Shown one piece after another: positions 1-64,000 of a stretch of 64,000 nucleotides of DNA (within the stretch, counting starts at the first letter, position 1; each line of letters begins with the position of its first letter). Source of the DNA: an uncultured virus (IMG/VR IMGVR_UViG_3300029305_005254) (taxonomy: Duplodnaviria; Heunggongvirae; Uroviricota; Caudoviricetes). Below the pieces are notes generated by a model. That model was given only the letters and a program-made list of their open reading frames with translations. It was not told the origin of the DNA and made no database searches. Position numbers and translations under genes: made by a program. The stretch is from the IMG/VR virus record IMGVR_UViG_3300029305_005254; one strand, given 5' to 3'.

Positions 1-234
1 TATTTTATAATAATGAATACCACACTTTCTACCAATAGCATAACCAAGATTTTTTTCTTTATTTACCCAAAATATTCTTAAGTCTTCATATACAGTAGAT
101 ATATAGTCATTTACATAAGCTTGTCTAGATTCTTCACATTCATGAGTGTAAGTGAAGAAGTCTTGCCAATCATATTCGCTACGCATATCAATTTCTACCA
201 TATCCTTGGGATACTTATTACAGATACCTGTCAT
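1..234 (-). CDS. Hypothetical protein, 3' end runs off the window (MTGICNKYPKDMVEIDMRSEYDWQDFF...)
   Basis: AGGAG RBS before ATG at 234; frame stays open to base 1; missing from the ORF track. Confidence 0.7.
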   Translation of the reverse strand, partial: MTGICNKYPKDMVEIDMRSEYDWQDFFTYTHECEESRQAYVNDYISTVYEDLRIFWVNKEKNLGYAIGRKCGIHYYKI

Positions 235-247
235 TTTATATTATCTC

Positions 248-1036
248 CTAATTACCCATTAATCTCTTTCCAACTACCCACAAACAGTCACCCTCACATA
301 GAAACTCTCTACACTTAGCCTCATAAATAGGGTCTAACTGATAATCTCCTACATAAGCCTCAACTGCATCATGGTAGTCAACACTACTTGTTACAATCTC
401 ATAATCTATGAAATCCAAACCTTCTGCATATTCACGAATAATCTTCTCTGGGTCTTTACCAACTCTTACTCCTAAAATTGGTTTATTAATTCCGTACTTT
501 GTCATGCCTGTTACAACAGAAGAAAAGCTCATTCCACTACCCACTGGTATTACAATTCGCTTACACTCTTCTGGTATATTCTGAACTTGTTCGCTTGTAA
601 TACTTACATTTTCCTCACATTCCATACCAAATGGAACATAACCACAGTTTCTACTCTCTGCATATTCTCTCGCTCTTGCTACAATAATATTATTGTATCC
701 TGGTCTTACTCGAATTATTTCTGTATGACTATTATTTTTAATATTGGCGATAACAGAGGTATCCCCTCCAAAAGGCATAAATAACTTACAATCTATATCC
801 ATAGATTCACAAATGAAACTTACTATCTCACACTGAGGTGACTGTCTACTACCTGCTGTTACAATAGTTTTATAACCTTTCTCAAGTAACTGCAAGATAA
901 CCTGGTAAGCTGAACGACTCTTACCACCTTTTACCCCATATACCTCAAAGGTATCATCTCTTTTAAGCCAAATACCTTCTTTTTCATAATATTCTACTGG
1001 TGTTAAATCACTAATACTTAATTTCTCGAACTGCAT
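248..1036 (-). CDS. PLP-dependent fold-type II enzyme (D-cysteine desulfhydrase/ACC deaminase-like)
   Basis: TPV...WLKRDD...GGKSR PLP-lysine motif; PVGSGMS phosphate loop; LDPIYEAK. Confidence 0.8.
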   Translation of the reverse strand: MQFEKLSISDLTPVEYYEKEGIWLKRDDTFEVYGVKGGKSRSAYQVILQLLEKGYKTIVTAGSRQSPQCEIVSFICESMDIDCKLFMPFGGDTSVIANIKNNSHTEIIRVRPGYNNIIVARAREYAESRNCGYVPFGMECEENVSITSEQVQNIPEECKRIVIPVGSGMSFSSVVTGMTKYGINKPILGVRVGKDPEKIIREYAEGLDFIDYEIVTSSVDYHDAVEAYVGDYQLDPIYEAKCREFLCEGDCLWVVGKRLMGN

Positions 1037-1473
1037 ATTAACTCCCTCAACATACTTATTCTTTTTAAATCATCGTTGATTACAACATTGCCCAACTCAT
1101 CATACTTCTCCCCTACTTTACCCTCATGGGATAAGATAAACTTCCCGTCTGGCTTTGCTGTTAACATATATACTTCATTGTTTTCTATTATAAAAATAGT
1201 CTCCTGTTTATCTTTTCCACCTCTTACTATAAGAGAAGAATTGTTAAACAAATGCAACATCTCAGAGTGAGCATCAATTACAGCATATCTATTACTCTTA
1301 AGTATCTTATCTAATTCTACATAACATTCCAATTTTGATTCAATATCTCTAGCAGATACTAACTCCCTCTCACCATCTGAACTTGTAAAAGGTTCACTAG
1401 TTATCTCATATATTGAACCCCTATCAAAACTTGTTAAACTTTTAAATAACTTTCCTTCGTACAACCTAATCAC
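1018..1473 (-). CDS. Hypothetical protein
   Basis: 151-aa ORF overlapping the next gene. Confidence 0.6.
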   Translation of the reverse strand: MIRLYEGKLFKSLTSFDRGSIYEITSEPFTSSDGERELVSARDIESKLECYVELDKILKSNRYAVIDAHSEMLHLFNNSSLIVRGGKDKQETIFIIENNEVYMLTAKPDGKFILSHEGKVGEKYDELGNVVINDDLKRISMLRELICSSRN

Positions 1474-1614
1474 TCCTTATACAACAATTATATATTAATA
1501 GCCAAGTGAGACTCACCCACCTAAAACTTACTAGAATTATAACAAAATTCTTACTTATTTACTATATATTTATACTAAATATTTTCGTATTCTTAATTTA
1601 CACACTTTACTAAT

Positions 1615-1923
1615 CTAACAACATTGGTCAAAAATCGCAACTAAATAACTATTACTTAACCCTACCAAACTTATACGGTCCTCATAACTCAACATTTGAT
1701 TAGGAACTATGCACTTATTTAAATGATTTATAGCTATTTGACCATACATCCTAATTCCATCTGTATACCACTGACAAGGAATACCATATATCGTACATAT
1801 AGCGAAATCAATCAAATAATAGCTCTCCTCTATTGTTATTGCTATGTTGTAACCTTTTACAAATGTAAAAAATGTGTCTGCATAGCTTTTTGCTAAATCT
1901 TGTAAATAATTTACACCTCTCAT
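1615..1923 (-). CDS. Hypothetical protein
   Basis: GGAGG RBS, 102 aa. Confidence 0.6.
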   Translation of the reverse strand: MRGVNYLQDLAKSYADTFFTFVKGYNIAITIEESYYLIDFAICTIYGIPCQWYTDGIRMYGQIAINHLNKCIVPNQMLSYEDRISLVGLSNSYLVAIFDQCC

Positions 1924-1935
1924 TATAAGAGCCTC

Positions 1936-3207
1936 CTATAATCCTTTTATTTTCATTATTACCCAAGTTGTTATTTCTTGAACTGTTCCTGATATAAATA
2001 TTATACCTACTATTAATACTGCTATACAACGGACAATCCATTGTCTCATTGTTACCATACCTTTTTCTGGTTTTGATTTCTTACTATAAAGCTTCTCATC
2101 TTCGGGGGGTATTAATTCTATTTTACCTAAAGATAAAACCTTTACTACAGACAAGTCTACCCAAGTATTCACTCTATCTACTAAACCACCTGTAAACATT
2201 AAGATAGAATAAGCCATTAAAAACAAACCTAAAAATGTTAATAACACAGAAAATGTATCTGCTATAGATTTCTTATTGTCTTCTATATTTACTTTTATTT
2301 CATTTAATGTATTAATTTCTGATTGAGATAACCCATTTTGAGTAGGGAGATATAATACATCTTGCTCACTTGTTAACAATTCATCAGTGGTTGGCATTCC
2401 TGCTAATTCCCACTCTCTTACTAATCTATTATACTCCTCTAAATCCTCATCTGAGACTGTTGTATTGAAAGTACCTCCATATATAGATGGAGCAGTTAAA
2501 GGGTCAACACCTTCCATTTTAAATAACATAGAATCACTTGCACCGTAATCTGAATAACTACCATAACTTCCGTAATTATTAGCATCTTCATACTTCTTAG
2601 GTTCTGTTGTAGCACTATAATAGCTATCAAATATAATCATATTACCCTCACTGTCAAAACCATCTACTGCTATCCAATGAGCTCCACCTGCTGTTCTAGG
2701 AATTGTCAATGCCACAAAATACCCCTCGCTCATTTTACCCTTTACCCATGCTTTTAATTCTTCCCCCTTTAAATCATAACAAGAATCACTTTTCTCTTCG
2801 TTATGTAAAACCTCAAGTTCAAAGTCTGGATATCTAGATGGTATTGACCAAGGATTTATATGCCAATAACCACTACTCTGAGAATACATTCTTTCTGTGT
2901 AATCTTCATTTGCCCATTTTATCAATTCTATTGGGTTGTCCTCTTCAGGGTTCATTATCCCCATTTTTACTAAAATAGCTGATGCTGAGAAATAACCACA
3001 AGCTGCTGCTCCTGGAGTTTTACCTGTATTTCCTAAAGTAACATTATCACTACTAGGTACTGTTCCTTGACACCAATACTTAGGGTCTTTACTGGCTTCT
3101 TCTATTGTTAAACCATCTGCATTATAATCATAATAAGCATAGCAACAAACAGAACTTAGCATTATAACTAATACCATTAATAAACTTAATACTCTAACTC
3201 TCTTCAC
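1936..3207 (-). CDS. Exported, membrane-anchored C39-like (papain-fold) peptidase; candidate transfer-associated cell-wall hydrolase
   Basis: Signal peptide; YWCQ...AAACG..SAS (Cys), HWIAVDG (His), IFDS (Asp); two C-terminal TM helices. Confidence 0.65.
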   Translation of the reverse strand: MKRVRVLSLLMVLVIMLSSVCCYAYYDYNADGLTIEEASKDPKYWCQGTVPSSDNVTLGNTGKTPGAAACGYFSASAILVKMGIMNPEEDNPIELIKWANEDYTERMYSQSSGYWHINPWSIPSRYPDFELEVLHNEEKSDSCYDLKGEELKAWVKGKMSEGYFVALTIPRTAGGAHWIAVDGFDSEGNMIIFDSYYSATTEPKKYEDANNYGSYGSYSDYGASDSMLFKMEGVDPLTAPSIYGGTFNTTVSDEDLEEYNRLVREWELAGMPTTDELLTSEQDVLYLPTQNGLSQSEINTLNEIKVNIEDNKKSIADTFSVLLTFLGLFLMAYSILMFTGGLVDRVNTWVDLSVVKVLSLGKIELIPPEDEKLYSKKSKPEKGMVTMRQWIVRCIAVLIVGIIFISGTVQEITTWVIMKIKGL

Positions 3208-4800
3208 TTACTTCAACTCCTTAAGTCTGTTCTCATCTAAAAGTAAACTTAAAACACAACTATAGTCACTTCCTGCAAAGATATCACTAGCCTGTGCTTT
3301 ATCTGCTATAGCATTCTTAAATGTTCTTAACTCAGCTCCCCTAGATAATATAAGATATACATTTTTACCTATTATATCCCTTTCTCTAGTCATTCTACCC
3401 TCAAATTGTACCATTCTGTCTGGGTTAGGGTCATAGTCGTAGAATATACAATGATTACAATTATTGAAGTCAAGACCTTTTTGAACATTTGTTATTAACA
3501 CCTTTAAGTCACCTAACTCAAATCTTGTTGATATATCATCTCGTACTTTCTGTACAGTATCACCATTCATCATATCACAACTCATATCTAAATCACATAA
3601 TAAATCATATATACATCTCTGGGCTTCCTTATACCTAGTAAAAATAAGTATAGGTTCTTCCTGAGGTATTGTACCTATTATTTCTAATAAATCTTGTAAT
3701 TTAGGGGTTGTTTCTGGATTAGTTTCTAACCCTGGTATAAGATTACTAAAGTATGATGGGCAATCATAAACCATATTAGGAATACTTACCTTGCTTAATA
3801 AACTTTTCTGCATAGGTGATAAATCAGAAACATATACCTCAACAGAACAATCAACCATCTTAGCACCTAAACTCTTACGAGTTCTCTGAAAATATCTATA
3901 CCCTACTAGATTTTTAAATTCTTCACCATTCTTATACTTACCACTAAATACTGGATATGGCATAACACCATAAGTATATATCTTATGTTTCTTCTCAAAC
4001 TCTGTCTTAGTAGGTAACAAAGTGTTATCTATATAATTTAACTGATTATAATAGTGCTCTAATTTACCTTCAAAGGATGTTGCGTTAAGCATTATAATAT
4101 ATTCAAATATACCTTCAAAATACAATGCAGACTGATAAGTCTTAGTGGCTGAGTTTGTTAACACATCTCCTGACTCATCTATAATAAGTATATCAAAAGG
4201 ATTATAACCATATTCCTCTATGAAACCTCTAACATAGTCTTGAAAATACACACTATTAAGTAATGAATGAGTACCTACCACATTTGGTGGTAAAACACCT
4301 TTATGTCTTTTACTAAACTTTAATATGTTATCCTTTTCACCAAATAAAGATTCAACATAATTTCCTGTAAACTTAATAGCCTTATTTTTAGTTTTATTAA
4401 CTAAAGTTTTCTCCGTCAATATAAGAAATCTAAAATCTAACCCATTCTTAGTAGCCTGAGATTCTAGTAAGTTACATAACCCACATATCTGAACAGTCTT
4501 ACCCAATCCTACTGAATCTCCTAGAATAGCTCTCTTGGCATAATAAAGATAAGCTACTCCTAAAGTTTGTTCGTCTGTTAGAGTACCTTTTCTCATTTCT
4601 ACAAACTCGGTTGAGCCTGTTTCTACTATTAAATTTACATCTGATGGATTTAAATCATATATTATATTTCTTAAATCTTCAATACAACCATTCTTACTAG
4701 AAAGTTTAATAATACCTTCAAGCTTATCACAATCTTCTTCAGTAAGCTTATTACCTTTATACCTTCCGTTATAATAGGTTACTTCTTTCTTTTTACCCAT
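3208..4800 (-). CDS. SNF2-like superfamily 2 helicase
   Basis: ILGDSVGLGKT (motif I), IIDES (II), LNATS (III), KGLDF (V), QFEGRMTR (VI). Confidence 0.85.
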   Translation of the reverse strand: MGKKKEVTYYNGRYKGNKLTEEDCDKLEGIIKLSSKNGCIEDLRNIIYDLNPSDVNLIVETGSTEFVEMRKGTLTDEQTLGVAYLYYAKRAILGDSVGLGKTVQICGLCNLLESQATKNGLDFRFLILTEKTLVNKTKNKAIKFTGNYVESLFGEKDNILKFSKRHKGVLPPNVVGTHSLLNSVYFQDYVRGFIEEYGYNPFDILIIDESGDVLTNSATKTYQSALYFEGIFEYIIMLNATSFEGKLEHYYNQLNYIDNTLLPTKTEFEKKHKIYTYGVMPYPVFSGKYKNGEEFKNLVGYRYFQRTRKSLGAKMVDCSVEVYVSDLSPMQKSLLSKVSIPNMVYDCPSYFSNLIPGLETNPETTPKLQDLLEIIGTIPQEEPILIFTRYKEAQRCIYDLLCDLDMSCDMMNGDTVQKVRDDISTRFELGDLKVLITNVQKGLDFNNCNHCIFYDYDPNPDRMVQFEGRMTRERDIIGKNVYLILSRGAELRTFKNAIADKAQASDIFAGSDYSCVLSLLLDENRLKELK

Positions 4801-4817
4801 TGTACAACCTTTCTATT

Positions 4818-4988
4818 TTACATAAAATACTTCTGTGGGTTACTTTGAACAACCCTTATAGCCTCTTCGTAGGTGTTAAAACCTTTATAAAATGTTAGTT
4901 TATTACCATACCTCTTCTCACTAGGTCGATAATGCCTTTGATACACTTTAAATTGACCTAATTGAGTAGCTCTTAATTCTCTCTGCAT
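4818..4988 (-). CDS. Small hypothetical protein, 56 aa (MQRELRATQLGQFKVYQRHY...KYFM)
   Basis: Open frame fills the intergenic gap; GGAGG 13 nt upstream; below the ORF-track cutoff. Confidence 0.5.
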   Translation of the reverse strand: MQRELRATQLGQFKVYQRHYRPSEKRYGNKLTFYKGFNTYEEAIRVVQSNPQKYFM

Positions 4989-5007
4989 TTGTCATAGATA
5001 ACCTCCT

Positions 5008-5682
5008 TTATACTTTAGGCTTAAAGCTAAAATATGTATAAGCCTTCTCACCTATAGTCCACTCAACCTCAACACCATCTTTATTTAATTTATTAAATTC
5101 CTTAATACTTTCATTAATAGCCTTTTGTACCTTGAAAGATAAAGTGTCTGCGTCACATATATCATCCCCACCACTCCAACTGGAAAAGCCACCAAGAAAT
5201 CTTGCTGACATTTCAAACTCTTCCTTATAGTACTGAATATCATTTGTAAATACTTCAACACTATTGGTTCTTAACAACCTCATTAGAGTATTACAATATT
5301 GCTCATACTTATCTTTAATGGTGTTGTATACCTTTAACTGCCTTGCGTACTCAACAAATGTACTGTTTAATAAAGCCTTTAAGTTTTCTGTACTTGCAAC
5401 TTCAGCTGCTAAACCCTCACTCCAATGTTTTGTTATGAAACAACCATTTTCTATCCTACCTGCAATAACAGTCTTCTGAATTTCTGGCTTGCAATCATAA
5501 TAGGTTAAAAATGAGTATAAATAACTCTCAGCATTACTTACATCCTCTGAAAAATCTAGTGCTATTTTTGCATTAGCATTCCTTCCAAATTTTGTATATA
5601 CTATATATCTTCTTCCTAAGCAATTTGTATTATCTTCAGTTAAAACTAATGGATAACATAACACCTTTACACTCATATTCAA
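5008..5682 (-). CDS. Hypothetical protein
   Basis: GGAGG RBS, 224 aa. Confidence 0.7.
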   Translation of the reverse strand: MNMSVKVLCYPLVLTEDNTNCLGRRYIVYTKFGRNANAKIALDFSEDVSNAESYLYSFLTYYDCKPEIQKTVIAGRIENGCFITKHWSEGLAAEVASTENLKALLNSTFVEYARQLKVYNTIKDKYEQYCNTLMRLLRTNSVEVFTNDIQYYKEEFEMSARFLGGFSSWSGGDDICDADTLSFKVQKAINESIKEFNKLNKDGVEVEWTIGEKAYTYFSFKPKV

Positions 5683-5687
5683 TCCTC

Positions 5688-6035
5688 CTAAATCCTGAAT
5701 ACTAAAACACCTTTTTCTCTAAATATAGGGAAACATTCCAATACAGTGGATAACATCTTTTTATAGAGTTCGCTCTCTATAGGGAAGAAAAACTCTTCAT
5801 ACTGCCTATCCGTACTTTTCTTAGTAGGTAATATTAAATTTTTACCTTCATTTAAACCTTCTATCTCTTGATAAATATCCTGCTTGCTAGGTAAAACTAA
5901 ATAAAACCCCTTCTCATTATTTTTATATAACTTGATTTTATTTAATTTTAAACTATCTTCAAAAATAATGCTACATACTGCTAAAGATTTTTCTTTTCTG
6001 CTAAATTCCTCAAAAATTATCTTAGTTATATTCAT
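5688..6035 (-). CDS. SpoVG-like nucleic-acid-binding protein
   Basis: LAVCSIIFEDSLKLNKIKL...GFYLVLPSK...FFFPI matches the SpoVG pattern. Confidence 0.7.
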   Translation of the reverse strand: MNITKIIFEEFSRKEKSLAVCSIIFEDSLKLNKIKLYKNNEKGFYLVLPSKQDIYQEIEGLNEGKNLILPTKKSTDRQYEEFFFPIESELYKKMLSTVLECFPIFREKGVLVFRI

Positions 6036-6047
6036 TATTTTACCCTC

Positions 6048-7004
6048 CTATACATACAACTTTCCAAACTTCTTATATATCTTACCTAAAGCGACTGCCT
6101 TATCTATATCCTTCTTTTTATAATACTTAAGTACATATGAGACTTCAGCACCTTGATTTGCTTTTATGAAATCCCTTATATTCGTAGGTACTACCACAAC
6201 TTCTTCCTTTTTAGATTCTAACTCATCAATACTGCTTGGTATAGATTCTGTAAACTCATCAAAAGGGGGTAACTCTTCTTCTATTGTATCTTCTACAACG
6301 TCATCCTCAAATGTAAAATCTTCAAGAGGAAAATCTTCACTACTCTCGTCAATTAGCTTCTCAGGTTTTACCCATTCGTCTATAAAGATTCCATAAGGAA
6401 CAGTATCTCTCATCACCAATTTAGAACCTATATCTCGCTTCTCTGACTTTTTAAATATCTCATCAAACCTAATAAGATTCTCCTTTATATGTTTTCTCCA
6501 AGTATCTATAAAAATACCATTGCTTGTGTAATCTTTTAAACAAGGTTGCCACTCATCTATAAAGATACCATGCACTATTTCTATTGCACTTTGTTGTGTA
6601 GGTTTATCATTCTCTGGTTTAGCTATATTTTGTACTAAATTTAAAAATGTACTTGGTTTAAAAGATTCATTAACATCCTCGTTGTAAGAAACACTTTCCA
6701 TTTCTAATGAAACATTTTCATTTTCTAAATTATCTTCCTCTAAAAACCTAAGTAAATCTTCTATTTCTAATTCATTATTTTGATTTTCTAAATCTTTAAT
6801 TTCAAATAAAGAATTTTCTGAAATTATATCATCACCATATAACTCTTCCCTTTCTATATTTAATTGTTTTATCTCATCTCTCATAAATTGATTGAAAAAA
6901 GTATTATATAAGGTATCATAAGACAAATTTTTGCCTTCAGAAGATACCCTCATATAATACTTCATATTAAGAATTGCTGTCTCTATACTTCCTTCAATTT
7001 TCAT
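6048..7004 (-). CDS. Acidic hypothetical protein with GIFIDxW repeats and a basic C-terminal domain
   Basis: Three GIFID(E/T)W motifs; C-terminus is possibly a winged helix. Confidence 0.7.
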   Translation of the reverse strand: MKIEGSIETAILNMKYYMRVSSEGKNLSYDTLYNTFFNQFMRDEIKQLNIEREELYGDDIISENSLFEIKDLENQNNELEIEDLLRFLEEDNLENENVSLEMESVSYNEDVNESFKPSTFLNLVQNIAKPENDKPTQQSAIEIVHGIFIDEWQPCLKDYTSNGIFIDTWRKHIKENLIRFDEIFKKSEKRDIGSKLVMRDTVPYGIFIDEWVKPEKLIDESSEDFPLEDFTFEDDVVEDTIEEELPPFDEFTESIPSSIDELESKKEEVVVVPTNIRDFIKANQGAEVSYVLKYYKKKDIDKAVALGKIYKKFGKLYV

Positions 7005-7022
7005 ACAACCCTCCTGAGAGTT

Positions 7023-9323
7023 TTACTCTCCAAACAAATCCCAAAACTCAGAATCTGCATCTAAATCTGAAGAATTACTATCTAATTCTCCTGTTGACAT
7101 ATCACTTTCATAAACACTATTACCACTATTAAAACCACTATACTCAAAAGAGCTAACACCATTAGTATTATCTCTTGGAGGTGTTACACCTTTGTTTGCT
7201 TTTACACCTTTAGTAAGACTACCACCAATCATACCATTTATTTTAATACACTCACAATCTGGTTCTAATTTCTTCCATACACCACCTATAAAATCAAATA
7301 ACTTTTTATTACCTTCATTAGATGTAGACAGTACCTCTGCGTGACAAAATACTGCCTGACCACTAGCAATATCTTTAGTTTTAATAGCCATATCACCCTT
7401 ATTAACCAATGAATAAGGGAATTCTTTCTTTGTAACACCCATTGCATTTTTTATCTCTTCTTGATTAAGCTGTCTTACTACTGCTCTACTAGATACAAGA
7501 GAATATGTATTCTTACCAATAACACTATCTACAATACGATGTGGGAAAAGTATTACCCTAACTCCTACATATCTTAATTTTGATACCGCTGTTGACATAA
7601 GATTCTTAAATCTATTCTGCTCGTCCTTATCATTTAATGCAAAATAATCCATTAAAGACATAAGCTCATCTACCACAACATACATATATGGCATTTTATT
7701 TTGTGGATTCATTTGATTGTATTCCTTTATGTTTACACAACCTGCACTATCTAACATATTAGACCTTTCAGTTAAAGCTGTATCTATTACTGTTTGAATA
7801 CCATCATTTATTCTTCTAGGGTCTCCACAAAAATACTTAGTGTGAGGTAAGGCTTCAGCTAGATACCTGTAGTCAGATGCTGTATTCTTGTGGTCAAAGA
7901 AATAAAATTCTAACTCTTTAGGTGAATTAAACATACTTAACTGAGCTACTATTGACTGACCTTTCCAAGACTTACCACCATCTGCCTCACCTGAAATAAT
8001 AATACTGTCACAATTTATTAAATCACAGTATAAAGGCTTTCCAAATTCGTTTATACCCCATACAAAAGGCATTATATTCTTTGGATTTAACACATAACTA
8101 GATATCTGCTTATATACATCGCCTAAAGAGATGGTTATAGCACCATTCTCACCGTAGGCTGTCCCCTTGAATATATTTATTGTAAACTTTCCTACTGTAG
8201 TCTCTACTGTAGCATAAACACCTGACCTAATTTCCATATTATTATCATCTCTACTAAAGGCACTTGCAATTTCGTCTGCTATTTGCTGCTCCTTTAATCC
8301 TACAGGTCTTGAACAATTTAACCTATAAATGAAATCATTTTCATATAGAGTTTCTAACTCTGGAATAGATTCATCCTTAGTACCAACTTGATATGCTGCA
8401 CTCCTTAGATAATCTTCAAACATAAAGAAAATGTCTGAACCCTCAGAAACTTGTAACATCTCAGAAAAACCTGGAGTTATTGTTGGTAAAACTTTTATAA
8501 ATGTTTCATATAGATATTGCCTTGTCTGAGTACCATAAGCAATCTCAGTTACATTAGCTAATGCATCTTCTACACTAAAATCACCATTATTTACAACAGA
8601 ACCACTATAACTATAAGAATCACTATCATCTTCTAACAGAGATAGCCACACTGATTCATCTTCTTCAATAAACTCCTCTTCAGACGCTTGCCAACTCTCT
8701 TCACCTGCTGGCTCATCATCAAATAGAAAATCATAGTTATCTGAGGTTGGGAAAGCATCTTGATAATCATTACTAAAACTTTCTGTGTCACCCTCTACCA
8801 CATCTTTATCATTCCACATACATAATGCAACACCCACTATCATAGCTAAAACTGAACCTATAGTTAAATCCATAGGGCTGTTACCCTTCTGGGTGAAACA
8901 TTCTACAACTGTCATAATTAGTCCAAGAATTGAAAGTATAATACAGTTCTTAACTATTCTTACCCCTAGAGCGTGCCAATCTCCCTCCTTATTATCCTTA
9001 AAAGATAAAAATAAAGCTTTGGCATATCTAAAGACACCTTTACCCGCTGCTATTGTACCATCTATAATATAATCCTCTGTTGATTTAGGGGCTTGATAAC
9101 CCTGCTGTAAGTTATTGTTGTTCTGATTTTGAGAATTATAATTATTTAATGTAGTATTTATATCTGTGCTATATAAATCACTTACCCCTTGTTCTGCTGA
9201 AGATGAACCTTCTGGCATAGAATCAAAAATATCTCCCCAACCATCATCACTACCTTGACCTGGTGCATTAGAGGGTGGGTTTTGCCTAAAATCCCTCTCA
9301 GCTCTAGCATTTTCATATGCCAT
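7023..9323 (-). CDS. FtsK/SpoIIIE-like membrane ATPase; candidate TcpA-type conjugative coupling protein
   Basis: Two N-terminal TM helices; GEADGGKS Walker A; FFDHK; YVVVDE Walker B; RYVGV; lies next to virB4. Confidence 0.75.
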   Translation of the reverse strand: MAYENARAERDFRQNPPSNAPGQGSDDGWGDIFDSMPEGSSSAEQGVSDLYSTDINTTLNNYNSQNQNNNNLQQGYQAPKSTEDYIIDGTIAAGKGVFRYAKALFLSFKDNKEGDWHALGVRIVKNCIILSILGLIMTVVECFTQKGNSPMDLTIGSVLAMIVGVALCMWNDKDVVEGDTESFSNDYQDAFPTSDNYDFLFDDEPAGEESWQASEEEFIEEDESVWLSLLEDDSDSYSYSGSVVNNGDFSVEDALANVTEIAYGTQTRQYLYETFIKVLPTITPGFSEMLQVSEGSDIFFMFEDYLRSAAYQVGTKDESIPELETLYENDFIYRLNCSRPVGLKEQQIADEIASAFSRDDNNMEIRSGVYATVETTVGKFTINIFKGTAYGENGAITISLGDVYKQISSYVLNPKNIMPFVWGINEFGKPLYCDLINCDSIIISGEADGGKSWKGQSIVAQLSMFNSPKELEFYFFDHKNTASDYRYLAEALPHTKYFCGDPRRINDGIQTVIDTALTERSNMLDSAGCVNIKEYNQMNPQNKMPYMYVVVDELMSLMDYFALNDKDEQNRFKNLMSTAVSKLRYVGVRVILFPHRIVDSVIGKNTYSLVSSRAVVRQLNQEEIKNAMGVTKKEFPYSLVNKGDMAIKTKDIASGQAVFCHAEVLSTSNEGNKKLFDFIGGVWKKLEPDCECIKINGMIGGSLTKGVKANKGVTPPRDNTNGVSSFEYSGFNSGNSVYESDMSTGELDSNSSDLDADSEFWDLFGE

Positions 9324-9340
9324 AATACAACCTCCTTATT

Positions 9341-9487
9341 TTAAAAAGCTAATCCAAATATTACATAAAATATACCTATTAATATAAAAACAGCACCTGA
9401 CACTACTTTCTCATTCTGTGTAAAACTTTTATCTTCCATCAAGTGAGATGCTAATATAATGTACAATGCTATAGCAACAATTGACAT
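9341..9487 (-). CDS. Small two-TM membrane protein, 48 aa (MSIVAIALYIILASHL...IFGLAF)
   Basis: Fills the gap exactly; GAGGTGGAG upstream; two hydrophobic segments. Confidence 0.7.
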   Translation of the reverse strand: MSIVAIALYIILASHLMEDKSFTQNEKVVSGAVFILIGIFYVIFGLAF

Positions 9488-9488
9488 A

Positions 9489-10496
9489 CTACTCCACCTC
9501 TCCCTCTTCTACAGGTGATACTTCTTCTACAACTTCTTCTGTAGACTCCTCTGTACCTCTCATTTCTTCTACATAATCAGCACCCTCTTGCATATACATT
9601 CTATTTATATAATTAACCATAAGAGTACCATCTGTGTAGCTACAAATATCATTCAAATCTTTATCTATTGAAACTAACCAACCTGTATCTAAATCAGGAT
9701 ATTTTTCTACTGTAAGATTTATTGTTACATTTCGAGTAACTGCCTCATCACTTCTATAATAATTTAATACATAATCATATAAGTACATTTCACTTTTTGT
9801 AGAATCATTTTCATCGTTATGATATATGTATAGATTGTTGTAAATCTCTTCCTTATCTTCTTCCCAAAAATTTTTATTAGTTAAATCCAATACAGTTAAT
9901 TCTATTGTAAATACTTGTTTATTTTCAGCAAAAATAGTGGTGTCAACTACCCTTACTACTTGGATAGACAACATCACTTCCTTGTACATATTTCTAATAA
10001 AGGAATCATAATAATCTGAAGATAAATCTGATGAATCAAAATAACTCTGGTAAGTACTTACGACTGTACTATTTCTTGAATACTTTTGAGCCATACTTAA
10101 ATCTAATGTTCTTAAACCGTTTAAGTAAGAGTATATAACATCTTCAGCAGTTAAACTTTTATCTCCTAGAGATAAAATAGAACCGTCAACATCCCATACA
10201 TACCCTTCTGGTAATTCCCCATAAGTGGCTATCAAATCTTCTTGTATAGTTATTAAGTAGGCATCGTTTCTCCCATCTTGAGATTCTGTATTACTTGGAG
10301 TATTCTCCAAAGATTGAGCATACTCCTCAGCTCTTTTTAAAGCTTCTTCCTTTTTTCGTTTCTCTTCTAAACTAGATTTTAATCCTGATATTAGTATTAT
10401 ACCCACCAATACTACCAATATTGCAACTACCGACTTTTTAGTGTCACTAAAAATACCTTTGAACAACTTTTTTACTTTTTCTAAAACCTTTTTCAT
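9489..10496 (-). CDS. Bitopic membrane protein; candidate VirB8/TcpC-like channel subunit
   Basis: N-terminal TM, coiled coil and extracellular alpha/beta domain; sits between the virB4-like and coupling ATPases. Confidence 0.45.
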   Translation of the reverse strand: MKKVLEKVKKLFKGIFSDTKKSVVAILVVLVGIILISGLKSSLEEKRKKEEALKRAEEYAQSLENTPSNTESQDGRNDAYLITIQEDLIATYGELPEGYVWDVDGSILSLGDKSLTAEDVIYSYLNGLRTLDLSMAQKYSRNSTVVSTYQSYFDSSDLSSDYYDSFIRNMYKEVMLSIQVVRVVDTTIFAENKQVFTIELTVLDLTNKNFWEEDKEEIYNNLYIYHNDENDSTKSEMYLYDYVLNYYRSDEAVTRNVTINLTVEKYPDLDTGWLVSIDKDLNDICSYTDGTLMVNYINRMYMQEGADYVEEMRGTEESTEEVVEEVSPVEEGEVE

Positions 10497-10513
10497 TATA
10501 CAACCCTCCTAAA

Positions 10514-12607
10514 CTACTTTTCTATTGATACACCTGTTTTGAATATTTCACTATTGCTTATATGTTCTGGTAACATAACCTTAACTATTGTAGAAACACT
10601 TTTATCTAAATGTACCATAAAAGCCTTATCATATATACTAGACAATTCCTCATCACTATCAAAACTTTCTGAATTACCATGCTTAGTTACTAAGGCATCT
10701 AAATCAGGCTTTAATAAAGGAACAGATAACTGTTTACATAACCTCTCTCTTGTCTCAGCACTTGCAATAGCTCCAATTGCAAAAGAAGAAACATTATCAA
10801 ATATAGCAAACTTATCATCATCTAAAAGCTCTTTTACATTATTAGTTACTATAAAGTTAACATCACCAAGCTTTCTACCACCTGTTACTGCTGTTTTTAT
10901 AGTTGTAGCTGAACCTGGGAATGAACCCCATCTCTGAAACTCTTCCCATACCTTAAAGTTAAACTTTCCTTGAGCCTTTGAAAATATACTTCGTATATAT
11001 GATATATTTGCTGCTGATAATTGTGATAAAGACATCTGAGTTTTATCTATAGTATCAGCAGATTTACCTGCCATACCAAAAGAGTTTATAACCAACTTAG
11101 CCTCAACTATATCCTTTAAAGTAACTTTCTTTCTAAATACATTATTTCTTATACCACCTTTTTCTAAAGGTTCAAAGTATTTTGAAAGCTTAGCAACTAC
11201 CTTATCTAATGCATTAAGGTATCCTGGATTAAGTTTATATCTCTCGCTTAACTCTAAATCATTGATATCTGTTATTCTTTGTTGTAAATCAAAATATTCT
11301 TGATATAACTCCTTAAATTTTGAGTACACATAGAACAAACCACCTGAATCTTGAGTGTATGTCCAAGATAACATATTATCCTCTTTTACCCCTAAATCAG
11401 CATAAGCCTTAGCTATTGCATTCTCCACAATATTCTCTGCCCATATATCTTCTGATAACAACTTCTCTCCAATTAAAACACATAAATATGAGCTTGTAAA
11501 ACTTTTACTTGTTTGAAACATATCCTCATCTAATATAGGATTACCTGTTAATACTATCTCAAATGGGTCGTAATAACATCCCTGACCTTCTGCCATATTT
11601 AAAACTACAACCTTGCTACAATTTGCCACATAAGAACCAAAAGGTATGTACTCAAAACCCTCAATATCATTGATAGTACCATTATAATCATCTGATGCAG
11701 TTAATTGAGATATTAAAAATTTTAATAAGTAAGATTTACCTCCACCTGTTTCAGCTGATATAAGAATTGTCTCGGCATCTGTAACATTCTTTTTAAATTG
11801 TTTATACACAGTAAAACCTGAGTAAATGTCTGTACCAAACATTACACCACCTTTACCAATTCTTCCTTGTTTATACCCACTGAATCTTGCTAACTGCTCA
11901 TCTGGTATAGTATTACTTCCAACCTTAGATAATATACCATTACCCAATTCCATTGAGAATGGGCTAAAAGCTCTTAAAAAATCTTGTATTTGCTCTTCTA
12001 CTCTTGTTATCAGTATTCCTTGGTTTTTACAATATTCTTTAACTCGCTCTATAGTCTTATCAAAGGCATCCCCTCTTTTACCTGCTATAACCATTAAGGT
12101 TCTATACTTAAAAAGATTTCTTCTTCTCCTTCTATCTGCGTCTGCTAGATATAACAAAGAATCTTTTCTTCTTTGAGTATTATCCATTGTCCCCATATGG
12201 TCTATATAATTATACTCGTCTACATTCTCTGTATTGTTATCTAAAGACCTCCAAACCCTTAATTTAGAACGCATCTGAGGACTATCCCAATCTATCTTAG
12301 TAGGTTCAAAAGTAGATATAAAAGATATTTTAACCCCATCTCCTGCTTCTAATCTTATCTCTGATTTAAATTTTATCGGAATTTCAGCTGGATACCCATC
12401 TATAGTGTAGTAATAGGTTATTAAATCTTTTTCACTCATAGTAGCATTACCATTTGAGTAGAAATTATAATTTCTTCTTTTAGGGTAAGTACTTACATCT
12501 CTTTTTATGTTCTTTATTATTTGCGATTTCCACAATTTAATAGCTGGTATTCTAGTTTTAGAATTTTCTACATTACCATAAAAACCTAGTAAACCTTTTC
12601 TTGCCAT
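10514..12607 (-). CDS. virB4: VirB4-like type IV secretion ATPase
   Basis: AETGGGKS Walker A; INDIEG; YYDPFEI; VWEEFQ Walker B; GRKLG. Confidence 0.8.
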   Translation of the reverse strand: MARKGLLGFYGNVENSKTRIPAIKLWKSQIIKNIKRDVSTYPKRRNYNFYSNGNATMSEKDLITYYYTIDGYPAEIPIKFKSEIRLEAGDGVKISFISTFEPTKIDWDSPQMRSKLRVWRSLDNNTENVDEYNYIDHMGTMDNTQRRKDSLLYLADADRRRRRNLFKYRTLMVIAGKRGDAFDKTIERVKEYCKNQGILITRVEEQIQDFLRAFSPFSMELGNGILSKVGSNTIPDEQLARFSGYKQGRIGKGGVMFGTDIYSGFTVYKQFKKNVTDAETILISAETGGGKSYLLKFLISQLTASDDYNGTINDIEGFEYIPFGSYVANCSKVVVLNMAEGQGCYYDPFEIVLTGNPILDEDMFQTSKSFTSSYLCVLIGEKLLSEDIWAENIVENAIAKAYADLGVKEDNMLSWTYTQDSGGLFYVYSKFKELYQEYFDLQQRITDINDLELSERYKLNPGYLNALDKVVAKLSKYFEPLEKGGIRNNVFRKKVTLKDIVEAKLVINSFGMAGKSADTIDKTQMSLSQLSAANISYIRSIFSKAQGKFNFKVWEEFQRWGSFPGSATTIKTAVTGGRKLGDVNFIVTNNVKELLDDDKFAIFDNVSSFAIGAIASAETRERLCKQLSVPLLKPDLDALVTKHGNSESFDSDEELSSIYDKAFMVHLDKSVSTIVKVMLPEHISNSEIFKTGVSIEK

Positions 12608-12619
12608 AACAAAACCCTC

Positions 12620-13834
12620 CTACTTGCTAAAACTTAAAGCTTCATAAGCAGACTTGTAATCTCTTAAATACATACGCTCTCGTTGTTCTACTTCTTTAGG
12701 GTAATCTTCTACATGAGATATAGTGAACATACTACCCTTAACTTCCTTTGGAAACATACTATACATAGCTTTTATATTAAAGTTCTCTAAATATGCTTCG
12801 CTTGCTAATGCAAACTTAACTGAACTACCCTTACAGTTCAATAAATGTTTGTTACTAGCCTTTAATTTGTCTAACACTATAAATGTATCATAATCAGCGT
12901 CATTTAATAACCTCTCCATTACATCTTTAGTAGGAAAGTTTGTAAATACAATATCACTATAATAACCTTTCATGGTATTTGCTGATGCTTGAGTAACCCA
13001 ATCATATTCTCTGTACATCGCTTCATACTGTTCTCCCACTGGACATAGTATTATTAACTTAGTTTTTAGCAATTTTGCACTTTCTAAATAAAGCCTTAGT
13101 CCTAGCATAAAAGGTACTAAATGAGGGAACATACCTATCTCTTTAACCCTTATTATATTGGACTCCTTCATATAAGATACTATTGGAAAGAAAAAAATAC
13201 TTTGAGAAGAAGTAATATTAGTTTTAGGAATAGTATCTTTCGCCTCCTTTAATTTTGCTAGAGTTTCTTCTAACTTTTGTCGTTCCTCTTCAACCTTAGA
13301 AACTAAATTTGCTGAATTAGCAAAAATCTCTGTAGCAGTCTCTGATAATTGTAATAACTCTAAATCTTTCTGCTTATAGTCCTCGACCATACCTGCAACT
13401 GCTGACTTGACCACAGAAAGATACTCTTTATTAAAACTAGAACTACCATCTCGCAAATACCTGTTAAAAAACTCACTAACAGTATTTACCCCTCCTAGTT
13501 CGACTATTGCTGTAACACCACTTAAGTTATCTATCAAGTTTCTTAACTCTGAACCACTTTCTAAGAAGAATTCATCATCAAAATACTTACCTCCTGAACC
13601 TACTACAATCATCTGTATAGCTGTTTCAACAGATTCACGCTCACGAATGTATATCATAGTCTTAGCTAGTTTTTTCAACTGAGTTAAGTATTTTACTTTC
13701 TCTTCTTCACTTTCATTACTCTTATGTATTACCAAACAATCAATCTCACCTGTTAAAGATAGAACATCTTTTAACTTAGGTAATTTCATAAAACCACTAT
13801 AATTTATAGCATTATTAGATACAACAACATACAT
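12620..13834 (-). CDS. Hypothetical protein (receiver-like N-terminus, coiled coil, degenerate P-loop-like C-terminus)
   Basis: Central heptad region; DYDTFIVLD; no Walker A. Confidence 0.6.
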   Translation of the reverse strand: MYVVVSNNAINYSGFMKLPKLKDVLSLTGEIDCLVIHKSNESEEEKVKYLTQLKKLAKTMIYIRERESVETAIQMIVVGSGGKYFDDEFFLESGSELRNLIDNLSGVTAIVELGGVNTVSEFFNRYLRDGSSSFNKEYLSVVKSAVAGMVEDYKQKDLELLQLSETATEIFANSANLVSKVEEERQKLEETLAKLKEAKDTIPKTNITSSQSIFFFPIVSYMKESNIIRVKEIGMFPHLVPFMLGLRLYLESAKLLKTKLIILCPVGEQYEAMYREYDWVTQASANTMKGYYSDIVFTNFPTKDVMERLLNDADYDTFIVLDKLKASNKHLLNCKGSSVKFALASEAYLENFNIKAMYSMFPKEVKGSMFTISHVEDYPKEVEQRERMYLRDYKSAYEALSFSK

Positions 13835-13848
13835 TTTTAATACACCCC

Positions 13849-15336
13849 CTAAATACCGATTCTATTTAACCAACTACCATTTGCGAATAGACACATATTA
13901 GTTAACCTATCGATATCATATTGATTATAATTATTTAAATCCAAAAGACAAGTATCCATTATAAGCTTCTCCTTAGATAAACTTAAGTTACACCTAGAAG
14001 TTAATAATTTAGTTGTAGATATGTAATCCACTAAATTCCTTCCTGGATTTAATATTATATTGTTATTAAATAAACAATATTCAGATAATACAGAAACACA
14101 ATCTAATGGACAATAAATATATACCATATCATATTGATGAATTAAAGAACTATTAAGCACAGAATCTATATCTTTCTCATTCATACAAACCCCATACTCA
14201 TTTGATATTACATCTATATTACCTACTCTAATAGGATTAAAAGCATTTAAGCTACAGTTATACCCTTTATTTTCTATATAAGAGAGTAGAGCTCCTTCTT
14301 TATAGTCTGCATTTATTATTAACACTTTAGCATTATCAATAGTTGCTATTTTATCAGCTTCTTTCATTAAATCTTCGTGAACAGAACTATTTCTTAAAGA
14401 TAGAATTATGTCTATTTTAGACTTTGCTTGTATACTTGGACTTTGTAATACTACATTATTTACAACTTGATTACTATTTGAATCAGGTTGTATAGTAGGT
14501 TGGGAAACAATAAAACTCTCCTCTTTATCAACCTTTACCTCTTCTCTGCTTTTAATAAACTCTTTTAAATCTTCCTCGTCATCATCGTCTAAAAATCCAG
14601 TGTCAGAATGACTACTTCCAAAAGAACCTAAAGATAAATCTTCACCCATATCACTAAAATTATCTTCCAAATCATCTCCCACACCAACCCTAACTGGACT
14701 AACATTGTTGAAATCTGATTTTATAAAATTTTCATTTGAAAATACTTTAGAAATATTAAGCATTTCCCCTGTATTAACAATAGAAGAAGAGGTGTTATCA
14801 GAGATTATTTCTTTTGAATTATCTCCATACATCTCTCCTGAATTTGAGCTAATGCTTTCATCTATCTCACCACTAGAATAAGAATCTAAATTTTTACCTA
14901 AATTATTATATATCTCCTTTTTACTAGGAAAATAAGTTTCTTGTATATATACTATCTCATGAGTTAAAAGCTCTGCTAGAGTTCTAGTTGTGGCTGTACC
15001 CATTTCGGCTATGGTGTACATAGGAGAATTGAATACTTTACAAAAGTACTCCATTACTTCTCTAGCATTATCGAGTTTTGAATTGATGATTACTACCACT
15101 TCTGTGGAAGAAGAATAGTTTTTTATAAAGTCATTTAATTCATTTAAGTCCCCTACAGTATCCTTTATTATAGTATTAGATATAATTATTCTTTTAAAGT
15201 TTAAATGTCTTAAACTAGCCTCCTTAACAATATCCTGAATAGTATCAAAAGTATGAAAAGTAATATTGTCTAAAGCCTTACATATATTTGCTATTGCACC
15301 CTTGCTACTTTTACCTATTGAAAAACATACAACCAT
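13849..15336 (-). CDS. Degenerate MinD/ParA (CpaE/TadZ-like) protein
   Basis: KVLIINADY and YDMVYIYCP resemble MinD-family motifs; no GKT. Confidence 0.5.
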   Translation of the reverse strand: MVVCFSIGKSSKGAIANICKALDNITFHTFDTIQDIVKEASLRHLNFKRIIISNTIIKDTVGDLNELNDFIKNYSSSTEVVVIINSKLDNAREVMEYFCKVFNSPMYTIAEMGTATTRTLAELLTHEIVYIQETYFPSKKEIYNNLGKNLDSYSSGEIDESISSNSGEMYGDNSKEIISDNTSSSIVNTGEMLNISKVFSNENFIKSDFNNVSPVRVGVGDDLEDNFSDMGEDLSLGSFGSSHSDTGFLDDDDEEDLKEFIKSREEVKVDKEESFIVSQPTIQPDSNSNQVVNNVVLQSPSIQAKSKIDIILSLRNSSVHEDLMKEADKIATIDNAKVLIINADYKEGALLSYIENKGYNCSLNAFNPIRVGNIDVISNEYGVCMNEKDIDSVLNSSLIHQYDMVYIYCPLDCVSVLSEYCLFNNNIILNPGRNLVDYISTTKLLTSRCNLSLSKEKLIMDTCLLDLNNYNQYDIDRLTNMCLFANGSWLNRIGI

Positions 15337-15348
15337 ATCAAAATCTCC

Positions 15349-16437
15349 TTACTCATCTAAATTTATTTCGTCATCCCAATTAAAATCTTCACCTAAATCT
15401 CCTATATCTGGATATACAGACTGCTTACTTAGTTTTCTTCCTTGCTGTTTTTGTATCTCCACTCTTCTTTCTTCTAAAGCTCTTTCTTCCCGTTTTTCCT
15501 TTAGTGTTTTACCTAATGTTTCTACCTCTCCATTAGCCTTTTCCAACCTGATAGGAACAATACCTGAACTTAGCTTAGAATCAAAGGAATTAAGCATTGC
15601 AAAAACTGCACTAAACTCTTTAAGATTAAATACAGATTTCGGTAGTTCTCGTAACTCCTCTTCATTAAGTAACTGATAACTTCTGTAATTTGCTTGCATA
15701 AAACAATTAAGTATAGATTTAATAGTGTTCCAAGCAACCCTGTCACTGCCTTTCCATAAGAACACATATGCATCATAAGTTGTTACCCTTTTAGACATTT
15801 GGTCTTTCTGATAACTGTATATATCTGTTAATAAATCCCTCATATCAGGGTTACTTACATTATTTAAAGACTCAAAACTTGCATCTAGTCTTTCATCATT
15901 ACCTATTACATCCATATAATCTACGTGACACATTTGTATATTACTTGAACCACATATATTATATGCGTCTGCTATAGCTTCGAAATGTTCATGCTCAGCA
16001 TCATTATACTTTCCTAGAATTACATCTTTATTTAACTTTACTATAATACCACTCTTACCATTTCTAAATCTACAAATATATGGATATTGATTAGATATGT
16101 CATAAATACCCCATATTTCTCTTATGTTTAATTTATAGTCGTTATCCTTTATTGTGATAGCTTCTGATCTAACATTACCTTCCTTTAATAGAAAAAACCT
16201 TACTATGAAAATAGTGAAATATATAATCACCACACCTATAGCAAAATTAGTTAAGAAAAATCCTCTCTTGCTAAAAATAGTACCTATACCTATTATAAAA
16301 CCTATTATCATTATAACCACAGACCATATTTTAGTAGTACTTACTTTATCTCTTCTCCCTCCTGAGTAATCAAAAGTTAAAGGGAGAATTAGAGTAGTTT
16401 GACCTTTCCTTGGTCTCATTCCTGATATATCTGACAT
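15349..16437 (-). CDS. Two-TM transfer-region protein (VirB3/PrgI/TcpE-like position)
   Basis: Two N-terminal TM helices plus a cytoplasmic domain; start moved to the ATG at 16437 on RBS spacing. Confidence 0.5.
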   Translation of the reverse strand: MSDISGMRPRKGQTTLILPLTFDYSGGRRDKVSTTKIWSVVIMIIGFIIGIGTIFSKRGFFLTNFAIGVVIIYFTIFIVRFFLLKEGNVRSEAITIKDNDYKLNIREIWGIYDISNQYPYICRFRNGKSGIIVKLNKDVILGKYNDAEHEHFEAIADAYNICGSSNIQMCHVDYMDVIGNDERLDASFESLNNVSNPDMRDLLTDIYSYQKDQMSKRVTTYDAYVFLWKGSDRVAWNTIKSILNCFMQANYRSYQLLNEEELRELPKSVFNLKEFSAVFAMLNSFDSKLSSGIVPIRLEKANGEVETLGKTLKEKREERALEERRVEIQKQQGRKLSKQSVYPDIGDLGEDFNWDDEINLDE

Positions 16438-16450
16438 ATACAACCTCCTA

Positions 16451-16876
16451 TTAAAAACTTAAATAACTATAAGAAACTACAGTTAATAAAACAAACACAA
16501 CAATCTCTAGAACTATATACCCTATTGAGAAGATTAACAATAAGTTTCTTATGCAAGATATTACAAACTTTAATGCTAATATAGTAGCCTTAGTAGATAC
16601 TTTTGCAATAGGCATTATCACTTCCATTGTAGTTTTAGCTGCATTATTTATTGTAACCGATGCTTTAGCTATAGTATCTACAGAATTCTCTACAATAGTA
16701 GTATCTTTATCTGTTTTAGACAAGATACTTTTACTAGCTTCTGCTACTTCAACATCCAACCTTGACTTTATATCAGCAACTCTCTTACCCACTTGGTAAG
16801 AGAGTTCTATACCTACTAACGATAATTTTAATGCTAATTCTAATAAGGTTAAAAAGATTATTAAAGCTATTAACAT
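16451..16876 (-). CDS. Membrane protein
   Basis: Hydrophobic N- and C-termini. Confidence 0.65.
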   Translation of the reverse strand: MLIALIIFLTLLELALKLSLVGIELSYQVGKRVADIKSRLDVEVAEASKSILSKTDKDTTIVENSVDTIAKASVTINNAAKTTMEVIMPIAKVSTKATILALKFVISCIRNLLLIFSIGYIVLEIVVFVLLTVVSYSYLSF

Positions 16877-16887
16877 ATAATCACCCC

Positions 16888-19800
16888 TTAATTTTCTTGA
16901 TTAGAACCTAGCTTTTTACTACCTGATTTAATTGTATTGTTTATTCTAGATGTACCTTCTTTAGAATTCTTTTTATTTCTATCTGACTTGCTTTCTCTGT
17001 AAGTTTCTCTAGTAGCCTCATTTATTCTAGCTGATTCTTCGTGTTTTCCTTCAGCTACATCAATACTTCCCCTTTGAGCTGCTCTAGATGATACCTTATT
17101 TGAACCTGTTTCGTTATAAGAACTTCCACCTAGAGAAGAACTACTTCCATTCTTTGCATTAGATATCTTACTAGAAACAAAACCACCTACTTGAGAGAAT
17201 GTTCCTCCTATTGCACCTGATACAAACGATTTAGCTAATGAGAAATTCTGTTTTACATCAGACCAAACATTTTTTATTATCTTCCAATATAATGCTATGC
17301 AAATAAGGTCTAACGCTGTTATAATTAACATAACTATAACTGGGTCACCCATTTGTATTACAATCTGTTTACTTTGAGTTACTGCATTATTTCCTGTACC
17401 CATAAACAGTGATAATATCCAAGCAAATCCTACATTTATAGCTAAATAAGATACCATTGGAACTAATAAACTCTTTATTAACTTAGGTATGAATTTTTGT
17501 CTTGGGTCTACTCTAAATGCTGTTACTAATATTAATAATATTGAAGATACAAATATTAACATTATTATAAATATCTTAACAGCTGGCAGAGCATACTGAG
17601 AACAAATATCACTTATTATATACATAATAGCTGTAGTTGTACTAGATTTCTCTACTACTGCCATATAAAAATCTTCTTGATTGGTTAAATCTTCACCCAA
17701 TGAATTTGCTAAGATAAATCTTAAAAATGCATCGTAAGAAAAGTTACTTATCTCAAAACACTGAGGGTATAAATTTATACTCTCACCTAATAAGTTTGTT
17801 TCACTAAACACAGAATTAAATACAAATGTACAATTTATTGCTGCAGATGTATTTAAGGTTAAATCGCTAAAATTATAATAGTTAAGTAACTCATACATAC
17901 TTTCTTCCATTTGTCTATTACACTCTAAAATCTTTCTCTCCACTTCAGTTAAGTCAGCTTCTGTTAAACCGTAATTAGCCATCTCACTTTCAGAAAATAC
18001 CATTGGTCTAGCCTCAGGATAACTTGCTGGGTTTATAGGGTCTTGAACAACATATTTTTCCCCCATTACTGTAATTGTCTCTGGCTGAGCATAAGAACAA
18101 TCATACATTAAATCTACCCATGGGGAGTATATGTTGTACAATCTTGCTACATTAAGATTGTGCCAATATTTCTGCTGTAATTCAGGACTTGCGAGTATAT
18201 CTGGGTCATTTTGATGCCCCTCTTCAGTAGGAACACCTTCATATATGAATATTCCATAAACATCATCCCACTCTCTAACTATATCATTACCTGCTTTTAA
18301 GTAAGGTATTATATATGTAAACAAAGATCTCATATCCATAAAATCCTTTAATTCCCCATTACCATAATACTCTTTAGTACCTTGCTGAGATACTGAGATA
18401 CTGTTACTATCACTTAAATTGTAGAAGAAACCACCGTCTTCTTCCCCTAATAATAAACTCTTATAACCTCCCTTTGCACCTGAAGATGTACTCATACCCA
18501 TATCATATAAGCACCATGAATAATAGTAGTAAGGACTTTCAGACATTAAACCATAAGCTGCAAGACCTGAAAGCTCTTTTTCTACATCTGAACCATAATG
18601 AGCAAAAATATCTACTAAACCATCTCTATCTTTTGCATTTGTTGTTAATGTGTCGACAAACTCTTTATCTGATACATTAAACATAGCTAAATCAAAATTA
18701 AACAAATCTTGGTGTAGACCTACATAATCATTAATTGTTAAGTCTTTGATAGTTCCTTTTTGAGATAAAGCATTGTTATAAATGTGACTTGACATAGGCT
18801 TTATTAATCTTAAATCTTTTACACTCTTGTTAGTGTAACCATAAGCTACATCCCATAATAAAGAACTTGACATACCTGCTATGGAATCCTGTAGGCTAGA
18901 ATTTAAATTATCTGTACAAACAGTGGAGTAAGAGTCCTTAGTACCATTATCTATACCATAATAAATAAATCTACTAAAGTTGCCCAAATCTGTGTAGCTT
19001 CTATACATATATAAAGCATCTGAATTTAGATAATATTCCCCTGACATAGTATTTGTATTTAATACTAAGTTTAACAATCTTGAATTAGATAAACTATCTA
19101 AAACAGTCTGGTCTTTAGAAGTTAAAGCTAGAGATGCCATTTTCTTAGGGGCTTGCCACTTTAATACAATAGAATCTCCACCCTGGTTAGCATAAGTTGA
19201 ATTATTAATAGCATATAATTCCCTCAAATAATTAGAATATGTCTCAGCATTTATAGCATCGTCTAATTTCTTAACATAAGATTCTTGTTGTATTACTGCC
19301 CAATAGGTAAATTTATTACTATAAATTTTTTGAGATATGCTGTTACCTATACTTACTGCATTACTCATTAAAGAAACAGGTATGAATAAAAAGACTGCAA
19401 AAATTATAACCCCAAAAATAGCCTTTTGAATCTGTAGAATACCTGCTACATAAGAAAATAGCATTATAACAATCATTGCTACTATTAAATAAGGTATTAT
19501 TTTATTATATAAATTTATTAAAGTAGCAGTCCATTGTATTTCTGATAAATCTGGTGTTGTTACAAAACCTATAGCACTTCTATACTGAGTAGTTCCTGAT
19601 ATTGCACCTACCCCATTGGTTCCTACCATATCATTGTGCCAACCTACTAAAAGAGCATTTGTCTTATTCTTTATAAGTAAGCTAACATAATCAAGACCTT
19701 TTGTTGGGTGTAGTAAATAGTAAGTCCAATCTCTTATTTGTTTCTCCAACATAAGAGATTCCATATTGTTTGGTATTTCTATGGCATTATTATCTATACT

Positions 19801-21882
19801 TACTAACTCTTCCTTATTTATCCTAAAACCTAGTTGACCTATAGTATTTTTCTTATCTTCCGAAGAACTACCATACAATCCTGCTATAGCATAAGTAGAA
19901 TATAAAGATGCCGTTGCACTCTCACTAACATTTATACTACTGTTTATAGAACCTGACTGGATAACGCTAAAACCATTTACAAAACCATTTAAAGGATCTT
20001 CTTTAAAACTTTCTAACATTAAAGGAGTAGTACCATCCTCTGACATATATTTATCTACATTTAATACTGAAAAATCTGATTTTCCACCACTATCAAATTT
20101 ATAAGCTCCCAAATTATCTATATAAACTAATTGATTTATAAACTCAAAATCACTATCTGCATTATATATAGTATCCGTGTACCAACAAGATATTGAAGAT
20201 ACATCATACTTATTACCTAAATCATCGTCAGCACCGTATATACCATCTATACCATTATCCTCATCTCCTGCAACAAAATCAGGCAAAACATCTGCCTCGC
20301 TATCTCTAGTTCTATTGCAAGATGCAAAATAAGAAAAATCTTCTGGGTTATTTTCCTGAAAACCTCTTTGAGCTTTTATTGCAATACTATAAAAATCTGC
20401 ATCTTTTGTAAAAGTACCCATTACAATTTCTTGTAATTTATACTCACCTGAACCTCTTAACACCCTTAAAGGAAAACCTTCCCTGGTCTCACCTATAGAA
20501 TTATCTGCATACCAATTGCCTGATACATGTATTGTCTCAGATGTTTCAATTTCTTGCAATTTACCTCTTATATTTGACAAGTCAGGTGTTCCTAACATTG
20601 TACCATGGGAATATCTTTCCGCCAATAACTCGTCTTTTAGTACAAACTCACCTGAGTCTGCTAAACTCATAGAATAGAAATTAATAAGATTATAGTATTT
20701 TCCACTAGCTTCATCCCTATCTTTACCTTCTTCATCTACCAACTTCCATGTATAAGGATTCATACACCCTGGAACAGCTATATACTGGTGATTAAAACCT
20801 TTTTGTATTATACTTCCAAAACAATCTACATACATGCTAGTGCCATATATACTACAATTATACACTTCTGATTCAGATAAATTAGAAAGAATACTTTGTA
20901 ATTCTGAAGAGTCTTCGGCTTCTTTAGATGTGAAATCAAAAAAACTGAAACCGTACCCTTTAGATATGTCTACAGATGCTAAACATTGTAAAAAAGATAT
21001 TTGACTTGCAGTGAATTCATTTTCAAATGAACAATCAAACATAGGTATTACATTACCTTTTTCATCCTCATAGCAAAAATATCCATACTTATAATACTCT
21101 TCTCCACTTCTCTTTAAGTCAGCATAAAAATAACTATAGTTTTCGCCTGTATCTATATTCTCACCATAATAATCTTTATGTAATATACTATTTATAGTTG
21201 GGTTAGACCAAGAAAACACTATAGATTCACTTGGAATATCTTCATCACCAAAAGGATAGGAGTACATGTAAGATATAGGAGGTGATTGATATTCAACAGA
21301 ACCGATTTCAGGTATCTCTATCACTCCAAAGTTTATATCATACCCTTGAAATACAGCTTCGTACTGACCTAACATAAGTCTTAAAAAGTTAAAGTAATTT
21401 ACTTTAAAGTTTTTTACTTCTACTAGATTCTCCCCTGAGTGATCTGTACCTACATAGAACTTAAGCTCCTTGCAATTACTTCTTGATAAGCCCATTATCT
21501 TCTCTGCTAGCAGATAAGCTGTCTCTTCTTCAAACTTCATATTATTTTGAAGAGCCTCTACCATCTGATCAACTATTTCTTCATTTTTTTCTGACTCTGT
21601 GACTCCAAGCTCTGTTCCAAAAGGAATGTAAAAATTAGATAAATATACCCCTAAAAATCTTAATTCGTCTTCTGTTAAATCTTCTAGGTAGTTTATTTCC
21701 CCATTAGTACTCTGCCCCTGTGCTAACTTAATAAATGTACCTACCCTATCATTAGCTCCGTCTGCCTGAGCTCTCTCAAACATAAAATTCACTAAACTTG
21801 TATACAACAATGTCAATACTGCTAAACTTAAAGCAATATACCCCTTTGCCTTTCTATACCACTTCTTAAACTTTAACTTCAT
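16888..21882 (-). CDS. Giant polytopic membrane protein, candidate extended VirB6-like
   Basis: Signal/TM segment, two large soluble domains separated by TM pairs, C-terminal TM cluster and charged tail. Confidence 0.55.
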   Translation of the reverse strand: MKLKFKKWYRKAKGYIALSLAVLTLLYTSLVNFMFERAQADGANDRVGTFIKLAQGQSTNGEINYLEDLTEDELRFLGVYLSNFYIPFGTELGVTESEKNEEIVDQMVEALQNNMKFEEETAYLLAEKIMGLSRSNCKELKFYVGTDHSGENLVEVKNFKVNYFNFLRLMLGQYEAVFQGYDINFGVIEIPEIGSVEYQSPPISYMYSYPFGDEDIPSESIVFSWSNPTINSILHKDYYGENIDTGENYSYFYADLKRSGEEYYKYGYFCYEDEKGNVIPMFDCSFENEFTASQISFLQCLASVDISKGYGFSFFDFTSKEAEDSSELQSILSNLSESEVYNCSIYGTSMYVDCFGSIIQKGFNHQYIAVPGCMNPYTWKLVDEEGKDRDEASGKYYNLINFYSMSLADSGEFVLKDELLAERYSHGTMLGTPDLSNIRGKLQEIETSETIHVSGNWYADNSIGETREGFPLRVLRGSGEYKLQEIVMGTFTKDADFYSIAIKAQRGFQENNPEDFSYFASCNRTRDSEADVLPDFVAGDEDNGIDGIYGADDDLGNKYDVSSISCWYTDTIYNADSDFEFINQLVYIDNLGAYKFDSGGKSDFSVLNVDKYMSEDGTTPLMLESFKEDPLNGFVNGFSVIQSGSINSSINVSESATASLYSTYAIAGLYGSSSEDKKNTIGQLGFRINKEELVSIDNNAIEIPNNMESLMLEKQIRDWTYYLLHPTKGLDYVSLLIKNKTNALLVGWHNDMVGTNGVGAISGTTQYRSAIGFVTTPDLSEIQWTATLINLYNKIIPYLIVAMIVIMLFSYVAGILQIQKAIFGVIIFAVFLFIPVSLMSNAVSIGNSISQKIYSNKFTYWAVIQQESYVKKLDDAINAETYSNYLRELYAINNSTYANQGGDSIVLKWQAPKKMASLALTSKDQTVLDSLSNSRLLNLVLNTNTMSGEYYLNSDALYMYRSYTDLGNFSRFIYYGIDNGTKDSYSTVCTDNLNSSLQDSIAGMSSSLLWDVAYGYTNKSVKDLRLIKPMSSHIYNNALSQKGTIKDLTINDYVGLHQDLFNFDLAMFNVSDKEFVDTLTTNAKDRDGLVDIFAHYGSDVEKELSGLAAYGLMSESPYYYYSWCLYDMGMSTSSGAKGGYKSLLLGEEDGGFFYNLSDSNSISVSQQGTKEYYGNGELKDFMDMRSLFTYIIPYLKAGNDIVREWDDVYGIFIYEGVPTEEGHQNDPDILASPELQQKYWHNLNVARLYNIYSPWVDLMYDCSYAQPETITVMGEKYVVQDPINPASYPEARPMVFSESEMANYGLTEADLTEVERKILECNRQMEESMYELLNYYNFSDLTLNTSAAINCTFVFNSVFSETNLLGESINLYPQCFEISNFSYDAFLRFILANSLGEDLTNQEDFYMAVVEKSSTTTAIMYIISDICSQYALPAVKIFIIMLIFVSSILLILVTAFRVDPRQKFIPKLIKSLLVPMVSYLAINVGFAWILSLFMGTGNNAVTQSKQIVIQMGDPVIVMLIITALDLICIALYWKIIKNVWSDVKQNFSLAKSFVSGAIGGTFSQVGGFVSSKISNAKNGSSSSLGGSSYNETGSNKVSSRAAQRGSIDVAEGKHEESARINEATRETYRESKSDRNKKNSKEGTSRINNTIKSGSKKLGSNQEN

Positions 21883-21900
21883 TTATACAACCTCCTATCT

Positions 21901-22695
21901 TTAGCTGAAAGCATCCATAAAGTATATGAATATATCATAAACCTTACCACTTACTAACCAACCTAATACTATTGCTACAAGGAAAAACACTGGTAATCTT
22001 TTCCTTAAATATATTTGAATACTGCTTTTACTTACATTAGCAATACTACTTTCCACTTCTTTTTGAGATGCCCAAGCTTCGTTACTAACACCCCAAGGTC
22101 TCTCATTAGGCTCTCCTCTTTCCAACAATAATTGTACTCCTGGTAACACCAAATAGCATATATCAAAAACAACACTTAAAGCTATACCTGTTGTTATTAC
22201 AATACAAAACAAACCTAATACAGTACTTATAGGTCCTGAAAAAGGTCTAAACCATTTCTTAGCTTCATATAAATCAGCACTTGTATCTGATTTTAAGTAT
22301 TCTATAGCACTAGATACAGATGTGTCTTGATTTGCTATAAAATTATATACTTTATTTTTTTGAGTTGTAGGAAGATTTGACTCCTTTGTAGTTAAAAGAG
22401 CAGTCTTCATAAACTCTTTTTTCTCTTCTGAATCAAGCTCACTATATAAACCATTATTAAAAGATAAACAACCTGTACTTCCATCATATGATAATATTGT
22501 CTTACTACAAGTATTGTTTGCTACTGCACAAATCCTACTAATCTCAGCAGAATTCTTCATTACTGTAGTAACTGCATCTACACTCCCTGCAGTTACTACT
22601 AATGGTCTTAAAACAAAAAGGATGACTAAAAAAGCCATAAGCCACCCTCTTGTAAACTTTTTACTGACTTTCTTAATCATCCTTATAACCCCCAT
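21901..22695 (-). CDS. Exported two-TM protein, paralogue family member
   Basis: Signal peptide; FSGPI...DICYLVLP...YLRKR-TM; the start may be 22680. Confidence 0.7.
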   Translation of the reverse strand: MGVIRMIKKVSKKFTRGWLMAFLVILFVLRPLVVTAGSVDAVTTVMKNSAEISRICAVANNTCSKTILSYDGSTGCLSFNNGLYSELDSEEKKEFMKTALLTTKESNLPTTQKNKVYNFIANQDTSVSSAIEYLKSDTSADLYEAKKWFRPFSGPISTVLGLFCIVITTGIALSVVFDICYLVLPGVQLLLERGEPNERPWGVSNEAWASQKEVESSIANVSKSSIQIYLRKRLPVFFLVAIVLGWLVSGKVYDIFIYFMDAFS

Positions 22696-22696
22696 C

Positions 22697-23554
22697 TTAA
22701 CCTGTTATTCCTGAAAGTAAATCTAATAACTTTCCTACAAGAGTATATATTTGTCCTTGTACCAAATACAACAAACAAATACTTAATACAACTAATTCTA
22801 TAATTCTGTTCTTAAAGTAAATACCCAATGCATGTTTGCTTTTTCCGTCTGAGTCCTGTTCTGCCTGTCTTACAGAAGAAATAGCTGCGTGAGAAAATAT
22901 TTTAGACACTGGAACTTTACCATCACCATTACCTGTTGCATTATCGTCTACAAATAGTCTAACTGGTGGTATAGTAATGTAGAGAATATCTGCTACAATT
23001 ACAACACCTATCAATGACATTGCTAATATTGAACCTAATGCTAATAAAGTACCTATAGGTCCTGAGAATGGTTGATACCATTTCTTGGCAGTTACAAAGT
23101 CTGGTTTAGTATCTTCTAATACAGTTGCAAGGAATTTACTACCAACACCATCCATAGACTGTAAATGTTTCCACCAATTATCCACTGTCTGGTCAGTTAC
23201 ACCACCATCTCCTACGGATGCGTTAGATGCTTCTGCTATATCTGAAACAACTTCTGTTTGAGCGTCACTAGTTAATGTACTGAATTTAGCTTCATCTAAA
23301 TCATACCCGTCTGCTGGGCTACCTACAAATAACTCTGCCCCTCCAAGATATCCACCACCTGTAGTTTCATAAGTTTTTCCATTAGTGGAAATATCCCTAT
23401 ATACATCAGATGTTAACTCTTTCTGAGCCTCCTCAGAAGATACTGAACCATCAGCAAATACATTTACTATAAACAGATTCATAATTAAGAATACAGAAAC
23501 AACACTTGCAAAAAACAAATACAATCTGCAATCCTGAGTTTTAGTTTTTACCAT
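22697..23554 (-). CDS. Exported two-TM protein, paralogue family member
   Basis: Signal peptide; FSGPI...DILYITIPP...YFKNR-TM. Confidence 0.7.
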   Translation of the reverse strand: MVKTKTQDCRLYLFFASVVSVFLIMNLFIVNVFADGSVSSEEAQKELTSDVYRDISTNGKTYETTGGGYLGGAELFVGSPADGYDLDEAKFSTLTSDAQTEVVSDIAEASNASVGDGGVTDQTVDNWWKHLQSMDGVGSKFLATVLEDTKPDFVTAKKWYQPFSGPIGTLLALGSILAMSLIGVVIVADILYITIPPVRLFVDDNATGNGDGKVPVSKIFSHAAISSVRQAEQDSDGKSKHALGIYFKNRIIELVVLSICLLYLVQGQIYTLVGKLLDLLSGITG

Positions 23555-23576
23555 ATAAATCCTCCTTTTCTAAACC

Positions 23577-24284
23577 CTAACCAAAACTAAATTCTAGTTT
23601 ATACGGTAATAAAGGGTATATTATAATTACTAAATATATAATATTTAAAACCCACAGTAACCCTCTTATCAGTCCTTCCCAAGGTCCATCTGTTGCAAAA
23701 AACTCACTATCAGGCACTAATTGTACCTTCTTCGGTAAGTTTTTAATAATTTTATTTCCCTTGAAAATTTTCTTTAGGGATAAAATTAATAAACTCCAAA
23801 TACCCTCTGGGGTTAATAAATCTAATATGTAATGACTAACAACCCCCAACACTAACCCTGATGTTATCATTCTTAATATAGCAATCTCAGGAGTTTGTAC
23901 TGGAGCTGAAATTAAATAACTAAAAAGCATTAAAAACAATATTAAAAATAAATCTGAGTGCGTTTGCCAACTTCGATGCTTTGCATCAAAAACACCAAGA
24001 ACACCCATATCAGCATTCTTAGTTATCTTTTCTTTCATTTTTCTAGCTTTTGTAGATAAGTGTAAAACTTTGTTTATAATAACACTTATAATATCTCTAG
24101 ATGGAATACTATCTTCGTGGTGGTCCAAATCTGGTAATGTACTACCAAATAATGCAAAAGGGTACATAACTGTTACTTGTAATAAAGGATTTATATTACT
24201 TACTAATAAACCTTTATCATTTAGTATTGTATACCCTGCAAAACAACATAATATTCCTCCTATACGATGCGTTTTTCCTGTCAT
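23577..24284 (-). CDS. YdjM-like membrane metal-dependent hydrolase
   Basis: MTGKTH, LPDLDH, HRSWQTHS, SHYILDLLT motifs. Confidence 0.8.
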   Translation of the reverse strand: MTGKTHRIGGILCCFAGYTILNDKGLLVSNINPLLQVTVMYPFALFGSTLPDLDHHEDSIPSRDIISVIINKVLHLSTKARKMKEKITKNADMGVLGVFDAKHRSWQTHSDLFLILFLMLFSYLISAPVQTPEIAILRMITSGLVLGVVSHYILDLLTPEGIWSLLILSLKKIFKGNKIIKNLPKKVQLVPDSEFFATDGPWEGLIRGLLWVLNIIYLVIIIYPLLPYKLEFSFG

Positions 24285-24297
24285 TAGTAATCACCTC

Positions 24298-24762
24298 TTA
24301 TACTAAAGTTTCAGCTTTTCTCTTAAAGCTTCCTGTAGTTATTACCCTAATATCATAACCATCGTATATAGTAGATTTCTTTGCTCTAACTCGTAGATTA
24401 CCGTGGTAATCTTTCTCTAATCTCAATCTTACAATACCTTTAATACTGTAAGCAAACATAGACTTAATATCACTTATAATAGACTCCTCATAAGTAGATA
24501 AAATTCTATATACCACATTTTGACTTTGACCTACCTCTTTTCCTATCTCGTAAGAGATATATGCCAATGTCTCGTGAGTTTCCTCTTTACAACCATATAC
24601 CCTTATATAACAGATATTTAAGAATTTTACTGTTTTACCTTCCGCTATCTTAGTTTGTAAGTAGTTTATGTAAGCAGTCAACACCGAACTTACTACTGTC
24701 TTAGGAAGATTTAGCTTATAACTTAAATCTGTTATTTGTATATCCTTAAATATAGTAACCAT
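24298..24762 (-). CDS. Tandem HU/IHF-like DNA-binding protein
   Basis: Two repeats of an HU-like helix-helix-beta pattern; start moved to the ATG at 24762. Confidence 0.5.
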   Translation of the reverse strand: MVTIFKDIQITDLSYKLNLPKTVVSSVLTAYINYLQTKIAEGKTVKFLNICYIRVYGCKEETHETLAYISYEIGKEVGQSQNVVYRILSTYEESIISDIKSMFAYSIKGIVRLRLEKDYHGNLRVRAKKSTIYDGYDIRVITTGSFKRKAETLV

Positions 24763-24772
24763 ATACAACCTC

Positions 24773-25051
24773 CTATAACTCGATTTCCCTTAACTTGGCT
24801 GAGAAAAGACTATCTGACTCTTGACTTATCTCGTACTTAGATTTTAAAGGCTCTTCTATAACCACAATAGCCACATACTGTAAGTCTTTACCTACTACTT
24901 CAAAAAGTAGTTTATCTCCTGCCTCTTTAAGGTGAGTATCACAAGCAGAGAGTATTGAATTCTTTACTCTCTGCTTATTTATCAACTCTTGAGTTTGACT
25001 GTTATGGGATTTTGCATACTTTTCTTTTAAATACTCAGTTATTTCTCCCAT
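24773..25051 (-). CDS. Hypothetical protein
   Basis: GGAGG RBS, 92 aa. Confidence 0.65.
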   Translation of the reverse strand: MGEITEYLKEKYAKSHNSQTQELINKQRVKNSILSACDTHLKEAGDKLLFEVVGKDLQYVAIVVIEEPLKSKYEISQESDSLFSAKLREIEL

Positions 25052-25063
25052 ACAAACCTCCTA

Positions 25064-25858
25064 TTACTTAGGCATTGACTCATTAACTCCACCCATAATC
25101 TTTAAGAACCATTCTGCAAGGTTTACACCTGTACCCAATAATATTGAACTTGTAAGCACAATTACGCAGATTGCAAGAAGAATCATGAAGAATACTCTCT
25201 TCTTAAAATACTCAAAGATTACAGACTTCATAGGCATATTCTGAGGCATACCTGTCATAGCTCCTGGCATAGCACTTGGTGCTTGAGAACTACCACCTAG
25301 CATTGCTGCACAAGCAACTGCTTCATCAGATATCCACTGAGTAGGCTTTGATGTACCACCTGCTGCTGTGCCCATTTGAGCTCCCATAGCCATTCCCATT
25401 CCTCTGCCATAGCCACCCATTCCATATCCTGTACCATAACCACCCTGAGTGTAAGCACCTGTACCATCTGTTCCTGCTTTATACAAAAGATTTCTTGTAG
25501 GTGGTATTACAATATAAATTAAATCTAATGCTGTTATTACAAACACACCTGCAAAAACAAGTATTACACCACCACCAACAATATATCCAAAGATATTTGT
25601 TAAAGGTGATAACTTTTTATCAGCATCAGCTAATTGGTCTCCTGTAAAACCTTCCTTATCTTTTATGTAATCACTTAAAGCACTTGAACCTGAATCCCCT
25701 GAAGAATCATCTGTCTGCTCTTCACCATCTACAGAATCCTCTAAACCATTTGCCTTAGTTTCAATTACAACACCATTATTGTTTACGGGCAATGTGAATA
25801 CTCCTGCAGATAACATCAAAGGTATTAATGATACAATTAAGAATTTCTTTACGGACAT
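25064..25858 (-). CDS. Exported two-TM protein with Gly/Met-rich loop, paralogue family member
   Basis: Signal peptide; DLIYIVIPP...WISDEA...YFKKR-TM. Confidence 0.7.
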   Translation of the reverse strand: MSVKKFLIVSLIPLMLSAGVFTLPVNNNGVVIETKANGLEDSVDGEEQTDDSSGDSGSSALSDYIKDKEGFTGDQLADADKKLSPLTNIFGYIVGGGVILVFAGVFVITALDLIYIVIPPTRNLLYKAGTDGTGAYTQGGYGTGYGMGGYGRGMGMAMGAQMGTAAGGTSKPTQWISDEAVACAAMLGGSSQAPSAMPGAMTGMPQNMPMKSVIFEYFKKRVFFMILLAICVIVLTSSILLGTGVNLAEWFLKIMGGVNESMPK

Positions 25859-25870
25859 AACCTTTCCTCC

Positions 25871-27151
25871 TTATTTTTCTACTTTTTCTAGGTTAAAGAA
25901 ATCTGCTAAATCATTAACAGAAACCTCCTGCATCTCAGACTCAATAGATTTCTCCCCTTCCTTAAGTTTAAATAATTCTAAATTTTTAAGGTTATCATTT
26001 CTCATTAAACGCTCATCTTCTACAGTAATAACGTCTTCCTTTATAACTGTAGTAGATGAATCTTCTACAGATTTTCTACAATACATGAAAGAGAGTAAAT
26101 TAGCTTCTACATTACCCTGTAACATATGTTTTAATTGACCTAAAATAACACTTATCTGTTCTGGGTTAAATCTCTTAAAAAGCTTTAAATAAGATTGTAT
26201 CTCTTCTACCGATAAACCTTCCACATCTACACTATTAACAACATATAACCCACGCACAGTAAAATTTATTAAAGTATTTACAAACTGTTTAAAGTCAAAT
26301 TGCATTTTTATCTTATAAAGCACATTAACATACTCTACATAGTTCTCTGTACAATAAGCTTCATAGAAATCAAATATTATGTTATCTGATACCTGTTTAA
26401 ATTCCGTACTAACATTAACTGCAGATGCATCTCCCCTAGTATTTAAAACAGTTTCAAGATTGTTTAAAGAATCTCTAACAACATTATCTGACCTAGCAGA
26501 AATCATTCTCAACCCTGCTAAATCATAATTCTTATCTTCATTAAGACATACCCTTTGTAATAAATCTACTATATCTTTTGTTCTAGGCTTTGTTACCCTT
26601 AATTTAAGTTGACATCTATTTTTAATTGTGTCTAATAAGTTCTCTGGGTTAGTAGTACATATAATTATTAAAACTCCTTCAGGTGGTTCTTCAAAAGACT
26701 TTAACAATCTTCCCATAGCTCCTCCTGACAACAAATGAGCCTCGTCTATAATGTATACCTTCCAATCACAACTCATAGGTGGGTATTCCATACTACTTAA
26801 CATGGAATCCATATCCTTCTTTCCTGAACTATCAGATGCATCTATCTCATAAATATCTGGCAACATCTCAGCATTACCTGTTGTAATATACTCATTAAAG
26901 AATTGGCAAGTAGCACATTCATTACATGCACTCCCATCTTCTTGCCTGTCTTCACAACAATACTCTTTTGCTAATATTCGTGCTAAAGTAGTCTTACCAC
27001 AACCACTTGAACCCTCTAAAAGAATAGTTTGTGGTTTTTTACCCATTAAAGAACGTCTTACTGTCTCTTTTATATCTTCATTACCTATGTACCCTGCTAG
27101 GCTTGTAGGTCTATATTTTCTTGCAAAACTTTTATTGTCCTCTTGTACCAT
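25871..27151 (-). CDS. dnaX: DNA polymerase III gamma/tau clamp-loader subunit
   Basis: ARKYRP, GSSGCGKTT, four-Cys zinc module, IIDEAH, EEPP, NRC; start moved to 27151 (GGAGG 8 nt upstream). Confidence 0.9.
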   Translation of the reverse strand: MVQEDNKSFARKYRPTSLAGYIGNEDIKETVRRSLMGKKPQTILLEGSSGCGKTTLARILAKEYCCEDRQEDGSACNECATCQFFNEYITTGNAEMLPDIYEIDASDSSGKKDMDSMLSSMEYPPMSCDWKVYIIDEAHLLSGGAMGRLLKSFEEPPEGVLIIICTTNPENLLDTIKNRCQLKLRVTKPRTKDIVDLLQRVCLNEDKNYDLAGLRMISARSDNVVRDSLNNLETVLNTRGDASAVNVSTEFKQVSDNIIFDFYEAYCTENYVEYVNVLYKIKMQFDFKQFVNTLINFTVRGLYVVNSVDVEGLSVEEIQSYLKLFKRFNPEQISVILGQLKHMLQGNVEANLLSFMYCRKSVEDSSTTVIKEDVITVEDERLMRNDNLKNLELFKLKEGEKSIESEMQEVSVNDLADFFNLEKVEK

Positions 27152-27177
27152 ATTATAAACCTCCTGTATTTTATATA

Positions 27178-27206
27178 ATTTTACCATATCTTATATAATA
27201 ATACAA
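27178..27206 (-). promoter_or_regulatory. SigA-type promoter for the dnaX/transfer operon
   Basis: TTGTAT-17-(TGG)TAAAAT. Confidence 0.65.
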
Positions 27207-27215
27207 GTCATTAAT

Positions 27216-27253
27216 AAAAAAGAGCAGATGCTCCAAATAGAGTATCTGCTCTT
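27216..27253 (-). terminator. Rho-independent terminator
   Basis: 14-bp stem AAGAGCAGATACTC/GAGCATCTGCTCTT with one mismatch, then a U tract. Confidence 0.8.
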
Positions 27254-27284
27254 GTAGAGAAGTGACTTACTAATCTAACCGATA

Positions 27285-28076
27285 TTAAGCCTTCTTGCTC
27301 ATAGCAATCTGTAAGAATGCTGCTGCACCTGCGTTTCTCTTCTCAGCTGCTGAAGCAGAACCACCTGCTCTTACTGCTGTAGAAACATAATCCTTGCAAA
27401 GTGGCTGGAACTTCTCGAAACCTGCAAGTACCTTTCTGTGCTTTCTCTTAGCCTTAGTAACTGGGTCCTCTGAAGTAGTGAACTCAAGTACTGGGATGAT
27501 AGCAACGTCCTTAATAGAACCTGTAGTAGCTCTTAAAGCGATAGATGGGATAGCTGACTGTGAAAGAGTCTTAGCTACTGCACCATTACCTGCTACCTTT
27601 CTATTAGTTGCGTAAGAACAAGTTACAGGAATCTGTCCACCTGTTGCCTTACCATTGAACTCCTCTCTTGAGATAAGAAGTCCTGTCTCGAACTTAGTAA
27701 GATCGAATGTCTCACCAGCCTTAACCTTTCTAGTAGCTGATGGATCACCTGTGTAAGACATAAGATTCTTCTTGAAATCCTCGCCTGGCTTAACATCAGG
27801 AATGTCAAGATCTACATCTGCAACAAATCTGTAACCTACGATGATTGGATCAACCTTCTTGCCCTTTGTTCCATCTGGCTTATCGAAATAAGTAACATCA
27901 TCCTGTGATGGGTCACCAAGTGGTGCTACGAACTTAAGCTTATCAGAAAGCTTACCAAGATTCTCCTGGTTTACTGGTGCTACAGTCTGCTCAGCCTGAA
28001 CTACTGCGTTTGTCTTAGTTGCTACTTCCTCTGCTGGTGCTGCTGCACCATTTTTTCCTTTTACTGTTAATGGCAT
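27285..28076 (-). CDS. Hypothetical, probably abundant, Ala/Lys-rich protein (monocistronic)
   Basis: Own promoter and terminator; strong RBS; visibly higher GC with AAG and C-ending codons. Confidence 0.8.
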   Translation of the reverse strand: MPLTVKGKNGAAAPAEEVATKTNAVVQAEQTVAPVNQENLGKLSDKLKFVAPLGDPSQDDVTYFDKPDGTKGKKVDPIIVGYRFVADVDLDIPDVKPGEDFKKNLMSYTGDPSATRKVKAGETFDLTKFETGLLISREEFNGKATGGQIPVTCSYATNRKVAGNGAVAKTLSQSAIPSIALRATTGSIKDVAIIPVLEFTTSEDPVTKAKRKHRKVLAGFEKFQPLCKDYVSTAVRAGGSASAAEKRNAGAAAFLQIAMSKKA

Positions 28077-28151
28077 ATCTTTATCCTCCTTGTATTAAAA
28101 ATTTTTTCTAACCGAGTGGCTAATGCCTACCACCCCGTTGACTATGAACAT

Positions 28152-28180
28152 ATATTAGCATAACAAAATCCAAAAAGCAA
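28152..28180 (-). promoter_or_regulatory. SigA-type promoter followed by a 5' UTR hairpin (28111-28140)
   Basis: TTGCTT-17-(TGC)TAATAT; AACGGGGTGG/CCACTCGGTT imperfect stem. Confidence 0.5.
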
Positions 28181-28353
28181 CTCCAAATTAACAAAAATTA
28201 CCCTAAAAACTACATTTTTACACTCTGCACAAATATTTAGCTGAAATACTGCGGTTATATTGTACAAACTGCACAAAAAATCAAGCTAAATTCTATATCA
28301 AAGGTGCTATAATATAATCTCTTAGAAATCCTTCTTAATTATTTATATACTTC

Positions 28354-29025
28354 TTAATTGTTGGATATTGTTGTAATACTAATCCCACCTAATGAGTCCA
28401 TTTGGTAAGTAACTTTAAGACTATCACCTGTAGCAAGGGCATCCCAAGTCTTACGTGGACAATAATAACTGCAGAAAATATTCTGGTCATTACCCATCAC
28501 AAGTATTAATCTTACTTCATACAAGTAACTATCTTTTACATAATAAATAGATTTACCTGAAACTACTCCTGATGATGTAATAGGTTCTCCTAATACTGGT
28601 TCTTGAACCTCTACCAATGAATTATCTTCTTTAGCAACTTCTGTTGAAACCTGCTCTGTAGAGCCACTCTCTGTAGTAACAACTTCCGTTGAAACCTCGG
28701 TTGCAATTTCATCAGCCGAAACAGACTCCGTAGTCAAATCTACAACAGAATTATCTGAATTCTCGACAGATACTTCATTACCATTTGAAACATCTTCTAA
28801 TATCAATGCTTCTGTAGTAACTTTAGCACTCTCAGTTGTTGAAGATTTATTAATTCTTTTAGAAATAGAACAACTTCTAACAAATAATAGTATTACAAGA
28901 ATAAGAACAAGTAATGCTATAAATACTGCTCCTGTCTTCTTTTTACTCCATGCTACTGGTTCTATATCTTCTTGAGGTGTTGTATTATCTGGCTCGAAAT
29001 CGTTTGGATTAAAATTTCCATCCAT
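28354..29025 (-). CDS. Membrane-anchored protein with a Ser/Thr/Glu-rich linker
   Basis: Single TM; TTES/STEV repeats; beta-rich C-terminus. Confidence 0.7.
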   Translation of the reverse strand: MDGNFNPNDFEPDNTTPQEDIEPVAWSKKKTGAVFIALLVLILVILLFVRSCSISKRINKSSTTESAKVTTEALILEDVSNGNEVSVENSDNSVVDLTTESVSADEIATEVSTEVVTTESGSTEQVSTEVAKEDNSLVEVQEPVLGEPITSSGVVSGKSIYYVKDSYLYEVRLILVMGNDQNIFCSYYCPRKTWDALATGDSLKVTYQMDSLGGISITTISNN

Positions 29026-29050
29026 ATAATCTCCTCCTTATCTTTCGATA

Positions 29051-29082
29051 ATAAAGGGGTTGATGAATTGTATCAACCCCTT
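29051..29082 (-). terminator. Rho-independent terminator
   Basis: AAGGGGTTGAT/ATCAACCCCTT stem followed by a short U run. Confidence 0.7.
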
Positions 29083-29124
29083 ACAGTGTGATATTTTATA
29101 TTACCTAAGAGATGCTATGTATAA

Positions 29125-30114
29125 TTAAGCAAGTGCCTTGATTACATCCATATCCACAGCTCTGAAAGTCTCTGTGTCAAATGGTGAAAGTACAACCTCG
29201 AAGTTACCATCTCTCTTAGCAACAAGAGCATATACCTTCTCATCGGCATAGTAACCGATTGCATCCTTGTTGCCTGTAATCTTTCTGATATCTCTGTTGC
29301 AAACCTTCTTAATCATATTAAGTGGCTTCATATTGTTATTGATACCACAGAAATATGCGATAAACTCGCCACCTCTTTCAGCAACAAGCTGCACTGGAGT
29401 CTGAGCAACTGCGATACTCTCAGCAATCATACCCTTAGCTTCTGCAATAGCTTCCTCTGGACACTCTTCATCAGGCTCTCTAACTGTAAGCATAGAAATA
29501 AGATATCTGTTATCATCAGATGGTACATTCTTATTGTCCACTGTTACCTTATCGATACCGAAAATACGATTAAGATCTACATTGAATACTACTTCCTCAT
29601 CACTGATGTAACCAATCTTAGAATCAGTTCCACCAAGTACTGCTGCAAGAGAAACAGAATAGTCAAGTCCTGCAATCTTTACAACCTCTTCTAATACTGC
29701 ATTAAGCTCTGCCACATTCTTGCTTGCCATATCATCAACAATAAGCTCAGTATATGCTGCTAAGAAGAAATCAAGGATTCTGTTAACGATGTCATCTGAT
29801 GTGAAAGACATTGAATACTTGAACTTCTTCTCACCCTTAATCTTATTGTTGAGTGAGATGTTTACTACAGAAATAAGCTCATCTCCTGAGCCTGTGCCTG
29901 AAACATAAAGGGATGTTCCTGGAACTGCTATTCCCTCTGGAATAGATGCGATAACATTTGCACGAATCTTCTCTACTGACTGCTTTACAAGTTCCAAATC
30001 ACCTGACTTCATAAACCCTTTAAGGTCAAGGTCTGAAAGAACTCTTGTTCTACGGTCTTCTACCTCAGTTGTGAGAGCATTAAGAGCTCTCTCTTTTACG
30101 TCTGCATTAATCAT
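29125..30114 (-). CDS. Hypothetical, probably highly expressed protein
   Basis: AAGGAG RBS; codon usage like 27285-28076 and parM. Confidence 0.8.
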   Translation of the reverse strand: MINADVKERALNALTTEVEDRRTRVLSDLDLKGFMKSGDLELVKQSVEKIRANVIASIPEGIAVPGTSLYVSGTGSGDELISVVNISLNNKIKGEKKFKYSMSFTSDDIVNRILDFFLAAYTELIVDDMASKNVAELNAVLEEVVKIAGLDYSVSLAAVLGGTDSKIGYISDEEVVFNVDLNRIFGIDKVTVDNKNVPSDDNRYLISMLTVREPDEECPEEAIAEAKGMIAESIAVAQTPVQLVAERGGEFIAYFCGINNNMKPLNMIKKVCNRDIRKITGNKDAIGYYADEKVYALVAKRDGNFEVVLSPFDTETFRAVDMDVIKALA

Positions 30115-30208
30115 TTGCTTTCTCTCCTTTTCATTTTTATTTGCCGATTAGCTGACATAATATAATATAATATTCTAATTAACTCAAAGAGCCTTTTAGA
30201 AATATAAA

Positions 30209-31288
30209 CTATTGTTGTAACTTTTTAACCTTATTAACAAATAATCGTTTCCCTTCAGTTAAAAGCTTATTAGTTACATCCTGTATACTATCTGAAATAT
30301 CTCTTTGACCTTTTGGTATAACCTTTTCTTCCTTTTTACTAACAACATTATCAGAATTTGAATACATACTAAAGGTATCCTCCTCATCTTCTACTATAGA
30401 ATCCTCAAAAAGATTTTCCTTGTCGAAATCATTAAACATAAAATCTTCAACCTTTACTTCAACTTTCTCTTTAGGCTGCCACTCGTCTATGTATATTCCG
30501 TGTATGTCCTCATCTTTTATGTTGTTTGTTACTTTCTTAGGTTTTACCCATAAGTCTATGTATATTCCGTGTACCTCATTATCCGTTACTTCTTCAAAAC
30601 TTTTTTCCTCCTCTTCTTTTACCCACTCATCTATAAAGATTCCGTGTACAATACCATCTGTATTACTTTCCTTAGGAACACTATACTCTTCCTCTCTTGG
30701 ACTAGGTTTAATCCACTCATCAATGAATATACCGTGTACAATATTCCCATCGGATTGTTTTAATTGTACCATATCTGGAACTGAATTGGAATAGCTTTGT
30801 ACAAGATTTAAAAAAGTTTTAGGTGAAATTTGTTCTTCCTGTTCAATAATATCAGGTATTACAGGTTCAAGTACAATTTTCTCTTCAGCAACCTTATCTT
30901 CTTCTAAATCCTCACTAAACAAATCTATGCTCTCATCTAAATCTATACTAGATAACCCCTTTGTTTCTAAAGGAATATTATTTTCTATTTTCTTAGCTCT
31001 ATATCTATCTCCTAAATTTCTTATGCCTTCGATAGTTTGTATAAAATCCTTATAAGCTATCTGCCTTACCTTCTCTTTATAACATTCAGTAAGAATATAG
31101 GGGCTCTCAATACTATACTCAGAGCCACCTATACCCATTACTTGATAGAACCATATTACTTGTTCCAAAGATAAAGCATAATAGAACACATCTTCATAGG
31201 TATTTAATTCACTTACCCTTAATTGGATATTATTTTGTATCATACTATTTCGTATGTTTTCTATGTACCTTTTGTACTCTTGAAACAA
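30209..31288 (-). CDS. Acidic hypothetical protein with four HGI(F/Y)IDxW repeats
   Basis: Repeat visible at both DNA and protein level. Confidence 0.7.
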   Translation of the reverse strand: MFQEYKRYIENIRNSMIQNNIQLRVSELNTYEDVFYYALSLEQVIWFYQVMGIGGSEYSIESPYILTECYKEKVRQIAYKDFIQTIEGIRNLGDRYRAKKIENNIPLETKGLSSIDLDESIDLFSEDLEEDKVAEEKIVLEPVIPDIIEQEEQISPKTFLNLVQSYSNSVPDMVQLKQSDGNIVHGIFIDEWIKPSPREEEYSVPKESNTDGIVHGIFIDEWVKEEEEKSFEEVTDNEVHGIYIDLWVKPKKVTNNIKDEDIHGIYIDEWQPKEKVEVKVEDFMFNDFDKENLFEDSIVEDEEDTFSMYSNSDNVVSKKEEKVIPKGQRDISDSIQDVTNKLLTEGKRLFVNKVKKLQQ

Positions 31289-31304
31289 GATATGTCACCC
31301 TTTC

Positions 31305-32927
31305 TTACTCGTAAACTAAAACTCTTACAACCTTTAACGGGTCAATAGACTTAGTATACTCTTTAACTTCACCTGTATTAGTTATTCTAGCTGTTAAACC
31401 TCTTACTAAAATAGAATTTCCTTTAGAAGACTGTCTTATTGGCTTCTCGTGAATCTCATAAAGTAAGTTCTTTATAGCCTGTTCTGATGTACTACCACCA
31501 TTCTCCTGTATCTTACTAATTAAGTCTTTTGCTGATATATCAAAACCTACATAGTTTAATACATCACCTAATAACTTAACATCACCAATACCATTCTTCT
31601 CAATGAACCAAGCAACATACCAAGCCTTTACACCAAAGCTCTCATAATACTTAAAGTAATCTTTACCATATACTGCTGCAAGTTTATCTTTATTGTTAGT
31701 ACAAGTTACACTAGAGAAATCTCCCCCTGACTTTCTTATAAGAATTTTGCACATATTCTTTTTAAGTAAGTTCTCAAGGTCCTTCATCTCTTCCTCTGTA
31801 GCAACTCTACAAGAATTGAATACTGAAACCTTACTGCTAACAAGTTCTTCTGAATTAGGGATACCCTTGAGTATCTTTTTCCTATCTGCTTCCTTTATAG
31901 AATGTAGATAACCACTTATCGCTGCATCAGAGATACCTCTATCAGCAAAACTTGATAATTTCTCAGTTTTAGGTAGCTTTTCTACAAAACTCTCATACTG
32001 ATTGTCATCAAGTTCCTGTAAGTGTAAGATATAATTCTTTATTACAAGCTCCTCAACCTCAACTACAACTGGGTCTTTAGGCTTCTGAACACCTAATTCA
32101 TTAACTTCCTTAATGCTTCTTAACATCTTCAACTCAGCTAACTTAAATAAGTCGACCTTAGTCATCATAGCTGTTGTACTAGGTGCTCCAACAACTGGTG
32201 CATATAAGAAACCATTTAAAGGATAATAAATACTCTTTAACCCCTTTACAGCCTCCTCAGAATCACAGTATTTCTGGAGAACCTCTATCTTCTCTGTAAT
32301 ACATCTAACCTTATCTGCGTCTGGCATAATTTGTTTAGTTTTAAGAACAAGACCTGAGTTTATGTAAGTCTCCATCATATTAGATAACTTAAACACCGCT
32401 GAGAATGGAATAAGAACAATATTCTCATCATCTATTACCTTTCTATGAGAAACTAAAGAACACTCAAAATTGTCTTTATTTACTGGGCTGTACTCAATGT
32501 CTATTCTTAAAGCCTTAATCTGACCTAATGTATTAGCAGATATTATAGACTTTAAAAGCTTCTCTTCTAACTCAAAATCAAATAAAGACATATTCATTGA
32601 GTACAAAGATGCCGTGTCTGTAGCAACCTCATACCCAAAACATAACCCGTCTAATACCGCTGCCTGACAAACCTTAACATCATCTGGAATTACATTAACC
32701 TCATCAAAAAGACCAAATGTTCCATTATAAAGGTTTATCATATCAGCCTTGTAACTAGGTGATATCTCTGATAACACTCCTACCGATGGTAAAGATATGT
32801 TATCTCCACCTGAACGAATTAAATTAGTCCAATAAGTCTCCATACACTGTGTATAAGTAAACTGTTTACTGTGACTAAATAATCTTTTTATTAAATCTTC
32901 GTAATTCATTATTGTCTTTAATGCCAT
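31305..32927 (-). CDS. Hypothetical protein, possible WYL/Sm-like C-terminal elements
   Basis: KILIRKSGGDFSSVTCT ... KSIDPLKV. Confidence 0.65.
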   Translation of the reverse strand: MALKTIMNYEDLIKRLFSHSKQFTYTQCMETYWTNLIRSGGDNISLPSVGVLSEISPSYKADMINLYNGTFGLFDEVNVIPDDVKVCQAAVLDGLCFGYEVATDTASLYSMNMSLFDFELEEKLLKSIISANTLGQIKALRIDIEYSPVNKDNFECSLVSHRKVIDDENIVLIPFSAVFKLSNMMETYINSGLVLKTKQIMPDADKVRCITEKIEVLQKYCDSEEAVKGLKSIYYPLNGFLYAPVVGAPSTTAMMTKVDLFKLAELKMLRSIKEVNELGVQKPKDPVVVEVEELVIKNYILHLQELDDNQYESFVEKLPKTEKLSSFADRGISDAAISGYLHSIKEADRKKILKGIPNSEELVSSKVSVFNSCRVATEEEMKDLENLLKKNMCKILIRKSGGDFSSVTCTNNKDKLAAVYGKDYFKYYESFGVKAWYVAWFIEKNGIGDVKLLGDVLNYVGFDISAKDLISKIQENGGSTSEQAIKNLLYEIHEKPIRQSSKGNSILVRGLTARITNTGEVKEYTKSIDPLKVVRVLVYE

Positions 32928-32945
32928 TACTATTTACCCTCCTGA

Positions 32946-34163
32946 CTAACCTAAATCTAAATCATCCCAATCTCCTGCATCAGTTGCATCATATTTGGTA
33001 GGACTTCCTGTATACCCTTCAAACCATTGTGGATTGCCTAACATAAACAGTGCTAAACTTCTTAAAAATACTGTGCTTAACAAAGTCATCTGACCTTCTG
33101 CCCAAGTGATAAGGTTTTGAATAGATGTAATCTTAATGTTACCTGCTAAGTTTCTTGATGTACCTACATTAAACATCTCTAAACCTTCAACAACCTCTTT
33201 GAGATTTTTACTAATCTCTAAACTACCTTTTACTCTTTTTGTGAACTCTCCTAATACAGAATCTAAATCAACATACATAAATGCTAAATCAGGTTCTGCC
33301 TTTTCAAAACTTATAATTCTTGCATAATTTATACTTCTTAATGCAGAATCATAAATACTAGAGCCTACTTCAAATACCCTAATGTAGCCTCTCTCAAAAG
33401 CTGGGTTTTCCTCAAAAACACCCATGTACCAAGACTCTGTTGCATCTGTTACATAACTATCATCATAAATCTCACGCAACTTGTCTGTATTGAAAGTCAC
33501 ATTCATTGTACGCTCCTGACCTGAATCTTTACTAAATACAACATTATATGTATCTTCTAATAACTTGTTGTATAGTATATCAACTCCTGCTTTTAAGGCA
33601 TACACTGGGATTATTCTTGTACCTGAAAGACTTACATCTAAATCTTTTCTAGTACGAGTTACTTTACGAACACCTTCTCTTGTTTCATAGAGCTTAAGAT
33701 ATGGGATAAGACTTGTATTATTATCCTCCATACCATAAAATCTTGAACCATACTGTGCTTCAGCGTCTTCAACTGAGATACCCAACCAGTTAGCAACTAC
33801 TTTGATATTTGATGTAACTAAAAGCTTGTTAAATGAATTCTTAAAACCATTAGTATTAACATCTTTAGTTACTATAGGTGCTTCATAATAACACAAGAAC
33901 TCGCTTAACAGATACTTGTATACTGCTGTTCTATATTCCATATCTGGATAGAACTCGTGAATCATATTTCCTAATGAAATACCATCTTTATTTCTTAAGC
34001 CAATTACATCTACCTGACGCTTGTCAGCTCTTGTGCAAAATGAGAACCACTTATCTTGCTGTACCACATTCTCAACAATCTTAACACTTAAGTCCCTTAA
34101 AACTGTATTTTCTCCGAATAAATCACACTCCTTTAGGATACGATTTATACCACTTCTAATCAT
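32946..34163 (-). CDS. Hypothetical protein with a WYL_2/SH3-barrel-like domain
   Basis: VVFSKDSGQERTMNVT...IRVFEV...LRSINYARI; start moved to 34163. Confidence 0.55.
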   Translation of the reverse strand: MIRSGINRILKECDLFGENTVLRDLSVKIVENVVQQDKWFSFCTRADKRQVDVIGLRNKDGISLGNMIHEFYPDMEYRTAVYKYLLSEFLCYYEAPIVTKDVNTNGFKNSFNKLLVTSNIKVVANWLGISVEDAEAQYGSRFYGMEDNNTSLIPYLKLYETREGVRKVTRTRKDLDVSLSGTRIIPVYALKAGVDILYNKLLEDTYNVVFSKDSGQERTMNVTFNTDKLREIYDDSYVTDATESWYMGVFEENPAFERGYIRVFEVGSSIYDSALRSINYARIISFEKAEPDLAFMYVDLDSVLGEFTKRVKGSLEISKNLKEVVEGLEMFNVGTSRNLAGNIKITSIQNLITWAEGQMTLLSTVFLRSLALFMLGNPQWFEGYTGSPTKYDATDAGDWDDLDLG

Positions 34164-34181
34164 ATACAACCCTCCGTTTAA

Positions 34182-34667
34182 CTACATTCTACTTCTTAAG
34201 AAAGCTTCTCTGTCACCATAACACTTAGAAACATCTTCTGCTAACTTCATCATAAGTTCCTTTAAGTTTTCTGGGACATCTAAGACTCTTCTTAAATGTA
34301 GAGTTCCCTTGTTTGGAGCTTCTAACTCCTTACCTGCAACTGTGTAAATTATAAAGTCTGTGGACTCTGGAAGAAATTTCTTCTCAGTGTAATTCACTCC
34401 TGCCTTTATAAAAGCTATGAAACCTTCAGACAATTTACAATAAAATGGTTTTTTCGCCTTGATATACTTAATAATTCCCATTTCATCATCAATCTGCTGT
34501 AAAGGAATAAATTTATCATCTCTAAATACATAAGGAGTTGCTAACTCACCTTTAGGGCTTATGCCTACAACAACCTTAATATTACCTGTATCTATTGTTT
34601 GATACTTAGAAAAGGATTCTACAAAACCCCATACATCATTACCGTCTTTCTTAATACTTACATCCAT
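34182..34667 (-). CDS. Hypothetical protein
   Basis: Translationally coupled to the upstream gene. Confidence 0.7.
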   Translation of the reverse strand: MDVSIKKDGNDVWGFVESFSKYQTIDTGNIKVVVGISPKGELATPYVFRDDKFIPLQQIDDEMGIIKYIKAKKPFYCKLSEGFIAFIKAGVNYTEKKFLPESTDFIIYTVAGKELEAPNKGTLHLRRVLDVPENLKELMMKLAEDVSKCYGDREAFLRSRM

Positions 34668-35851
34668 TACTCTGTTTCCTCCTTGATAATCTTATATTTA
34701 CCTAAAACTCCTTGGTTGGAAGATTTTATTGCATCTTCTTCTGTTTCAATAACAAAATCTTCCTTCTCCTCGAAAGTAAAATCTACACTGTTCTCCTTGA
34801 ACCAACTTACTGACTTAATATCAGTTTGTTCCCTGTCAAATATATAAACTTCCTCGTCATCTATAAACACTTTTACAGGAATACCTACATAATTAAAGCC
34901 CTCATCTTCAAGGTAATCTATTCTATAACCTTCCCCTGTATACCCGTTTACTATCTGTTTGTCGTCTGTAAGTTCGTCTTCATACCCACAAGCTATGCCA
35001 AACATATTCACTGGTGTATACATAGTTGATATCTTTTTCCTTACAAAAATACCTGTTGAATACATTAAAACTATACTTTCATCATATTTATTAGCTAATT
35101 CCGATAACTTTTCTAATATCTCCAATGCATAACTAGAATAAACTGAATATAGTATTGAACCACTATTAGTGTTATACCAATCCTTTACTAAACTTGAATA
35201 AGTCCCATCTAAATCCTTTGGTACATGGTTTCCAAATAGTAACCCTAATAGTTTAGATTCATTTTTACTAGATAAACTACTATCGAATGAGCCATTTGAT
35301 GTTAAATTTAATTCTTTTAATATTAACTCTCTTATGTAGTCATCTATACTAATCCATTCTACAGTTTCATCTTTATCAACAAATAGCCTAGCTATTGCTT
35401 TATTGAACTTTAACTCTGTAGTATTTACTACTCTTCCTCCTTGAGGTTTTAAACTTAAAGAAACATCTTCACCATAAACCTCATAAAACTCGTCTAAACT
35501 AAAACAATACTCTTTATATGTAAGGACATTTAACAATAATAAAAGAAACCTTTGCTGAGACTCGCTAGGGTTTTTATATGTAGCATATTTAATAGTATCT
35601 TTATTTACAATATAGATACCATTAATATCTACTATACCCTTTATTTTTAACTCTACTAGGTTTCTTCTTATTAAACCTTCATCGTACACAGTAGGGTCTA
35701 ATATGTACCCTTCATCATACAGACATAACATATAATATCTGTACATAGACATATAATACTGTTTTAAGTATAGAAATTTATCTACACTAATGTTGGTTTT
35801 CTTATTAAATTGTTTAATGTAATCTAAAACCTTCTTCATATATGTACACAA
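34667..35851 (-). CDS. Degenerate family-A DNA polymerase-like protein (catalytic motifs eroded)
   Basis: GGRVVN...IARLFV...EWISIDD...ELIL...KLLGLLFG...IVLMYSTGIFV follows the PolA motif order. Confidence 0.4.
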   Translation of the reverse strand: MCTYMKKVLDYIKQFNKKTNISVDKFLYLKQYYMSMYRYYMLCLYDEGYILDPTVYDEGLIRRNLVELKIKGIVDINGIYIVNKDTIKYATYKNPSESQQRFLLLLLNVLTYKEYCFSLDEFYEVYGEDVSLSLKPQGGRVVNTTELKFNKAIARLFVDKDETVEWISIDDYIRELILKELNLTSNGSFDSSLSSKNESKLLGLLFGNHVPKDLDGTYSSLVKDWYNTNSGSILYSVYSSYALEILEKLSELANKYDESIVLMYSTGIFVRKKISTMYTPVNMFGIACGYEDELTDDKQIVNGYTGEGYRIDYLEDEGFNYVGIPVKVFIDDEEVYIFDREQTDIKSVSWFKENSVDFTFEEKEDFVIETEEDAIKSSNQGVLGKYKIIKEETE

Positions 35852-35869
35852 GACCTCCTATATACATAT

Positions 35870-35898
35870 ACTATACCATATTTTAGAAAAAGCTGCAA
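35870..35898 (-). promoter_or_regulatory. SigA-type promoter
   Basis: TTGCAG-17-(TGG)TATAGT. Confidence 0.7.
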
Positions 35899-35912
35899 TT
35901 CATTTCTTATTT

Positions 35913-36332
35913 CTATTCAATTCTCTTCCAACTTTCTTTGTTGATGTTTAGCAACTTACTTAAATCTTCCAAACTTGTACTACCTTTAACTATAGATAAT
36001 AATATTTGAGATACAGATTCACTGTGAGAGATTTTAAACATACTGGAGTTAACCTTTCTTACCTTATCTCTTAATAAAGCAAATACTTCTATATAGGATT
36101 TAGAAATATCCGTACAATACCCATTGTAATATATGTTGCTTACTTTACTTTGAGGAGTCTCTAAAATAGATATAATATCTACTTCAAAAACTTTATTCAT
36201 TAAGGCTATACGTGCATCTCTTTCAGATAAGGCTGATATACCTTGACCAAAAGCATTGAAACTATAAGCCTCACCCTTGCTTGAATTTATTAAATATGTT
36301 GTATTACCTTTAGTACCTGTAAAATAACCCAT
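35913..36332 (-). CDS. Hypothetical protein
   Basis: Coupled to the signal peptidase stop codon. Confidence 0.6.
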   Translation of the reverse strand: MGYFTGTKGNTTYLINSSKGEAYSFNAFGQGISALSERDARIALMNKVFEVDIISILETPQSKVSNIYYNGYCTDISKSYIEVFALLRDKVRKVNSSMFKISHSESVSQILLSIVKGSTSLEDLSKLLNINKESWKRIE

Positions 36333-36799
36333 TATCTAAACCCTTTCACTACTACTCCTAATATAAAATCCTTTTTAACTACTCCAAAATCTCTGCTATC
36401 TCTGCTATAGTTTCTGTTATCCCCTAAAACTATATATTCGCCATCTTTAAGAGTTATCTTATCCCCTAATATACCCGATTTGTACTTTGTTTCTTTTATA
36501 TAAGATTCCTCTACAATCTCACCATTTACATACAAGGTACTATCTATTATTTGTACTGAATCCCCTGGTATTGCAACACATCTTTTAATTAACTTCTTAT
36601 TACTTTCAATACAAACAACAACATCTCCACGCTCAATTCCTTTTATTCTTGAAACCACTACTATATCCTCTTCATTATAAGTATTTTCCATTGAAATACC
36701 TTCTACCTCAACTAGAAAGATGAAATAGTTTGTTATCAGTTGACTTAATAATACTGAAATAAAAAGAAATAAAGCTATTAATAACAATTTTCTTCTCAT
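36332..36799 (-). CDS. Signal peptidase I (S26)
   Basis: TM; GISMENT (catalytic Ser); LIKR (Lys); GDNR.YSRDSR. Confidence 0.9.
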   Translation of the reverse strand: MRRKLLLIALFLFISVLLSQLITNYFIFLVEVEGISMENTYNEEDIVVVSRIKGIERGDVVVCIESNKKLIKRCVAIPGDSVQIIDSTLYVNGEIVEESYIKETKYKSGILGDKITLKDGEYIVLGDNRNYSRDSRDFGVVKKDFILGVVVKGFR

Positions 36800-37605
36800 T
36801 AATCCTCGTCTCCAAATATTTCTTTTGTACTTAAAGGTAATTGTGCTACTGGACTATAATCGTTATAACCCACATTAACACGAGTTAAACAAAGATTTTC
36901 ACCAGTCTGTAAAGCACACAAGGATATGTTAGGAATAAGACCAATACTCTCCCAATAATCGCTTATAGCCTTTATTTCCTTTGAATAATTGAGAGTGTAC
37001 CCTGTTTTTAATATCTTTGTTTCTACATACTTAGCACCTGGCTTATAAGGAATAACACATAAAAATACTTTACCCATATTCCAAGTAGTGTATCCATATC
37101 CATTATAACTGCTCATAGGTTTTACAGATAATGCTAATGCTGTTTGATTAACCTTATATAATACCTCTTTAGGTAAAGCATACAAATAAGTTGGATTGTC
37201 TTTACTACCCTTGAAGTCTATATAACCATACCCTTCTGGAGGTTTTACATAATACTCATAAGGTAAGTTTATATCCATATTAGAAGTTACTACTAAACTA
37301 TTGGCTGGTTTCTTATAATCTTCATATATGTACTTACCTTCTGAATTCTTTTTAAAAGTTCTAGTAACCTTATCTATAACTCTTTTCTTAGCTGCTATAT
37401 CATTTGGTAACTTTTTTACTAAAGTTTTGTTTAAAGCTGAAAAAGGTCCTGATATTCCTTTTACTGCTAAAACATCCGTACCACTTACTTCCCAACTATT
37501 TACAATTGGTGGTAAAGGTAAATTATAAATGTCTTTTATAGTGCTAACATTTACAGCACTCTTGAACTCTCTTACAAATATCTCCTCTAAGCTTGCTGCT
37601 GCCAT
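36799..37605 (-). CDS. Hypothetical protein
   Basis: 268-aa ORF with GGAGAGG RBS. Confidence 0.7.
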   Translation of the reverse strand: MAAASLEEIFVREFKSAVNVSTIKDIYNLPLPPIVNSWEVSGTDVLAVKGISGPFSALNKTLVKKLPNDIAAKKRVIDKVTRTFKKNSEGKYIYEDYKKPANSLVVTSNMDINLPYEYYVKPPEGYGYIDFKGSKDNPTYLYALPKEVLYKVNQTALALSVKPMSSYNGYGYTTWNMGKVFLCVIPYKPGAKYVETKILKTGYTLNYSKEIKAISDYWESIGLIPNISLCALQTGENLCLTRVNVGYNDYSPVAQLPLSTKEIFGDED

Positions 37606-38146
37606 ATAATGCCTCTCCTCCCATTAAATATTCTACCACCTGAGAAAGATTTTCTACAAAAACATCTCCTCTTAAGTAATCAGCATATTTTAACCCATAA
37701 GCTTTATACGGGTTAGCTACTTGTATCTTAGTAGTAGCATTACTTTTACTTAATGCTTCTGGGGCATCATCGACCATAATTCCACCTGACATATCTACCC
37801 TTGATTTGTCCCAATTGATACCACCACATAAAATGATATCTTTTTTATACAATTCTGCAAATCTTTTCTTACTTTCCCCCTCTTCATCAGTTATATAACT
37901 AGAGCAGAAAATAACATTATACTCTGTACTTAATAATTTTAAGCACTCCTCAGCATCTTCCTTTAAAGGTATTACAGAATAATTTTTAAATACATCTCTC
38001 ATTATATCAGAATAAACTGGTATGCATCTCATACCATAAACACTATTGTTACTTTTATATGGGATTAAATTGTTTTTTAATATTGCTCTTATATATACTT
38101 CTGTATCTACAAAAGTATCATCTAAATCCAAATATAAATTCTGCAT
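37544..38146 (-). CDS. HAD-superfamily 5'(3')-deoxyribonucleotidase-like protein
   Basis: YLDLDDTFVD motif I; K...MVDD motifs III/IV. Confidence 0.75.
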   Translation of the reverse strand: MQNLYLDLDDTFVDTEVYIRAILKNNLIPYKSNNSVYGMRCIPVYSDIMRDVFKNYSVIPLKEDAEECLKLLSTEYNVIFCSSYITDEEGESKKRFAELYKKDIILCGGINWDKSRVDMSGGIMVDDAPEALSKSNATTKIQVANPYKAYGLKYADYLRGDVFVENLSQVVEYLMGGEALYGSSKLRGDICKRVQECCKC

Positions 38147-38210
38147 AATAAACCTCCTCTATACTCAATATAATTAACTGTACCTAATATAATAACATAT
38201 ATTAAATATA

Positions 38211-38238
38211 AAAAGAAGTCAGTTACCTGACTTCTTTT
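38211..38238. terminator. Rho-independent terminator (potentially bidirectional)
   Basis: AAAAGAAGTCAG-TTAC-CTGACTTCTTTT. Confidence 0.8.
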
Positions 38239-38242
38239 CTAC

Positions 38243-39241
38243 TTACTCAACAACTTCTGTATCTATGGGAACAGCATCTATAGGAGTTGCATCCATAGGT
38301 GTAGCATCTGTTGGAGTTGCAACCACCTCTGGTTCAGGAGTATTCTGCTCAACTAAGGCATCTATTTGTTTAGCTTTTAAATCTTCATGAATAGATAAAA
38401 GATACTCTTTATTCTTTGTATGCTGTATAGTCATAATCTGACTATCATAATACCCTGCATCATAATTTATATAATCTGTTACCCCTAACATTTCAGTTTT
38501 AAGGGATATGTACAAGTCGTACTCTGAAAGTAAATAATCTACCCTTTTAGATACAGTTGAAGATAAACCTTCTACTGTGTATGTAGTTGTACACTCTTTC
38601 AGATAAACTAGCTTATCTTTTAAACCCTCTGATTCTAAATCATAATCTGGACTCTCATATACAATTAACATACTCTTGGCATTTAAATAAGTTTCTATTG
38701 TTGTCAGTTCTAGTAATAAATCTGAATATGTCTCATCACTAGAATCTATGCTTTGATAAACCTCTAAAACATCATCCACAGTCAGACCTTCTACAGTATC
38801 AACCTTTCTATCATCCGTATAGAAAGAATTTACTTTTTCTTGTACAGAGTTGAACTCCTCTTCTCTTTGATTTTTCTTTATTACTAAGAAATAGAAAAGT
38901 AATCCTCCAATAATAGCTGCAATTATTAGAAATACCACTAAAATAGGTATTAAATTGCTTTTCTTCTTTTTTACATTAGGTTGCACATAAGGAGTATTAA
39001 TTCTATTATTCATATTAATCTCATAGTTTATAGGCTGCAGATTATTGTTGATATTGTTAAAACTATTCTCTAAAGATGTTTTTAGTTCTGCCTCCTCAAC
39101 TGTCTGTAAATATAAGAATTGATATTGCTTTTTTAACTGCTCTTTATCTTCTATAGAATCTATATTTTCATTCTGTGTAACACTCACATTAATACTTTGA
39201 GCTGACTGTTGAATATTCGGTGATTTGTAAGTAGTTCTCAT
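38243..39241 (-). CDS. Bitopic membrane protein with helical ectodomain
   Basis: KKKK-TM; C-terminal ATPxD repeats. Confidence 0.7.
   Translation of the reverse strand: MRTTYKSPNIQQSAQSINVSVTQNENIDSIEDKEQLKKQYQFLYLQTVEEAELKTSLENSFNNINNNLQPINYEINMNNRINTPYVQPNVKKKKSNLIPILVVFLIIAAIIGGLLFYFLVIKKNQREEEFNSVQEKVNSFYTDDRKVDTVEGLTVDDVLEVYQSIDSSDETYSDLLLELTTIETYLNAKSMLIVYESPDYDLESEGLKDKLVYLKECTTTYTVEGLSSTVSKRVDYLLSEYDLYISLKTEMLGVTDYINYDAGYYDSQIMTIQHTKNKEYLLSIHEDLKAKQIDALVEQNTPEPEVVATPTDATPMDATPIDAVPIDTEVVE
38261..38320 (-). repeat. Four in-frame 15-bp tandem repeats encoding ATPTD ATPMD ATPID AVPID
   Basis: Seen directly in the sequence. Confidence 0.8.
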
Positions 39242-39252
39242 ATTTCCTCCTA

Positions 39253-39315
39253 TTATAATTCAGTAATTCTGGCTAGAATGTACTCTACTATCACTCCTAT
39301 TATAATCCACCACAT
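39253..39315 (-). CDS. Putative 20-aa hydrophobic peptide MWWIIIGVIVEYILARITEL
   Basis: ATG to TAA fills the gap; AGGGA upstream; stop abuts the next RBS. Confidence 0.45.
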   Translation of the reverse strand: MWWIIIGVIVEYILARITEL

Positions 39316-39327
39316 AGATTACATTCC

Positions 39328-40476
39328 CTATCTAATTCTCAAATCTATTTGTAAAGGGCTACACATTTTCTGTAATTCTATTTCATTAAAGCCGTGTAAA
39401 TCCTCTTTACCCTTTGAGCCTACTACATAAGGATGCCTAGCAAGACGCTTATCTTTATTAGGATAAGCTTGGTTTAAGTTCATTCCCCAATATATCTTTT
39501 CTACAACCTCTAACTGTTCTTGAGTTATATCTGAGTACTCATCTAAACACCAAAGTATAGCATCCAATTCTTCAGAATTACACACCTTTTGATACAACTT
39601 AGGCTTATCTGGGGATGCTAAAGCTTCTTGTAAAGTACCGTTAAACTCTTCATTGGTGTCTTTGTATAGTATTTTCATTTGAGGTTTACCATATCTGAAT
39701 ACATCTTCGAAATTGATATCGTCGTCAATCATTCTCTGTATCATAGCATTGTATCTACTCGCAGAAAACATTCTACTAATATCCTTTCTACCAAAGTTAT
39801 CTGATGCGTCACCTCTTAATAACTTATGTAATAATAAAGTGTTATATGGAATATAGAAACCTTTATACGCAGATAAATCTTGTACTACAGATTGGAAATT
39901 TCTTGGGGTTACCTGTACATAATGAGCCTTCTCTAATTCAGGACTCTCAGCATAAGTACCTTTCTTACTTCTCAAGAAAACAGATACAGTTTCATCAACT
40001 AATGGTAATAAGTCTGCATCATTTGTTACTACATCAATAGGCATTCCTGGATACTTTTCCTTGGCTCTCTGAATACAAGCAAACACCAAATCATCAGCTT
40101 CATAATTAGGTTCTGCAAAACAAGGAACTCCAGCACCCCTTAATATTCTCTCCGCATCTGATACCCCTTCAAACATAAGGTCTGGCATTTTTTCTCTACC
40201 ACCCTTATATTCCTTGTCTGTACCAACTTTCATATCCTGAAAACTAGATTGGAAAAATGCTTTTCTCGCTGGAACTGGTCTATCAAAACAGATAGCCATA
40301 GGATTAGCACCCCTATTACTCCATCTATATATACTTTTAATAGTACCATTCTGTATAGTTGTATCCTTTTCAATAGATGTACCATTTTCTACAACCCTTA
40401 CAGATAATCTGTGCTGACTATAGTAATATGTATGAACCATATGATTAAAGTCAACTATTACAACTCTCTTTTCCAC
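39328..40476 (-). CDS. 5'-3' exonuclease / flap endonuclease (PolI N-terminal-like, stand-alone)
   Basis: IVDFNH, CFD, YKGGR, YEADD, TNDADL, LRGDASDN. Confidence 0.88.
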   Translation of the reverse strand: MEKRVVIVDFNHMVHTYYYSQHRLSVRVVENGTSIEKDTTIQNGTIKSIYRWSNRGANPMAICFDRPVPARKAFFQSSFQDMKVGTDKEYKGGREKMPDLMFEGVSDAERILRGAGVPCFAEPNYEADDLVFACIQRAKEKYPGMPIDVVTNDADLLPLVDETVSVFLRSKKGTYAESPELEKAHYVQVTPRNFQSVVQDLSAYKGFYIPYNTLLLHKLLRGDASDNFGRKDISRMFSASRYNAMIQRMIDDDINFEDVFRYGKPQMKILYKDTNEEFNGTLQEALASPDKPKLYQKVCNSEELDAILWCLDEYSDITQEQLEVVEKIYWGMNLNQAYPNKDKRLARHPYVVGSKGKEDLHGFNEIELQKMCSPLQIDLRIR

Positions 40477-40503
40477 TTTATAACCTCCTATAAACTTAGA
40501 TTT

Positions 40504-40932
40504 TTATTCTTTAATACCCATTCTCTTTCTACAAGTCTTACCCATTCCATATTCTATGCTTTTTGCATCTATTAACTTTCTTCCACAAGCTGAACAGATA
40601 CCGTGATGGAAAATCTTGACCTGAGATGGCAACCTATCACCTCTATTTAAAACCCATAATAAACCATTTATAGCACTATTATTATAGGCAATATTTCCCT
40701 TCTTTCCTACAAAAAACTTATAACTATCTTTTACCCATTGTAAGTAACCTTGATAGTCAAAATTACCTTTTCCGTCCTTCAAATATACAAAGAAAAGAGT
40801 TCCTTCCTGATTCTTCTTAATCTTATACTTATATTGTATATTAGGCTCTTGAAATATAGTAAACTCAGCATAACCACCTGTGATAAATTTTACAATATTC
40901 TCTTTTACTTGACCTCTTTTCTCTTCTGCCAT
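40504..40932 (-). CDS. DUF6011-like zinc-finger protein
   Basis: CSACGRKLIDAKSIEYGMGKTC; start moved to MAEEK at 40932. Confidence 0.7.
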   Translation of the reverse strand: MAEEKRGQVKENIVKFITGGYAEFTIFQEPNIQYKYKIKKNQEGTLFFVYLKDGKGNFDYQGYLQWVKDSYKFFVGKKGNIAYNNSAINGLLWVLNRGDRLPSQVKIFHHGICSACGRKLIDAKSIEYGMGKTCRKRMGIKE

Positions 40933-41002
40933 AATACAACCCTCACAATCTTTAAAGACTCTGGTCGAGAACTTTATAATATTTCTGACCAGAGTTAACA
41001 TC

Positions 41003-41194
41003 TTAATCCTTTATTATTCTTACAACATTACCTTTATGTATAAAGGTTCTAGGCATATCATCTAATTTTACAAATACACCTAAAAAGTTAGTATCAACAA
41101 CCTCCACAATCACATTTCTAGGTGTACAGTTATACCCTTCATGAATAGTTGCTTCTACCTTATCTCCTATATTTACATCACAAGTATTTATCAT
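41003..41194 (-). CDS. Small beta-barrel (SH3/KOW-like) hypothetical protein
   Basis: GGGGG RBS; NIGDKV pattern. Confidence 0.6.
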   Translation of the reverse strand: MINTCDVNIGDKVEATIHEGYNCTPRNVIVEVVDTNFLGVFVKLDDMPRTFIHKGNVVRIIKD

Positions 41195-41203
41195 ACTACC
41201 CCC

Positions 41204-41473
41204 CTAAGACCAAGTTTCTACTACTCTTAAAAACACCTGTTTCCCATCAGACTCTACAATCTCCATACACCAATTGTAAGTATCTCCTCTGTACTCTATG
41301 TGCTCTTCATACAAGAGATTTAGCATCTCTTCCTGTAGGGAAGAATCTTCCTTAAATAACCCCATTGGTATTAAAACACAATGAATCCAATTATCATAAT
41401 ACTTACTTAAATTTGGATATTTTTCAATTGACTTAGTAATTAAACTAGCATACTCTGTCTCCTTAAATACCAT
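41204..41473 (-). CDS. Hypothetical protein
   Basis: GAGGAGG RBS. Confidence 0.6.
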   Translation of the reverse strand: MVFKETEYASLITKSIEKYPNLSKYYDNWIHCVLIPMGLFKEDSSLQEEMLNLLYEEHIEYRGDTYNWCMEIVESDGKQVFLRVVETWS

Positions 41474-41479
41474 AATACA

Positions 41480-41728
41480 TTAATCCTCCTCTGAATCATA
41501 TTCCAAAGCATCCTCTAAAAGACCAAGTAAGTCAAAAGCCTCTGCATCATCTAAGGTTACACCCTTACCCATCTTTGTCATATCCTCGTTCCAAGGTCTG
41601 ATATCTAACTTTGGTTCGTTATTACCCCATTGAATTAAGGTTAAGTGCTTCTGCCACTTTCCATCTCCAAAAGCTCCAAAATCCTTTATGATTTTATATT
41701 CTAGACTATTATCATTAGTTCCTGCCAT
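41480..41728 (-). CDS. YdbC/PC4-like ssDNA-binding protein
   Basis: WQKHLTLIQW...KLDIRPW...KMGKGVTL. Confidence 0.85.
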   Translation of the reverse strand: MAGTNDNSLEYKIIKDFGAFGDGKWQKHLTLIQWGNNEPKLDIRPWNEDMTKMGKGVTLDDAEAFDLLGLLEDALEYDSEED

Positions 41729-41805
41729 AAAAAGTTCCTCCTAATAAATGTTTATACTCCTAGTATATACTAAATTATAACAAAATACAATATATTTGTA
41801 ATATT

Positions 41806-42327
41806 TTAATATTCTACTGTTACTACAACATCCTCTTTTTTAGGGGTAAATGATATACTGTAAAAAGATTTTATAAGGTTACCTTGAGAATCATATAAAC
41901 TAGATTCCATTTCATACTTTGTGCCTGGTCTTAAATTATTGTAAATTACAGTATCGCTTACACCACTATCTTCTATTTTTGAAGAGTCTATTTGTCTTTC
42001 TTTACTTAAAACCAATCCATCTTTCTGATATAAACTCATTTTTATAATATAATCTACATCTTCTGAAATAGCTATACTAGATGGCGAATCTGTTTTTACA
42101 GACACATTTATCTCTTCATACTTCTCTTCTGAACCTGGTATATCTATTTTATATACTAAAAATATTAAACCTAATAAAACTAAAACTGTTATTATAATAG
42201 TCAATAAAGCCTCTTTTAAACTCAACCCTCCATCCTTGTTATTTGAATCTCTAACTACCCTTAGAGAATTTTGATGAGCTACATTTGTTAAATCTCGAAT
42301 TATTCTATTATGATTGAAACTATTCAA
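41806..42327 (-). CDS. Membrane-anchored hypothetical protein (Fn3-like C-terminus)
   Basis: TM; NNLRPGTKY. Confidence 0.6.
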   Translation of the reverse strand: MNSFNHNRIIRDLTNVAHQNSLRVVRDSNNKDGGLSLKEALLTIIITVLVLLGLIFLVYKIDIPGSEEKYEEINVSVKTDSPSSIAISEDVDYIIKMSLYQKDGLVLSKERQIDSSKIEDSGVSDTVIYNNLRPGTKYEMESSLYDSQGNLIKSFYSISFTPKKEDVVVTVEY

Positions 42328-42613
42328 TTACTTTTTCCTCCTTTTCATTAATACCTTGTAAGTATTCTTCTATGGAATACTGGTGTGGCTTACTTCCCTC
42401 TAGAAACCTAAAGATATAGCTATGACCACTTACCCAACCTATCTTTTCAAATCGTACCTTAGTATCTGTTATAGATAAGACTTTTAATACCTCGCCTTCT
42501 TCTACAATTCCACTACTGCCATCTTCAAACTTTATACCAAAGTCGCATTCTGCTATATAACTATCACATATATGGTCTTTATTTATTTTTGGTTCGCTTT
42601 TAATTTTCTTCAA
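42320..42613 (-). CDS. Hypothetical protein
   Basis: GGGAG RBS, TTG start. Confidence 0.55.
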   Translation of the reverse strand: MKKIKSEPKINKDHICDSYIAECDFGIKFEDGSSGIVEEGEVLKVLSITDTKVRFEKIGWVSGHSYIFRFLEGSKPHQYSIEEYLQGINEKEEKVIE

Positions 42614-42634
42614 CTAAATCATCTCCCTGTTTAG

Positions 42635-42665
42635 AAAAAGAGGTGTAGATTTAAATCCACACCCC
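42635..42665 (-). terminator. Rho-independent terminator
   Basis: GGGGTGTGGAT/ATCTACACCTC stem followed by TTTTT. Confidence 0.7.
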
Positions 42666-42672
42666 AAGTTTC

Positions 42673-43305
42673 TTACCAATCGGTAGCAATATCAATATTT
42701 GTAGGATTCCACTCAACAAATCCACCTGTATCACATACAAGACCTGTACCAAGTGAAGTCTCTACAGTCGTTCCTCTTGGATGTAAAGATAAATCTGCTG
42801 CAACCATTACATAAGGTCCAAGCATTTTCACTCCATCTTCTCTTACCCAATAAGGGTAAGATTCCTCTGAGAACCCCATATCTCTCATAACAGATACAAT
42901 ATAATCCATAGGTAGATTATAATATGTTTCTGTATGACCTTCAAAGGTGTACACCCCACTATAAGCTGTTAGCAACTCTCCATTTTTTCTACGCTCTTCT
43001 AACTCTTTCTCTTTTCTGAGTTTCTCTTGAGCCTTTAAGTCTTCTATGTACCGAGCCTCTTCTTCTGCTTTCTGCTTATAATACTCCGAGTGCCAATCGA
43101 CTTCGTTTACTGCAATTACTTCCTCTGTTGACTTCTCATTCCCACTATCAGCAGAAACAGAATCTCCGACACTTAGCATAAACTCTGCTGGCGATGTAAA
43201 ATCATCGTTAACAATGTTTTCTGGAGTTATCTGCATACCTACATAAACTCCTAAAAACATAATACATGCTAAAGTAACTACATAAACTTTCTTCAATTTT
43301 CTCAT
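42673..43305 (-). CDS. Membrane-anchored 3D-domain (MltA-like lytic transglycosylase) protein
   Basis: VMVAAD..HPRGT..VCDTGG..IDI, the three-Asp motif. Confidence 0.7.
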   Translation of the reverse strand: MRKLKKVYVVTLACIMFLGVYVGMQITPENIVNDDFTSPAEFMLSVGDSVSADSGNEKSTEEVIAVNEVDWHSEYYKQKAEEEARYIEDLKAQEKLRKEKELEERRKNGELLTAYSGVYTFEGHTETYYNLPMDYIVSVMRDMGFSEESYPYWVREDGVKMLGPYVMVAADLSLHPRGTTVETSLGTGLVCDTGGFVEWNPTNIDIATDW

Positions 43306-43361
43306 TAGGTTAAAATCCTCCTATACAACCATTAAAATAATTAGGTACAACCTACAATAAG

Positions 43362-43390
43362 ATAATACCATATTCTGACATTAAAAACAA
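43362..43390 (-). promoter_or_regulatory. SigA-type promoter
   Basis: TTGTTT-17-(TGG)TATTAT. Confidence 0.6.
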
Positions 43391-43418
43391 TGTAGTTATA
43401 TAGAGGATTAACCCCCTC

Positions 43419-44408
43419 TTACATCTCCATACCCATAATATAATTAAAAGCTTTATCAGCCTGTGATACTATGTATATGAATTCCTTACCAAAATCTTTT
43501 ATTCTCTTCTTCCAAGCACTTACATAAGCAATATTATTCTGGTAAGACTTTGTTTCACTAGTTACAAAATTGTGTATACCACATTCTGCACAACAAAGAC
43601 TAGCTGTAATCTCTGCTATACATTCTTCTACTGCGTACACTTCACTATCTTTACCAGTCTTCCCCTCTACACCTTCGTGAGTTATACCTACTCTATTTAA
43701 TCTAAAACTAGCTCCTGTACTATGAGCAATTTCATGGAATGCTGTTGAAAACCACTCTTCCTCTGAACGAGTATAAGGATTTAATTGTATAGTATCTAAC
43801 ATTGGTACATAACAAGGTACTCCTGGATACTCTTTATTAACCTTTACACCTGAGAAGTCTATATAATTATCAAAAACCTCTTGAGGTTTAGATAAAGTTA
43901 TTTCTACTTCACCTGTTTCTATTCTACTAGGCAACATCTCACCTTTACTATTCTTGAAATGTTGTCTTTCAGCCACATTAGTATATCTTAATATTTTTCT
44001 TGTTTTATAAAAACTATCCCCAGTTCTATAATATGCCCAACCTTCGGCATACCCCAAATAACCGTCTTTGTTTATATCTTTGCCTTCATCAATCTTACTA
44101 ACAACCTCGTCAAAGGAACAATCTTTTTTATCTTCTTTGTAAAAGATAACTGGTATCCAAACTATACCTTTCTGGAACATATAGTCAGTTCCGTGAGTTT
44201 TGTTGTACTCTCTAATCTGGTTTTCAGTCATATACTCACCAAATTCAAGCATAAGTCTGTTTATACCCCTATAAGGGGTCTTAGTAAAATAGTTAAATGC
44301 ATTGTAACACTGATAAGGTCTCTGCCAAGGTAAAGACTCATTCTTTTCTACCTCTTTTAGAAACTTATCTACTATTATATCGGTTACTGTTCTCTTTTGT
44401 TCTGACAT
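43419..44408 (-). CDS. ardC: ArdC-like antirestriction ssDNA-binding protein with zincin-like domain
   Basis: LPWQRP, YRGINRL, FHEIAHSTG..RLNR, YAVEECIAE, YVSAW. Confidence 0.85.
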   Translation of the reverse strand: MSEQKRTVTDIIVDKFLKEVEKNESLPWQRPYQCYNAFNYFTKTPYRGINRLMLEFGEYMTENQIREYNKTHGTDYMFQKGIVWIPVIFYKEDKKDCSFDEVVSKIDEGKDINKDGYLGYAEGWAYYRTGDSFYKTRKILRYTNVAERQHFKNSKGEMLPSRIETGEVEITLSKPQEVFDNYIDFSGVKVNKEYPGVPCYVPMLDTIQLNPYTRSEEEWFSTAFHEIAHSTGASFRLNRVGITHEGVEGKTGKDSEVYAVEECIAEITASLCCAECGIHNFVTSETKSYQNNIAYVSAWKKRIKDFGKEFIYIVSQADKAFNYIMGMEM

Positions 44409-44419
44409 TGTTATACCTC

Positions 44420-44767
44420 CTACAAATCTTCTATTTTTATAACTTCATTCCTCAATCCGTCTAAGAGAGTTTGACCACCCAAATAAGTGTTATAAGAATA
44501 CTTATTTAAGGGTTTACTCATTTCACCTTTATACTCTGTTAAAGAAATTTCCAATGCACCTTTTTCATAAGTTATCATTAGTTCTATATTAGAGTATTTT
44601 ACCTCGTGATAAGAATTTTCACCTCTTATAACCTTTCTTATGTTGTTTAATAACTCTATAGATTCTCGCTCTGAAATATTTAAACTAAAATCCGTTTCTG
44701 TGACAACACCTTTTAAACTTTTAAAAGATAAGTTTAAACCATAAGATACTTTTAAAACCTTGTCCAT
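44420..44767 (-). CDS. Hypothetical protein
   Basis: GGAGG RBS. Confidence 0.65.
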   Translation of the reverse strand: MDKVLKVSYGLNLSFKSLKGVVTETDFSLNISERESIELLNNIRKVIRGENSYHEVKYSNIELMITYEKGALEISLTEYKGEMSKPLNKYSYNTYLGGQTLLDGLRNEVIKIEDL

Positions 44768-44776
44768 ATCATCCTC

Positions 44777-45718
44777 CTAAGCTTTCTTCCTATCACTAAT
44801 ATAAACTCCTGTAGATAATATCCTCTTGGTAGCTGCTGGATGTCGTAATTTTCTTATTGCCTTGTTTTCCAACTGTCTAACTCTTTCACGAGTTAAACCC
44901 ATCTTTTTACCTACACATTCAAGAGTCTCTCCGTGATAAAATCTTCGTATAATAACAAAACGCTCTTTTTCAGTTAATGTTCTTTCTATTTCATTTCTTA
45001 AACCTCTATAAATACATAACTCTATAACTTCACTCTCAACATTGTTATCCGATGATATAATATCCTCTAACTCCATTGAAGAATCGTCATCTTCATTTAT
45101 AGCTCTATTAAGAGATACTGGAGAGTATGTAGACATATAACAGTTTCTTGTATAAGATTCCAATCCAATCTCTTTACACTTAGCATCTACTTCCTCATCA
45201 GTAGGCTTGCACATATTCTCCCTCTCGTACTCACTTACCCACCTATTTAACTTCTTTATACTCTCATTTACATGTACTGGTATCCTAATTAAACCTGAAT
45301 TATCTATAGCTCGTCTAATAGCTTGCCTTACCCAAAAATAGGCATAAGTAGAGAACTTTACACCTTTATCTAAAGAAAAAGACTCTGTTGCTCTTATTAA
45401 CCCTATTGAACCTTCTTGTATAAGGTCTTCAAAATCTAAACCATAATTTACATACTTCTTAGCAATATACACAACTAAACGAAGATTTTTCTCTATTAAC
45501 TCATTTCTAGCAGACTCATCTCCATTCTGTAACCTTTCTACAACAAGCTTCTCCTCTTCAATTGATAATAAAGGGTGACTCTGTAGTTCTCTATAATATT
45601 GATTTAAAGAACTAATAAACTCTACATCCTCAATACCCTTCATTTCTTCCTCTATTTCTAATTCATCTATACTTTCTGATTCTTCCGATGTAATAATACT
45701 CTCTTTTAATACATCCAT
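44777..45718 (-). CDS. RpoD/SigA-like sigma-70 factor
   Basis: [53 protein letters not shown]. Confidence 0.92.
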
Positions 45719-45913
45719 AATGTTCCTCCTGCTACATTCTCATAAACAACTTGTACTAATTAATATTATAACACATATTAAATGATAATAAAACTCTCCT
45801 CTCAATAATTAACTTATATAAATCCATTTAACATTATCTCACTCCAAGCCTAACTCACACCTTATAAAATATACAAAAAATGAAAATTATTTAAAGATAT
45901 TCTCTAGTAAATT

Positions 45914-45953
45914 AAAAGGAAACCGTGAAAGCTCTCTACTTACACGATTTCCT
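45914..45953 (-). terminator. Rho-independent terminator
   Basis: AGGAAATCGTG/CACGGTTTCCT stem followed by TTT. Confidence 0.65.
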
Positions 45954-45995
45954 AATTAGTCAAAATAGCACAATTATCTTAATTTTAATTGAAAA

Positions 45996-48900
45996 CTACT
46001 CGTCAGTTGAGCCTGAACCTGACGAAGAATATATTTCTCCAAGCTCTGCTGATAACTGCTCATTTAATTCCAATCTTTTTCTTCTTCTTACTAATACTAC
46101 TAATGTTATAATAAAGATAAATACTAATGTAGCTGCCACTAATAAAGCTTTAAACCAAAACTGGTTAGTTAAATAAAGCCAAGTATCTGCTGTTACAAGA
46201 ATACCCTTGATTTCCTTTGAAGATTCATTTCCTGCAAAGTCTGTTACTACAACCAATAAATCTCTTTTATTAGAATCTTCTGGTATCTCTACCGAGTAAA
46301 TACCATTATCATAAGATGTAGATAATACATCCCCATCTAAAAATACCTTAATATCCTTAACACCTGTAGTATCCCTTATATCAATAGTTACTATCTTTGA
46401 GTATTCATTATACTTACCGTTATCTTTTACACCTGATATTATTACTTCAGGTGCTACAGTATCTAGTACAAAAGCATACTCTTCTGTAATACTACTATAC
46501 TCCGTGCCATCGCTAGATGTACTATATATCTGTACTAAATACTTACCATCTACACTAAATACACTAGCATCTATGGAGTATTGATATACATATTTACCAT
46601 CCTCAGAACTAAGTTCTTTTATACTAATAGCACTCTTAGGAACTTCTATCTCACTACCATTAAGATATATAACAACCTTAGATTTACTTGTATCTATTTT
46701 ATCTACATTGTACTCCTTTAATGATATAGACTCAGCACCATTTAAGTAATTACCTAATACATCTGAAGTCATAAACTCATAAGAACTACCATTTCTATTT
46801 ATTGAAAAAGTTATTGATTTTTCAACATAATTACCTGCCTTGTCATATACTTTAATATCTAGAGTGTATATATCATCGTACTCTTCCTCATAAGGAAACT
46901 CTTCTATTGAAAGAGTTCCTCCTTTAGATGATAGTACCCCATCTAAAGAAATATCTCCTCTTCTTTTACCTGATAAAGTAATCGAAGTTTTATATGTGTC
47001 TATAGCATCATCACCTATTACCACATTTAAAAAAGCATCTTTCTTGTAAGAAACACCATCTTCTACTCCTATTATTTCAACTGTTGGTAAAGATAAATCT
47101 ACTATAAAACTACCACTACTATAATTGTTTAAAGCATTTCCTGCATTATCTGTTCCACTTATACTTAATTCATACTCGCCATCTGAATCGAAAGATACTG
47201 TAGTTGTATGTGTATCCCCATTAGATGTCCAACCACTAATAGTACCTCCTGAAACTATAATATTATTAGAATTAAAGTTATGTTCGGTAACTGTTATTGT
47301 AGCAATTCTACTACTTGAATAATAGTTACCATTTGCTGGAGAGTCATTATTCCAAGTTACAGAAACATTTGGACTAGTCTTATCTATTGTAAAAGAAGGG
47401 CTTGAATAAGTATTACTTGTATTATTAGCATAATCTTTACAACTTAAAGAAAAACTATAATCAGCATCATTTGTAAAAGATATAGAGTTTGACCATACAT
47501 CTCCATCTTTAACCCAAGCACCTAAAGAACCACTATTACCAGTTATAGAGAAACTGTTAGGGTTAAAGTTACTATCTGTTACTTTTACATTCGCAACCTT
47601 ACTTCCATTATAAAATCCATCATTAGATACTTGAGTATCATAACTTACAGATATAATAGGACTAGTCTCATCTATGCTAAACTTCTTAGATACTACAGAA
47701 GAATAACCTGCTCTATCTGTAACCTTTACCCATAGAGATATATTGTTGCAATTTTCTGATATACTTATAACCTTATCTAAACTAATGACAATATTCTTAT
47801 CTTTACCTGTTACAGAACCCGTATCACCAGTAATATTACCCATATTGTCAATATTTACTACTCCTTTTGATGTTTCTCCAATTCCCCACTCTATCTTCCT
47901 TACTCCACTAAATGAACTATCTATTATAGCCTCTGCTGAAAAACCTGAGTTATATAGAGGTAACCCATTAGAGTCAGTGTAGATAGTAGATGGTAGATTC
48001 AAAGATATTCCTATACTACTTGATTCTTCTGTTATAATTCCATCTGGGTTTACCACTCCACTATCGTTTCCTACATTATCTACTACAGATAAAGCTATGT
48101 AACCCTTAAAGTTAGTTGGTATTGTAAAACTAATAAAGCCTGAAGATGCATCTAAAACCTTGTTTATAACATCACCTTCATAAGGTGTTAGTGTGACATT
48201 TACACAATCTATACCACTTGAAACCTCTCCATCTGATACATTTACATTACAGACTACATCACCTTTAAAGTAAAAACCATAGTCTCCATTTGAATTTTTA
48301 TATTTACCTTCGAGATAGCCATCACCTGAGAAAGAAATTTCTTTAACTTCGGGTGCCTCTCTATCTATGAAAATGACATCTGACCAAGTAGATAAATTAC
48401 CTGCGTTATCTATTGCCTGTATTAATACAGAATACATACCGTTATCTTCTGGTTGTATATTTTCTGTACTCCCTGATATAGTAGTATCTGTAACAAAGTC
48501 TCCGTTAGAATAGTATTCAGAAACCAATTTATTATTTATCAATAAACTTACTTTGTATAACCCATCAACATCAGAGATATCTCCACTATAGGATATATCA
48601 TCTCCAAACCAAGAATTTACATCTCCGCTAGGTCTATTACAAATTATACTAGGTGGTAATGTATCAATAACAACCTTATTTGTATCTTCAATTAATAAAT
48701 CTTCTAAAGTAATTAAACCTGAAGAATTACCCATAAAATCTATTACCTCAAATGAATACTCCCCTGTTGATAAATTAAACTCACCATTAGAGTTACTCTC
48801 CTTGTATTCCCCATTTAAATACATTTTATACTCTTTTATACCTGAACCATTATCTGAAGCTGCTATAGCTACCTTTGGAGATGTGCTAAAATAAAGTTTA

Positions 48901-50894
48901 CCCTCTACCTTGTTATATACCTCATCACCTAAATCAATATCTGATATAGTAGGATTAATACTATCTAGATTATAGGTAAATGTGTCCGTTACACAAGTAT
49001 TTACAACATCTGTTACAGATACACTAATAGTGACCTCACCTTGAATATTTGGCATCTGTAATGAGTATGTATTACCATCAACACTAAAATTAGTATCTAC
49101 ACCATTTACAGATACTTTAATGCTAGTAATATTAGAATCATTTATATTATACTTTAATAATTCTTCACTTGAATACCATAACTTATCTTCTAATAAAACA
49201 CCTTTATCGAAACCTGCTACCCTTACTATTGTAGGGGAATCTGAATCTATTTTTATACTACTTAAAGTTGAATCTCCCCAAAGTTGACCAATATTAACCT
49301 CAGTTACTCTTCCTGCGTTATCTGTTACCTTTACAGTATAATCTCCATCTGAGTTTACTGTATAAGGCACAACACCACTTAATACACCATCTTTGTAAAT
49401 TTCTATAGATTGTACACCTGATGCATCTGAAATAGAATAATCACTGCCAACAACCATACTATTGTTTACATAAGCAACCCCATCTACTGTTATAGGTGAA
49501 TTACTTAAAGATATAGACTCTATTATAGGATTATAAGCATCAATCTTTAAAGTAAAGCTGGTTGATTTTACATTCCCTAATAAATCCGTTGAGCTTATTT
49601 TTACTAAATAGTTACCATTACTGGATTCTCCATTATTTACTATAAAATCAAACACATCATAAGAGTCTGATATTGCTTCTGTATTAACTGTTTCAGTTTT
49701 TACTTCTATATCATTTATACTAATACTATAGGTGGAAATCCCTAAAGAGTCTTGGATATCCAATTCTACCAAAGCATCTTCTAATAGCCAAGTATCTTTT
49801 ATGTTGTTATAATCATCACCATTTACTGTAAAAGATACTGTTGGAGCAGAACCATCAACTACTATCTCTGACTTTATTTCTGGTATTAAAGAATTTAAGC
49901 TATAAGTGTTAGATACATCATTGTAGTCTGTGACAACCAAAGAATAAGTACCACTCAAATTTATTTTTGCTACATTCGAATTAAACTCTATGTTAGAAGA
50001 ACCCTCATCATTGGTGCAAACCAAATAAGCACTCTTTATTGCAGGATTATCTAGACCTGAAATAAAAACATCTAAACCACCATCACCTATATAAGATTTT
50101 TCCCCTTTAGTTACTACTACACTCGTATCAGCTGATAAAGATACTTCTGGAAAAGAATGATTTTTTACAAAAGTATAGTCTCTACTGGATACTAAACCTA
50201 AAGAGTCTTCAGCAGACACATTTACAGTATGTAAAGTATCTGTTAAATTACTTATATCTAGATAAAGACCATTGTTGTAATAAACACTACAACTTCCATT
50301 AGAAGAATCTAAAACCTGAGCAGAACAACTAACTATCTCAGTGTCTTCCTCTACAGGTAATTCAATTATATTACCATTTGAAGAAGAAACAATTGGAATA
50401 CCATTAATTACATCTGCAGATGGGATAGATATATCTTTTAAGTCTGGTCCATTATCATCTAACTCCACAGAATATACATTTAAAAAAGCACTTATACAAT
50501 CAACCAATCTACAAGTACAAGTACCTGAATTACTATTATCATCAAACTCTACATTAAAAAGAGTACCCTCTGATAGACTTAATAAGTTAGATATAGTATA
50601 AAAACCACTACCATCATTAAAAATTTTTTCTGTCTGACCCCCTGATAATATCTCTACATAAGAAACTGTATCCACATCTGTGTCTGGAATATACAACTGT
50701 ACACTAGTGTTGTTTGATACATACATAGTAGTTCCACTTATGTAATACCCTCCTGATATTGTTCCATAGGATACCCCTTGTTCTTCTGCTTTTACAGAAT
50801 ACTCGGGTTGCCCTATAAAAGGTGTTACTGTATTTAGTATTAGCATAAATACCAATGCTAATGCTAAAACTTTCCTCAATTTGAAATTTTTCAT
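45996..50894 (-). CDS. Large surface protein with many Ig-like (Big) repeats and a C-terminal TM anchor
   Basis: Signal peptide; repeated D..P.I / V.D.AGN motifs; TM followed by RRRKR. Confidence 0.85.
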   Translation of the reverse strand: MKNFKLRKVLALALVFMLILNTVTPFIGQPEYSVKAEEQGVSYGTISGGYYISGTTMYVSNNTSVQLYIPDTDVDTVSYVEILSGGQTEKIFNDGSGFYTISNLLSLSEGTLFNVEFDDNSNSGTCTCRLVDCISAFLNVYSVELDDNGPDLKDISIPSADVINGIPIVSSSNGNIIELPVEEDTEIVSCSAQVLDSSNGSCSVYYNNGLYLDISNLTDTLHTVNVSAEDSLGLVSSRDYTFVKNHSFPEVSLSADTSVVVTKGEKSYIGDGGLDVFISGLDNPAIKSAYLVCTNDEGSSNIEFNSNVAKINLSGTYSLVVTDYNDVSNTYSLNSLIPEIKSEIVVDGSAPTVSFTVNGDDYNNIKDTWLLEDALVELDIQDSLGISTYSISINDIEVKTETVNTEAISDSYDVFDFIVNNGESSNGNYLVKISSTDLLGNVKSTSFTLKIDAYNPIIESISLSNSPITVDGVAYVNNSMVVGSDYSISDASGVQSIEIYKDGVLSGVVPYTVNSDGDYTVKVTDNAGRVTEVNIGQLWGDSTLSSIKIDSDSPTIVRVAGFDKGVLLEDKLWYSSEELLKYNINDSNITSIKVSVNGVDTNFSVDGNTYSLQMPNIQGEVTISVSVTDVVNTCVTDTFTYNLDSINPTISDIDLGDEVYNKVEGKLYFSTSPKVAIAASDNGSGIKEYKMYLNGEYKESNSNGEFNLSTGEYSFEVIDFMGNSSGLITLEDLLIEDTNKVVIDTLPPSIICNRPSGDVNSWFGDDISYSGDISDVDGLYKVSLLINNKLVSEYYSNGDFVTDTTISGSTENIQPEDNGMYSVLIQAIDNAGNLSTWSDVIFIDREAPEVKEISFSGDGYLEGKYKNSNGDYGFYFKGDVVCNVNVSDGEVSSGIDCVNVTLTPYEGDVINKVLDASSGFISFTIPTNFKGYIALSVVDNVGNDSGVVNPDGIITEESSSIGISLNLPSTIYTDSNGLPLYNSGFSAEAIIDSSFSGVRKIEWGIGETSKGVVNIDNMGNITGDTGSVTGKDKNIVISLDKVISISENCNNISLWVKVTDRAGYSSVVSKKFSIDETSPIISVSYDTQVSNDGFYNGSKVANVKVTDSNFNPNSFSITGNSGSLGAWVKDGDVWSNSISFTNDADYSFSLSCKDYANNTSNTYSSPSFTIDKTSPNVSVTWNNDSPANGNYYSSSRIATITVTEHNFNSNNIIVSGGTISGWTSNGDTHTTTVSFDSDGEYELSISGTDNAGNALNNYSSGSFIVDLSLPTVEIIGVEDGVSYKKDAFLNVVIGDDAIDTYKTSITLSGKRRGDISLDGVLSSKGGTLSIEEFPYEEEYDDIYTLDIKVYDKAGNYVEKSITFSINRNGSSYEFMTSDVLGNYLNGAESISLKEYNVDKIDTSKSKVVIYLNGSEIEVPKSAISIKELSSEDGKYVYQYSIDASVFSVDGKYLVQIYSTSSDGTEYSSITEEYAFVLDTVAPEVIISGVKDNGKYNEYSKIVTIDIRDTTGVKDIKVFLDGDVLSTSYDNGIYSVEIPEDSNKRDLLVVVTDFAGNESSKEIKGILVTADTWLYLTNQFWFKALLVAATLVFIFIITLVVLVRRRKRLELNEQLSAELGEIYSSSGSGSTDE

Positions 50895-50910
50895 TGATCT
50901 TCCTCCTTAT

Positions 50911-51348
50911 TTATATATTTATATTTAAAGATGTTTGTTCCTTAATCAAAATTACACTATGTCTAACTTCTTGATTAGGTACATCTTTTGAGTATAAGAT
51001 AGTTGTTGAATCATCTTCTTGCATAAGAGCTGTACTATCTGATTCAACCTGCATAAAACCTGTAGAGTCGTTATTTAATATGTAAGTATTATCTTTTTGT
51101 ACCTCCTCTTTAATTTCAAACTCCTTTATAGGTAATTCTATAATAGAACCTGAATCTGAATCTATAAACAGGTTATTTGTTGTATTCGACTTGGATAAAC
51201 CTCTTAAATACTTTATCTGCTTTTCAGCATTTTTACCATTAACTTCTCCAATAAGATAAGGTACTCTGAATATTATCATTAAAATAATACCTATGAATAT
51301 TGAAACTATTCCTGATATTAATAATACCAACCATAATGTCTTTAACAT
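50911..51348 (-). CDS. Membrane protein with a Thr-repeat cytoplasmic tail
   Basis: N-terminal TM; DSTGFM, DSTALM, DSTTIL. Confidence 0.65.
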   Translation of the reverse strand: MLKTLWLVLLISGIVSIFIGIILMIIFRVPYLIGEVNGKNAEKQIKYLRGLSKSNTTNNLFIDSDSGSIIELPIKEFEIKEEVQKDNTYILNNDSTGFMQVESDSTALMQEDDSTTILYSKDVPNQEVRHSVILIKEQTSLNINI

Positions 51349-53018
51349 TAATTAACACCCCCTTGTTCATATATTGAGTTTATCTTAGGCTCTAAATTAT
51401 CTACTAAACCTTTTAACTCATTATATTTTAAGGAAGAAACTTCCGTATTTGGAGAGTAGTTATCTAAATAATTTTGTAAATATTCATACTCACTTAAAAC
51501 TTCATTATAAGTAATACCTTCCAATTTTAAATTGTACCCATAGGTGTCTATACACCTAGCTATGTATAAATTGATCTGTAAGCTTAATAACTCTCCTGAT
51601 TCAACTTTCTTAGCTTCTAACAAATTGTACCAATAATCTCTATACATACCAACATCCTCAGCCTCTGCTATGGAAGATAAGATATCTCTATTAAAAGTAC
51701 CTAATCTGTAATAAACATTGGACAATTCAACCTCATAACCTGATTTACTTGCATCTTCAAACCACTTAATTGAAGTTATAATACCTTCATTATCCGTTGA
51801 ACCTTCATAATAAAACCAATATAATTTTCCCATAGAGTAAGCTAACTCTCCATAATTATTCTTCTTTTTAAAAGAATTTATATTTGGATTTATATAACTA
51901 AGTAATATCTCTTCTTCCTCTTTAGAGAATACTCCATCAGTTTTTAAAGAGTTAATATATTCTATATAAAGAGATATTTCTGATAAAGGTTTAACTTTAA
52001 ATACCTCTTCATAATCAGCACTCTTACCACTCTGTTGAGCTATTGAAATAAGATTTTCATATCTCTCACTTTGTTGATTGTTGTACAAAGTAAGAGGTAT
52101 GAAACTTAAACAAATACTAATTACCCCTAAGATTAAGGGAAGTATAGCCAACCTAATCTTTCTCTTGATACGGTTAATATGCATTACATCAAATAATTTA
52201 TAGTTCTTTAAGGCATACATTAACTCCTCACAAGACTGATAACGCATATTTGGGTCTGGCTGAATACACTTTGTTATAATAGCTTCAACACCTGATGATA
52301 AATCCGGTGCTAAATCTTTTATAGGTCGTAACTTATCCTTCGGTACTTGAGCTGGGTTTATACCCGTTAACATAAAATACATTGTTTTACCAATAGCATA
52401 AATATCACTTCTTAAGTCACAAGGCATACCTCTCTTACTTTGCTCTGGGGCTGCATAACCCTTAGTACCTAAGTTTTCTGTGATAATCTGACCTTCTTCT
52501 CGGATAACAATACTTATTCCAAAATCAATTAACTTAATATTACCATCATTCTGAATCATAATGTTATCTGGTTTCATATCCCTGTAGAATATAGGATTAC
52601 TTCTATTATGTAGGTAAGCCATAACTCCAACCACTTGTAACATCCAATTCATAGCAAGGTCTTGATTTACTTTGCCATTCTTTGTTATGTATGTTTTCAT
52701 AGAGATACCATCTACATAATCCATTATTATAAAAATAGAATCTCCTTCTTCTTCAATAGTTGTAATTCTCGGTATGTTAGGGTGGTTTAAACCCTTCATA
52801 ATATTGGCTTCTTGTAACAGAGAATAATACTCTATCTGATTTCGACCTGCCTCTGACTTTCGTATCTCCTTAAGACACCACTGCTTATTTAGATTACTAT
52901 CTAATACCAAATATACATTAGACATACCCGCTGCATGTATAACCTTAAGGATTTCATACCGACCATTAAGTATTTTGTCACCACAATTAAGTAAGCTCCT
53001 CTTAAGTTTATTAGACAT
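51348..53018 (-). CDS. Hanks-type Ser/Thr protein kinase with TM and extracellular helical domain
   Basis: LKEI, YRDMKPDNI, DFG, GTKGYAAPE, SDIYAIG. Confidence 0.92.
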   Translation of the reverse strand: MSNKLKRSLLNCGDKILNGRYEILKVIHAAGMSNVYLVLDSNLNKQWCLKEIRKSEAGRNQIEYYSLLQEANIMKGLNHPNIPRITTIEEEGDSIFIIMDYVDGISMKTYITKNGKVNQDLAMNWMLQVVGVMAYLHNRSNPIFYRDMKPDNIMIQNDGNIKLIDFGISIVIREEGQIITENLGTKGYAAPEQSKRGMPCDLRSDIYAIGKTMYFMLTGINPAQVPKDKLRPIKDLAPDLSSGVEAIITKCIQPDPNMRYQSCEELMYALKNYKLFDVMHINRIKRKIRLAILPLILGVISICLSFIPLTLYNNQQSERYENLISIAQQSGKSADYEEVFKVKPLSEISLYIEYINSLKTDGVFSKEEEEILLSYINPNINSFKKKNNYGELAYSMGKLYWFYYEGSTDNEGIITSIKWFEDASKSGYEVELSNVYYRLGTFNRDILSSIAEAEDVGMYRDYWYNLLEAKKVESGELLSLQINLYIARCIDTYGYNLKLEGITYNEVLSEYEYLQNYLDNYSPNTEVSSLKYNELKGLVDNLEPKINSIYEQGGVN

Positions 53019-53028
53019 TCTTACCCTC

Positions 53029-53709
53029 CTATACAGACAATATACTAACTGTTATATTATCTGATTCTCCTCTACTTATACAAGTATTTACAGCTTCTCT
53101 TAAATTACTTAAATTAAGCTGATACCCTGATTCTTCAAATTGATGCCAAAAACCATCTGAACTTAATAAAAAGAAATCCCCATTATTGTAAGTACCTTTA
53201 TATGTATCTATAAATGCATCTTTCTTTACACCTATACATCTTGTTAACTTACTTTTATACTTATTGTATAAATCTGGATTATCTTGTTTAGAGATATTGT
53301 ATTCTTTTACTACAGAATGGTCTTTTGTAACTTGATTGTAATAACCATTTGATATATGATAGCATCTAGAATCACCTATATGATATACAGTATATTCATT
53401 GTTACTGCAATATAAAATAGTGCAAGTAGTCCCCATCATAGCATCTAAACTGCTTAAATTTCTTATATTATCGTTAACAGTTTTTAAAACCTCTACCAAA
53501 TTAGAGTGGTCTAAGCCATTAATTATATTCTCTTTAACTGCTTCTACAACCAACTTACTAGCAAGACCACCATTATTGAGACCACCCATACCATCGCACA
53601 TACAAATAACTCCGGTTTCTACACCATCAATATTAAGTATGGCACTCCAAAAATTGTCTTGATTTTCTGTTCTTGTACTTCCTATATCTGTTAATGAATA
53701 TATCTCCAT
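53029..53709 (-). CDS. PP2C-family Ser/Thr phosphatase
   Basis: RTENQD, CDGMGG, GTT, HIGDSR, SSDGF, DNIT. Confidence 0.92.
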   Translation of the reverse strand: MEIYSLTDIGSTRTENQDNFWSAILNIDGVETGVICMCDGMGGLNNGGLASKLVVEAVKENIINGLDHSNLVEVLKTVNDNIRNLSSLDAMMGTTCTILYCSNNEYTVYHIGDSRCYHISNGYYNQVTKDHSVVKEYNISKQDNPDLYNKYKSKLTRCIGVKKDAFIDTYKGTYNNGDFFLLSSDGFWHQFEESGYQLNLSNLREAVNTCISRGESDNITVSILSV

Positions 53710-53715
53710 ATAAAG

Positions 53716-54399
53716 TTACCTCACAACAAACCTTTCATCTGCAAACTTAACTTCGTCACCAATATTTAACCTAACATCTACTTGAGGTGCTGCCTGTTTT
53801 CCATTAACATAAGTACCATTAGTAGAATTATTGTCTCTTACATACATAAAATCATTATACACATATACAAGGGCATGACATCTAGATATATTATGGTTAC
53901 CCTCTATAACATAATTAGCATCTTTTGCAGACCTACCTATTGTTACACCCATATTAGTAATTTGTACTGGTGTATTAGCTTTAATGTGGTATAATTGATG
54001 TAATTTAGTTAAACCTTCTATCTGCTCTGTTGTTAATACATCTGTACTATCCGAATAAATGTCCTGACTACTAACACTAGGAATATACTCTCCTCTAGAT
54101 AACTCTTGAGGGAATAAAAATCTAACATTAGTGCAGTCTATTACAACAGTCTTATCTACATAATATTGATTTAAAAAGTAGTAAAAATCAAATCCATAAT
54201 CATACTGACCTATTAAACACAAAAATTTACCTTCTGAATTCTTTAATATATTCGCTATGCTAGAACTATTGTAATTCTTCAATGTAGCTTCAAATACTTC
54301 TAATATAGTAGCTACATCTTCTTTAGATAAACTTTGAATAGGTTCATTAAAAGTACTGTATTCTTGATTTTGTAAATCAGTCTCTAATATAAAATACAT
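53716..54399 (-). CDS. FHA-domain protein
   Basis: IGRS, ISRCHA, DNNSTNGTYVNG. Confidence 0.88.
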   Translation of the reverse strand: MYFILETDLQNQEYSTFNEPIQSLSKEDVATILEVFEATLKNYNSSSIANILKNSEGKFLCLIGQYDYGFDFYYFLNQYYVDKTVVIDCTNVRFLFPQELSRGEYIPSVSSQDIYSDSTDVLTTEQIEGLTKLHQLYHIKANTPVQITNMGVTIGRSAKDANYVIEGNHNISRCHALVYVYNDFMYVRDNNSTNGTYVNGKQAAPQVDVRLNIGDEVKFADERFVVR

Positions 54400-54494
54400 A
54401 ATAACCTCCTATAACATATTACATGTATATAATATAAATTTTATATAAACACATACCTTATTTGAAAGTTGTATAAACCTTGAATCTTATATTA

Positions 54495-54531
54495 ATTTAA
54501 GGTACACTTAACCCTTCAGTGTACCTTAAAT
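54495..54531 (-). terminator. Hairpin / probable terminator after the methyltransferase
   Basis: 14-bp perfect inverted repeat ATTTAAGGTACACT/AGTGTACCTTAAAT; weak U tract. Confidence 0.6.
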
Positions 54532-54536
54532 ACTAA

Positions 54537-55748
54537 CTATACTGGCTTCTTAAATATAAGAATATTCTCTTTCTTAAGCTCTCCTGCTGCCTGCTCCTTA
54601 GAACCTGCTCTTGCAGTTACCCCTAAGTACACAGTGTCATATAATGGCATTCCCTCTTCAGTAGATATTCTTATCCATTCATCTACATAAGCACACTCTC
54701 CGCCATCGCCTACCTTAAAATCAGCTATGTTTACTGCATAGTATCTGCCTGGCTTCAACATATAGAAAATATTCTTTATTGTTGCTCGTACATAACCTTC
54801 CAACCAATCCTCCAAAACTGGGAATTTATTGAAACATTGTGTTTCTTCATCTGAGTATATCTCAAGGTCAAAATAAGGAGGGCTGGAGAACGCAAAATCT
54901 ATGCTGTTCGCTGGTCCTCTAAAATCTTCACTACCACAACAATGCAACTCATAACTGTCTTCTCTGCCTGTAGCCTGTTCTATGTAATCACCTAACTCAT
55001 GTAAATGATACATTGTCTCAGTATTTGGGTCTGTACCTACATACTTGAAATTCTTCTTACTACTCAAGCAACCAAGAAGTCTTCCACCAAAGCCACAACA
55101 ATAATCATAAATAACTCCACCCTCTGGACAGAAACGCTCATACACTGCCTTAGCATTCATAGGTCTAAAGTTACTAGGTGCACTACCAACTAATCTTAAT
55201 CCACCCTCTACAGATGTAGGAACTGGACAACCATTCTTGTATGAGAAACAGAACTTTATAGCTCGTCTCAAGTAATCATCGTTATGAAACTTAGCATACA
55301 TTGTCTCAGCTCCGACCTTGTTTACATCGTGCTTAGATGGGGTATCAAATAAATTGGGAAATAAATATCTACATAAACCTGTACCAACTCCTGCACCACA
55401 ACTTATAGTGTCCCCATTAAACTTAGCTGTGTAATTAATACATTTCTCAACCTCATTAATGATACCCATTTGAGAAAAGTATTGAATAGGGAATAAATCA
55501 ACACTTCTATAGATTGCTAATACTTCATCAACCATAGCATCTTGTGCTTCTTTATCACCCTCAAGAGCCATATACTTGTCTGCTGTATACTCTTTAAGCT
55601 TATCTATAACCTCCTCGTACCCATTTGATTGGAAGTCAAACTCAAAAGGTTCAAACTTCCACTGGTGATACTCACCGTTATCTGCCTTTTTCTGTATCTC
55701 TTCAAAAGGCACTTCGTTCTCCATAGGTTCTGAAAACCAATTACTCAT
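54537..55748 (-). CDS. Orphan amino (N4-C/N6-A) DNA methyltransferase-like protein
   Basis: YDYCCGFGGR SAM-binding motif I followed by the FSSPPY catalytic motif IV. Confidence 0.8.
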   Translation of the reverse strand: MSNWFSEPMENEVPFEEIQKKADNGEYHQWKFEPFEFDFQSNGYEEVIDKLKEYTADKYMALEGDKEAQDAMVDEVLAIYRSVDLFPIQYFSQMGIINEVEKCINYTAKFNGDTISCGAGVGTGLCRYLFPNLFDTPSKHDVNKVGAETMYAKFHNDDYLRRAIKFCFSYKNGCPVPTSVEGGLRLVGSAPSNFRPMNAKAVYERFCPEGGVIYDYCCGFGGRLLGCLSSKKNFKYVGTDPNTETMYHLHELGDYIEQATGREDSYELHCCGSEDFRGPANSIDFAFSSPPYFDLEIYSDEETQCFNKFPVLEDWLEGYVRATIKNIFYMLKPGRYYAVNIADFKVGDGGECAYVDEWIRISTEEGMPLYDTVYLGVTARAGSKEQAAGELKKENILIFKKPV

Positions 55749-55782
55749 TCTAAATCCTCCTTATAGCTCAATTACTAACTAT

Positions 55783-55811
55783 ATTATAACATTTATTAAA
55801 TAAAAAGGCAA
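55783..55811 (-). promoter_or_regulatory. SigA-type promoter of the methyltransferase, overlapping the upstream terminator
   Basis: TTGCCT-17-(TGT)TATAAT. Confidence 0.7.
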
Positions 55812-55874
55812 CTGCATCAAAATACAGTTGCCTTCTCTTAAACTATTTAAACAAGGATAAAGATAGTTTACCAT
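55801..55874 (-). ncRNA. Putative ~74-nt small RNA (seed hairpin plus terminator)
   Basis: Dedicated promoter; 8-bp stem with a 16-nt pyrimidine-rich loop; strong terminator; no RBS-led ORF. Confidence 0.6.
55802..55834 (-). terminator. Rho-independent terminator
   Basis: AAGGCAACTGTAT-TTTG-ATGCAGTTGCCTT followed by TTT. Confidence 0.8.
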
Positions 55875-55880
55875 GTATAT

Positions 55881-55909
55881 AATATACCACATATTACATA
55901 AAAAAGCAA
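55881..55909 (-). promoter_or_regulatory. SigA-type promoter of the putative sRNA
   Basis: TTGCTT-17-(TGG)TATATT. Confidence 0.65.
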
Positions 55910-55979
55910 TAACCAATCTTAATAAAATGCAACCTATTTTAATTACATACAACACTTAAAACAAACACTGACCGTATCC

Positions 55980-57515
55980 TTATTTAGGTTCTGCCTCTGA
56001 ATTAGTATCATAAAAAGTATCTACAACATTACCTGAAAGTACTCTAAACCAAACTGGTTCTACTTTTCTAGAGAAGTCCTGTCCCCATATCACATACTTT
56101 CTATCTAATTCTGTAGAGCTGTTCCAAGATTCTATATAACCTATCTCTCCAGGTGCTAAAGTAACAGTATCTACTAATCCATACATAGTACCTGTTCTTG
56201 AAGATAAATTAACATTTTTATCGCATAGAGCTGTATTATCTTTTACTGTAATAGTTTCTTTTGATAAATTCTCTACCTCTATTACATAATAACAATACTG
56301 TACATTAGATGAAACATCTATGCCTCTATTTCTTTCATCTTTACCTTCAAACCAAGCTATAGCATCTTCTGATACCCCGAACTCTCTTAAAGTAACCCTT
56401 ATTGGTAATTTTTCTTCTATTATATTACCATTATCATCTTTATACTCTACTAACTCTACAGTGATTACACCTGTATCTAATCCTGCTGGACTACTAAAAG
56501 AGCCATCTCCAATATTAGCTGAAATACCTGTTTGAATTATATTACCATTAGCATCTACTACAGTATACTCATTCTGTAAATAATAAGCACCACACCAAGT
56601 AAGACTTATAGTATCTTTAGAACTGTATTTAACAGGTTCTGTGACATCTTTCTTTACTTCCTCAGACATATTGCTCCACTCTTGCCATTCAAAAGTAGGT
56701 ATTAGTTCTACACCTGATAACTTAGCTGCAGATTCAGAAAACCTTACTAATAAATCATTAAAATCCTTACTGGAAAACAATTCTTTATCTATAAAGATAT
56801 CCTCATTTAAACCTACTGAGTAAGAACCATCTGCTAACTTTAATAAATCTGGAGTGTGTTCTACTGTTTTTACTGGAAGTTCTTCTATACTTAACATATA
56901 TTCACAAAATATGTTTACTAACTTATTCTCATAGTCTACACAACCAAAACTAACATCGTGGTTTACTAATATAGTTTTTAATAACTCTTCGTTTATTTCT
57001 ATGCTAGAATAATCTACATAACTTAAATATACTGATTCACCCTGTTCTATGTTTGATAATACCATCTCTGTACTATCTGTTTCAGGATTTATATAGTCGT
57101 TCCCATATATATTCTTTTGTACTACCTCTTGAGGTTTATATGAAACAGTTGAAAGCATTCTCTTTAAGAAATTAACCTTTAATTCACTGCCGTTAGCATA
57201 CTCAACTTCCATTGCAATATAACTACCATCTTGCAGGGAACTTATGGATTTTATATTATCTTCCCATACAGTTAAACAATATAAACCTGTTTTTTCTTCT
57301 GCAACCTTCATTTTATCTGGGTACTTTATCCACTTATTGTAGAGATTTACCCCTACTATACATAATATCATGGAGATAAATAAACCGATTACTGATGCTA
57401 CAACAACTCTCCCTGTAGATAAAGGACTATGTTTTCTTCTGTTTAATATTTTTTTATTGGTGGACACCCTTACTCCCCCTTTTTCTAAAAGTTCCTTTTT
57501 ACTCAATAATAACAC
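55980..57515 (-). CDS. Membrane-anchored exported hypothetical protein
   Basis: Single N-terminal TM; the start may be a downstream GTG (VSTNKK). Confidence 0.7.
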   Translation of the reverse strand: MLLLSKKELLEKGGVRVSTNKKILNRRKHSPLSTGRVVVASVIGLFISMILCIVGVNLYNKWIKYPDKMKVAEEKTGLYCLTVWEDNIKSISSLQDGSYIAMEVEYANGSELKVNFLKRMLSTVSYKPQEVVQKNIYGNDYINPETDSTEMVLSNIEQGESVYLSYVDYSSIEINEELLKTILVNHDVSFGCVDYENKLVNIFCEYMLSIEELPVKTVEHTPDLLKLADGSYSVGLNEDIFIDKELFSSKDFNDLLVRFSESAAKLSGVELIPTFEWQEWSNMSEEVKKDVTEPVKYSSKDTISLTWCGAYYLQNEYTVVDANGNIIQTGISANIGDGSFSSPAGLDTGVITVELVEYKDDNGNIIEEKLPIRVTLREFGVSEDAIAWFEGKDERNRGIDVSSNVQYCYYVIEVENLSKETITVKDNTALCDKNVNLSSRTGTMYGLVDTVTLAPGEIGYIESWNSSTELDRKYVIWGQDFSRKVEPVWFRVLSGNVVDTFYDTNSEAEPK

Positions 57516-57520
57516 CTACC

Positions 57521-58234
57521 TTAAAATGCATATTCATTACCCAATAATAAGTTTGCTAATAAATCTGCTGCATTTATATTTTCTTCTTCGCTCTCGCTAA
57601 AATCTTCTTCTACTACAACTGGAGTAGAGTCCTTAACAATGTTATCACCTTCAGTTGTAGCAACCTCTTCAAGAGGATTAAAATATTTATTCTCAGATTC
57701 AACCAAAGTAACAACTTTTACCTCTTCTTTCACTTCTTCAACCTTAGGTACTACTCTCTCTTCTACCTGTTGAACAACCTGATTAGAAACTGGTGGTAGT
57801 ATATTGGACTTACCTGACAGCATATCTTGTAGCATACTCATTATTTGCAAGTTCTGACTTCTTAAGTCGCTTATCTCATCCTTAAACTCCTTAATATACT
57901 CAGAATCTCGCATATAATCTTCTTCTGCTTTTTTAGCTTTTTCATTAAAATGATTATACGCATTTTCATTACTAGACTTAAGCTCACTGGTATAAACACC
58001 CATACTGAACAAAGAATCTTGCATAGAATTAAGAGCATCATCAAGCACATCTACAGATGCCTTGTGCATCTTACCTAAAGTACCTTCTGCGTATGAACGA
58101 ATATAATCGTCTTCTATGTACCCTTGTAATAATGTTGCTATTAACTTTGAAAAAGTTTTAGCCTTCTTATGAGGCTTTACAACCAACTCATTGACGCTCT
58201 CCTCAACGTCAACTAATATACTTGTACTTACCAT
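57521..58234 (-). CDS. Putative ribbon-helix-helix/coiled-coil protein (ParR-like adaptor candidate)
   Basis: N-terminal strand-helix-helix pattern, coiled coil and acidic tail; downstream of parM. Confidence 0.45.
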   Translation of the reverse strand: MVSTSILVDVEESVNELVVKPHKKAKTFSKLIATLLQGYIEDDYIRSYAEGTLGKMHKASVDVLDDALNSMQDSLFSMGVYTSELKSSNENAYNHFNEKAKKAEEDYMRDSEYIKEFKDEISDLRSQNLQIMSMLQDMLSGKSNILPPVSNQVVQQVEERVVPKVEEVKEEVKVVTLVESENKYFNPLEEVATTEGDNIVKDSTPVVVEEDFSESEEENINAADLLANLLLGNEYAF

Positions 58235-58249
58235 CCTTATCCTCCTTGT

Positions 58250-60214
58250 TTATAAAACGCTTATTTTGTGACAACTACAAGTTTTACTTGCTATATCGAA
58301 CAACTTTTGCATCTTATTGTTAAATTCAAAGTAATATATTGCACTGGAACTAGCATTGGAAAGACCTTTAATATTAGTTATTACAGACCTTGAACCTATT
58401 GCATTACCGTGTACATATATAGATGATTCACCTAAATCAGCAAATGACTCGTGAAGAATTCTACCTACCATATTAGATATATCACCACATATTACTACTA
58501 CTTTATAACCACTTTCTTCCAATTCATTCAATCTAGTAAACCAATCAATTGTAAGAAAATAACTATCATTTATATACCCTATTCCTGGTGAAAGTACAGA
58601 TACATTCTTTGCACAAGTATTTGAGAGATATCTCTGAACCCCTCCACCTTTTCTAAACCAATCCATTCCTGGGGTAACTTTTTCTATCTCAAATACATAG
58701 TCTATAGATGTCTCTGATACAACATCTACTACTAAATAGTTAGTGTCTTTATTACTTTTCAACTCAGCTAACACACTTTTATATAAACCTTTTCTACTCT
58801 CGGTACTACCTGCAAAAACAAATCTGATATTGTTATAGCTTCCTGTACTATTTTGTATTAACTTTATAGCCAAATTACCCTGAGGTAAAGCAAGACTTGA
58901 TATTTTACTGAAAGTTCCTTCCTGTAAAGCAAGATACTGCATTCTTATAGAATTTAAATCCGACATAAGAGCCTCTATATCTGTATCCCTACTTGTAGAC
59001 TTTTCAAGAACATTGAGTTTAGATTGCATTTCTATTTTCTCTTCATTCAATTCTAATATAGTTCTATCAGATTTCTCAAGCTCCTCGTTTAACTGAGCTA
59101 TATTACATTTTAAAGTGCTAATATCCTGTTCTAAACAATGTATAGTATTTTTATAACCATCAATACTAGACAACTCAGATTTTAAGGTAATTAACTCTGT
59201 TTCTAGTCTTATCTTCTCTTCTCCGGACTTAACTAACTCTGCCTTTAAATTATTTACCAAATCTGAATTTTGATTGTTGTTCTCTGAAAAAGTAGATAAC
59301 TGATTTTCTAAAGACTTTACTTCAGACTCTTTATTCAATAACTCAGCAGTCTTTACCTCTAAATCCCTTGTTAAATTAACAATTTGTTCTTTTAGACCTA
59401 AAAATCGACTTGCATCACAATTGAGATTTTCAATCTTACTAGAGAGTTCTAATATCTCATTTTTTAATGTAGATATTTCTCTCTCCTTACTTTTTAACAA
59501 ACCTGATTGCGTAGAATATTTGACCTGAAAATCTTTAAGCTCAGCACTAATCGAACTATAATCAACTAAAAGAGATTCTTTAGACTTTTCTAAATTCTGC
59601 AAAGAAATTTTCAATGAATCTCTTTCATTTTCTAAGATTTCCAATTTTTGATAGTGCTCTGAATTAATATCTGAAGTGTTACTTTTAAGTCTTAGAACTT
59701 CAGCCTTTAACTCTTCAACAACAGTATCATCTATATTACTACAAGAAACTGTCTCACATTCAAGATAAGACTCATACTCTTTTACTTGACAAGTGAGATT
59801 TTCTATAATATCTTCTTTATCTAAAAGGCGTCTTTCTAGCCTATCTATTTTCTCTATATATTCTGAGACATCTTCTGCCTCAACATTCAAATCATCTTCC
59901 TTATACTCTAAAGATAGATTATACTTATAATTAAGAAATTCTACTAATGAAACCTCATTAGAGAATAAATGAAATTTATTACTATCCTCTAATCTACCCT
60001 GCATATCTTTACATACGTCTAAAGATACAGAGTCTAATACAACTAAAACTGTTTCAACTGCACCATTACCTTTTGTGGATAAGTGTACTCTCTGTCTTAA
60101 GTTATCTTTATTTAATTCAACTAATTCAACTACTCCATCTCCAAATGCTATATTTAATGCACTTGTTAATATCTGTTTTGCTTCTAATGAAACTCCCGAA
60201 ATTAAAGCATTCAC
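58250..60214 (-). CDS. Long coiled-coil protein with a degenerate MinD/ParA-like C-terminal domain
   Basis: About 300-aa heptad region; FVFAG..., YLVVDV, YKVVVICGD; start moved to the GTG at 60214 (AGGGG RBS). Confidence 0.65.
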   Translation of the reverse strand: MNALISGVSLEAKQILTSALNIAFGDGVVELVELNKDNLRQRVHLSTKGNGAVETVLVVLDSVSLDVCKDMQGRLEDSNKFHLFSNEVSLVEFLNYKYNLSLEYKEDDLNVEAEDVSEYIEKIDRLERRLLDKEDIIENLTCQVKEYESYLECETVSCSNIDDTVVEELKAEVLRLKSNTSDINSEHYQKLEILENERDSLKISLQNLEKSKESLLVDYSSISAELKDFQVKYSTQSGLLKSKEREISTLKNEILELSSKIENLNCDASRFLGLKEQIVNLTRDLEVKTAELLNKESEVKSLENQLSTFSENNNQNSDLVNNLKAELVKSGEEKIRLETELITLKSELSSIDGYKNTIHCLEQDISTLKCNIAQLNEELEKSDRTILELNEEKIEMQSKLNVLEKSTSRDTDIEALMSDLNSIRMQYLALQEGTFSKISSLALPQGNLAIKLIQNSTGSYNNIRFVFAGSTESRKGLYKSVLAELKSNKDTNYLVVDVVSETSIDYVFEIEKVTPGMDWFRKGGGVQRYLSNTCAKNVSVLSPGIGYINDSYFLTIDWFTRLNELEESGYKVVVICGDISNMVGRILHESFADLGESSIYVHGNAIGSRSVITNIKGLSNASSSAIYYFEFNNKMQKLFDIASKTCSCHKISVL

Positions 60215-60241
60215 AAGGACATATCCCCTTTCTATACACCA

Positions 60242-60265
60242 AAGAGAAGGCTTTCGCCCTCTCTT
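60242..60265 (-). terminator. GAAA-tetraloop hairpin after parM (leaky terminator or 3' stabiliser)
   Basis: AAGAGAGGGC-GAAA-GCCTTCTCTT. Confidence 0.6.
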
Positions 60266-60279
60266 CAATGCATCTTATA

Positions 60280-61437
60280 TTACTCAGCTAAAATACTTGC
60301 ACCAATAATATTGAGTAGTCTTGGAGATACCTTCTGACCATCTATCTCAGGTAACTCAACAAGCTCAGTGTTTGGTGAAATCTCCTTCATAAAGGATACT
60401 ATGTAGTTAGCAGTAGGTTCAATACCATCTGAACCTTCAGCTCCTCCACCACATACAAGAATATTAGATATCATATCTACAGACATCATATTCTCCTCAA
60501 AGAACTGCTGTACTGCATCTACAAGCTGTCTAGAAACATCTGCCTTAGCTGCTGATATCTCCTCACGAATATCATATACCTTAGAACCACTCTTAATCTT
60601 TCCTACCTCGCAACCCTTTCTAATTGCACTGTCAGGTAAGTTAATGTTTTTAGCCTTAAGCATAGTTCTTACACGCTGATGAACATTGTTTCCACCAATT
60701 GTTCTTGTAAAACGTGAAGATGTAACGATAGACTGCCCCTTTGCCAATACAAAGTCTGTAGTTCCTGCACCAATATCAATAATCAATGTATAAGTCTCTG
60801 GGTCTGCAAGATATGCGTAACCTGATCTAACCTTTGACTTAGACTCCAAAAGAACTCCAATGTAGGCACAATAACCCTCTGGGTACACCTTTATACCATT
60901 TATTGTAATCTCTCTTGTAAGCTTTGGCATAATGAAATCAATCTCAGTTATACTTCTTGCAAGTTCTGCGAGAAGCTTTGCACCTGCATCAATATCCTCT
61001 GGTGGCAATAAAAGCACCAAATCCCAAGTAACATTGATAGACTCTAAATCTGAGTCTGTGAACTCTGCAACATCTTCATAACCTCTTCTGAAACCATTAA
61101 TAATAGCTAACTTAGATGCTAAAGAAGAATACTTCTTGCAAAGAGCTGTAGGTCTCATAGATAAAGAATCAAATTCTGCGTTAGAAATCTCTCCATTGCA
61201 ATATACAACATCTTTACCTTCATTGTTCTTACCCTTAAATATACAAGAATCTTCTTCTGTATAAATCTGGGAATTCAAGTACACCTGTACCTTCTCCTCT
61301 GGCATTGTACAATAACGATTGTCAAGCACAGAAGTCTTTTTTCTAGGCTTACCTTTAGCATTTACCCCATACTGAGTTGTTACTCTTGTCTGAGAGTTTC
61401 CTAAGTCAATGGTAAGCTTAGCTACTCCATCTACCAT
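60280..61437 (-). CDS. parM: ParM/StbA-like actin ATPase
   Basis: IDLGNSQT, VYPEG, IDIGAGTTD, LVCGGGA, NIIGA. Confidence 0.85.
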   Translation of the reverse strand: MVDGVAKLTIDLGNSQTRVTTQYGVNAKGKPRKKTSVLDNRYCTMPEEKVQVYLNSQIYTEEDSCIFKGKNNEGKDVVYCNGEISNAEFDSLSMRPTALCKKYSSLASKLAIINGFRRGYEDVAEFTDSDLESINVTWDLVLLLPPEDIDAGAKLLAELARSITEIDFIMPKLTREITINGIKVYPEGYCAYIGVLLESKSKVRSGYAYLADPETYTLIIDIGAGTTDFVLAKGQSIVTSSRFTRTIGGNNVHQRVRTMLKAKNINLPDSAIRKGCEVGKIKSGSKVYDIREEISAAKADVSRQLVDAVQQFFEENMMSVDMISNILVCGGGAEGSDGIEPTANYIVSFMKEISPNTELVELPEIDGQKVSPRLLNIIGASILAE

Positions 61438-61476
61438 CCTTGTTTACCTCCTAGTAGTATATTTATTTATATTTAT

Positions 61477-61485
61477 ATTATACCA
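61477..61485 (-). promoter_or_regulatory. Extended -10 promoter of the parM operon
   Basis: TGGTATAAT upstream of the GGAGG RBS. Confidence 0.55.
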
Positions 61486-61506
61486 TAATTAAATACTGAG
61501 AACTAC

Positions 61507-62976
61507 TCATTCTAAATAAAAAGTTAATAATCCTCGATCTAATATTGGTAATATTAAACCTGTCTCAAAAGTAAGTTTAGGATCAAAACACTTAACTGGA
61601 ATACCATTAACAAGGTACTCTGCATAGTTTGCTCCTGACCTCTTATGCTCTATCTTACTTCCTGTGTACCTAATATAAGTTCTATTCTGACTTAAACAAT
61701 AAATATTGTCTTCAGCAATACTATATGCATTTCTATTTACAAATAAGGACATATTGACAACGTCTATTATTTTCCTAGACCAATCACTATCTACCTCAAC
61801 TTGTTTACATATATTATTACAATCCTTAAATAAAGCTTTACTTGGTATCATATCTTTTATACCAAAAGCAGAAGAGTGACCTAAACAAGTAAATTTACTT
61901 AAAAGACCTTCTCTGTAATTTAAACCATTTATATTCCCCCTGAAACTAGCTCGTTTTATAAACTTACCATCTTCTCCTTCAGCTATCATATAACAAATAA
62001 CAGAGTGTTCACCATCTAAATGTTTACTTGCAACTAAACCTACAAAGCTGGATAGATATTCCTGATATTCTATAAAGTCTTTCTCGTTAAAATAACAAAC
62101 CCTTAAAGATGAGAATTCTACAGGGTTAATCACCTTTACCATCTCTTTTACAAGATTCTTCTGGGCATCCCTACAAGATAAATCTAGGTTACCCCTTCCC
62201 AACATAAAATCTACTACTTCTGACTCTCTATTAAATCTTAACATAGCATTTATTGCTGGAGAAAATTTAAAATCTACATAGTTTCTATCCATTTTAGGTA
62301 AACCAAAACCATAATCTATCTCACCCATTGTTCCATCTATAAGATACTTTATGTACCCTTTGTATTTAATTGTGTAAGTTTTATACAAATAGCTTTCTGC
62401 TAACGGGTTCTCTATATCTCTTATATCAGATAGTAAGGTAATGCCTACCAAAGCTCTGTTTTCATCTGTGTCAAACTCTGGGTCTAACTGAATTAGGGTC
62501 TCAAATACAACACCTGCCCCACTTAAATACCTACTATCCTCGTCTTCAAAAGGATATTGGTTATTTATAACTATTCCTCTTGTACCATAATCTGAAAGAT
62601 AGTCTATAAAATCTTGTCTGTTATGGTGGTGATCCATACTCACTATATTAACACCTGCGTCACATAACTCTATTATTTTATCAATAGTTATAATAAAATC
62701 AACTGCTATAATATCTCTACCACTAACTGCCTCTGTAGGTAAAGACCAATCGTGACTTCTATTACTATTTATGTAATAACTATATTTAATTCCGTGCTTT
62801 GCTAAATACCTGCAAACAAGTACTCCTGCTATACAACCATCTACATCTGGGTCAAAATAAACTATAACATCACGAAAAGAGTGGATTAAGTCCTTAAGAC
62901 TTGAATCCACCCCTCTAAAGATGTGGTTTTTTGTTTCACCTCTAGGTGTTAATTGTACCTTTCTAGGACTTAACAT
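61507..62976 (-). CDS. DHH-family phosphoesterase, RecJ-like ssDNA exonuclease
   Basis: DPDVDG, AVD, MDHH, LSGAGV, SPAINA, ASFR, GHSSAFG. Confidence 0.85.
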   Translation of the reverse strand: MLSPRKVQLTPRGETKNHIFRGVDSSLKDLIHSFRDVIVYFDPDVDGCIAGVLVCRYLAKHGIKYSYYINSNRSHDWSLPTEAVSGRDIIAVDFIITIDKIIELCDAGVNIVSMDHHHNRQDFIDYLSDYGTRGIVINNQYPFEDEDSRYLSGAGVVFETLIQLDPEFDTDENRALVGITLLSDIRDIENPLAESYLYKTYTIKYKGYIKYLIDGTMGEIDYGFGLPKMDRNYVDFKFSPAINAMLRFNRESEVVDFMLGRGNLDLSCRDAQKNLVKEMVKVINPVEFSSLRVCYFNEKDFIEYQEYLSSFVGLVASKHLDGEHSVICYMIAEGEDGKFIKRASFRGNINGLNYREGLLSKFTCLGHSSAFGIKDMIPSKALFKDCNNICKQVEVDSDWSRKIIDVVNMSLFVNRNAYSIAEDNIYCLSQNRTYIRYTGSKIEHKRSGANYAEYLVNGIPVKCFDPKLTFETGLILPILDRGLLTFYLE

Positions 62977-63824
62977 TAATTTCCTCCACTTAATGCTGCA
63001 ACTGCTTTAAGGAAATTAGCTGCTCCAACACTTGCTTCCTCTAAAGCTTCCTGTGCCTCTTTATCAGCTTTTTCCTTAGCTTCTCTCTCTTCTTTTTCTC
63101 TTATCTCATCAAGATACTTCTGACGGGCTTCCTGTCTTCTTTGCTCCATAGCCTCAACTTTAGCTTTACGCTCTTCAACAACTTTTCTTGCCTTATCTAA
63201 CCCTGTGGAATCTATCATTATATCCTTAATAGGCTTCTTAGCTGTGAAGTTAGTTTCATCTTCCATTAACACACATACTGCACAAAGAACATCTTTATTG
63301 TAAACATAACCTGTGTCCTTATCAGTATATAACTTCTCTGTAAAACCATTAAGCTTCTTGCTATCAAACTTTAAAAGCTTCTTCCCTGCAAAATTAACAT
63401 TATTACATCTCTGCATAGGAGTGCCATCAAAGCAACATACCCCTGCAACTAAACAAGCTAATACACAATCATCATCAAGATTAATAAATCTTACATCTGC
63501 CTCTATACCCTCATAGAAAGCCAATTCCTTACATAATACTATAATTAATGGGTTCTCTTCAGTATCCTGAATCATTTTGTAGGTGATATTACCTTTTCTT
63601 CCTGTAGGCTTACCTACTCTATATGTAGTATCTAACTTATCTGGCTCTACTACTAAACCATTTAAGAAAAGATTCTTCTCTGTAGAATTAGAATCTACAT
63701 TAACAACCTTACCATCGCTAGTTAAAGCTAAAAAGCCTTCACTAACATCCTCTCTTGAAATAGTTACCTTACCATTATTATAGGATTTCATATAATCCTT
63801 ACCTAACATATTGCAAAAATACAT
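62976..63824 (-). CDS. Hypothetical protein with C-terminal coiled coil
   Basis: GGAGG RBS; coupled to the DHH gene. Confidence 0.7.
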   Translation of the reverse strand: MYFCNMLGKDYMKSYNNGKVTISREDVSEGFLALTSDGKVVNVDSNSTEKNLFLNGLVVEPDKLDTTYRVGKPTGRKGNITYKMIQDTEENPLIIVLCKELAFYEGIEADVRFINLDDDCVLACLVAGVCCFDGTPMQRCNNVNFAGKKLLKFDSKKLNGFTEKLYTDKDTGYVYNKDVLCAVCVLMEDETNFTAKKPIKDIMIDSTGLDKARKVVEERKAKVEAMEQRRQEARQKYLDEIREKEEREAKEKADKEAQEALEEASVGAANFLKAVAALSGGN

Positions 63825-63898
63825 ATCGGTTACCTCCTAAACTTTTGTATACTGTAAGTATAACATATTTCAAAATCTAATAAAACTCCTTCACATTT

Positions 63899-64000
63899 CT
63901 AATGTGATTTTTTCATAAACCTACCACTAATTTTTCTTCCACTGTTTAATTCAGCTTCATATATAACATCCTCCATTTCCTGAGGAGTGGTAGCCTTTAA
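63899..64000 (-). CDS. 3' end of a CDS entering from outside the window (...LKATTPQEMEDVIYEAELNSGRKISGRFMKKSH)
   Basis: Open frame from the window edge to TAG at 63899. Confidence 0.55.
   Translation of the reverse strand, partial: LKATTPQEMEDVIYEAELNSGRKISGRFMKKSH

Follow-up and report, generated by a model that had tools for sequence, protein, structure and literature searches.

The window, a 64,000-nucleotide stretch of the uncultured-virus record IMGVR_UViG_3300029305_005254, contains nine co-directional open reading frames (ORFs) on the minus strand between positions 7023 and 21882, separated by gaps of 1 to 18 nt. All nine had been listed in a first-pass annotation made from the sequence alone. 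In order, they code for a 1664-aa orphan membrane protein (16888..21882), a 141-aa small membrane protein with about three transmembrane (TM) helices (16451..16876), a 364-aa 2-TM protein (15349..16443), a 495-aa protein with a degenerate ParA/MinD-like C-terminal domain (13849..15336), a 404-aa TadZ/CpaE-like pseudo-ATPase (12620..13834), a 697-aa divergent VirB4-family ATPase (10514..12607), a 335-aa bitopic protein with an NTF2-like ectodomain (9489..10496), a 48-aa hydrophobic peptide with one or two TM helices (9341..9487), and a 766-aa FtsK/SpoIIIE-type ATPase (7023..9323).

The flanking genes are also on the minus strand. Ahead of the 1664-aa protein gene lie those for a 264-aa secreted or membrane protein with a signal peptide, an ectodomain, and two TM helices (25064..25858; from sequence and a TM scan), a YdjM-family membrane metal-dependent hydrolase (23577..24284; Pfam YdjM, E 1.9e-17), and two adjacent paralogues of a small membrane-protein family, namely 285-aa paralogue A, with a signal peptide, a variable ectodomain, a PFSGPI motif, and two TM helices (22697..23554), and 264-aa paralogue B (21901..22695). 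A and B share 32% identity (E 2e-20), and the 25064..25858 protein is a weak third paralogue (BLAST to paralogue A, E 4e-5, in a three-sequence database) that is possibly a channel or pilin-like subunit. Beyond the FtsK-type gene are an acidic protein of 318 aa that carries three copies of a GIFID[ET]W repeat and ends in a small basic domain (6048..7004), a SpoVG-like protein (5688-6035; Pfam), conserved neighbours of 224 aa and 56 aa (within 3208..6035), and an SNF2/DEAD-type helicase (3208-4800; Pfam). The 318-aa product is a poorly conserved accessory protein, with phmmer picking 25 of 69 ORFs located just downstream of FtsK; SpoVG is present in 29 of 56 related loci and the helicase in 52 of 56, and the genes within 3208..6035 could possibly be DNA-processing partners.

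Each of the 56 related loci of full length, drawn from metagenomes and IMG/VR, repeats the gene order, far beyond chance, with the 1664-, 364-, 495-, and 404-aa proteins, VirB4, the 335-aa protein, and FtsK always in that order on a single strand. VirB4, FtsK, and the 364-aa protein are detected by BLAST in all 56 loci, the 1664-aa and 404-aa proteins in 53 each, the 335-aa protein in 49, and the 495-aa protein in 38.

Judged by protein comparisons, the cluster is a predicted orthologue, gene for gene but distant, of the tip (transfer of israelensis plasmid) locus of pXO16/pBTHD789-1 (NC_018516.1) from Bacillus thuringiensis sv. israelensis, and this type of machine is thus already known, if poorly understood. 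Excerpts of the review PMC9673590 describe the locus as published in 2018 as a novel type IV secretion system (T4SS) that has two ATPases and lacks a known relaxase, and the locus was delimited experimentally in that year (reviews PMC9673590 and PMC6199540, in the excerpted text); among such transfer systems, only that of pXO16 has been studied. Seventeen window ORFs (3208-27187) are collinear with it at 24 to 41% protein identity, the common order being the YdjM hydrolase, two membrane paralogues, the giant protein, the 2-TM protein, two receiver-type proteins, the VirB4-like ATPase, the bitopic protein, a peptide of ∼50 aa, the FtsK-like ATPase, SpoVG, and the helicase. The "new mating-pair type" suggested in the first-pass annotation is accordingly the tip type of pXO16. 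Identities are 40.6% for VirB4 (over 97% of the query, E 3e-150), 26% for the FtsK-like protein (residues 7-690), 35% for the 1664-aa protein (residues 658-1664 against an 1834-aa pXO16 protein), 36% for the 335-aa protein, 35% for the YdjM protein, 40% for the helicase, and 37% and 36% for paralogues A and B, while the 25064-25858 protein matches over its C-terminal 50 aa only (44%). Profile hidden Markov models (HMMs) of the gut families detect all seven core counterparts in pXO16 (giant, 1183 bits; VirB4, 747; FtsK, 590; 364-aa, 360; 335-aa, 276; 404-aa, 257; 495-aa, 98), and pXO16 has an annotated 52-aa coding sequence at the position of the 48-aa peptide gene.

Both elements are giant, phage-like plasmids with genes on one strand and no recognisable relaxase, but they differ in habitat (faeces and gut for the window family, the B. 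cereus group for pXO16) and in content. The pXO16 counterpart of the 495-aa protein has 306 aa, matches the N-terminal part only, and does not have the ParA-like C-terminal domain. pXO16 also codes for a 710-aa NlpC/P60-like protein (a weak match, E 7e-4) and two ORFs of ∼200 aa after the giant gene that the window does not have, and no window ORF matches the 710-aa protein (12556-14688 in the pXO16 stretch compared). We assume that this protein is TipB, the cell-wall hydrolase of pXO16 described in excerpts of PMC9673590. No cell-wall hydrolase family is found among 60 window ORFs, the sole lead being a Cys/His papain-like motif in 1936-3207 with a non-significant match to Peptidase_C39_2 (E 0.12).

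The 697-aa protein has no TM helix and contains a Walker A motif, AETGGGKS (residues 285-292; 11732-11755), and an EE-variant Walker B motif, WEEFQ (residues 554-558; 10934-10948). Residues G290, K291, D314, E556, and R578 are invariant across 79 VirB4 family members, so these are real catalytic motifs. Alignment with hmmalign places KVWEEFQR opposite LYFDELQV of PrgJ; of the "variant motifs" initially reported, both are present, and the Walker B sequence is a conservative variant only. A profile of the family finds Thermoanaerobacter VirB4 (4AG5) in the PDB at E 2.4e-20, the next best match being at 1e-5, and its HMM recognises PrgJ at 81 bits, over both N- and C-terminal domains, and Tn916 Orf16 at 52 bits; these matches bear out the proposal of a T4SS-like DNA-transfer module with a VirB4. 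TcpF is not matched by the HMM, and pairwise BLAST of the 697-aa protein against PrgJ, Orf16, and TcpF finds nothing. Among 72 family representatives, the Pfam matches are DUF87 (44), P-loop_TraG (14), and AAA_10 (11), with none to CagE_TrbE_VirB. On this sequence evidence, the protein is a true but very divergent VirB4. In a FastTree phylogeny of 84 rows, PrgJ, Tn916 Orf16, and TcpF fall on one side of a branch (SH-like support 99, with long branches) and all 81 tip-family rows on the other, such that the tip VirB4 lies outside the three Gram-positive references that could be included; the window and pXO16 proteins are in one 33-row clade (support 98). The family is large, with 382 clusters at 90% identity and 220 at 50%, and 136 metagenome stretches contain a relative.

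The 766-aa protein has a disordered N terminus, two TM helices (118-171), an acidic linker, and a single motor domain with Walker A and B motifs at 7968-7991 and 7665-7682, respectively; residues G445, G450, K451, and E553 are conserved in at least 90% of 69 sequences. It matches Pfam FtsK_SpoIIIE (1.3e-7), and the family profile finds EccC (1.1e-22), FtsK (7.5e-17), and the coupling protein 6o1w (6.5e-12) in the PDB. The family HMM also matches TcpA of pCW3 (44.7 bits), and no TrwB/TraG-type (VirD4-like) coupling protein is matched in the window, in agreement with the earlier proposal that a TcpA-like, FtsK-type coupling ATPase replaces VirD4. The protein is presumed to be the coupling protein, or DNA pump.

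The 364-aa protein contains a conserved N-terminal motif, a TM hairpin (33-89), and a cytoplasmic domain of ∼240 aa, without a Pfam or PDB sequence match. Hydropathy scans agree with its initial description as a 2-TM protein and with that of the 141-aa product as a small membrane protein. When modeled with the N-terminal domain of VirB4, the 364-aa protein yields ipSAE values of 0.82, 0.83, and 0.83, with the best of three controls at 0.00; at least 94% of contacts agree between runs, and the pLDDT of the partner is 76. Of 157 solved complexes, 116 attain the ipSAE mark for this model, as do 2 of 215 mismatched pairs; these counts are only roughly valid with the alignments made here. The 364-aa protein thus likely docks on the N-terminal domain of VirB4 and is a predicted membrane anchor in a VirB3-like role. 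It shares no sequence likeness with PrgI or with the N-terminal extensions of PrgJ and Orf16. The success of the docking may in part reflect likeness to solved VirB3-VirB4 assemblies.

Two proteins had been described as MinD-like, and this holds at the level of fold for the 404-aa protein and in part for the 495-aa protein. The former contains a receiver-like domain (1-108), a long helix (116-199), and a MinD/ParA-like domain (223-404) without a Walker A motif, in an AF2 model with pLDDT 79.2. VIA-align matches residues 223-404 to HypB (Z 9.9, rmsd 3.7, 171 aligned), NifH (9.8), BcsQ (9.6), MinD (9.5, rmsd 3.5, 169 aligned), and FlhG (9.1), and the N-terminal domain to receiver domains (Z ∼9). 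GK[ST] is absent from the family consensus, with IKEIGxCxYLTSF at the place of the P-loop. The 495-aa protein has an N-terminal alpha/beta domain, an acidic linker, and the degenerate C-terminal domain; its family consensus (GxRGSGxT ... VLIVDLD ... YDxVxxDCP) and Atlas leads to CbiA/ParA/AAA_31 clusters point to the ParA/MinD group, but its profile matches to MinD are not significant (E 0.34), and the window copy reads SLRNSSVHE at the P-loop. The Walker A lysine is missing in both proteins. A two-domain protein from Eubacterium rectale (3fkq), which we take to be TadZ, can be aligned to the 404-aa model from residue 1 to residue 402 (Z 9.2). Like TadZ/CpaE of Tad pili, the 404-aa protein combines a receiver-like N-terminal domain with an atypical MinD/ParA-like C-terminal domain, although the whole-chain rmsd of 12.6 Å implies a different domain arrangement, and the 404-aa protein differs in its interdomain helix of ∼85 residues, in having no nucleotide-binding P-loop, and in its T4SS rather than Tad pilus context.

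The 1664-aa protein has six to seven TM segments by hydropathy scan, in three clusters (15-35, 788-846, and 1425-1537); "polytopic", as it was first called, is apt with the restriction that two large loops of ∼750 and ∼580 aa make up much of the chain. The order is an N-terminal anchor, the ∼750-aa ectodomain, a TM hairpin, a conserved ∼580-aa ectodomain, three to four TM helices, and a basic, Ser/Lys-rich tail. None of 23 homologues has a credible Pfam domain, none of 335 homologue clusters is named, PDB sequences match only in the low-complexity tail, and there is no sequence similarity to TcpH or Tn916 Orf15. It is presumed to form the channel or wall-spanning core, in a VirB6-like role. 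The 141-aa protein is fast evolving and BLAST detects it in only 3 of 56 full loci; an IMG/VR relative has a small ORF at the same position. The 48-aa product, described as a 2-TM protein, has one strong TM segment, the second being a hydrophobic N terminus only.

The bitopic nature of the 335-aa protein agrees with a single TM segment by hydropathy scan, followed by a long helix, an NTF2-like ectodomain (113-290), and an acidic tail. Its AF2 model (pLDDT 86.4, pTM 0.71) aligns by VIA-align to NTF2-like proteins at Z 9.4 to 7, including pIP501 TraM (4ec6; Z 7.6, rank 20, with many unrelated NTF2 proteins higher) and the VirB8 homologue CagV (Z 7.0, rank 40, the NTF2-like fold being very common). 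The best Foldseek match is at E 9e-3, and no sequence match is found to TcpC or PrgL; a VirB8/TraM-like role is possible.

Among other Gram-positive systems, the tcp locus of Clostridium perfringens pCW3 (NC_010937.1) resembles the window in having an FtsK/SpoIIIE-type coupling ATPase (TcpA) in place of VirD4, a VirB4, a bitopic protein, small membrane proteins, and a YdjM-family protein, TcpI (E 3.5e-27), although TcpI and the 23577..24284 product have no direct BLAST match. It differs in that its VirB4, TcpF, belongs to Pfam AAA_10 (5.9e-78), TcpC, TcpH, TcpD/E, and TcpG have no sequence counterpart in the window cluster, and pCW3 has a relaxase, TcpM, and neither TadZ-like proteins nor a giant protein. 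The closest VirB4s found are 4AG5 and PrgJ of the Enterococcus faecalis Prg/Pcf system of pCF10, and PrgJ likewise has only a weak DUF87 match in Pfam, but the VirD4-type PcfC, MOBP-type relaxase PcfG, PrgK hydrolase, and VirB3-like PrgI of pCF10 are not detectable in the window. At the sequence level, five of the seven core proteins resemble none of the transfer proteins of pCW3, pCF10, or Tn916.

The EccC matches raise the question of whether the cluster secretes proteins in a type VII-like manner, with an EssC/EccC-type FtsK ATPase at its centre, and is not engaged in DNA transfer. EccC chains lead the PDB search, the top NCBIfam matches of the 766-aa protein are EssC/EccC models (E 4.5e-11 to 2e-4), and genes for an FHA protein, a Ser/Thr kinase, and a PP2C phosphatase lie 30 to 45 kb away in the window. 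However, the EssC model scores 41 bits where its cut-off is 778, there is a single P-loop ATPase domain in 766 aa rather than three, WXG100, EsaA, EssA, and EssB families are absent among 60 window ORFs, the partner ATPase is a VirB4, and the orthologous locus of pXO16 serves conjugation (excerpts of PMC9673590 and PMC6199540). This interpretation is extremely improbable, and the type VII or HerA-type ATPases that the first-pass annotation named as a refutation are not borne out. A huge phage or phage-plasmid that uses its two ATPases and membrane proteins for packaging, virion membrane assembly, or DNA delivery is also very unlikely, in spite of four relatives classed as viral in IMG/VR ("provirus" or direct terminal repeats), ESM Atlas labels of "Viruses, Uroviricota" on neighbour clusters, the placement of nearly all genes on one strand, a replication set of phage type (DNA polymerase, DnaB, primase, topoisomerase II, ligase, and clamp loader), and a phage-like nature suggested for pXO16 as well (excerpted text of PMC6199540). 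Outside the tip region, a 180-kb relative with direct terminal repeats, listed in IMG/VR with a CheckV value of 100%, has 137 ORFs of 100 aa or more, and these match PHROG families for replication, partition (ParB-like and actin-like), anti-restriction, and a kinase only, with no head, tail, packaging, or lysis families. Nor are head, tail, connector, packaging, or lysis families matched by the 59 window proteins scanned, at the thresholds used, the sole PHROG exception being a coiled-coil match to a tape-measure family (E 2.5e-4). The presence of partition genes, a PDB search in which the ATPase profile matches a conjugative VirB4 better than anything else, by 15 orders of magnitude, the lack of any phage record matching the window VirB4, and the requirement for the orthologous pXO16 locus in conjugation (PMC9673590 and PMC6199540, in excerpt) all argue against a virion function.

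Profile searches agree with the earlier remark that no relaxase is visible: relaxase families are not matched (Pfam, E ≤ 0.01) by any of 60 window ORFs, nor are PF03432 and PF02486 in two records or PF03389, PF01076, and PF08751 in five related records, pXO16 and two complete relatives among them; positive controls were detected. Streptomyces TraB systems transfer double-stranded DNA with no relaxase. A comparable machine here, in which an FtsK-like pump moves double-stranded DNA and VirB4 and the membrane proteins form the junction only, would fit with the empty searches of the window, pXO16, and four relatives, the typing of all 21 cultured-plasmid relatives as non-mobilizable, and the FtsK profile, which scores the double-stranded DNA translocase FtsK as well as coupling protein 6o1w. 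It would fit also with the mobilisation by pXO16 of plasmids without mob and oriT and its transfer of chromosomal segments of up to 791 kb without integration (excerpts of PMC6199540 and PMC9673590). Such a mechanism is nonetheless unlikely: pXO16 is described as transferring single-stranded DNA, and an intact single-strand origin matters for the plasmids it mobilises (both in excerpts of PMC6199540); TraB-type systems need neither a conserved VirB4 nor a large channel set; and pCW3 and Tn916-type elements have FtsK-like coupling proteins yet keep relaxases. Standard profiles miss atypical relaxases such as TcpM, and there are many unannotated ORFs. The choice between double-stranded DNA transfer and a distant relaxase gene, both left open initially, is narrowed by the single-stranded transfer reported for pXO16.

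The cluster is most probably (∼80%) a mating or DNA-transfer module, orthologous to tip, on a giant plasmid-like element whose host is a low-GC Gram-positive bacterium of the gut, because of the collinearity with pXO16, VirB4 and FtsK family membership, shared YdjM protein, predicted folds, docking model, and lack of phage genes. The contig of the window is at most ∼150 kb, and complete relatives are 180 to 225 kb. In such a transfer module, a hexameric VirB4-family ATPase without TM segments would lie at the cytoplasmic face, tethered by the 364-aa protein wrapping its N-terminal domain, as modeled. From homology and architecture, the FtsK-type ATPase, which has a pair of TM helices and a single motor, would serve both to couple and to pump DNA, like TcpA of pCW3. 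The 1664-aa protein, the three signal-peptide/2-TM paralogues, the 141-aa and 48-aa proteins, and the NTF2-like 335-aa protein would together form the channel across membrane and wall, the last in a VirB8-like scaffold role. The two receiver-plus-MinD/ParA-like pseudo-ATPases, with the fold computed for one, may be TadZ-like positioning or scaffold factors and not motors, since they have no P-loop lysine. DNA would be processed by a non-canonical enzyme. Single-stranded DNA would serve as the substrate by analogy with pXO16, and the machine may also move DNA without oriT (PMC6199540 and PMC9673590, in excerpt).

Transfer of pXO16 is very fast and efficient (excerpts of PMC6199540 and PMC9673590), and hundreds of faecal and gut metagenome contigs carry the tip machine with its genes conserved one for one. 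The family, whose cultured-plasmid members are typed as non-mobilizable and whose relatives IMG/VR calls viruses, may provide an important and unannotated route of gene transfer in gut Firmicutes. A broader proposal, tentative and on the doubtful side, is that tip-type machines are a widespread class of Gram-positive conjugation systems, relaxase independent or with a novel relaxase, on a large family of 130- to 390-kb phage-like plasmids of gut bacteria misfiled as viruses, and that, like pXO16, they could move chromosomal DNA and "non-mobilizable" plasmids without oriT. If so, gene flow in gut microbiomes would have a route that has so far been overlooked, and the machines would contain parts new to T4SSs: a separate VirB4 anchor with two TM helices and a 240-aa domain, TadZ-like pseudo-ATPases, and a wall-spanning protein of 1600 to 1800 aa. 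The comparison also provides a framework for work on pXO16, namely which residues never vary, which genes form the smallest conserved set, and which parts, such as the ParA-like domain and TipB, can be dispensed with, and the modeled VirB4-anchor interaction and pseudo-ATPases are concrete, testable additions.

Tip-like loci are also present in large Bacillus plasmids, including 215-kb plasmids of B. velezensis/amyloliquefaciens (e.g., NZ_CP076292.1) and 136- to 155-kb plasmids of the B. subtilis group, and all 21 matching cultured plasmids are typed as non-mobilizable by MOB-suite. They code for a giant ORF, a 2-TM protein, an AAA_31 ParA-like ATPase, and VirB4-like and FtsK-like proteins in the same order as in the window, but VirB4 identity is 24 to 26% and the FtsK-like protein has 1114 aa. 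The gut-family HMMs recognise only VirB4, FtsK, and the 2-TM protein in these plasmids, with the B. velezensis counterpart of the 364-aa protein scoring 31 bits.

The gene cluster at 7023-21882 is a conjugation system of a known type, that of the tip ('transfer of israelensis plasmid') locus of Bacillus thuringiensis plasmid pXO16; the T4SS-like reading in the first-pass annotation was right, and the new mating-pair type it proposed is replaced by the pXO16 type. Window positions 3208-27187 are collinear with an annotated region of pBTHD789-1 (NC_018516.1), the record that the figure 7 legend of PMC6199540 gives as the sequence used for pXO16, with protein identities of 24-41%. The annotated region carries a clamp-loader-like AAA ATPase, small open reading frames (ORFs), a YdjM hydrolase, two membrane paralogues, a giant protein, a 2-TM protein, two receiver-type proteins, a VirB4-like ATPase, a bitopic protein, an ∼50-aa peptide, an FtsK-like ATPase, SpoVG, and a DEAD/SNF2 helicase, in that order. 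HMMs built from gut relatives recover all seven core pXO16 proteins, with scores of 98 to 1183 bits. Comparison of the 697-aa ATPase with 72,556 plasmids by tblastn matches 21 records, all of them Bacillus and all typed 'non-mobilizable', and the top ten matches are the ∼350-kb B. thuringiensis plasmid (40.6% identity spanning 97% of the protein). A 215-kb plasmid of B. velezensis has the same gene layout, with a VirB4 identity of 24%.

The sections of PMC9673590 concerned with the tip locus describe 25 kb and 16 coding sequences, delimited by bioinformatics and experiment, which include two ATPases and the cell wall hydrolase TipB, with no relaxase or oriT identified, and a passage in PMC6199540 describes a system whose transfer mechanism is a distant relative of the T4SS, as in pCW3, and which moves DNA as single strands. 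The two loci differ in that the C-terminal ParA-like domain of the 495-aa protein is absent from its pXO16 counterpart, and in that the pXO16 giant gene is followed by one coding for a 710-aa protein, with a weak NlpC/P60 match, that has no counterpart in the window. We assume that this 710-aa protein is probably TipB. A literature search of limited coverage found no paper linking pXO16 to metagenomic or gut elements. The machine type is already known, and what is added to it here is the family size and the conservation of gene order, proof from sequence profiles that the 697-aa ATPase is a VirB4, folds assigned to two of the components, a YdjM gene common to pCW3, negative results for relaxases and virion genes in complete relatives, and a predicted, modelled interaction of VirB4 with its putative anchor.

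The window has a G+C content of ∼32% and a strongly negative GC skew, with essentially all of the long ORFs on the minus strand. The nine genes of the cluster are present as first listed, separated by intergenic gaps of 1 to 18 nt. Promoter-like sites are no more frequent than in shuffled sequences (32 versus 38.6 and 41 versus 38.1), and there is a single terminator-like site, on the minus strand at 27234-27221. In a hydropathy scan the 1664-aa giant protein has six or seven TM segments in three groups (residues 15-35, 788-846, and 1425-1537), the FtsK-like ATPase (118-171) and the 364-aa protein have two each, the 141-aa protein has about three, and the 335-aa protein has one.

The AETGGGKS and WEEFQ motifs of the 697-aa protein are present as quoted in the first-pass annotation, and they are genuine catalytic motifs, as 79 members of the VirB4 family show no variation at G290, K291, D314, E556, or R578; in WEEFQ, a Walker B motif with a conservative EE-for-DE change, the alignment partner is FDELQ of PrgJ, the VirB4 of pCF10. 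Searched singly, the sequence returns only P-loop noise from the PDB and a sub-threshold DUF87 match from Pfam, and a family profile is needed. This profile matches the Thermoanaerobacter VirB4 structure 4AG5 (E 2.4e-20), followed by DptH (1e-5), coupling protein 6o1w (1.7e-5), EccC (3e-3), HerA (0.056), and TrwK (0.15), and the family HMM matches PrgJ across both domains (81 bits) and Orf16 of Tn916 (52 bits), with no match to TcpF of pCW3. VirB4 membership is thereby proven at the level of sequence profiles. Among 72 representatives, the Pfam assignments are DUF87 in 44, P-loop_TraG in 14, AAA_10 in 11, FtsK_SpoIIIE in 9, CagE_TrbE_VirB in 0, and none in 23. In a FastTree phylogeny of 84 rows (81 tip-type sequences, with PrgJ, Orf16, and TcpF as the only references), a branch with support 99 separates the three references, on long branches, from all 81 tip-type rows; the window and pXO16 share a clade of 33 rows (support 98). 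As to whether this VirB4 nests within a described clade, it stands apart from PrgJ, Orf16, and TcpF, in a tree that has these three references only and defines no MPF type.

The 364-aa protein, for which no family was found in Pfam or by PDB profile search, is as universally present as the two ATPases, and when modelled in complex with the N-domain of VirB4 it passes strongly, at an ipSAE of 0.83 (best control, 0.00) with ∼340 contacts, agreement between runs of at least 94%, and a partner pLDDT of 76. The modelled interface is formed by a conserved N-terminal motif and the cytoplasmic domain of the 364-aa protein, with strand pairing between VirB4 residues 95-100 and residues 171-175 of the 364-aa protein. 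The model supports binding of this putative membrane anchor to the VirB4 N-domain. That the 364-aa protein is a split-off VirB4 N-terminus is not supported, hhalign comparison with the N-terminal extensions of PrgJ and Orf16 giving probabilities of 0.1-0.2.

Two further components were modelled, and their models were compared with VIA-align in place of Foldseek, the latter giving no match at E<=0.001 for either. The AF2 model of the 404-aa protein (31 sequences, pLDDT 79) consists of a receiver-like domain (Z ∼9 to RitR and KdpE) that an 85-residue helix separates from a MinD/ParA-like domain (Z of 9.9 to HypB, 9.8 to NifH, 9.6 to BcsQ, and 9.5 to MinD), and the two-domain structure 3fkq matches its full length (Z 9.2). 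Walker A is absent across this family, and an Atlas search gave no usable match. The 495-aa family consensus has a P-loop remnant without the lysine, together with ParA-like strands, and the window copy lacks even the remnant; a C-terminal ParA/MinD-like fold is indicated indirectly. Hence, the description of both as MinD-like proteins holds for the 404-aa protein by its modelled fold and, for the 495-aa protein, indirectly through consensus motifs and Atlas leads; paralogy of the two families is not supported (hhalign probability 0.3). The 335-aa model (pLDDT 86) combines a TM helix and a long helix with an NTF2-like ectodomain, which matches generic NTF2 proteins with Z up to 9.4, TraM of pIP501 with 7.6, and CagV with 7.0; the model is compatible with a VirB8-like role, for which the fold is non-specific. 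PDB profile searches with the 404-aa, 335-aa, 364-aa, and giant protein families gave nothing significant. The giant protein has 335 homologue clusters, all unnamed, with a credible Pfam domain in 0 of 23 homologues and no PDB sequence match, and its TM pattern is kept in all 12 homologues inspected; we infer that it is the channel or a wall-spanning core. Upstream of 7023-21882 are two clear paralogues and a third, weaker one, all three having a signal peptide and two TM helices, and a YdjM-family hydrolase whose Pfam family is shared with TcpI of pCW3, a link through the family only, as direct BLAST of the two gives no match. Both the paralogues and the hydrolase are part of the transfer system, though they lie outside the span first annotated.

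The 766-aa ATPase has a Pfam FtsK_SpoIIIE match (1.3e-7), its family profile matches EccC (1.1e-22), FtsK (7.5e-17), and coupling protein 6o1w (6.5e-12), and the family HMM matches TcpA of pCW3 with 44.7 bits. It has one motor domain and two TM helices, which is the TcpA-type architecture and unlike EssC. A type VII-like protein secretion system is highly improbable, as the domain architecture is wrong and every other T7SS family is absent; nor is a T7SS or HerA identity of the ATPases borne out. The gene directly after the FtsK-like one, at 6048-7004 (minus strand), codes for a 318-aa acidic protein that carries three GIFID[ET]W repeats and ends in a small basic domain; this protein could serve the coupling ATPase as an adaptor. 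It was rejected as a relaxase, being acidic, repeat-rich, and poorly conserved, with no HUH-like motif by eye.

Relaxase families are absent from all 60 window ORFs, in line with the first-pass annotation, which saw no relaxase, and profile searches extended to whole records, with control genomes responding in each, found PF03432 and PF02486 in 0 of 2 records and PF03389, PF01076, and PF08751 in 0 of 5, the five including pXO16 and two relatives listed as complete by IMG/VR. These negatives, together with the promiscuous mobilization by pXO16, would suit a relaxase-free double-stranded DNA pump of the Streptomyces TraB kind, but the review passage reporting single-stranded transfer by pXO16 (PMC6199540) makes this rather unlikely. 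In relative G001 (L011:14471-17851, minus strand), beyond the range syntenic with the window, an 1126-aa protein has an AAA_30/AAA_19/UvrD_C_2 helicase as its C-terminal half and an unannotated 620-aa N-terminus, an architecture recalling relaxase-helicase fusions; it was set aside as a relaxase candidate, since pXO16 has no counterpart of it and its matches elsewhere are to RecD-like helicases only. A phage packaging or delivery apparatus is suggested by database labels (G001 to G004, the IMG/VR relatives, are filed as 'provirus' or viral, and ESM Atlas clusters are labelled Uroviricota) and by the phage-like replication genes, but it is quite unlikely in view of the VirB4 identity and of the complete 180-kb relative (G003), in which no virion, packaging, or lysis PHROG family is found among the 137 ORFs outside tip. 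A further complete relative, G004, has 225 kb. PHROG matches in G003 are confined to replication, partition, anti-restriction, and kinase functions, and 190 of the 193 ORFs are on one strand, so the family is read as giant plasmids with phage-like replication, misfiled as viruses; the viral label is probably a systematic misclassification, although unannotated ORFs could hide structural genes. An actin-like (ParM/Alp-type) protein and a 672-aa coiled-coil SMC-like protein (58250-61437, minus strand), with a ParB-like gene in G003, point to a putative plasmid-type partition system.

The tip-type family is large and its gene order is well conserved. A search of 90%-identity clusters yields 382 VirB4 relatives, which lie on contigs of up to 273 kb and reach 79% identity, and one of 1.84 billion 50%-identity representatives yields 220; a pattern scan finds 4 IMG/VR contigs and 136 metagenome stretches, 80 of which were retained (contigs of up to 388 kb), 5 with 'human gut metagenome' in the record title. 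A phage database search with VirB4 gave no match, and a 52-residue match in a Singulisphaera chromosome, from a single-protein scan of genome contigs, is spurious. Across the 56 loci with full 10-kb flanks the order is giant, 364-aa, 495-aa, 404-aa, VirB4, 335-aa, FtsK, (318-aa), SpoVG, and helicase, on one strand; VirB4, FtsK, and the 364-aa protein are present in all 56, the giant and 404-aa proteins in 53 each, the helicase in 52, the 335-aa protein in 49, and the 495-aa protein in 38. The entire 64-kb window is syntenic with a 140-kb IMG/VR relative. Of the sampled words of the window, 55-95% occur in six 'feces metagenome' DNA runs, and no RNA run is listed as containing them.

Several other genes, all on the minus strand, are of note. 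The 1632-aa surface protein (45996-50894) bears Ig-like Big_13/Big_3_3 domains along with a signal peptide and a TM anchor at its C-terminus and, by analogy with the pXO16 aggregation phenotype, could be a mating adhesin; it is adjoined by a full sigma-70 factor (44777-45718) and an ArdC-like anti-restriction protein (43419-44408). A secreted, membrane-anchored 423-aa protein (1936-3207) with papain/C39-like Cys (AACGYF) and His (GAHWIAVDG) motifs is a candidate replacement for the missing TipB wall hydrolase; its match to Pfam Peptidase_C39_2 (E 0.12) is not significant, nor are its PDB matches, and a paralogue in an IMG/VR relative matches the same model weakly (E 0.68). Three genes in a row (51348-54399) code for a Ser/Thr protein kinase that has a TM segment, for a PP2C phosphatase, and for a protein with an FHA domain, and this trio is kept in IMG/VR relatives. 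The element also encodes a signal peptidase I (S26; 36332-36799) and a protein (41806-42327) whose T-Q ester-bond domain is typical of Gram-positive surface adhesins. The most conserved window gene relative to the IMG/VR relative (73% identity) codes for a 403-aa protein (54537-55748) with no Pfam match and a PHROG match related to DNA methyltransferases.

Follow-up and report, generated by a model that had tools for sequence, protein, structure and literature searches.

Small RNAs of Firmicutes that are rich in C and U block translation initiation at ribosome-binding sites, and the motifs of RsaE and RoxS are C-rich (CCCC/UCCC). A further class, which comes from enterobacterial work, comprises small RNAs that form mRNA 3′ ends and possess an internal promoter of their own. 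On mobile DNA, an RNA encoded by a Legionella conjugative element reportedly mimics a chromosomal small RNA and requires a dedicated chaperone. In the literature, RsaE is described as highly conserved among Firmicutes (PMC6158497, PMC8216469), the Legionella RNA as silencing natural transformation (PMC6744872), and conAn2 of pLS20-type plasmids as a region of 283-356 nt with 20-bp flanking inverted repeats and a GC-rich block, which is located behind conAn1, is cis-acting and lacks a promoter–terminator pair of its own (PMC8191782).

The unit described here lies in a window, i.e., the whole stretch of 64 kb (32% GC) that was analysed, in which all 58 of the ORFs of at least 80 aa that were treated as genes lie on the minus strand. 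The original prediction had read a TTGCTT-17-TGG-TATATT promoter, an AUGG start, a hairpin and a strong terminator ahead of a methyltransferase gene, and a reading of the sequence found every one of these parts in its place on the minus strand, 55909-55798, in a 231-nt intergenic region. The unit, its neighbours and two further genes that bear on its interpretation are as follows.

55980..57515, minus strand: 511-aa ORF (p511), the last gene before the unit
55881..55909, minus strand: promoter P1, with TTGCTT, a 17-nt spacer and an extended -10, TGgTATATT
55874, minus strand: putative transcription start, the A of AUGG, so placed because it lies 7 nt past the -10 hexamer
55839..55870, minus strand: hairpin 1, an 8-bp AU-rich stem (UAAACUAU and AUAGUUUA, 55870-55863 pairing with 55846-55839) around a CU-rich 16-nt loop (CUUUAUCCUUGUUUAA, 55862-55847)
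55852..55858, minus strand: CU-rich, anti-SD-like core AUCCUUG, the proposed seed in the loop
55798..55837, minus strand: intrinsic terminator, with an A-tract, a stem GGCAACUG/CAGUUGCC (55832-55825 pairing with 55814-55807) and a U-tract (55806-55798); GGCAACUG..CAGUUGCC plus UUUUUAUUU make up 55832-55798
55783..55811, minus strand: promoter P2 of the methyltransferase-like gene, with TTGCCT, a 17-nt spacer and TGtTATAAT
54537..55748, minus strand: 403-aa methyltransferase-like gene downstream of the unit (phrog_498 DNA methyltransferase, E = 1.9e-12)
43419-44408, minus strand: ArdC-like gene
5688-6035, minus strand: SpoVG homologue

P2, which had been predicted as the methyltransferase gene's own TTGCCT-17-TATAAT promoter, was recovered by a promoter scan at 55811-55783 with 10/12 matches plus the TG extension, and its -35 hexamer lies inside the 3′ arm of the terminator. 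That terminator is the sole terminator-like site of the intergenic region, none being present between the p511 stop codon and the unit, and the upstream operon also ends there. Four DNA runs (Logan contigs) carry the stretch unchanged, with zero variant letters.

Tentatively, and with slightly less than even confidence, 55909-55798 on the minus strand can be read as a self-contained non-coding RNA gene of ~75 nt, the product of which would pair with ribosome-binding regions through its CU-rich stretch. According to the proposed mechanism, the host-type promoter P1 would fire ~75 nt upstream of the terminator that also ends the upstream operon, and because the P1 RNA would share this terminator, the sequence would occur in two forms, one a free small RNA and the other the 3′-terminal part of the operon mRNA. 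The RNA body would be mostly unstructured, exposing the CU-rich anti-SD-like stretch (AUCCUUG and its flanks), and its most likely action would be to pair with the ribosome-binding regions of mRNAs, thereby blocking translation initiation; the best candidate sites in the element would be the starts of the ParM-type, 237-aa and 263-aa genes. We infer the synthesis of the RNA, its action in trans and the identity of the mRNAs that it would control.

We regard the element as large, plasmid- or phage-like and belonging to gut Firmicutes. p511 had no Pfam, PHROG, NCBIfam or Atlas family match. The methyltransferase-like protein has 1445 homologues, on contigs that are often 170-240 kb long, the nearest of them (clusters P0001, P0002, P0004 and P0005) being 81-90% identical, and its alignment contains an invariant S-P-P-Y run, which can be read as a methyltransferase motif. 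Among the other gene products are an actin-like ParM-type protein, a RecJ-like DHH protein, FtsK/SpoIIIE- and HerA-like ATPases, the ArdC-like protein, a sigma-70 factor, a clamp-loader subunit, a Ser/Thr kinase with PP2C and FHA partners, SpoVG and two proteins longer than 1600 aa. No family match was obtained for the 237-aa and 263-aa proteins, leaving the labels given to them earlier ("ParR/RHH-like" and "abundant", respectively) unsupported, and the same holds for the "virB4" label of a 697-aa gene, the product of which showed a sub-threshold DUF87 match alone. No PHROG structural-gene family was found among the 58 scanned ORFs, the lone "tail" match being a coiled-coil. Some relatives of the element are filed as viral genomes in IMG/VR, and the element family is not clearly described in the available portions of PMC8530359 and PMC12934698.

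The main rival to a small RNA gene is an ordinary operon boundary, at which the P1 transcript would be a functionless by-product and the promoter would perhaps serve insulation or DNA topology; this reading, although unlikely, deserves serious weight. A terminator would be needed here anyway because there is no other between the p511 stop codon and the hairpins, and a terminator followed by a promoter occurs in several other intergenic regions of the window. Promoter-like words are moreover frequent in DNA of 32% GC (7 were found vs. 13.2 expected from shuffles). As for P1 itself, the minus strand contains 20 copies of the extended -10 pattern TGnTATAnT, of which 8 fall in intergenic DNA (~5% of the window), compared with 1/21 on the plus strand. 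When a TTG -35 at the right spacing was included, 7/18 minus-strand matches were intergenic, P1 and P2 among them, and the unit is the only intergenic site in the 64 kb at which an extended -10 is followed by a terminator within 140 nt. By these counts, P1 fits the element's own promoter type.

The predicted folding of the unit offers the functionless operon end one point in its favour. For the 86-nt stretch, the predicted folding energy is − 26.2 kcal/mol (z = − 5.07), a value reached by 0/200 shuffles, and this low energy is due to the terminator. Hairpin 1 by itself reaches only − 4.2 kcal/mol (z = − 0.43) and was matched by 57/200 shuffles, i.e., it is at chance level. Perfect 8-bp inverted repeats with a spacer of 3-20 nt number 80 in the window, vs. 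~38 in Markov resamples, and their chance rate is ~0.6 per kb. The seed AUCCUUG has a predicted mean unpaired probability of 0.84. Thus, of the loop-presented seed that had been proposed, the open loop (0.84) stood up in prediction, whereas the hairpin that should present it proved no better than shuffles, and since hairpin 1 is too weak, display of the seed in a loop is not guaranteed.

Conservation of the locus was examined in 91 related loci, gathered via the methyltransferase-like protein and spanning ~16 kb of each element (individual loci are given below by L numbers). When the intergenic region was compared by BLAST with 84 loci, zero matches resulted, the loop 16-mer was absent from 84/84 loci, and L040, L047, L002 and L006 each possess a singleton unit. 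Public plasmid records contained nothing similar to the window, and the sole match in public phage records was 239 nt within the methyltransferase-like coding sequence, at 68%. In viral contigs, no match to the window's own methyltransferase peptides or to the hairpin pattern was found, and a search with the methyltransferase alignment returned 7 loci, including L087. The clade at 54% identity has no intergenic gap ahead of the methyltransferase gene.

The units of the relatives were located by anchoring on p511, homologues of which lie upstream, the unit being tied to the p511 3′ end. Past the p511 stop codon, many relatives show a TTGnnn-17-TGnTAnnAT promoter, a short RNA, a terminator and usually a second promoter, with a distance of 59-114 nt from the -10 to the U-tract. 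An automatic scan detected promoter, short RNA and terminator after the p511 homologue in 13 of the 40 loci with a p511 end, i.e., in 13/16 loci with a p511 at least 41% identical to that of the window and in 0/24 at 37.6% or below. L073 (with a partial p511 match), L008 and L069 are the unit-less loci among the 16 closest. The 13 loci represent seven sequence types, and inclusion of the window, L040 and L002 (the latter two without upstream context) brings the number to ten. The closest syntenic relative is L047 (RecJ-like 65%, ParM-like 59% and p511 50% identity), where the unit sits between the same two genes as in the window.

An alignment of 11 units left as invariant columns only T.G of the -35 and TG.TA...T of the extended -10, and no alignment of the RNA bodies was possible across these units. 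Since only promoter columns are invariant, the promoter appears to have been kept while the body changed, and since the bodies are unalignable, their homology is weak. An RNA body that is not conserved would suit a functionless operon end. However, 13 of the 16 closest loci retain P1, with -35 and extended -10 positions that do not vary and always 59-114 nt before the terminator, and such careful retention of a promoter at so short a distance from a terminator speaks for a role of the short transcript.

Although the bodies cannot be aligned, most of them share a type of motif. An anti-SD-like stretch of at least 4 nt is present in 8/10 types and one of at least 5 nt in 5/10 types, for which simulation against the same-strand background gave tail probabilities of about 0.002 and 0.001, respectively; the ten types are interrelated and hence do not represent ten independent trials. 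Among random same-strand pieces of the same length, about one such case would be expected. In 6 of the 8 motif-bearing types, the CU stretch has a predicted unpaired probability of 0.55-0.84. The CU motif is missing from L047 and L050, the former of which carries a different, ACCC-type stretch with a predicted unpaired probability of 0.68. The exact seed of the window is not kept in the relatives; it is the motif class that is kept.

Two cases illustrate this pattern more closely. In the L004/L087 subfamily, a 17-nt CU block (GUUCUCCUAUUCUAUAA) does not vary, nor does its 5′ partner, the ~40 nt that they enclose have diverged, and the terminator pairing is preserved via 2 compensatory pairs. 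The most window-like unit is that of L040, which contains AUGGUAA, UCCUU in a small loop and AAGAGA, followed by the terminator, a likeness that could be due to chance. An enriched and mostly unpaired CU-rich stretch, together with a 17-nt CU block that is invariant in an otherwise diverged body, speaks against a functionless by-product. As the working part of the RNA, the anti-SD-like seed is a plausible candidate.

The loop had been predicted to pair with three translation starts over 11, 10 and 12 nt. All three pairings were found to be exact, and they are the three best of the 58 starts in the window. The sites concerned, together with an equal match outside the starts, are the following.

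61436..61446, minus strand: candidate site at the parM-type (actin-like) start, 11 nt exact, TAAACAAGGAT, between SD and AUG
58243..58252, minus strand: candidate site at the start of the 237-aa gene, 10 nt exact, at the SD
28076..28087, minus strand: candidate site at the start of the 263-aa gene, 12 nt exact, from SD to AUG, including 3 stem bases besides the loop
11864..11873, minus strand: equal 10-nt match within the coding sequence of the 697-aa gene

The last of these, which had been anticipated near 11864 and was found at 11873-11864, shows that such matches also arise away from translation starts. Based on duplex energies, the parM-type (− 18.2 kcal/mol), 237-aa (− 16.9 kcal/mol) and 263-aa (− 16.7 kcal/mol) starts rank 1, 2 and 3 of 58, and 3/58 starts vs. 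0/216 internal coding controls reach − 16 kcal/mol or lower. The top-three energy sum of − 51.8 kcal/mol was attained by 0/600 plain loop shuffles and 3/600 UCCUU-keeping shuffles, and the sum of the three longest exact matches gave P = 0.0015 with plain and P = 0.025 with TCCTT-keeping shuffles (2000 each), all of these statistics being post hoc because the hairpin was chosen for these matches. Enrichment of loop targets over shuffled loops thus held within the window, and the pairing there exceeds, by modest statistics, what the anti-SD core alone would give. A loop that pairs with starts beyond core-keeping shuffles is a further point against a functionless operon end. Nearly all genes of the element carry AGGAGG, so that many starts would pair with any sequence of anti-SD type. 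Moreover, the start of the 237-aa gene resembles that of the 263-aa gene (ACAAGGAGGAUAA), and the three matches are consequently not independent.

The same targets did not fare well in the relatives. The AAACAAGGA motif was missing at 2/2 related parM starts and at 11/11 related 237-aa starts examined. Each relative's RNA was further scored against all starts within its own locus (~16 kb of the element), with 200 shuffles for comparison. The top score was reached by 129/200 shuffles in L047, 55/200 in L003, 29/200 in L035, 135/200 in L050, 56/200 in L009 and 29/200 in L006, and L004 was borderline (13/200). Cognate pairing was therefore at chance in 6/7 relatives, with nominal significance in the window only (4/200). 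The methyltransferase start was also considered as a conserved target, as it ranked top by duplex energy in L003, L009 and L006. However, this candidate failed against shuffles under a stricter score, by which it was not even top in L003 or L006, and its 7+10-nt match in L009 was reached by 56/200 shuffles.

With the motif absent and cognate pairing at chance level, the comparative test does not support the regulon, and the expectation that loop and targets would be co-conserved in related elements was not borne out. What stands of the proposed trans-acting co-regulator is a generic anti-SD-like seed (8/10 types); the named regulon, which has no comparative support, is an unproven within-element prediction with modest statistics. 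Overall, a fast-evolving small RNA locus is probably real, and ribosome-binding sites are its likely targets.

A quite improbable alternative is a leader or attenuator that acts in cis, in which transcription from P1 and from the upstream operon would be halted or passed on at a factor-controlled terminator, setting the dose of the next gene in the long co-directional array. The unit always lies directly ahead of the next gene, no extended -10 was found past the terminator in L002, L009/L010 and L050/L049, and Gram-positive conjugation operons are described as using terminators with antitermination in the relevant part of PMC8191782. However, a second extended -10 past the terminator is present in 9/13 related loci and in the window, and the gene downstream of the unit differs among loci. 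The recurrence of P2 and this change of downstream gene indicate that the unit is not the leader of one particular gene, making a leader or attenuator unlikely. In addition, neither the minimum-energy nor the centroid structures predicted for the window and the relatives revealed an alternative antiterminator fold, the body varies far more than leaders that bind ligands or proteins do, no Rfam cis-regulatory match was obtained, and the unit is unlike conAn2 as its anatomy is given in that part of PMC8191782. That the unit would stand alone and not be a mere leader, as first proposed, agrees with the layout in 13/16 of the closest loci and the second promoter in 9/13; the conserved position and promoter lend real support to a putative stand-alone small RNA.

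It is also conceivable, though very doubtful, that the RNA acts on a protein, e.g., as a decoy, a sponge for an RNA-binding protein or a mimic that disarms a host defence. A decoy RNA would vary among elements because their hosts differ, consistent with a locus and promoter that are conserved around a fast-changing body. Anti-restriction-type genes are present nearby (the orphan methyltransferase-like gene next door and the ArdC-like gene), and the element encodes a SpoVG homologue. On the other hand, the single trait that the bodies have in common is of anti-SD type and so indicates mRNA starts, and no likeness to Rfam families, including CRISPR repeats, was detected, the best of the latter being CRISPR-DR54 (13.7 bits, E = 7.6). 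Rfam 15 gave 0 matches at the gathering score in the window, where the best relaxed matches had E values of at least 0.5. In nine related loci, tRNA alone appeared at the gathering score, and relaxed searching returned none in L006, L040 and L002 and microRNA noise alone in L047.

Least probable is that the inverted repeat TAAACTAT-N16-ATAGTTTA acts in DNA, as a regulator site for P1/P2 or as a partition or transfer site: this perfect 8-bp palindromic pair does lie between two promoters and adjoins a partition-type operon, but its arms are found in none of the window's other intergenic regions and are not kept as an equivalent repeat in relatives, which makes a DNA operator unlikely, such repeats arise by chance at the rate given above, and no relaxase family appeared among the matches of the 58 scanned ORFs.

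Several known types of small element were also considered and rejected. A small peptide or leaderless mRNA is unlikely because the peptides are not conserved: six units inspected by eye would encode unrelated peptides of 31, 25, 7, 9, 6 and 20 aa, the AUG lying 5 to 19 nt past the -10, depending on the unit. A plasmid copy-control countertranscript was dismissed, the RNA being on the same strand as all 58 genes, with no opposite-strand promoter-like site inside the intergenic gap. For a type I/III RNA antitoxin, no tandem repeats were seen within the 75 nt, and the sole ORF over the unit (58 aa, GTG start, 55955-55779) has no SD. As for a conAn2-type antitermination RNA, none of the defining features taken from the available part of PMC8191782 was found within the 231-nt intergenic region.

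A more speculative and improbable extension of the base-pairing reading is that the p511-adjacent spot would be a dedicated, fast-evolving RNA locus of a widespread family of ~170-kb gut elements, at which each lineage would retain promoter and terminator and rebuild the RNA body around a short anti-SD-like core, thereby obtaining a private translational regulator. In this extended view, the RNA may exert feedback on the operon whose 3′ end it forms, a possibility raised by the location of two of the three best sites in that operon; a lineage-specific incompatibility or anti-host role may also be envisaged. Hardly any work has addressed the small RNAs of uncultured mobile elements from the gut, and this locus, the position, promoter and terminator of which recur in many metagenomic contigs, provides a testable candidate with predicted ends, a seed and three targets. 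If the small RNA is real, the locus would show how post-transcriptional control of a partition-type operon or other genes is achieved in a large plasmid- or phage-like element, and how such regulators diversify fast while the locus stays fixed. If the RNA is not real, the case demonstrates that anti-SD-like loops in AT-rich Firmicutes DNA give convincing "targets" and that core-preserving controls are needed.

The candidate is classed here as an unannotated base-pairing small RNA of Firmicutes type on a mobile element, and it resembles each of the systems introduced above in part. With conAn2 (PMC8191782), the unit shares a non-coding intergenic region, a co-directional gene array with many internal terminators and a Gram-positive mobile element; in contrast to conAn2, it is ~75 nt long, begins with a promoter of its own and is closed directly by a terminator. 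Like the Legionella RNA, it is borne by a mobile element and is proposed to control the translation of selected mRNAs by pairing. As in small RNAs from mRNA 3′ ends, the unit shares the terminator of the upstream operon and P1 lies downstream of the stop codon, with the difference that P1 is intergenic and not inside a coding sequence. Compared with RsaE/RoxS, the motif is UCCUU/CUCCU instead of C-rich CCCC/UCCC, and neither sequence nor structure matched RsaE or any Rfam family; unlike RsaE, the present RNA resides on a mobile element, and its body is not conserved even among close relatives. In its plan, the unit nevertheless agrees with RsaE/RoxS-type RNAs, in that a short RNA, delimited by a dedicated promoter and an intrinsic terminator, would present an accessible pyrimidine-rich stretch complementary to the purine-rich Shine-Dalgarno sequence, from which a block of translation would be expected.

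Two of the three best predicted target sites of the loop, i.e., the CU-rich, anti-Shine–Dalgarno (SD)-like loop of hairpin 1 in the candidate small RNA, lie at the starts of the 237-aa and 263-aa genes (58235-58260 and 28074-28100), which share approximately 18 near-identical nucleotides, A[A/U]ACAAGGAGGAUAA[G/A]GAU, and therefore amount to fewer than two independent loop matches. The starts of the parM-type gene and the 237-aa gene, likewise two of the top three predictions, belong to the same operon that bears the RNA sequence at its 3′ end (55798-61446). The pairing between loop and start could occur inside one long mRNA, besides in trans. The 263-aa gene is preceded by a gap with the following features:

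28077-28353, gap of 277 nt 5′ of the 263-aa gene, containing a promoter like that of the RNA unit (P1) and a structured 5′ leader
28180-28152, P1-like promoter, TTGCTT-17-TGcTAATAT
28305-28313, TGcTATAAT on the opposite strand

Counterparts of the RNA unit in related loci were also examined for pairing. At locus L009, the unit (3990-4030) is complementary over 7 + 10 nt, with a small bulge in between, to the start of the methyltransferase gene of that locus (6745-6780), which lies 2.7 kb downstream of the unit. The energy of this duplex (−24.4 kcal/mol) ranks at the top of 17 starts, and under a stricter score the pairing was equalled by 56 of 200 shuffles. In the L004/L087 subfamily (L004, 7115-7221; L087, 7113-7222), the 5′-terminal stretch of the RNA (AUAGAAUAAGG) forms base pairs with the CU-rich block. 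The two pairing arms are invariant while the approximately 40 nt enclosed between them diverge, suggesting that the anti-SD-like stretch may be masked there by an SD-like partner.

In many relatives (among them loci L008-L010, L035, L047-L052, L069 and L073), the methyltransferase core is preceded by a fused N-terminal extension of variable sequence, and the resulting proteins of 640–700 aa match the 403-aa protein of the window only from residue ~114 or ~218 onward. In the window, the methyltransferase-like gene is directly followed downstream by three adjacent genes, for a 556-aa Ser/Thr protein kinase, a 226-aa PP2C phosphatase and a 227-aa FHA-domain protein. With this trio the element has a complete phospho-signalling module of its own. 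The module and further genes of the element are located as follows:

51348-54399, minus strand, phospho-signalling module of three genes
44777-45718, the element's own sigma-70 family factor
43419-44408, anti-restriction protein of ArdC-like type that includes a metallopeptidase domain
25871-27187, DNA polymerase III clamp-loader subunit
5688-6035, SpoVG homologue

No capsid, portal or terminase family was found in the window, although some related contigs are filed as viral genomes in IMG/VR. One related element (L050) carries a tRNA gene (15696-15769, 73.5 bits). The lengths of the related contigs cluster near 170 kb (one protein cluster spans 169–173 kb), suggesting that these are complete elements of about this size.
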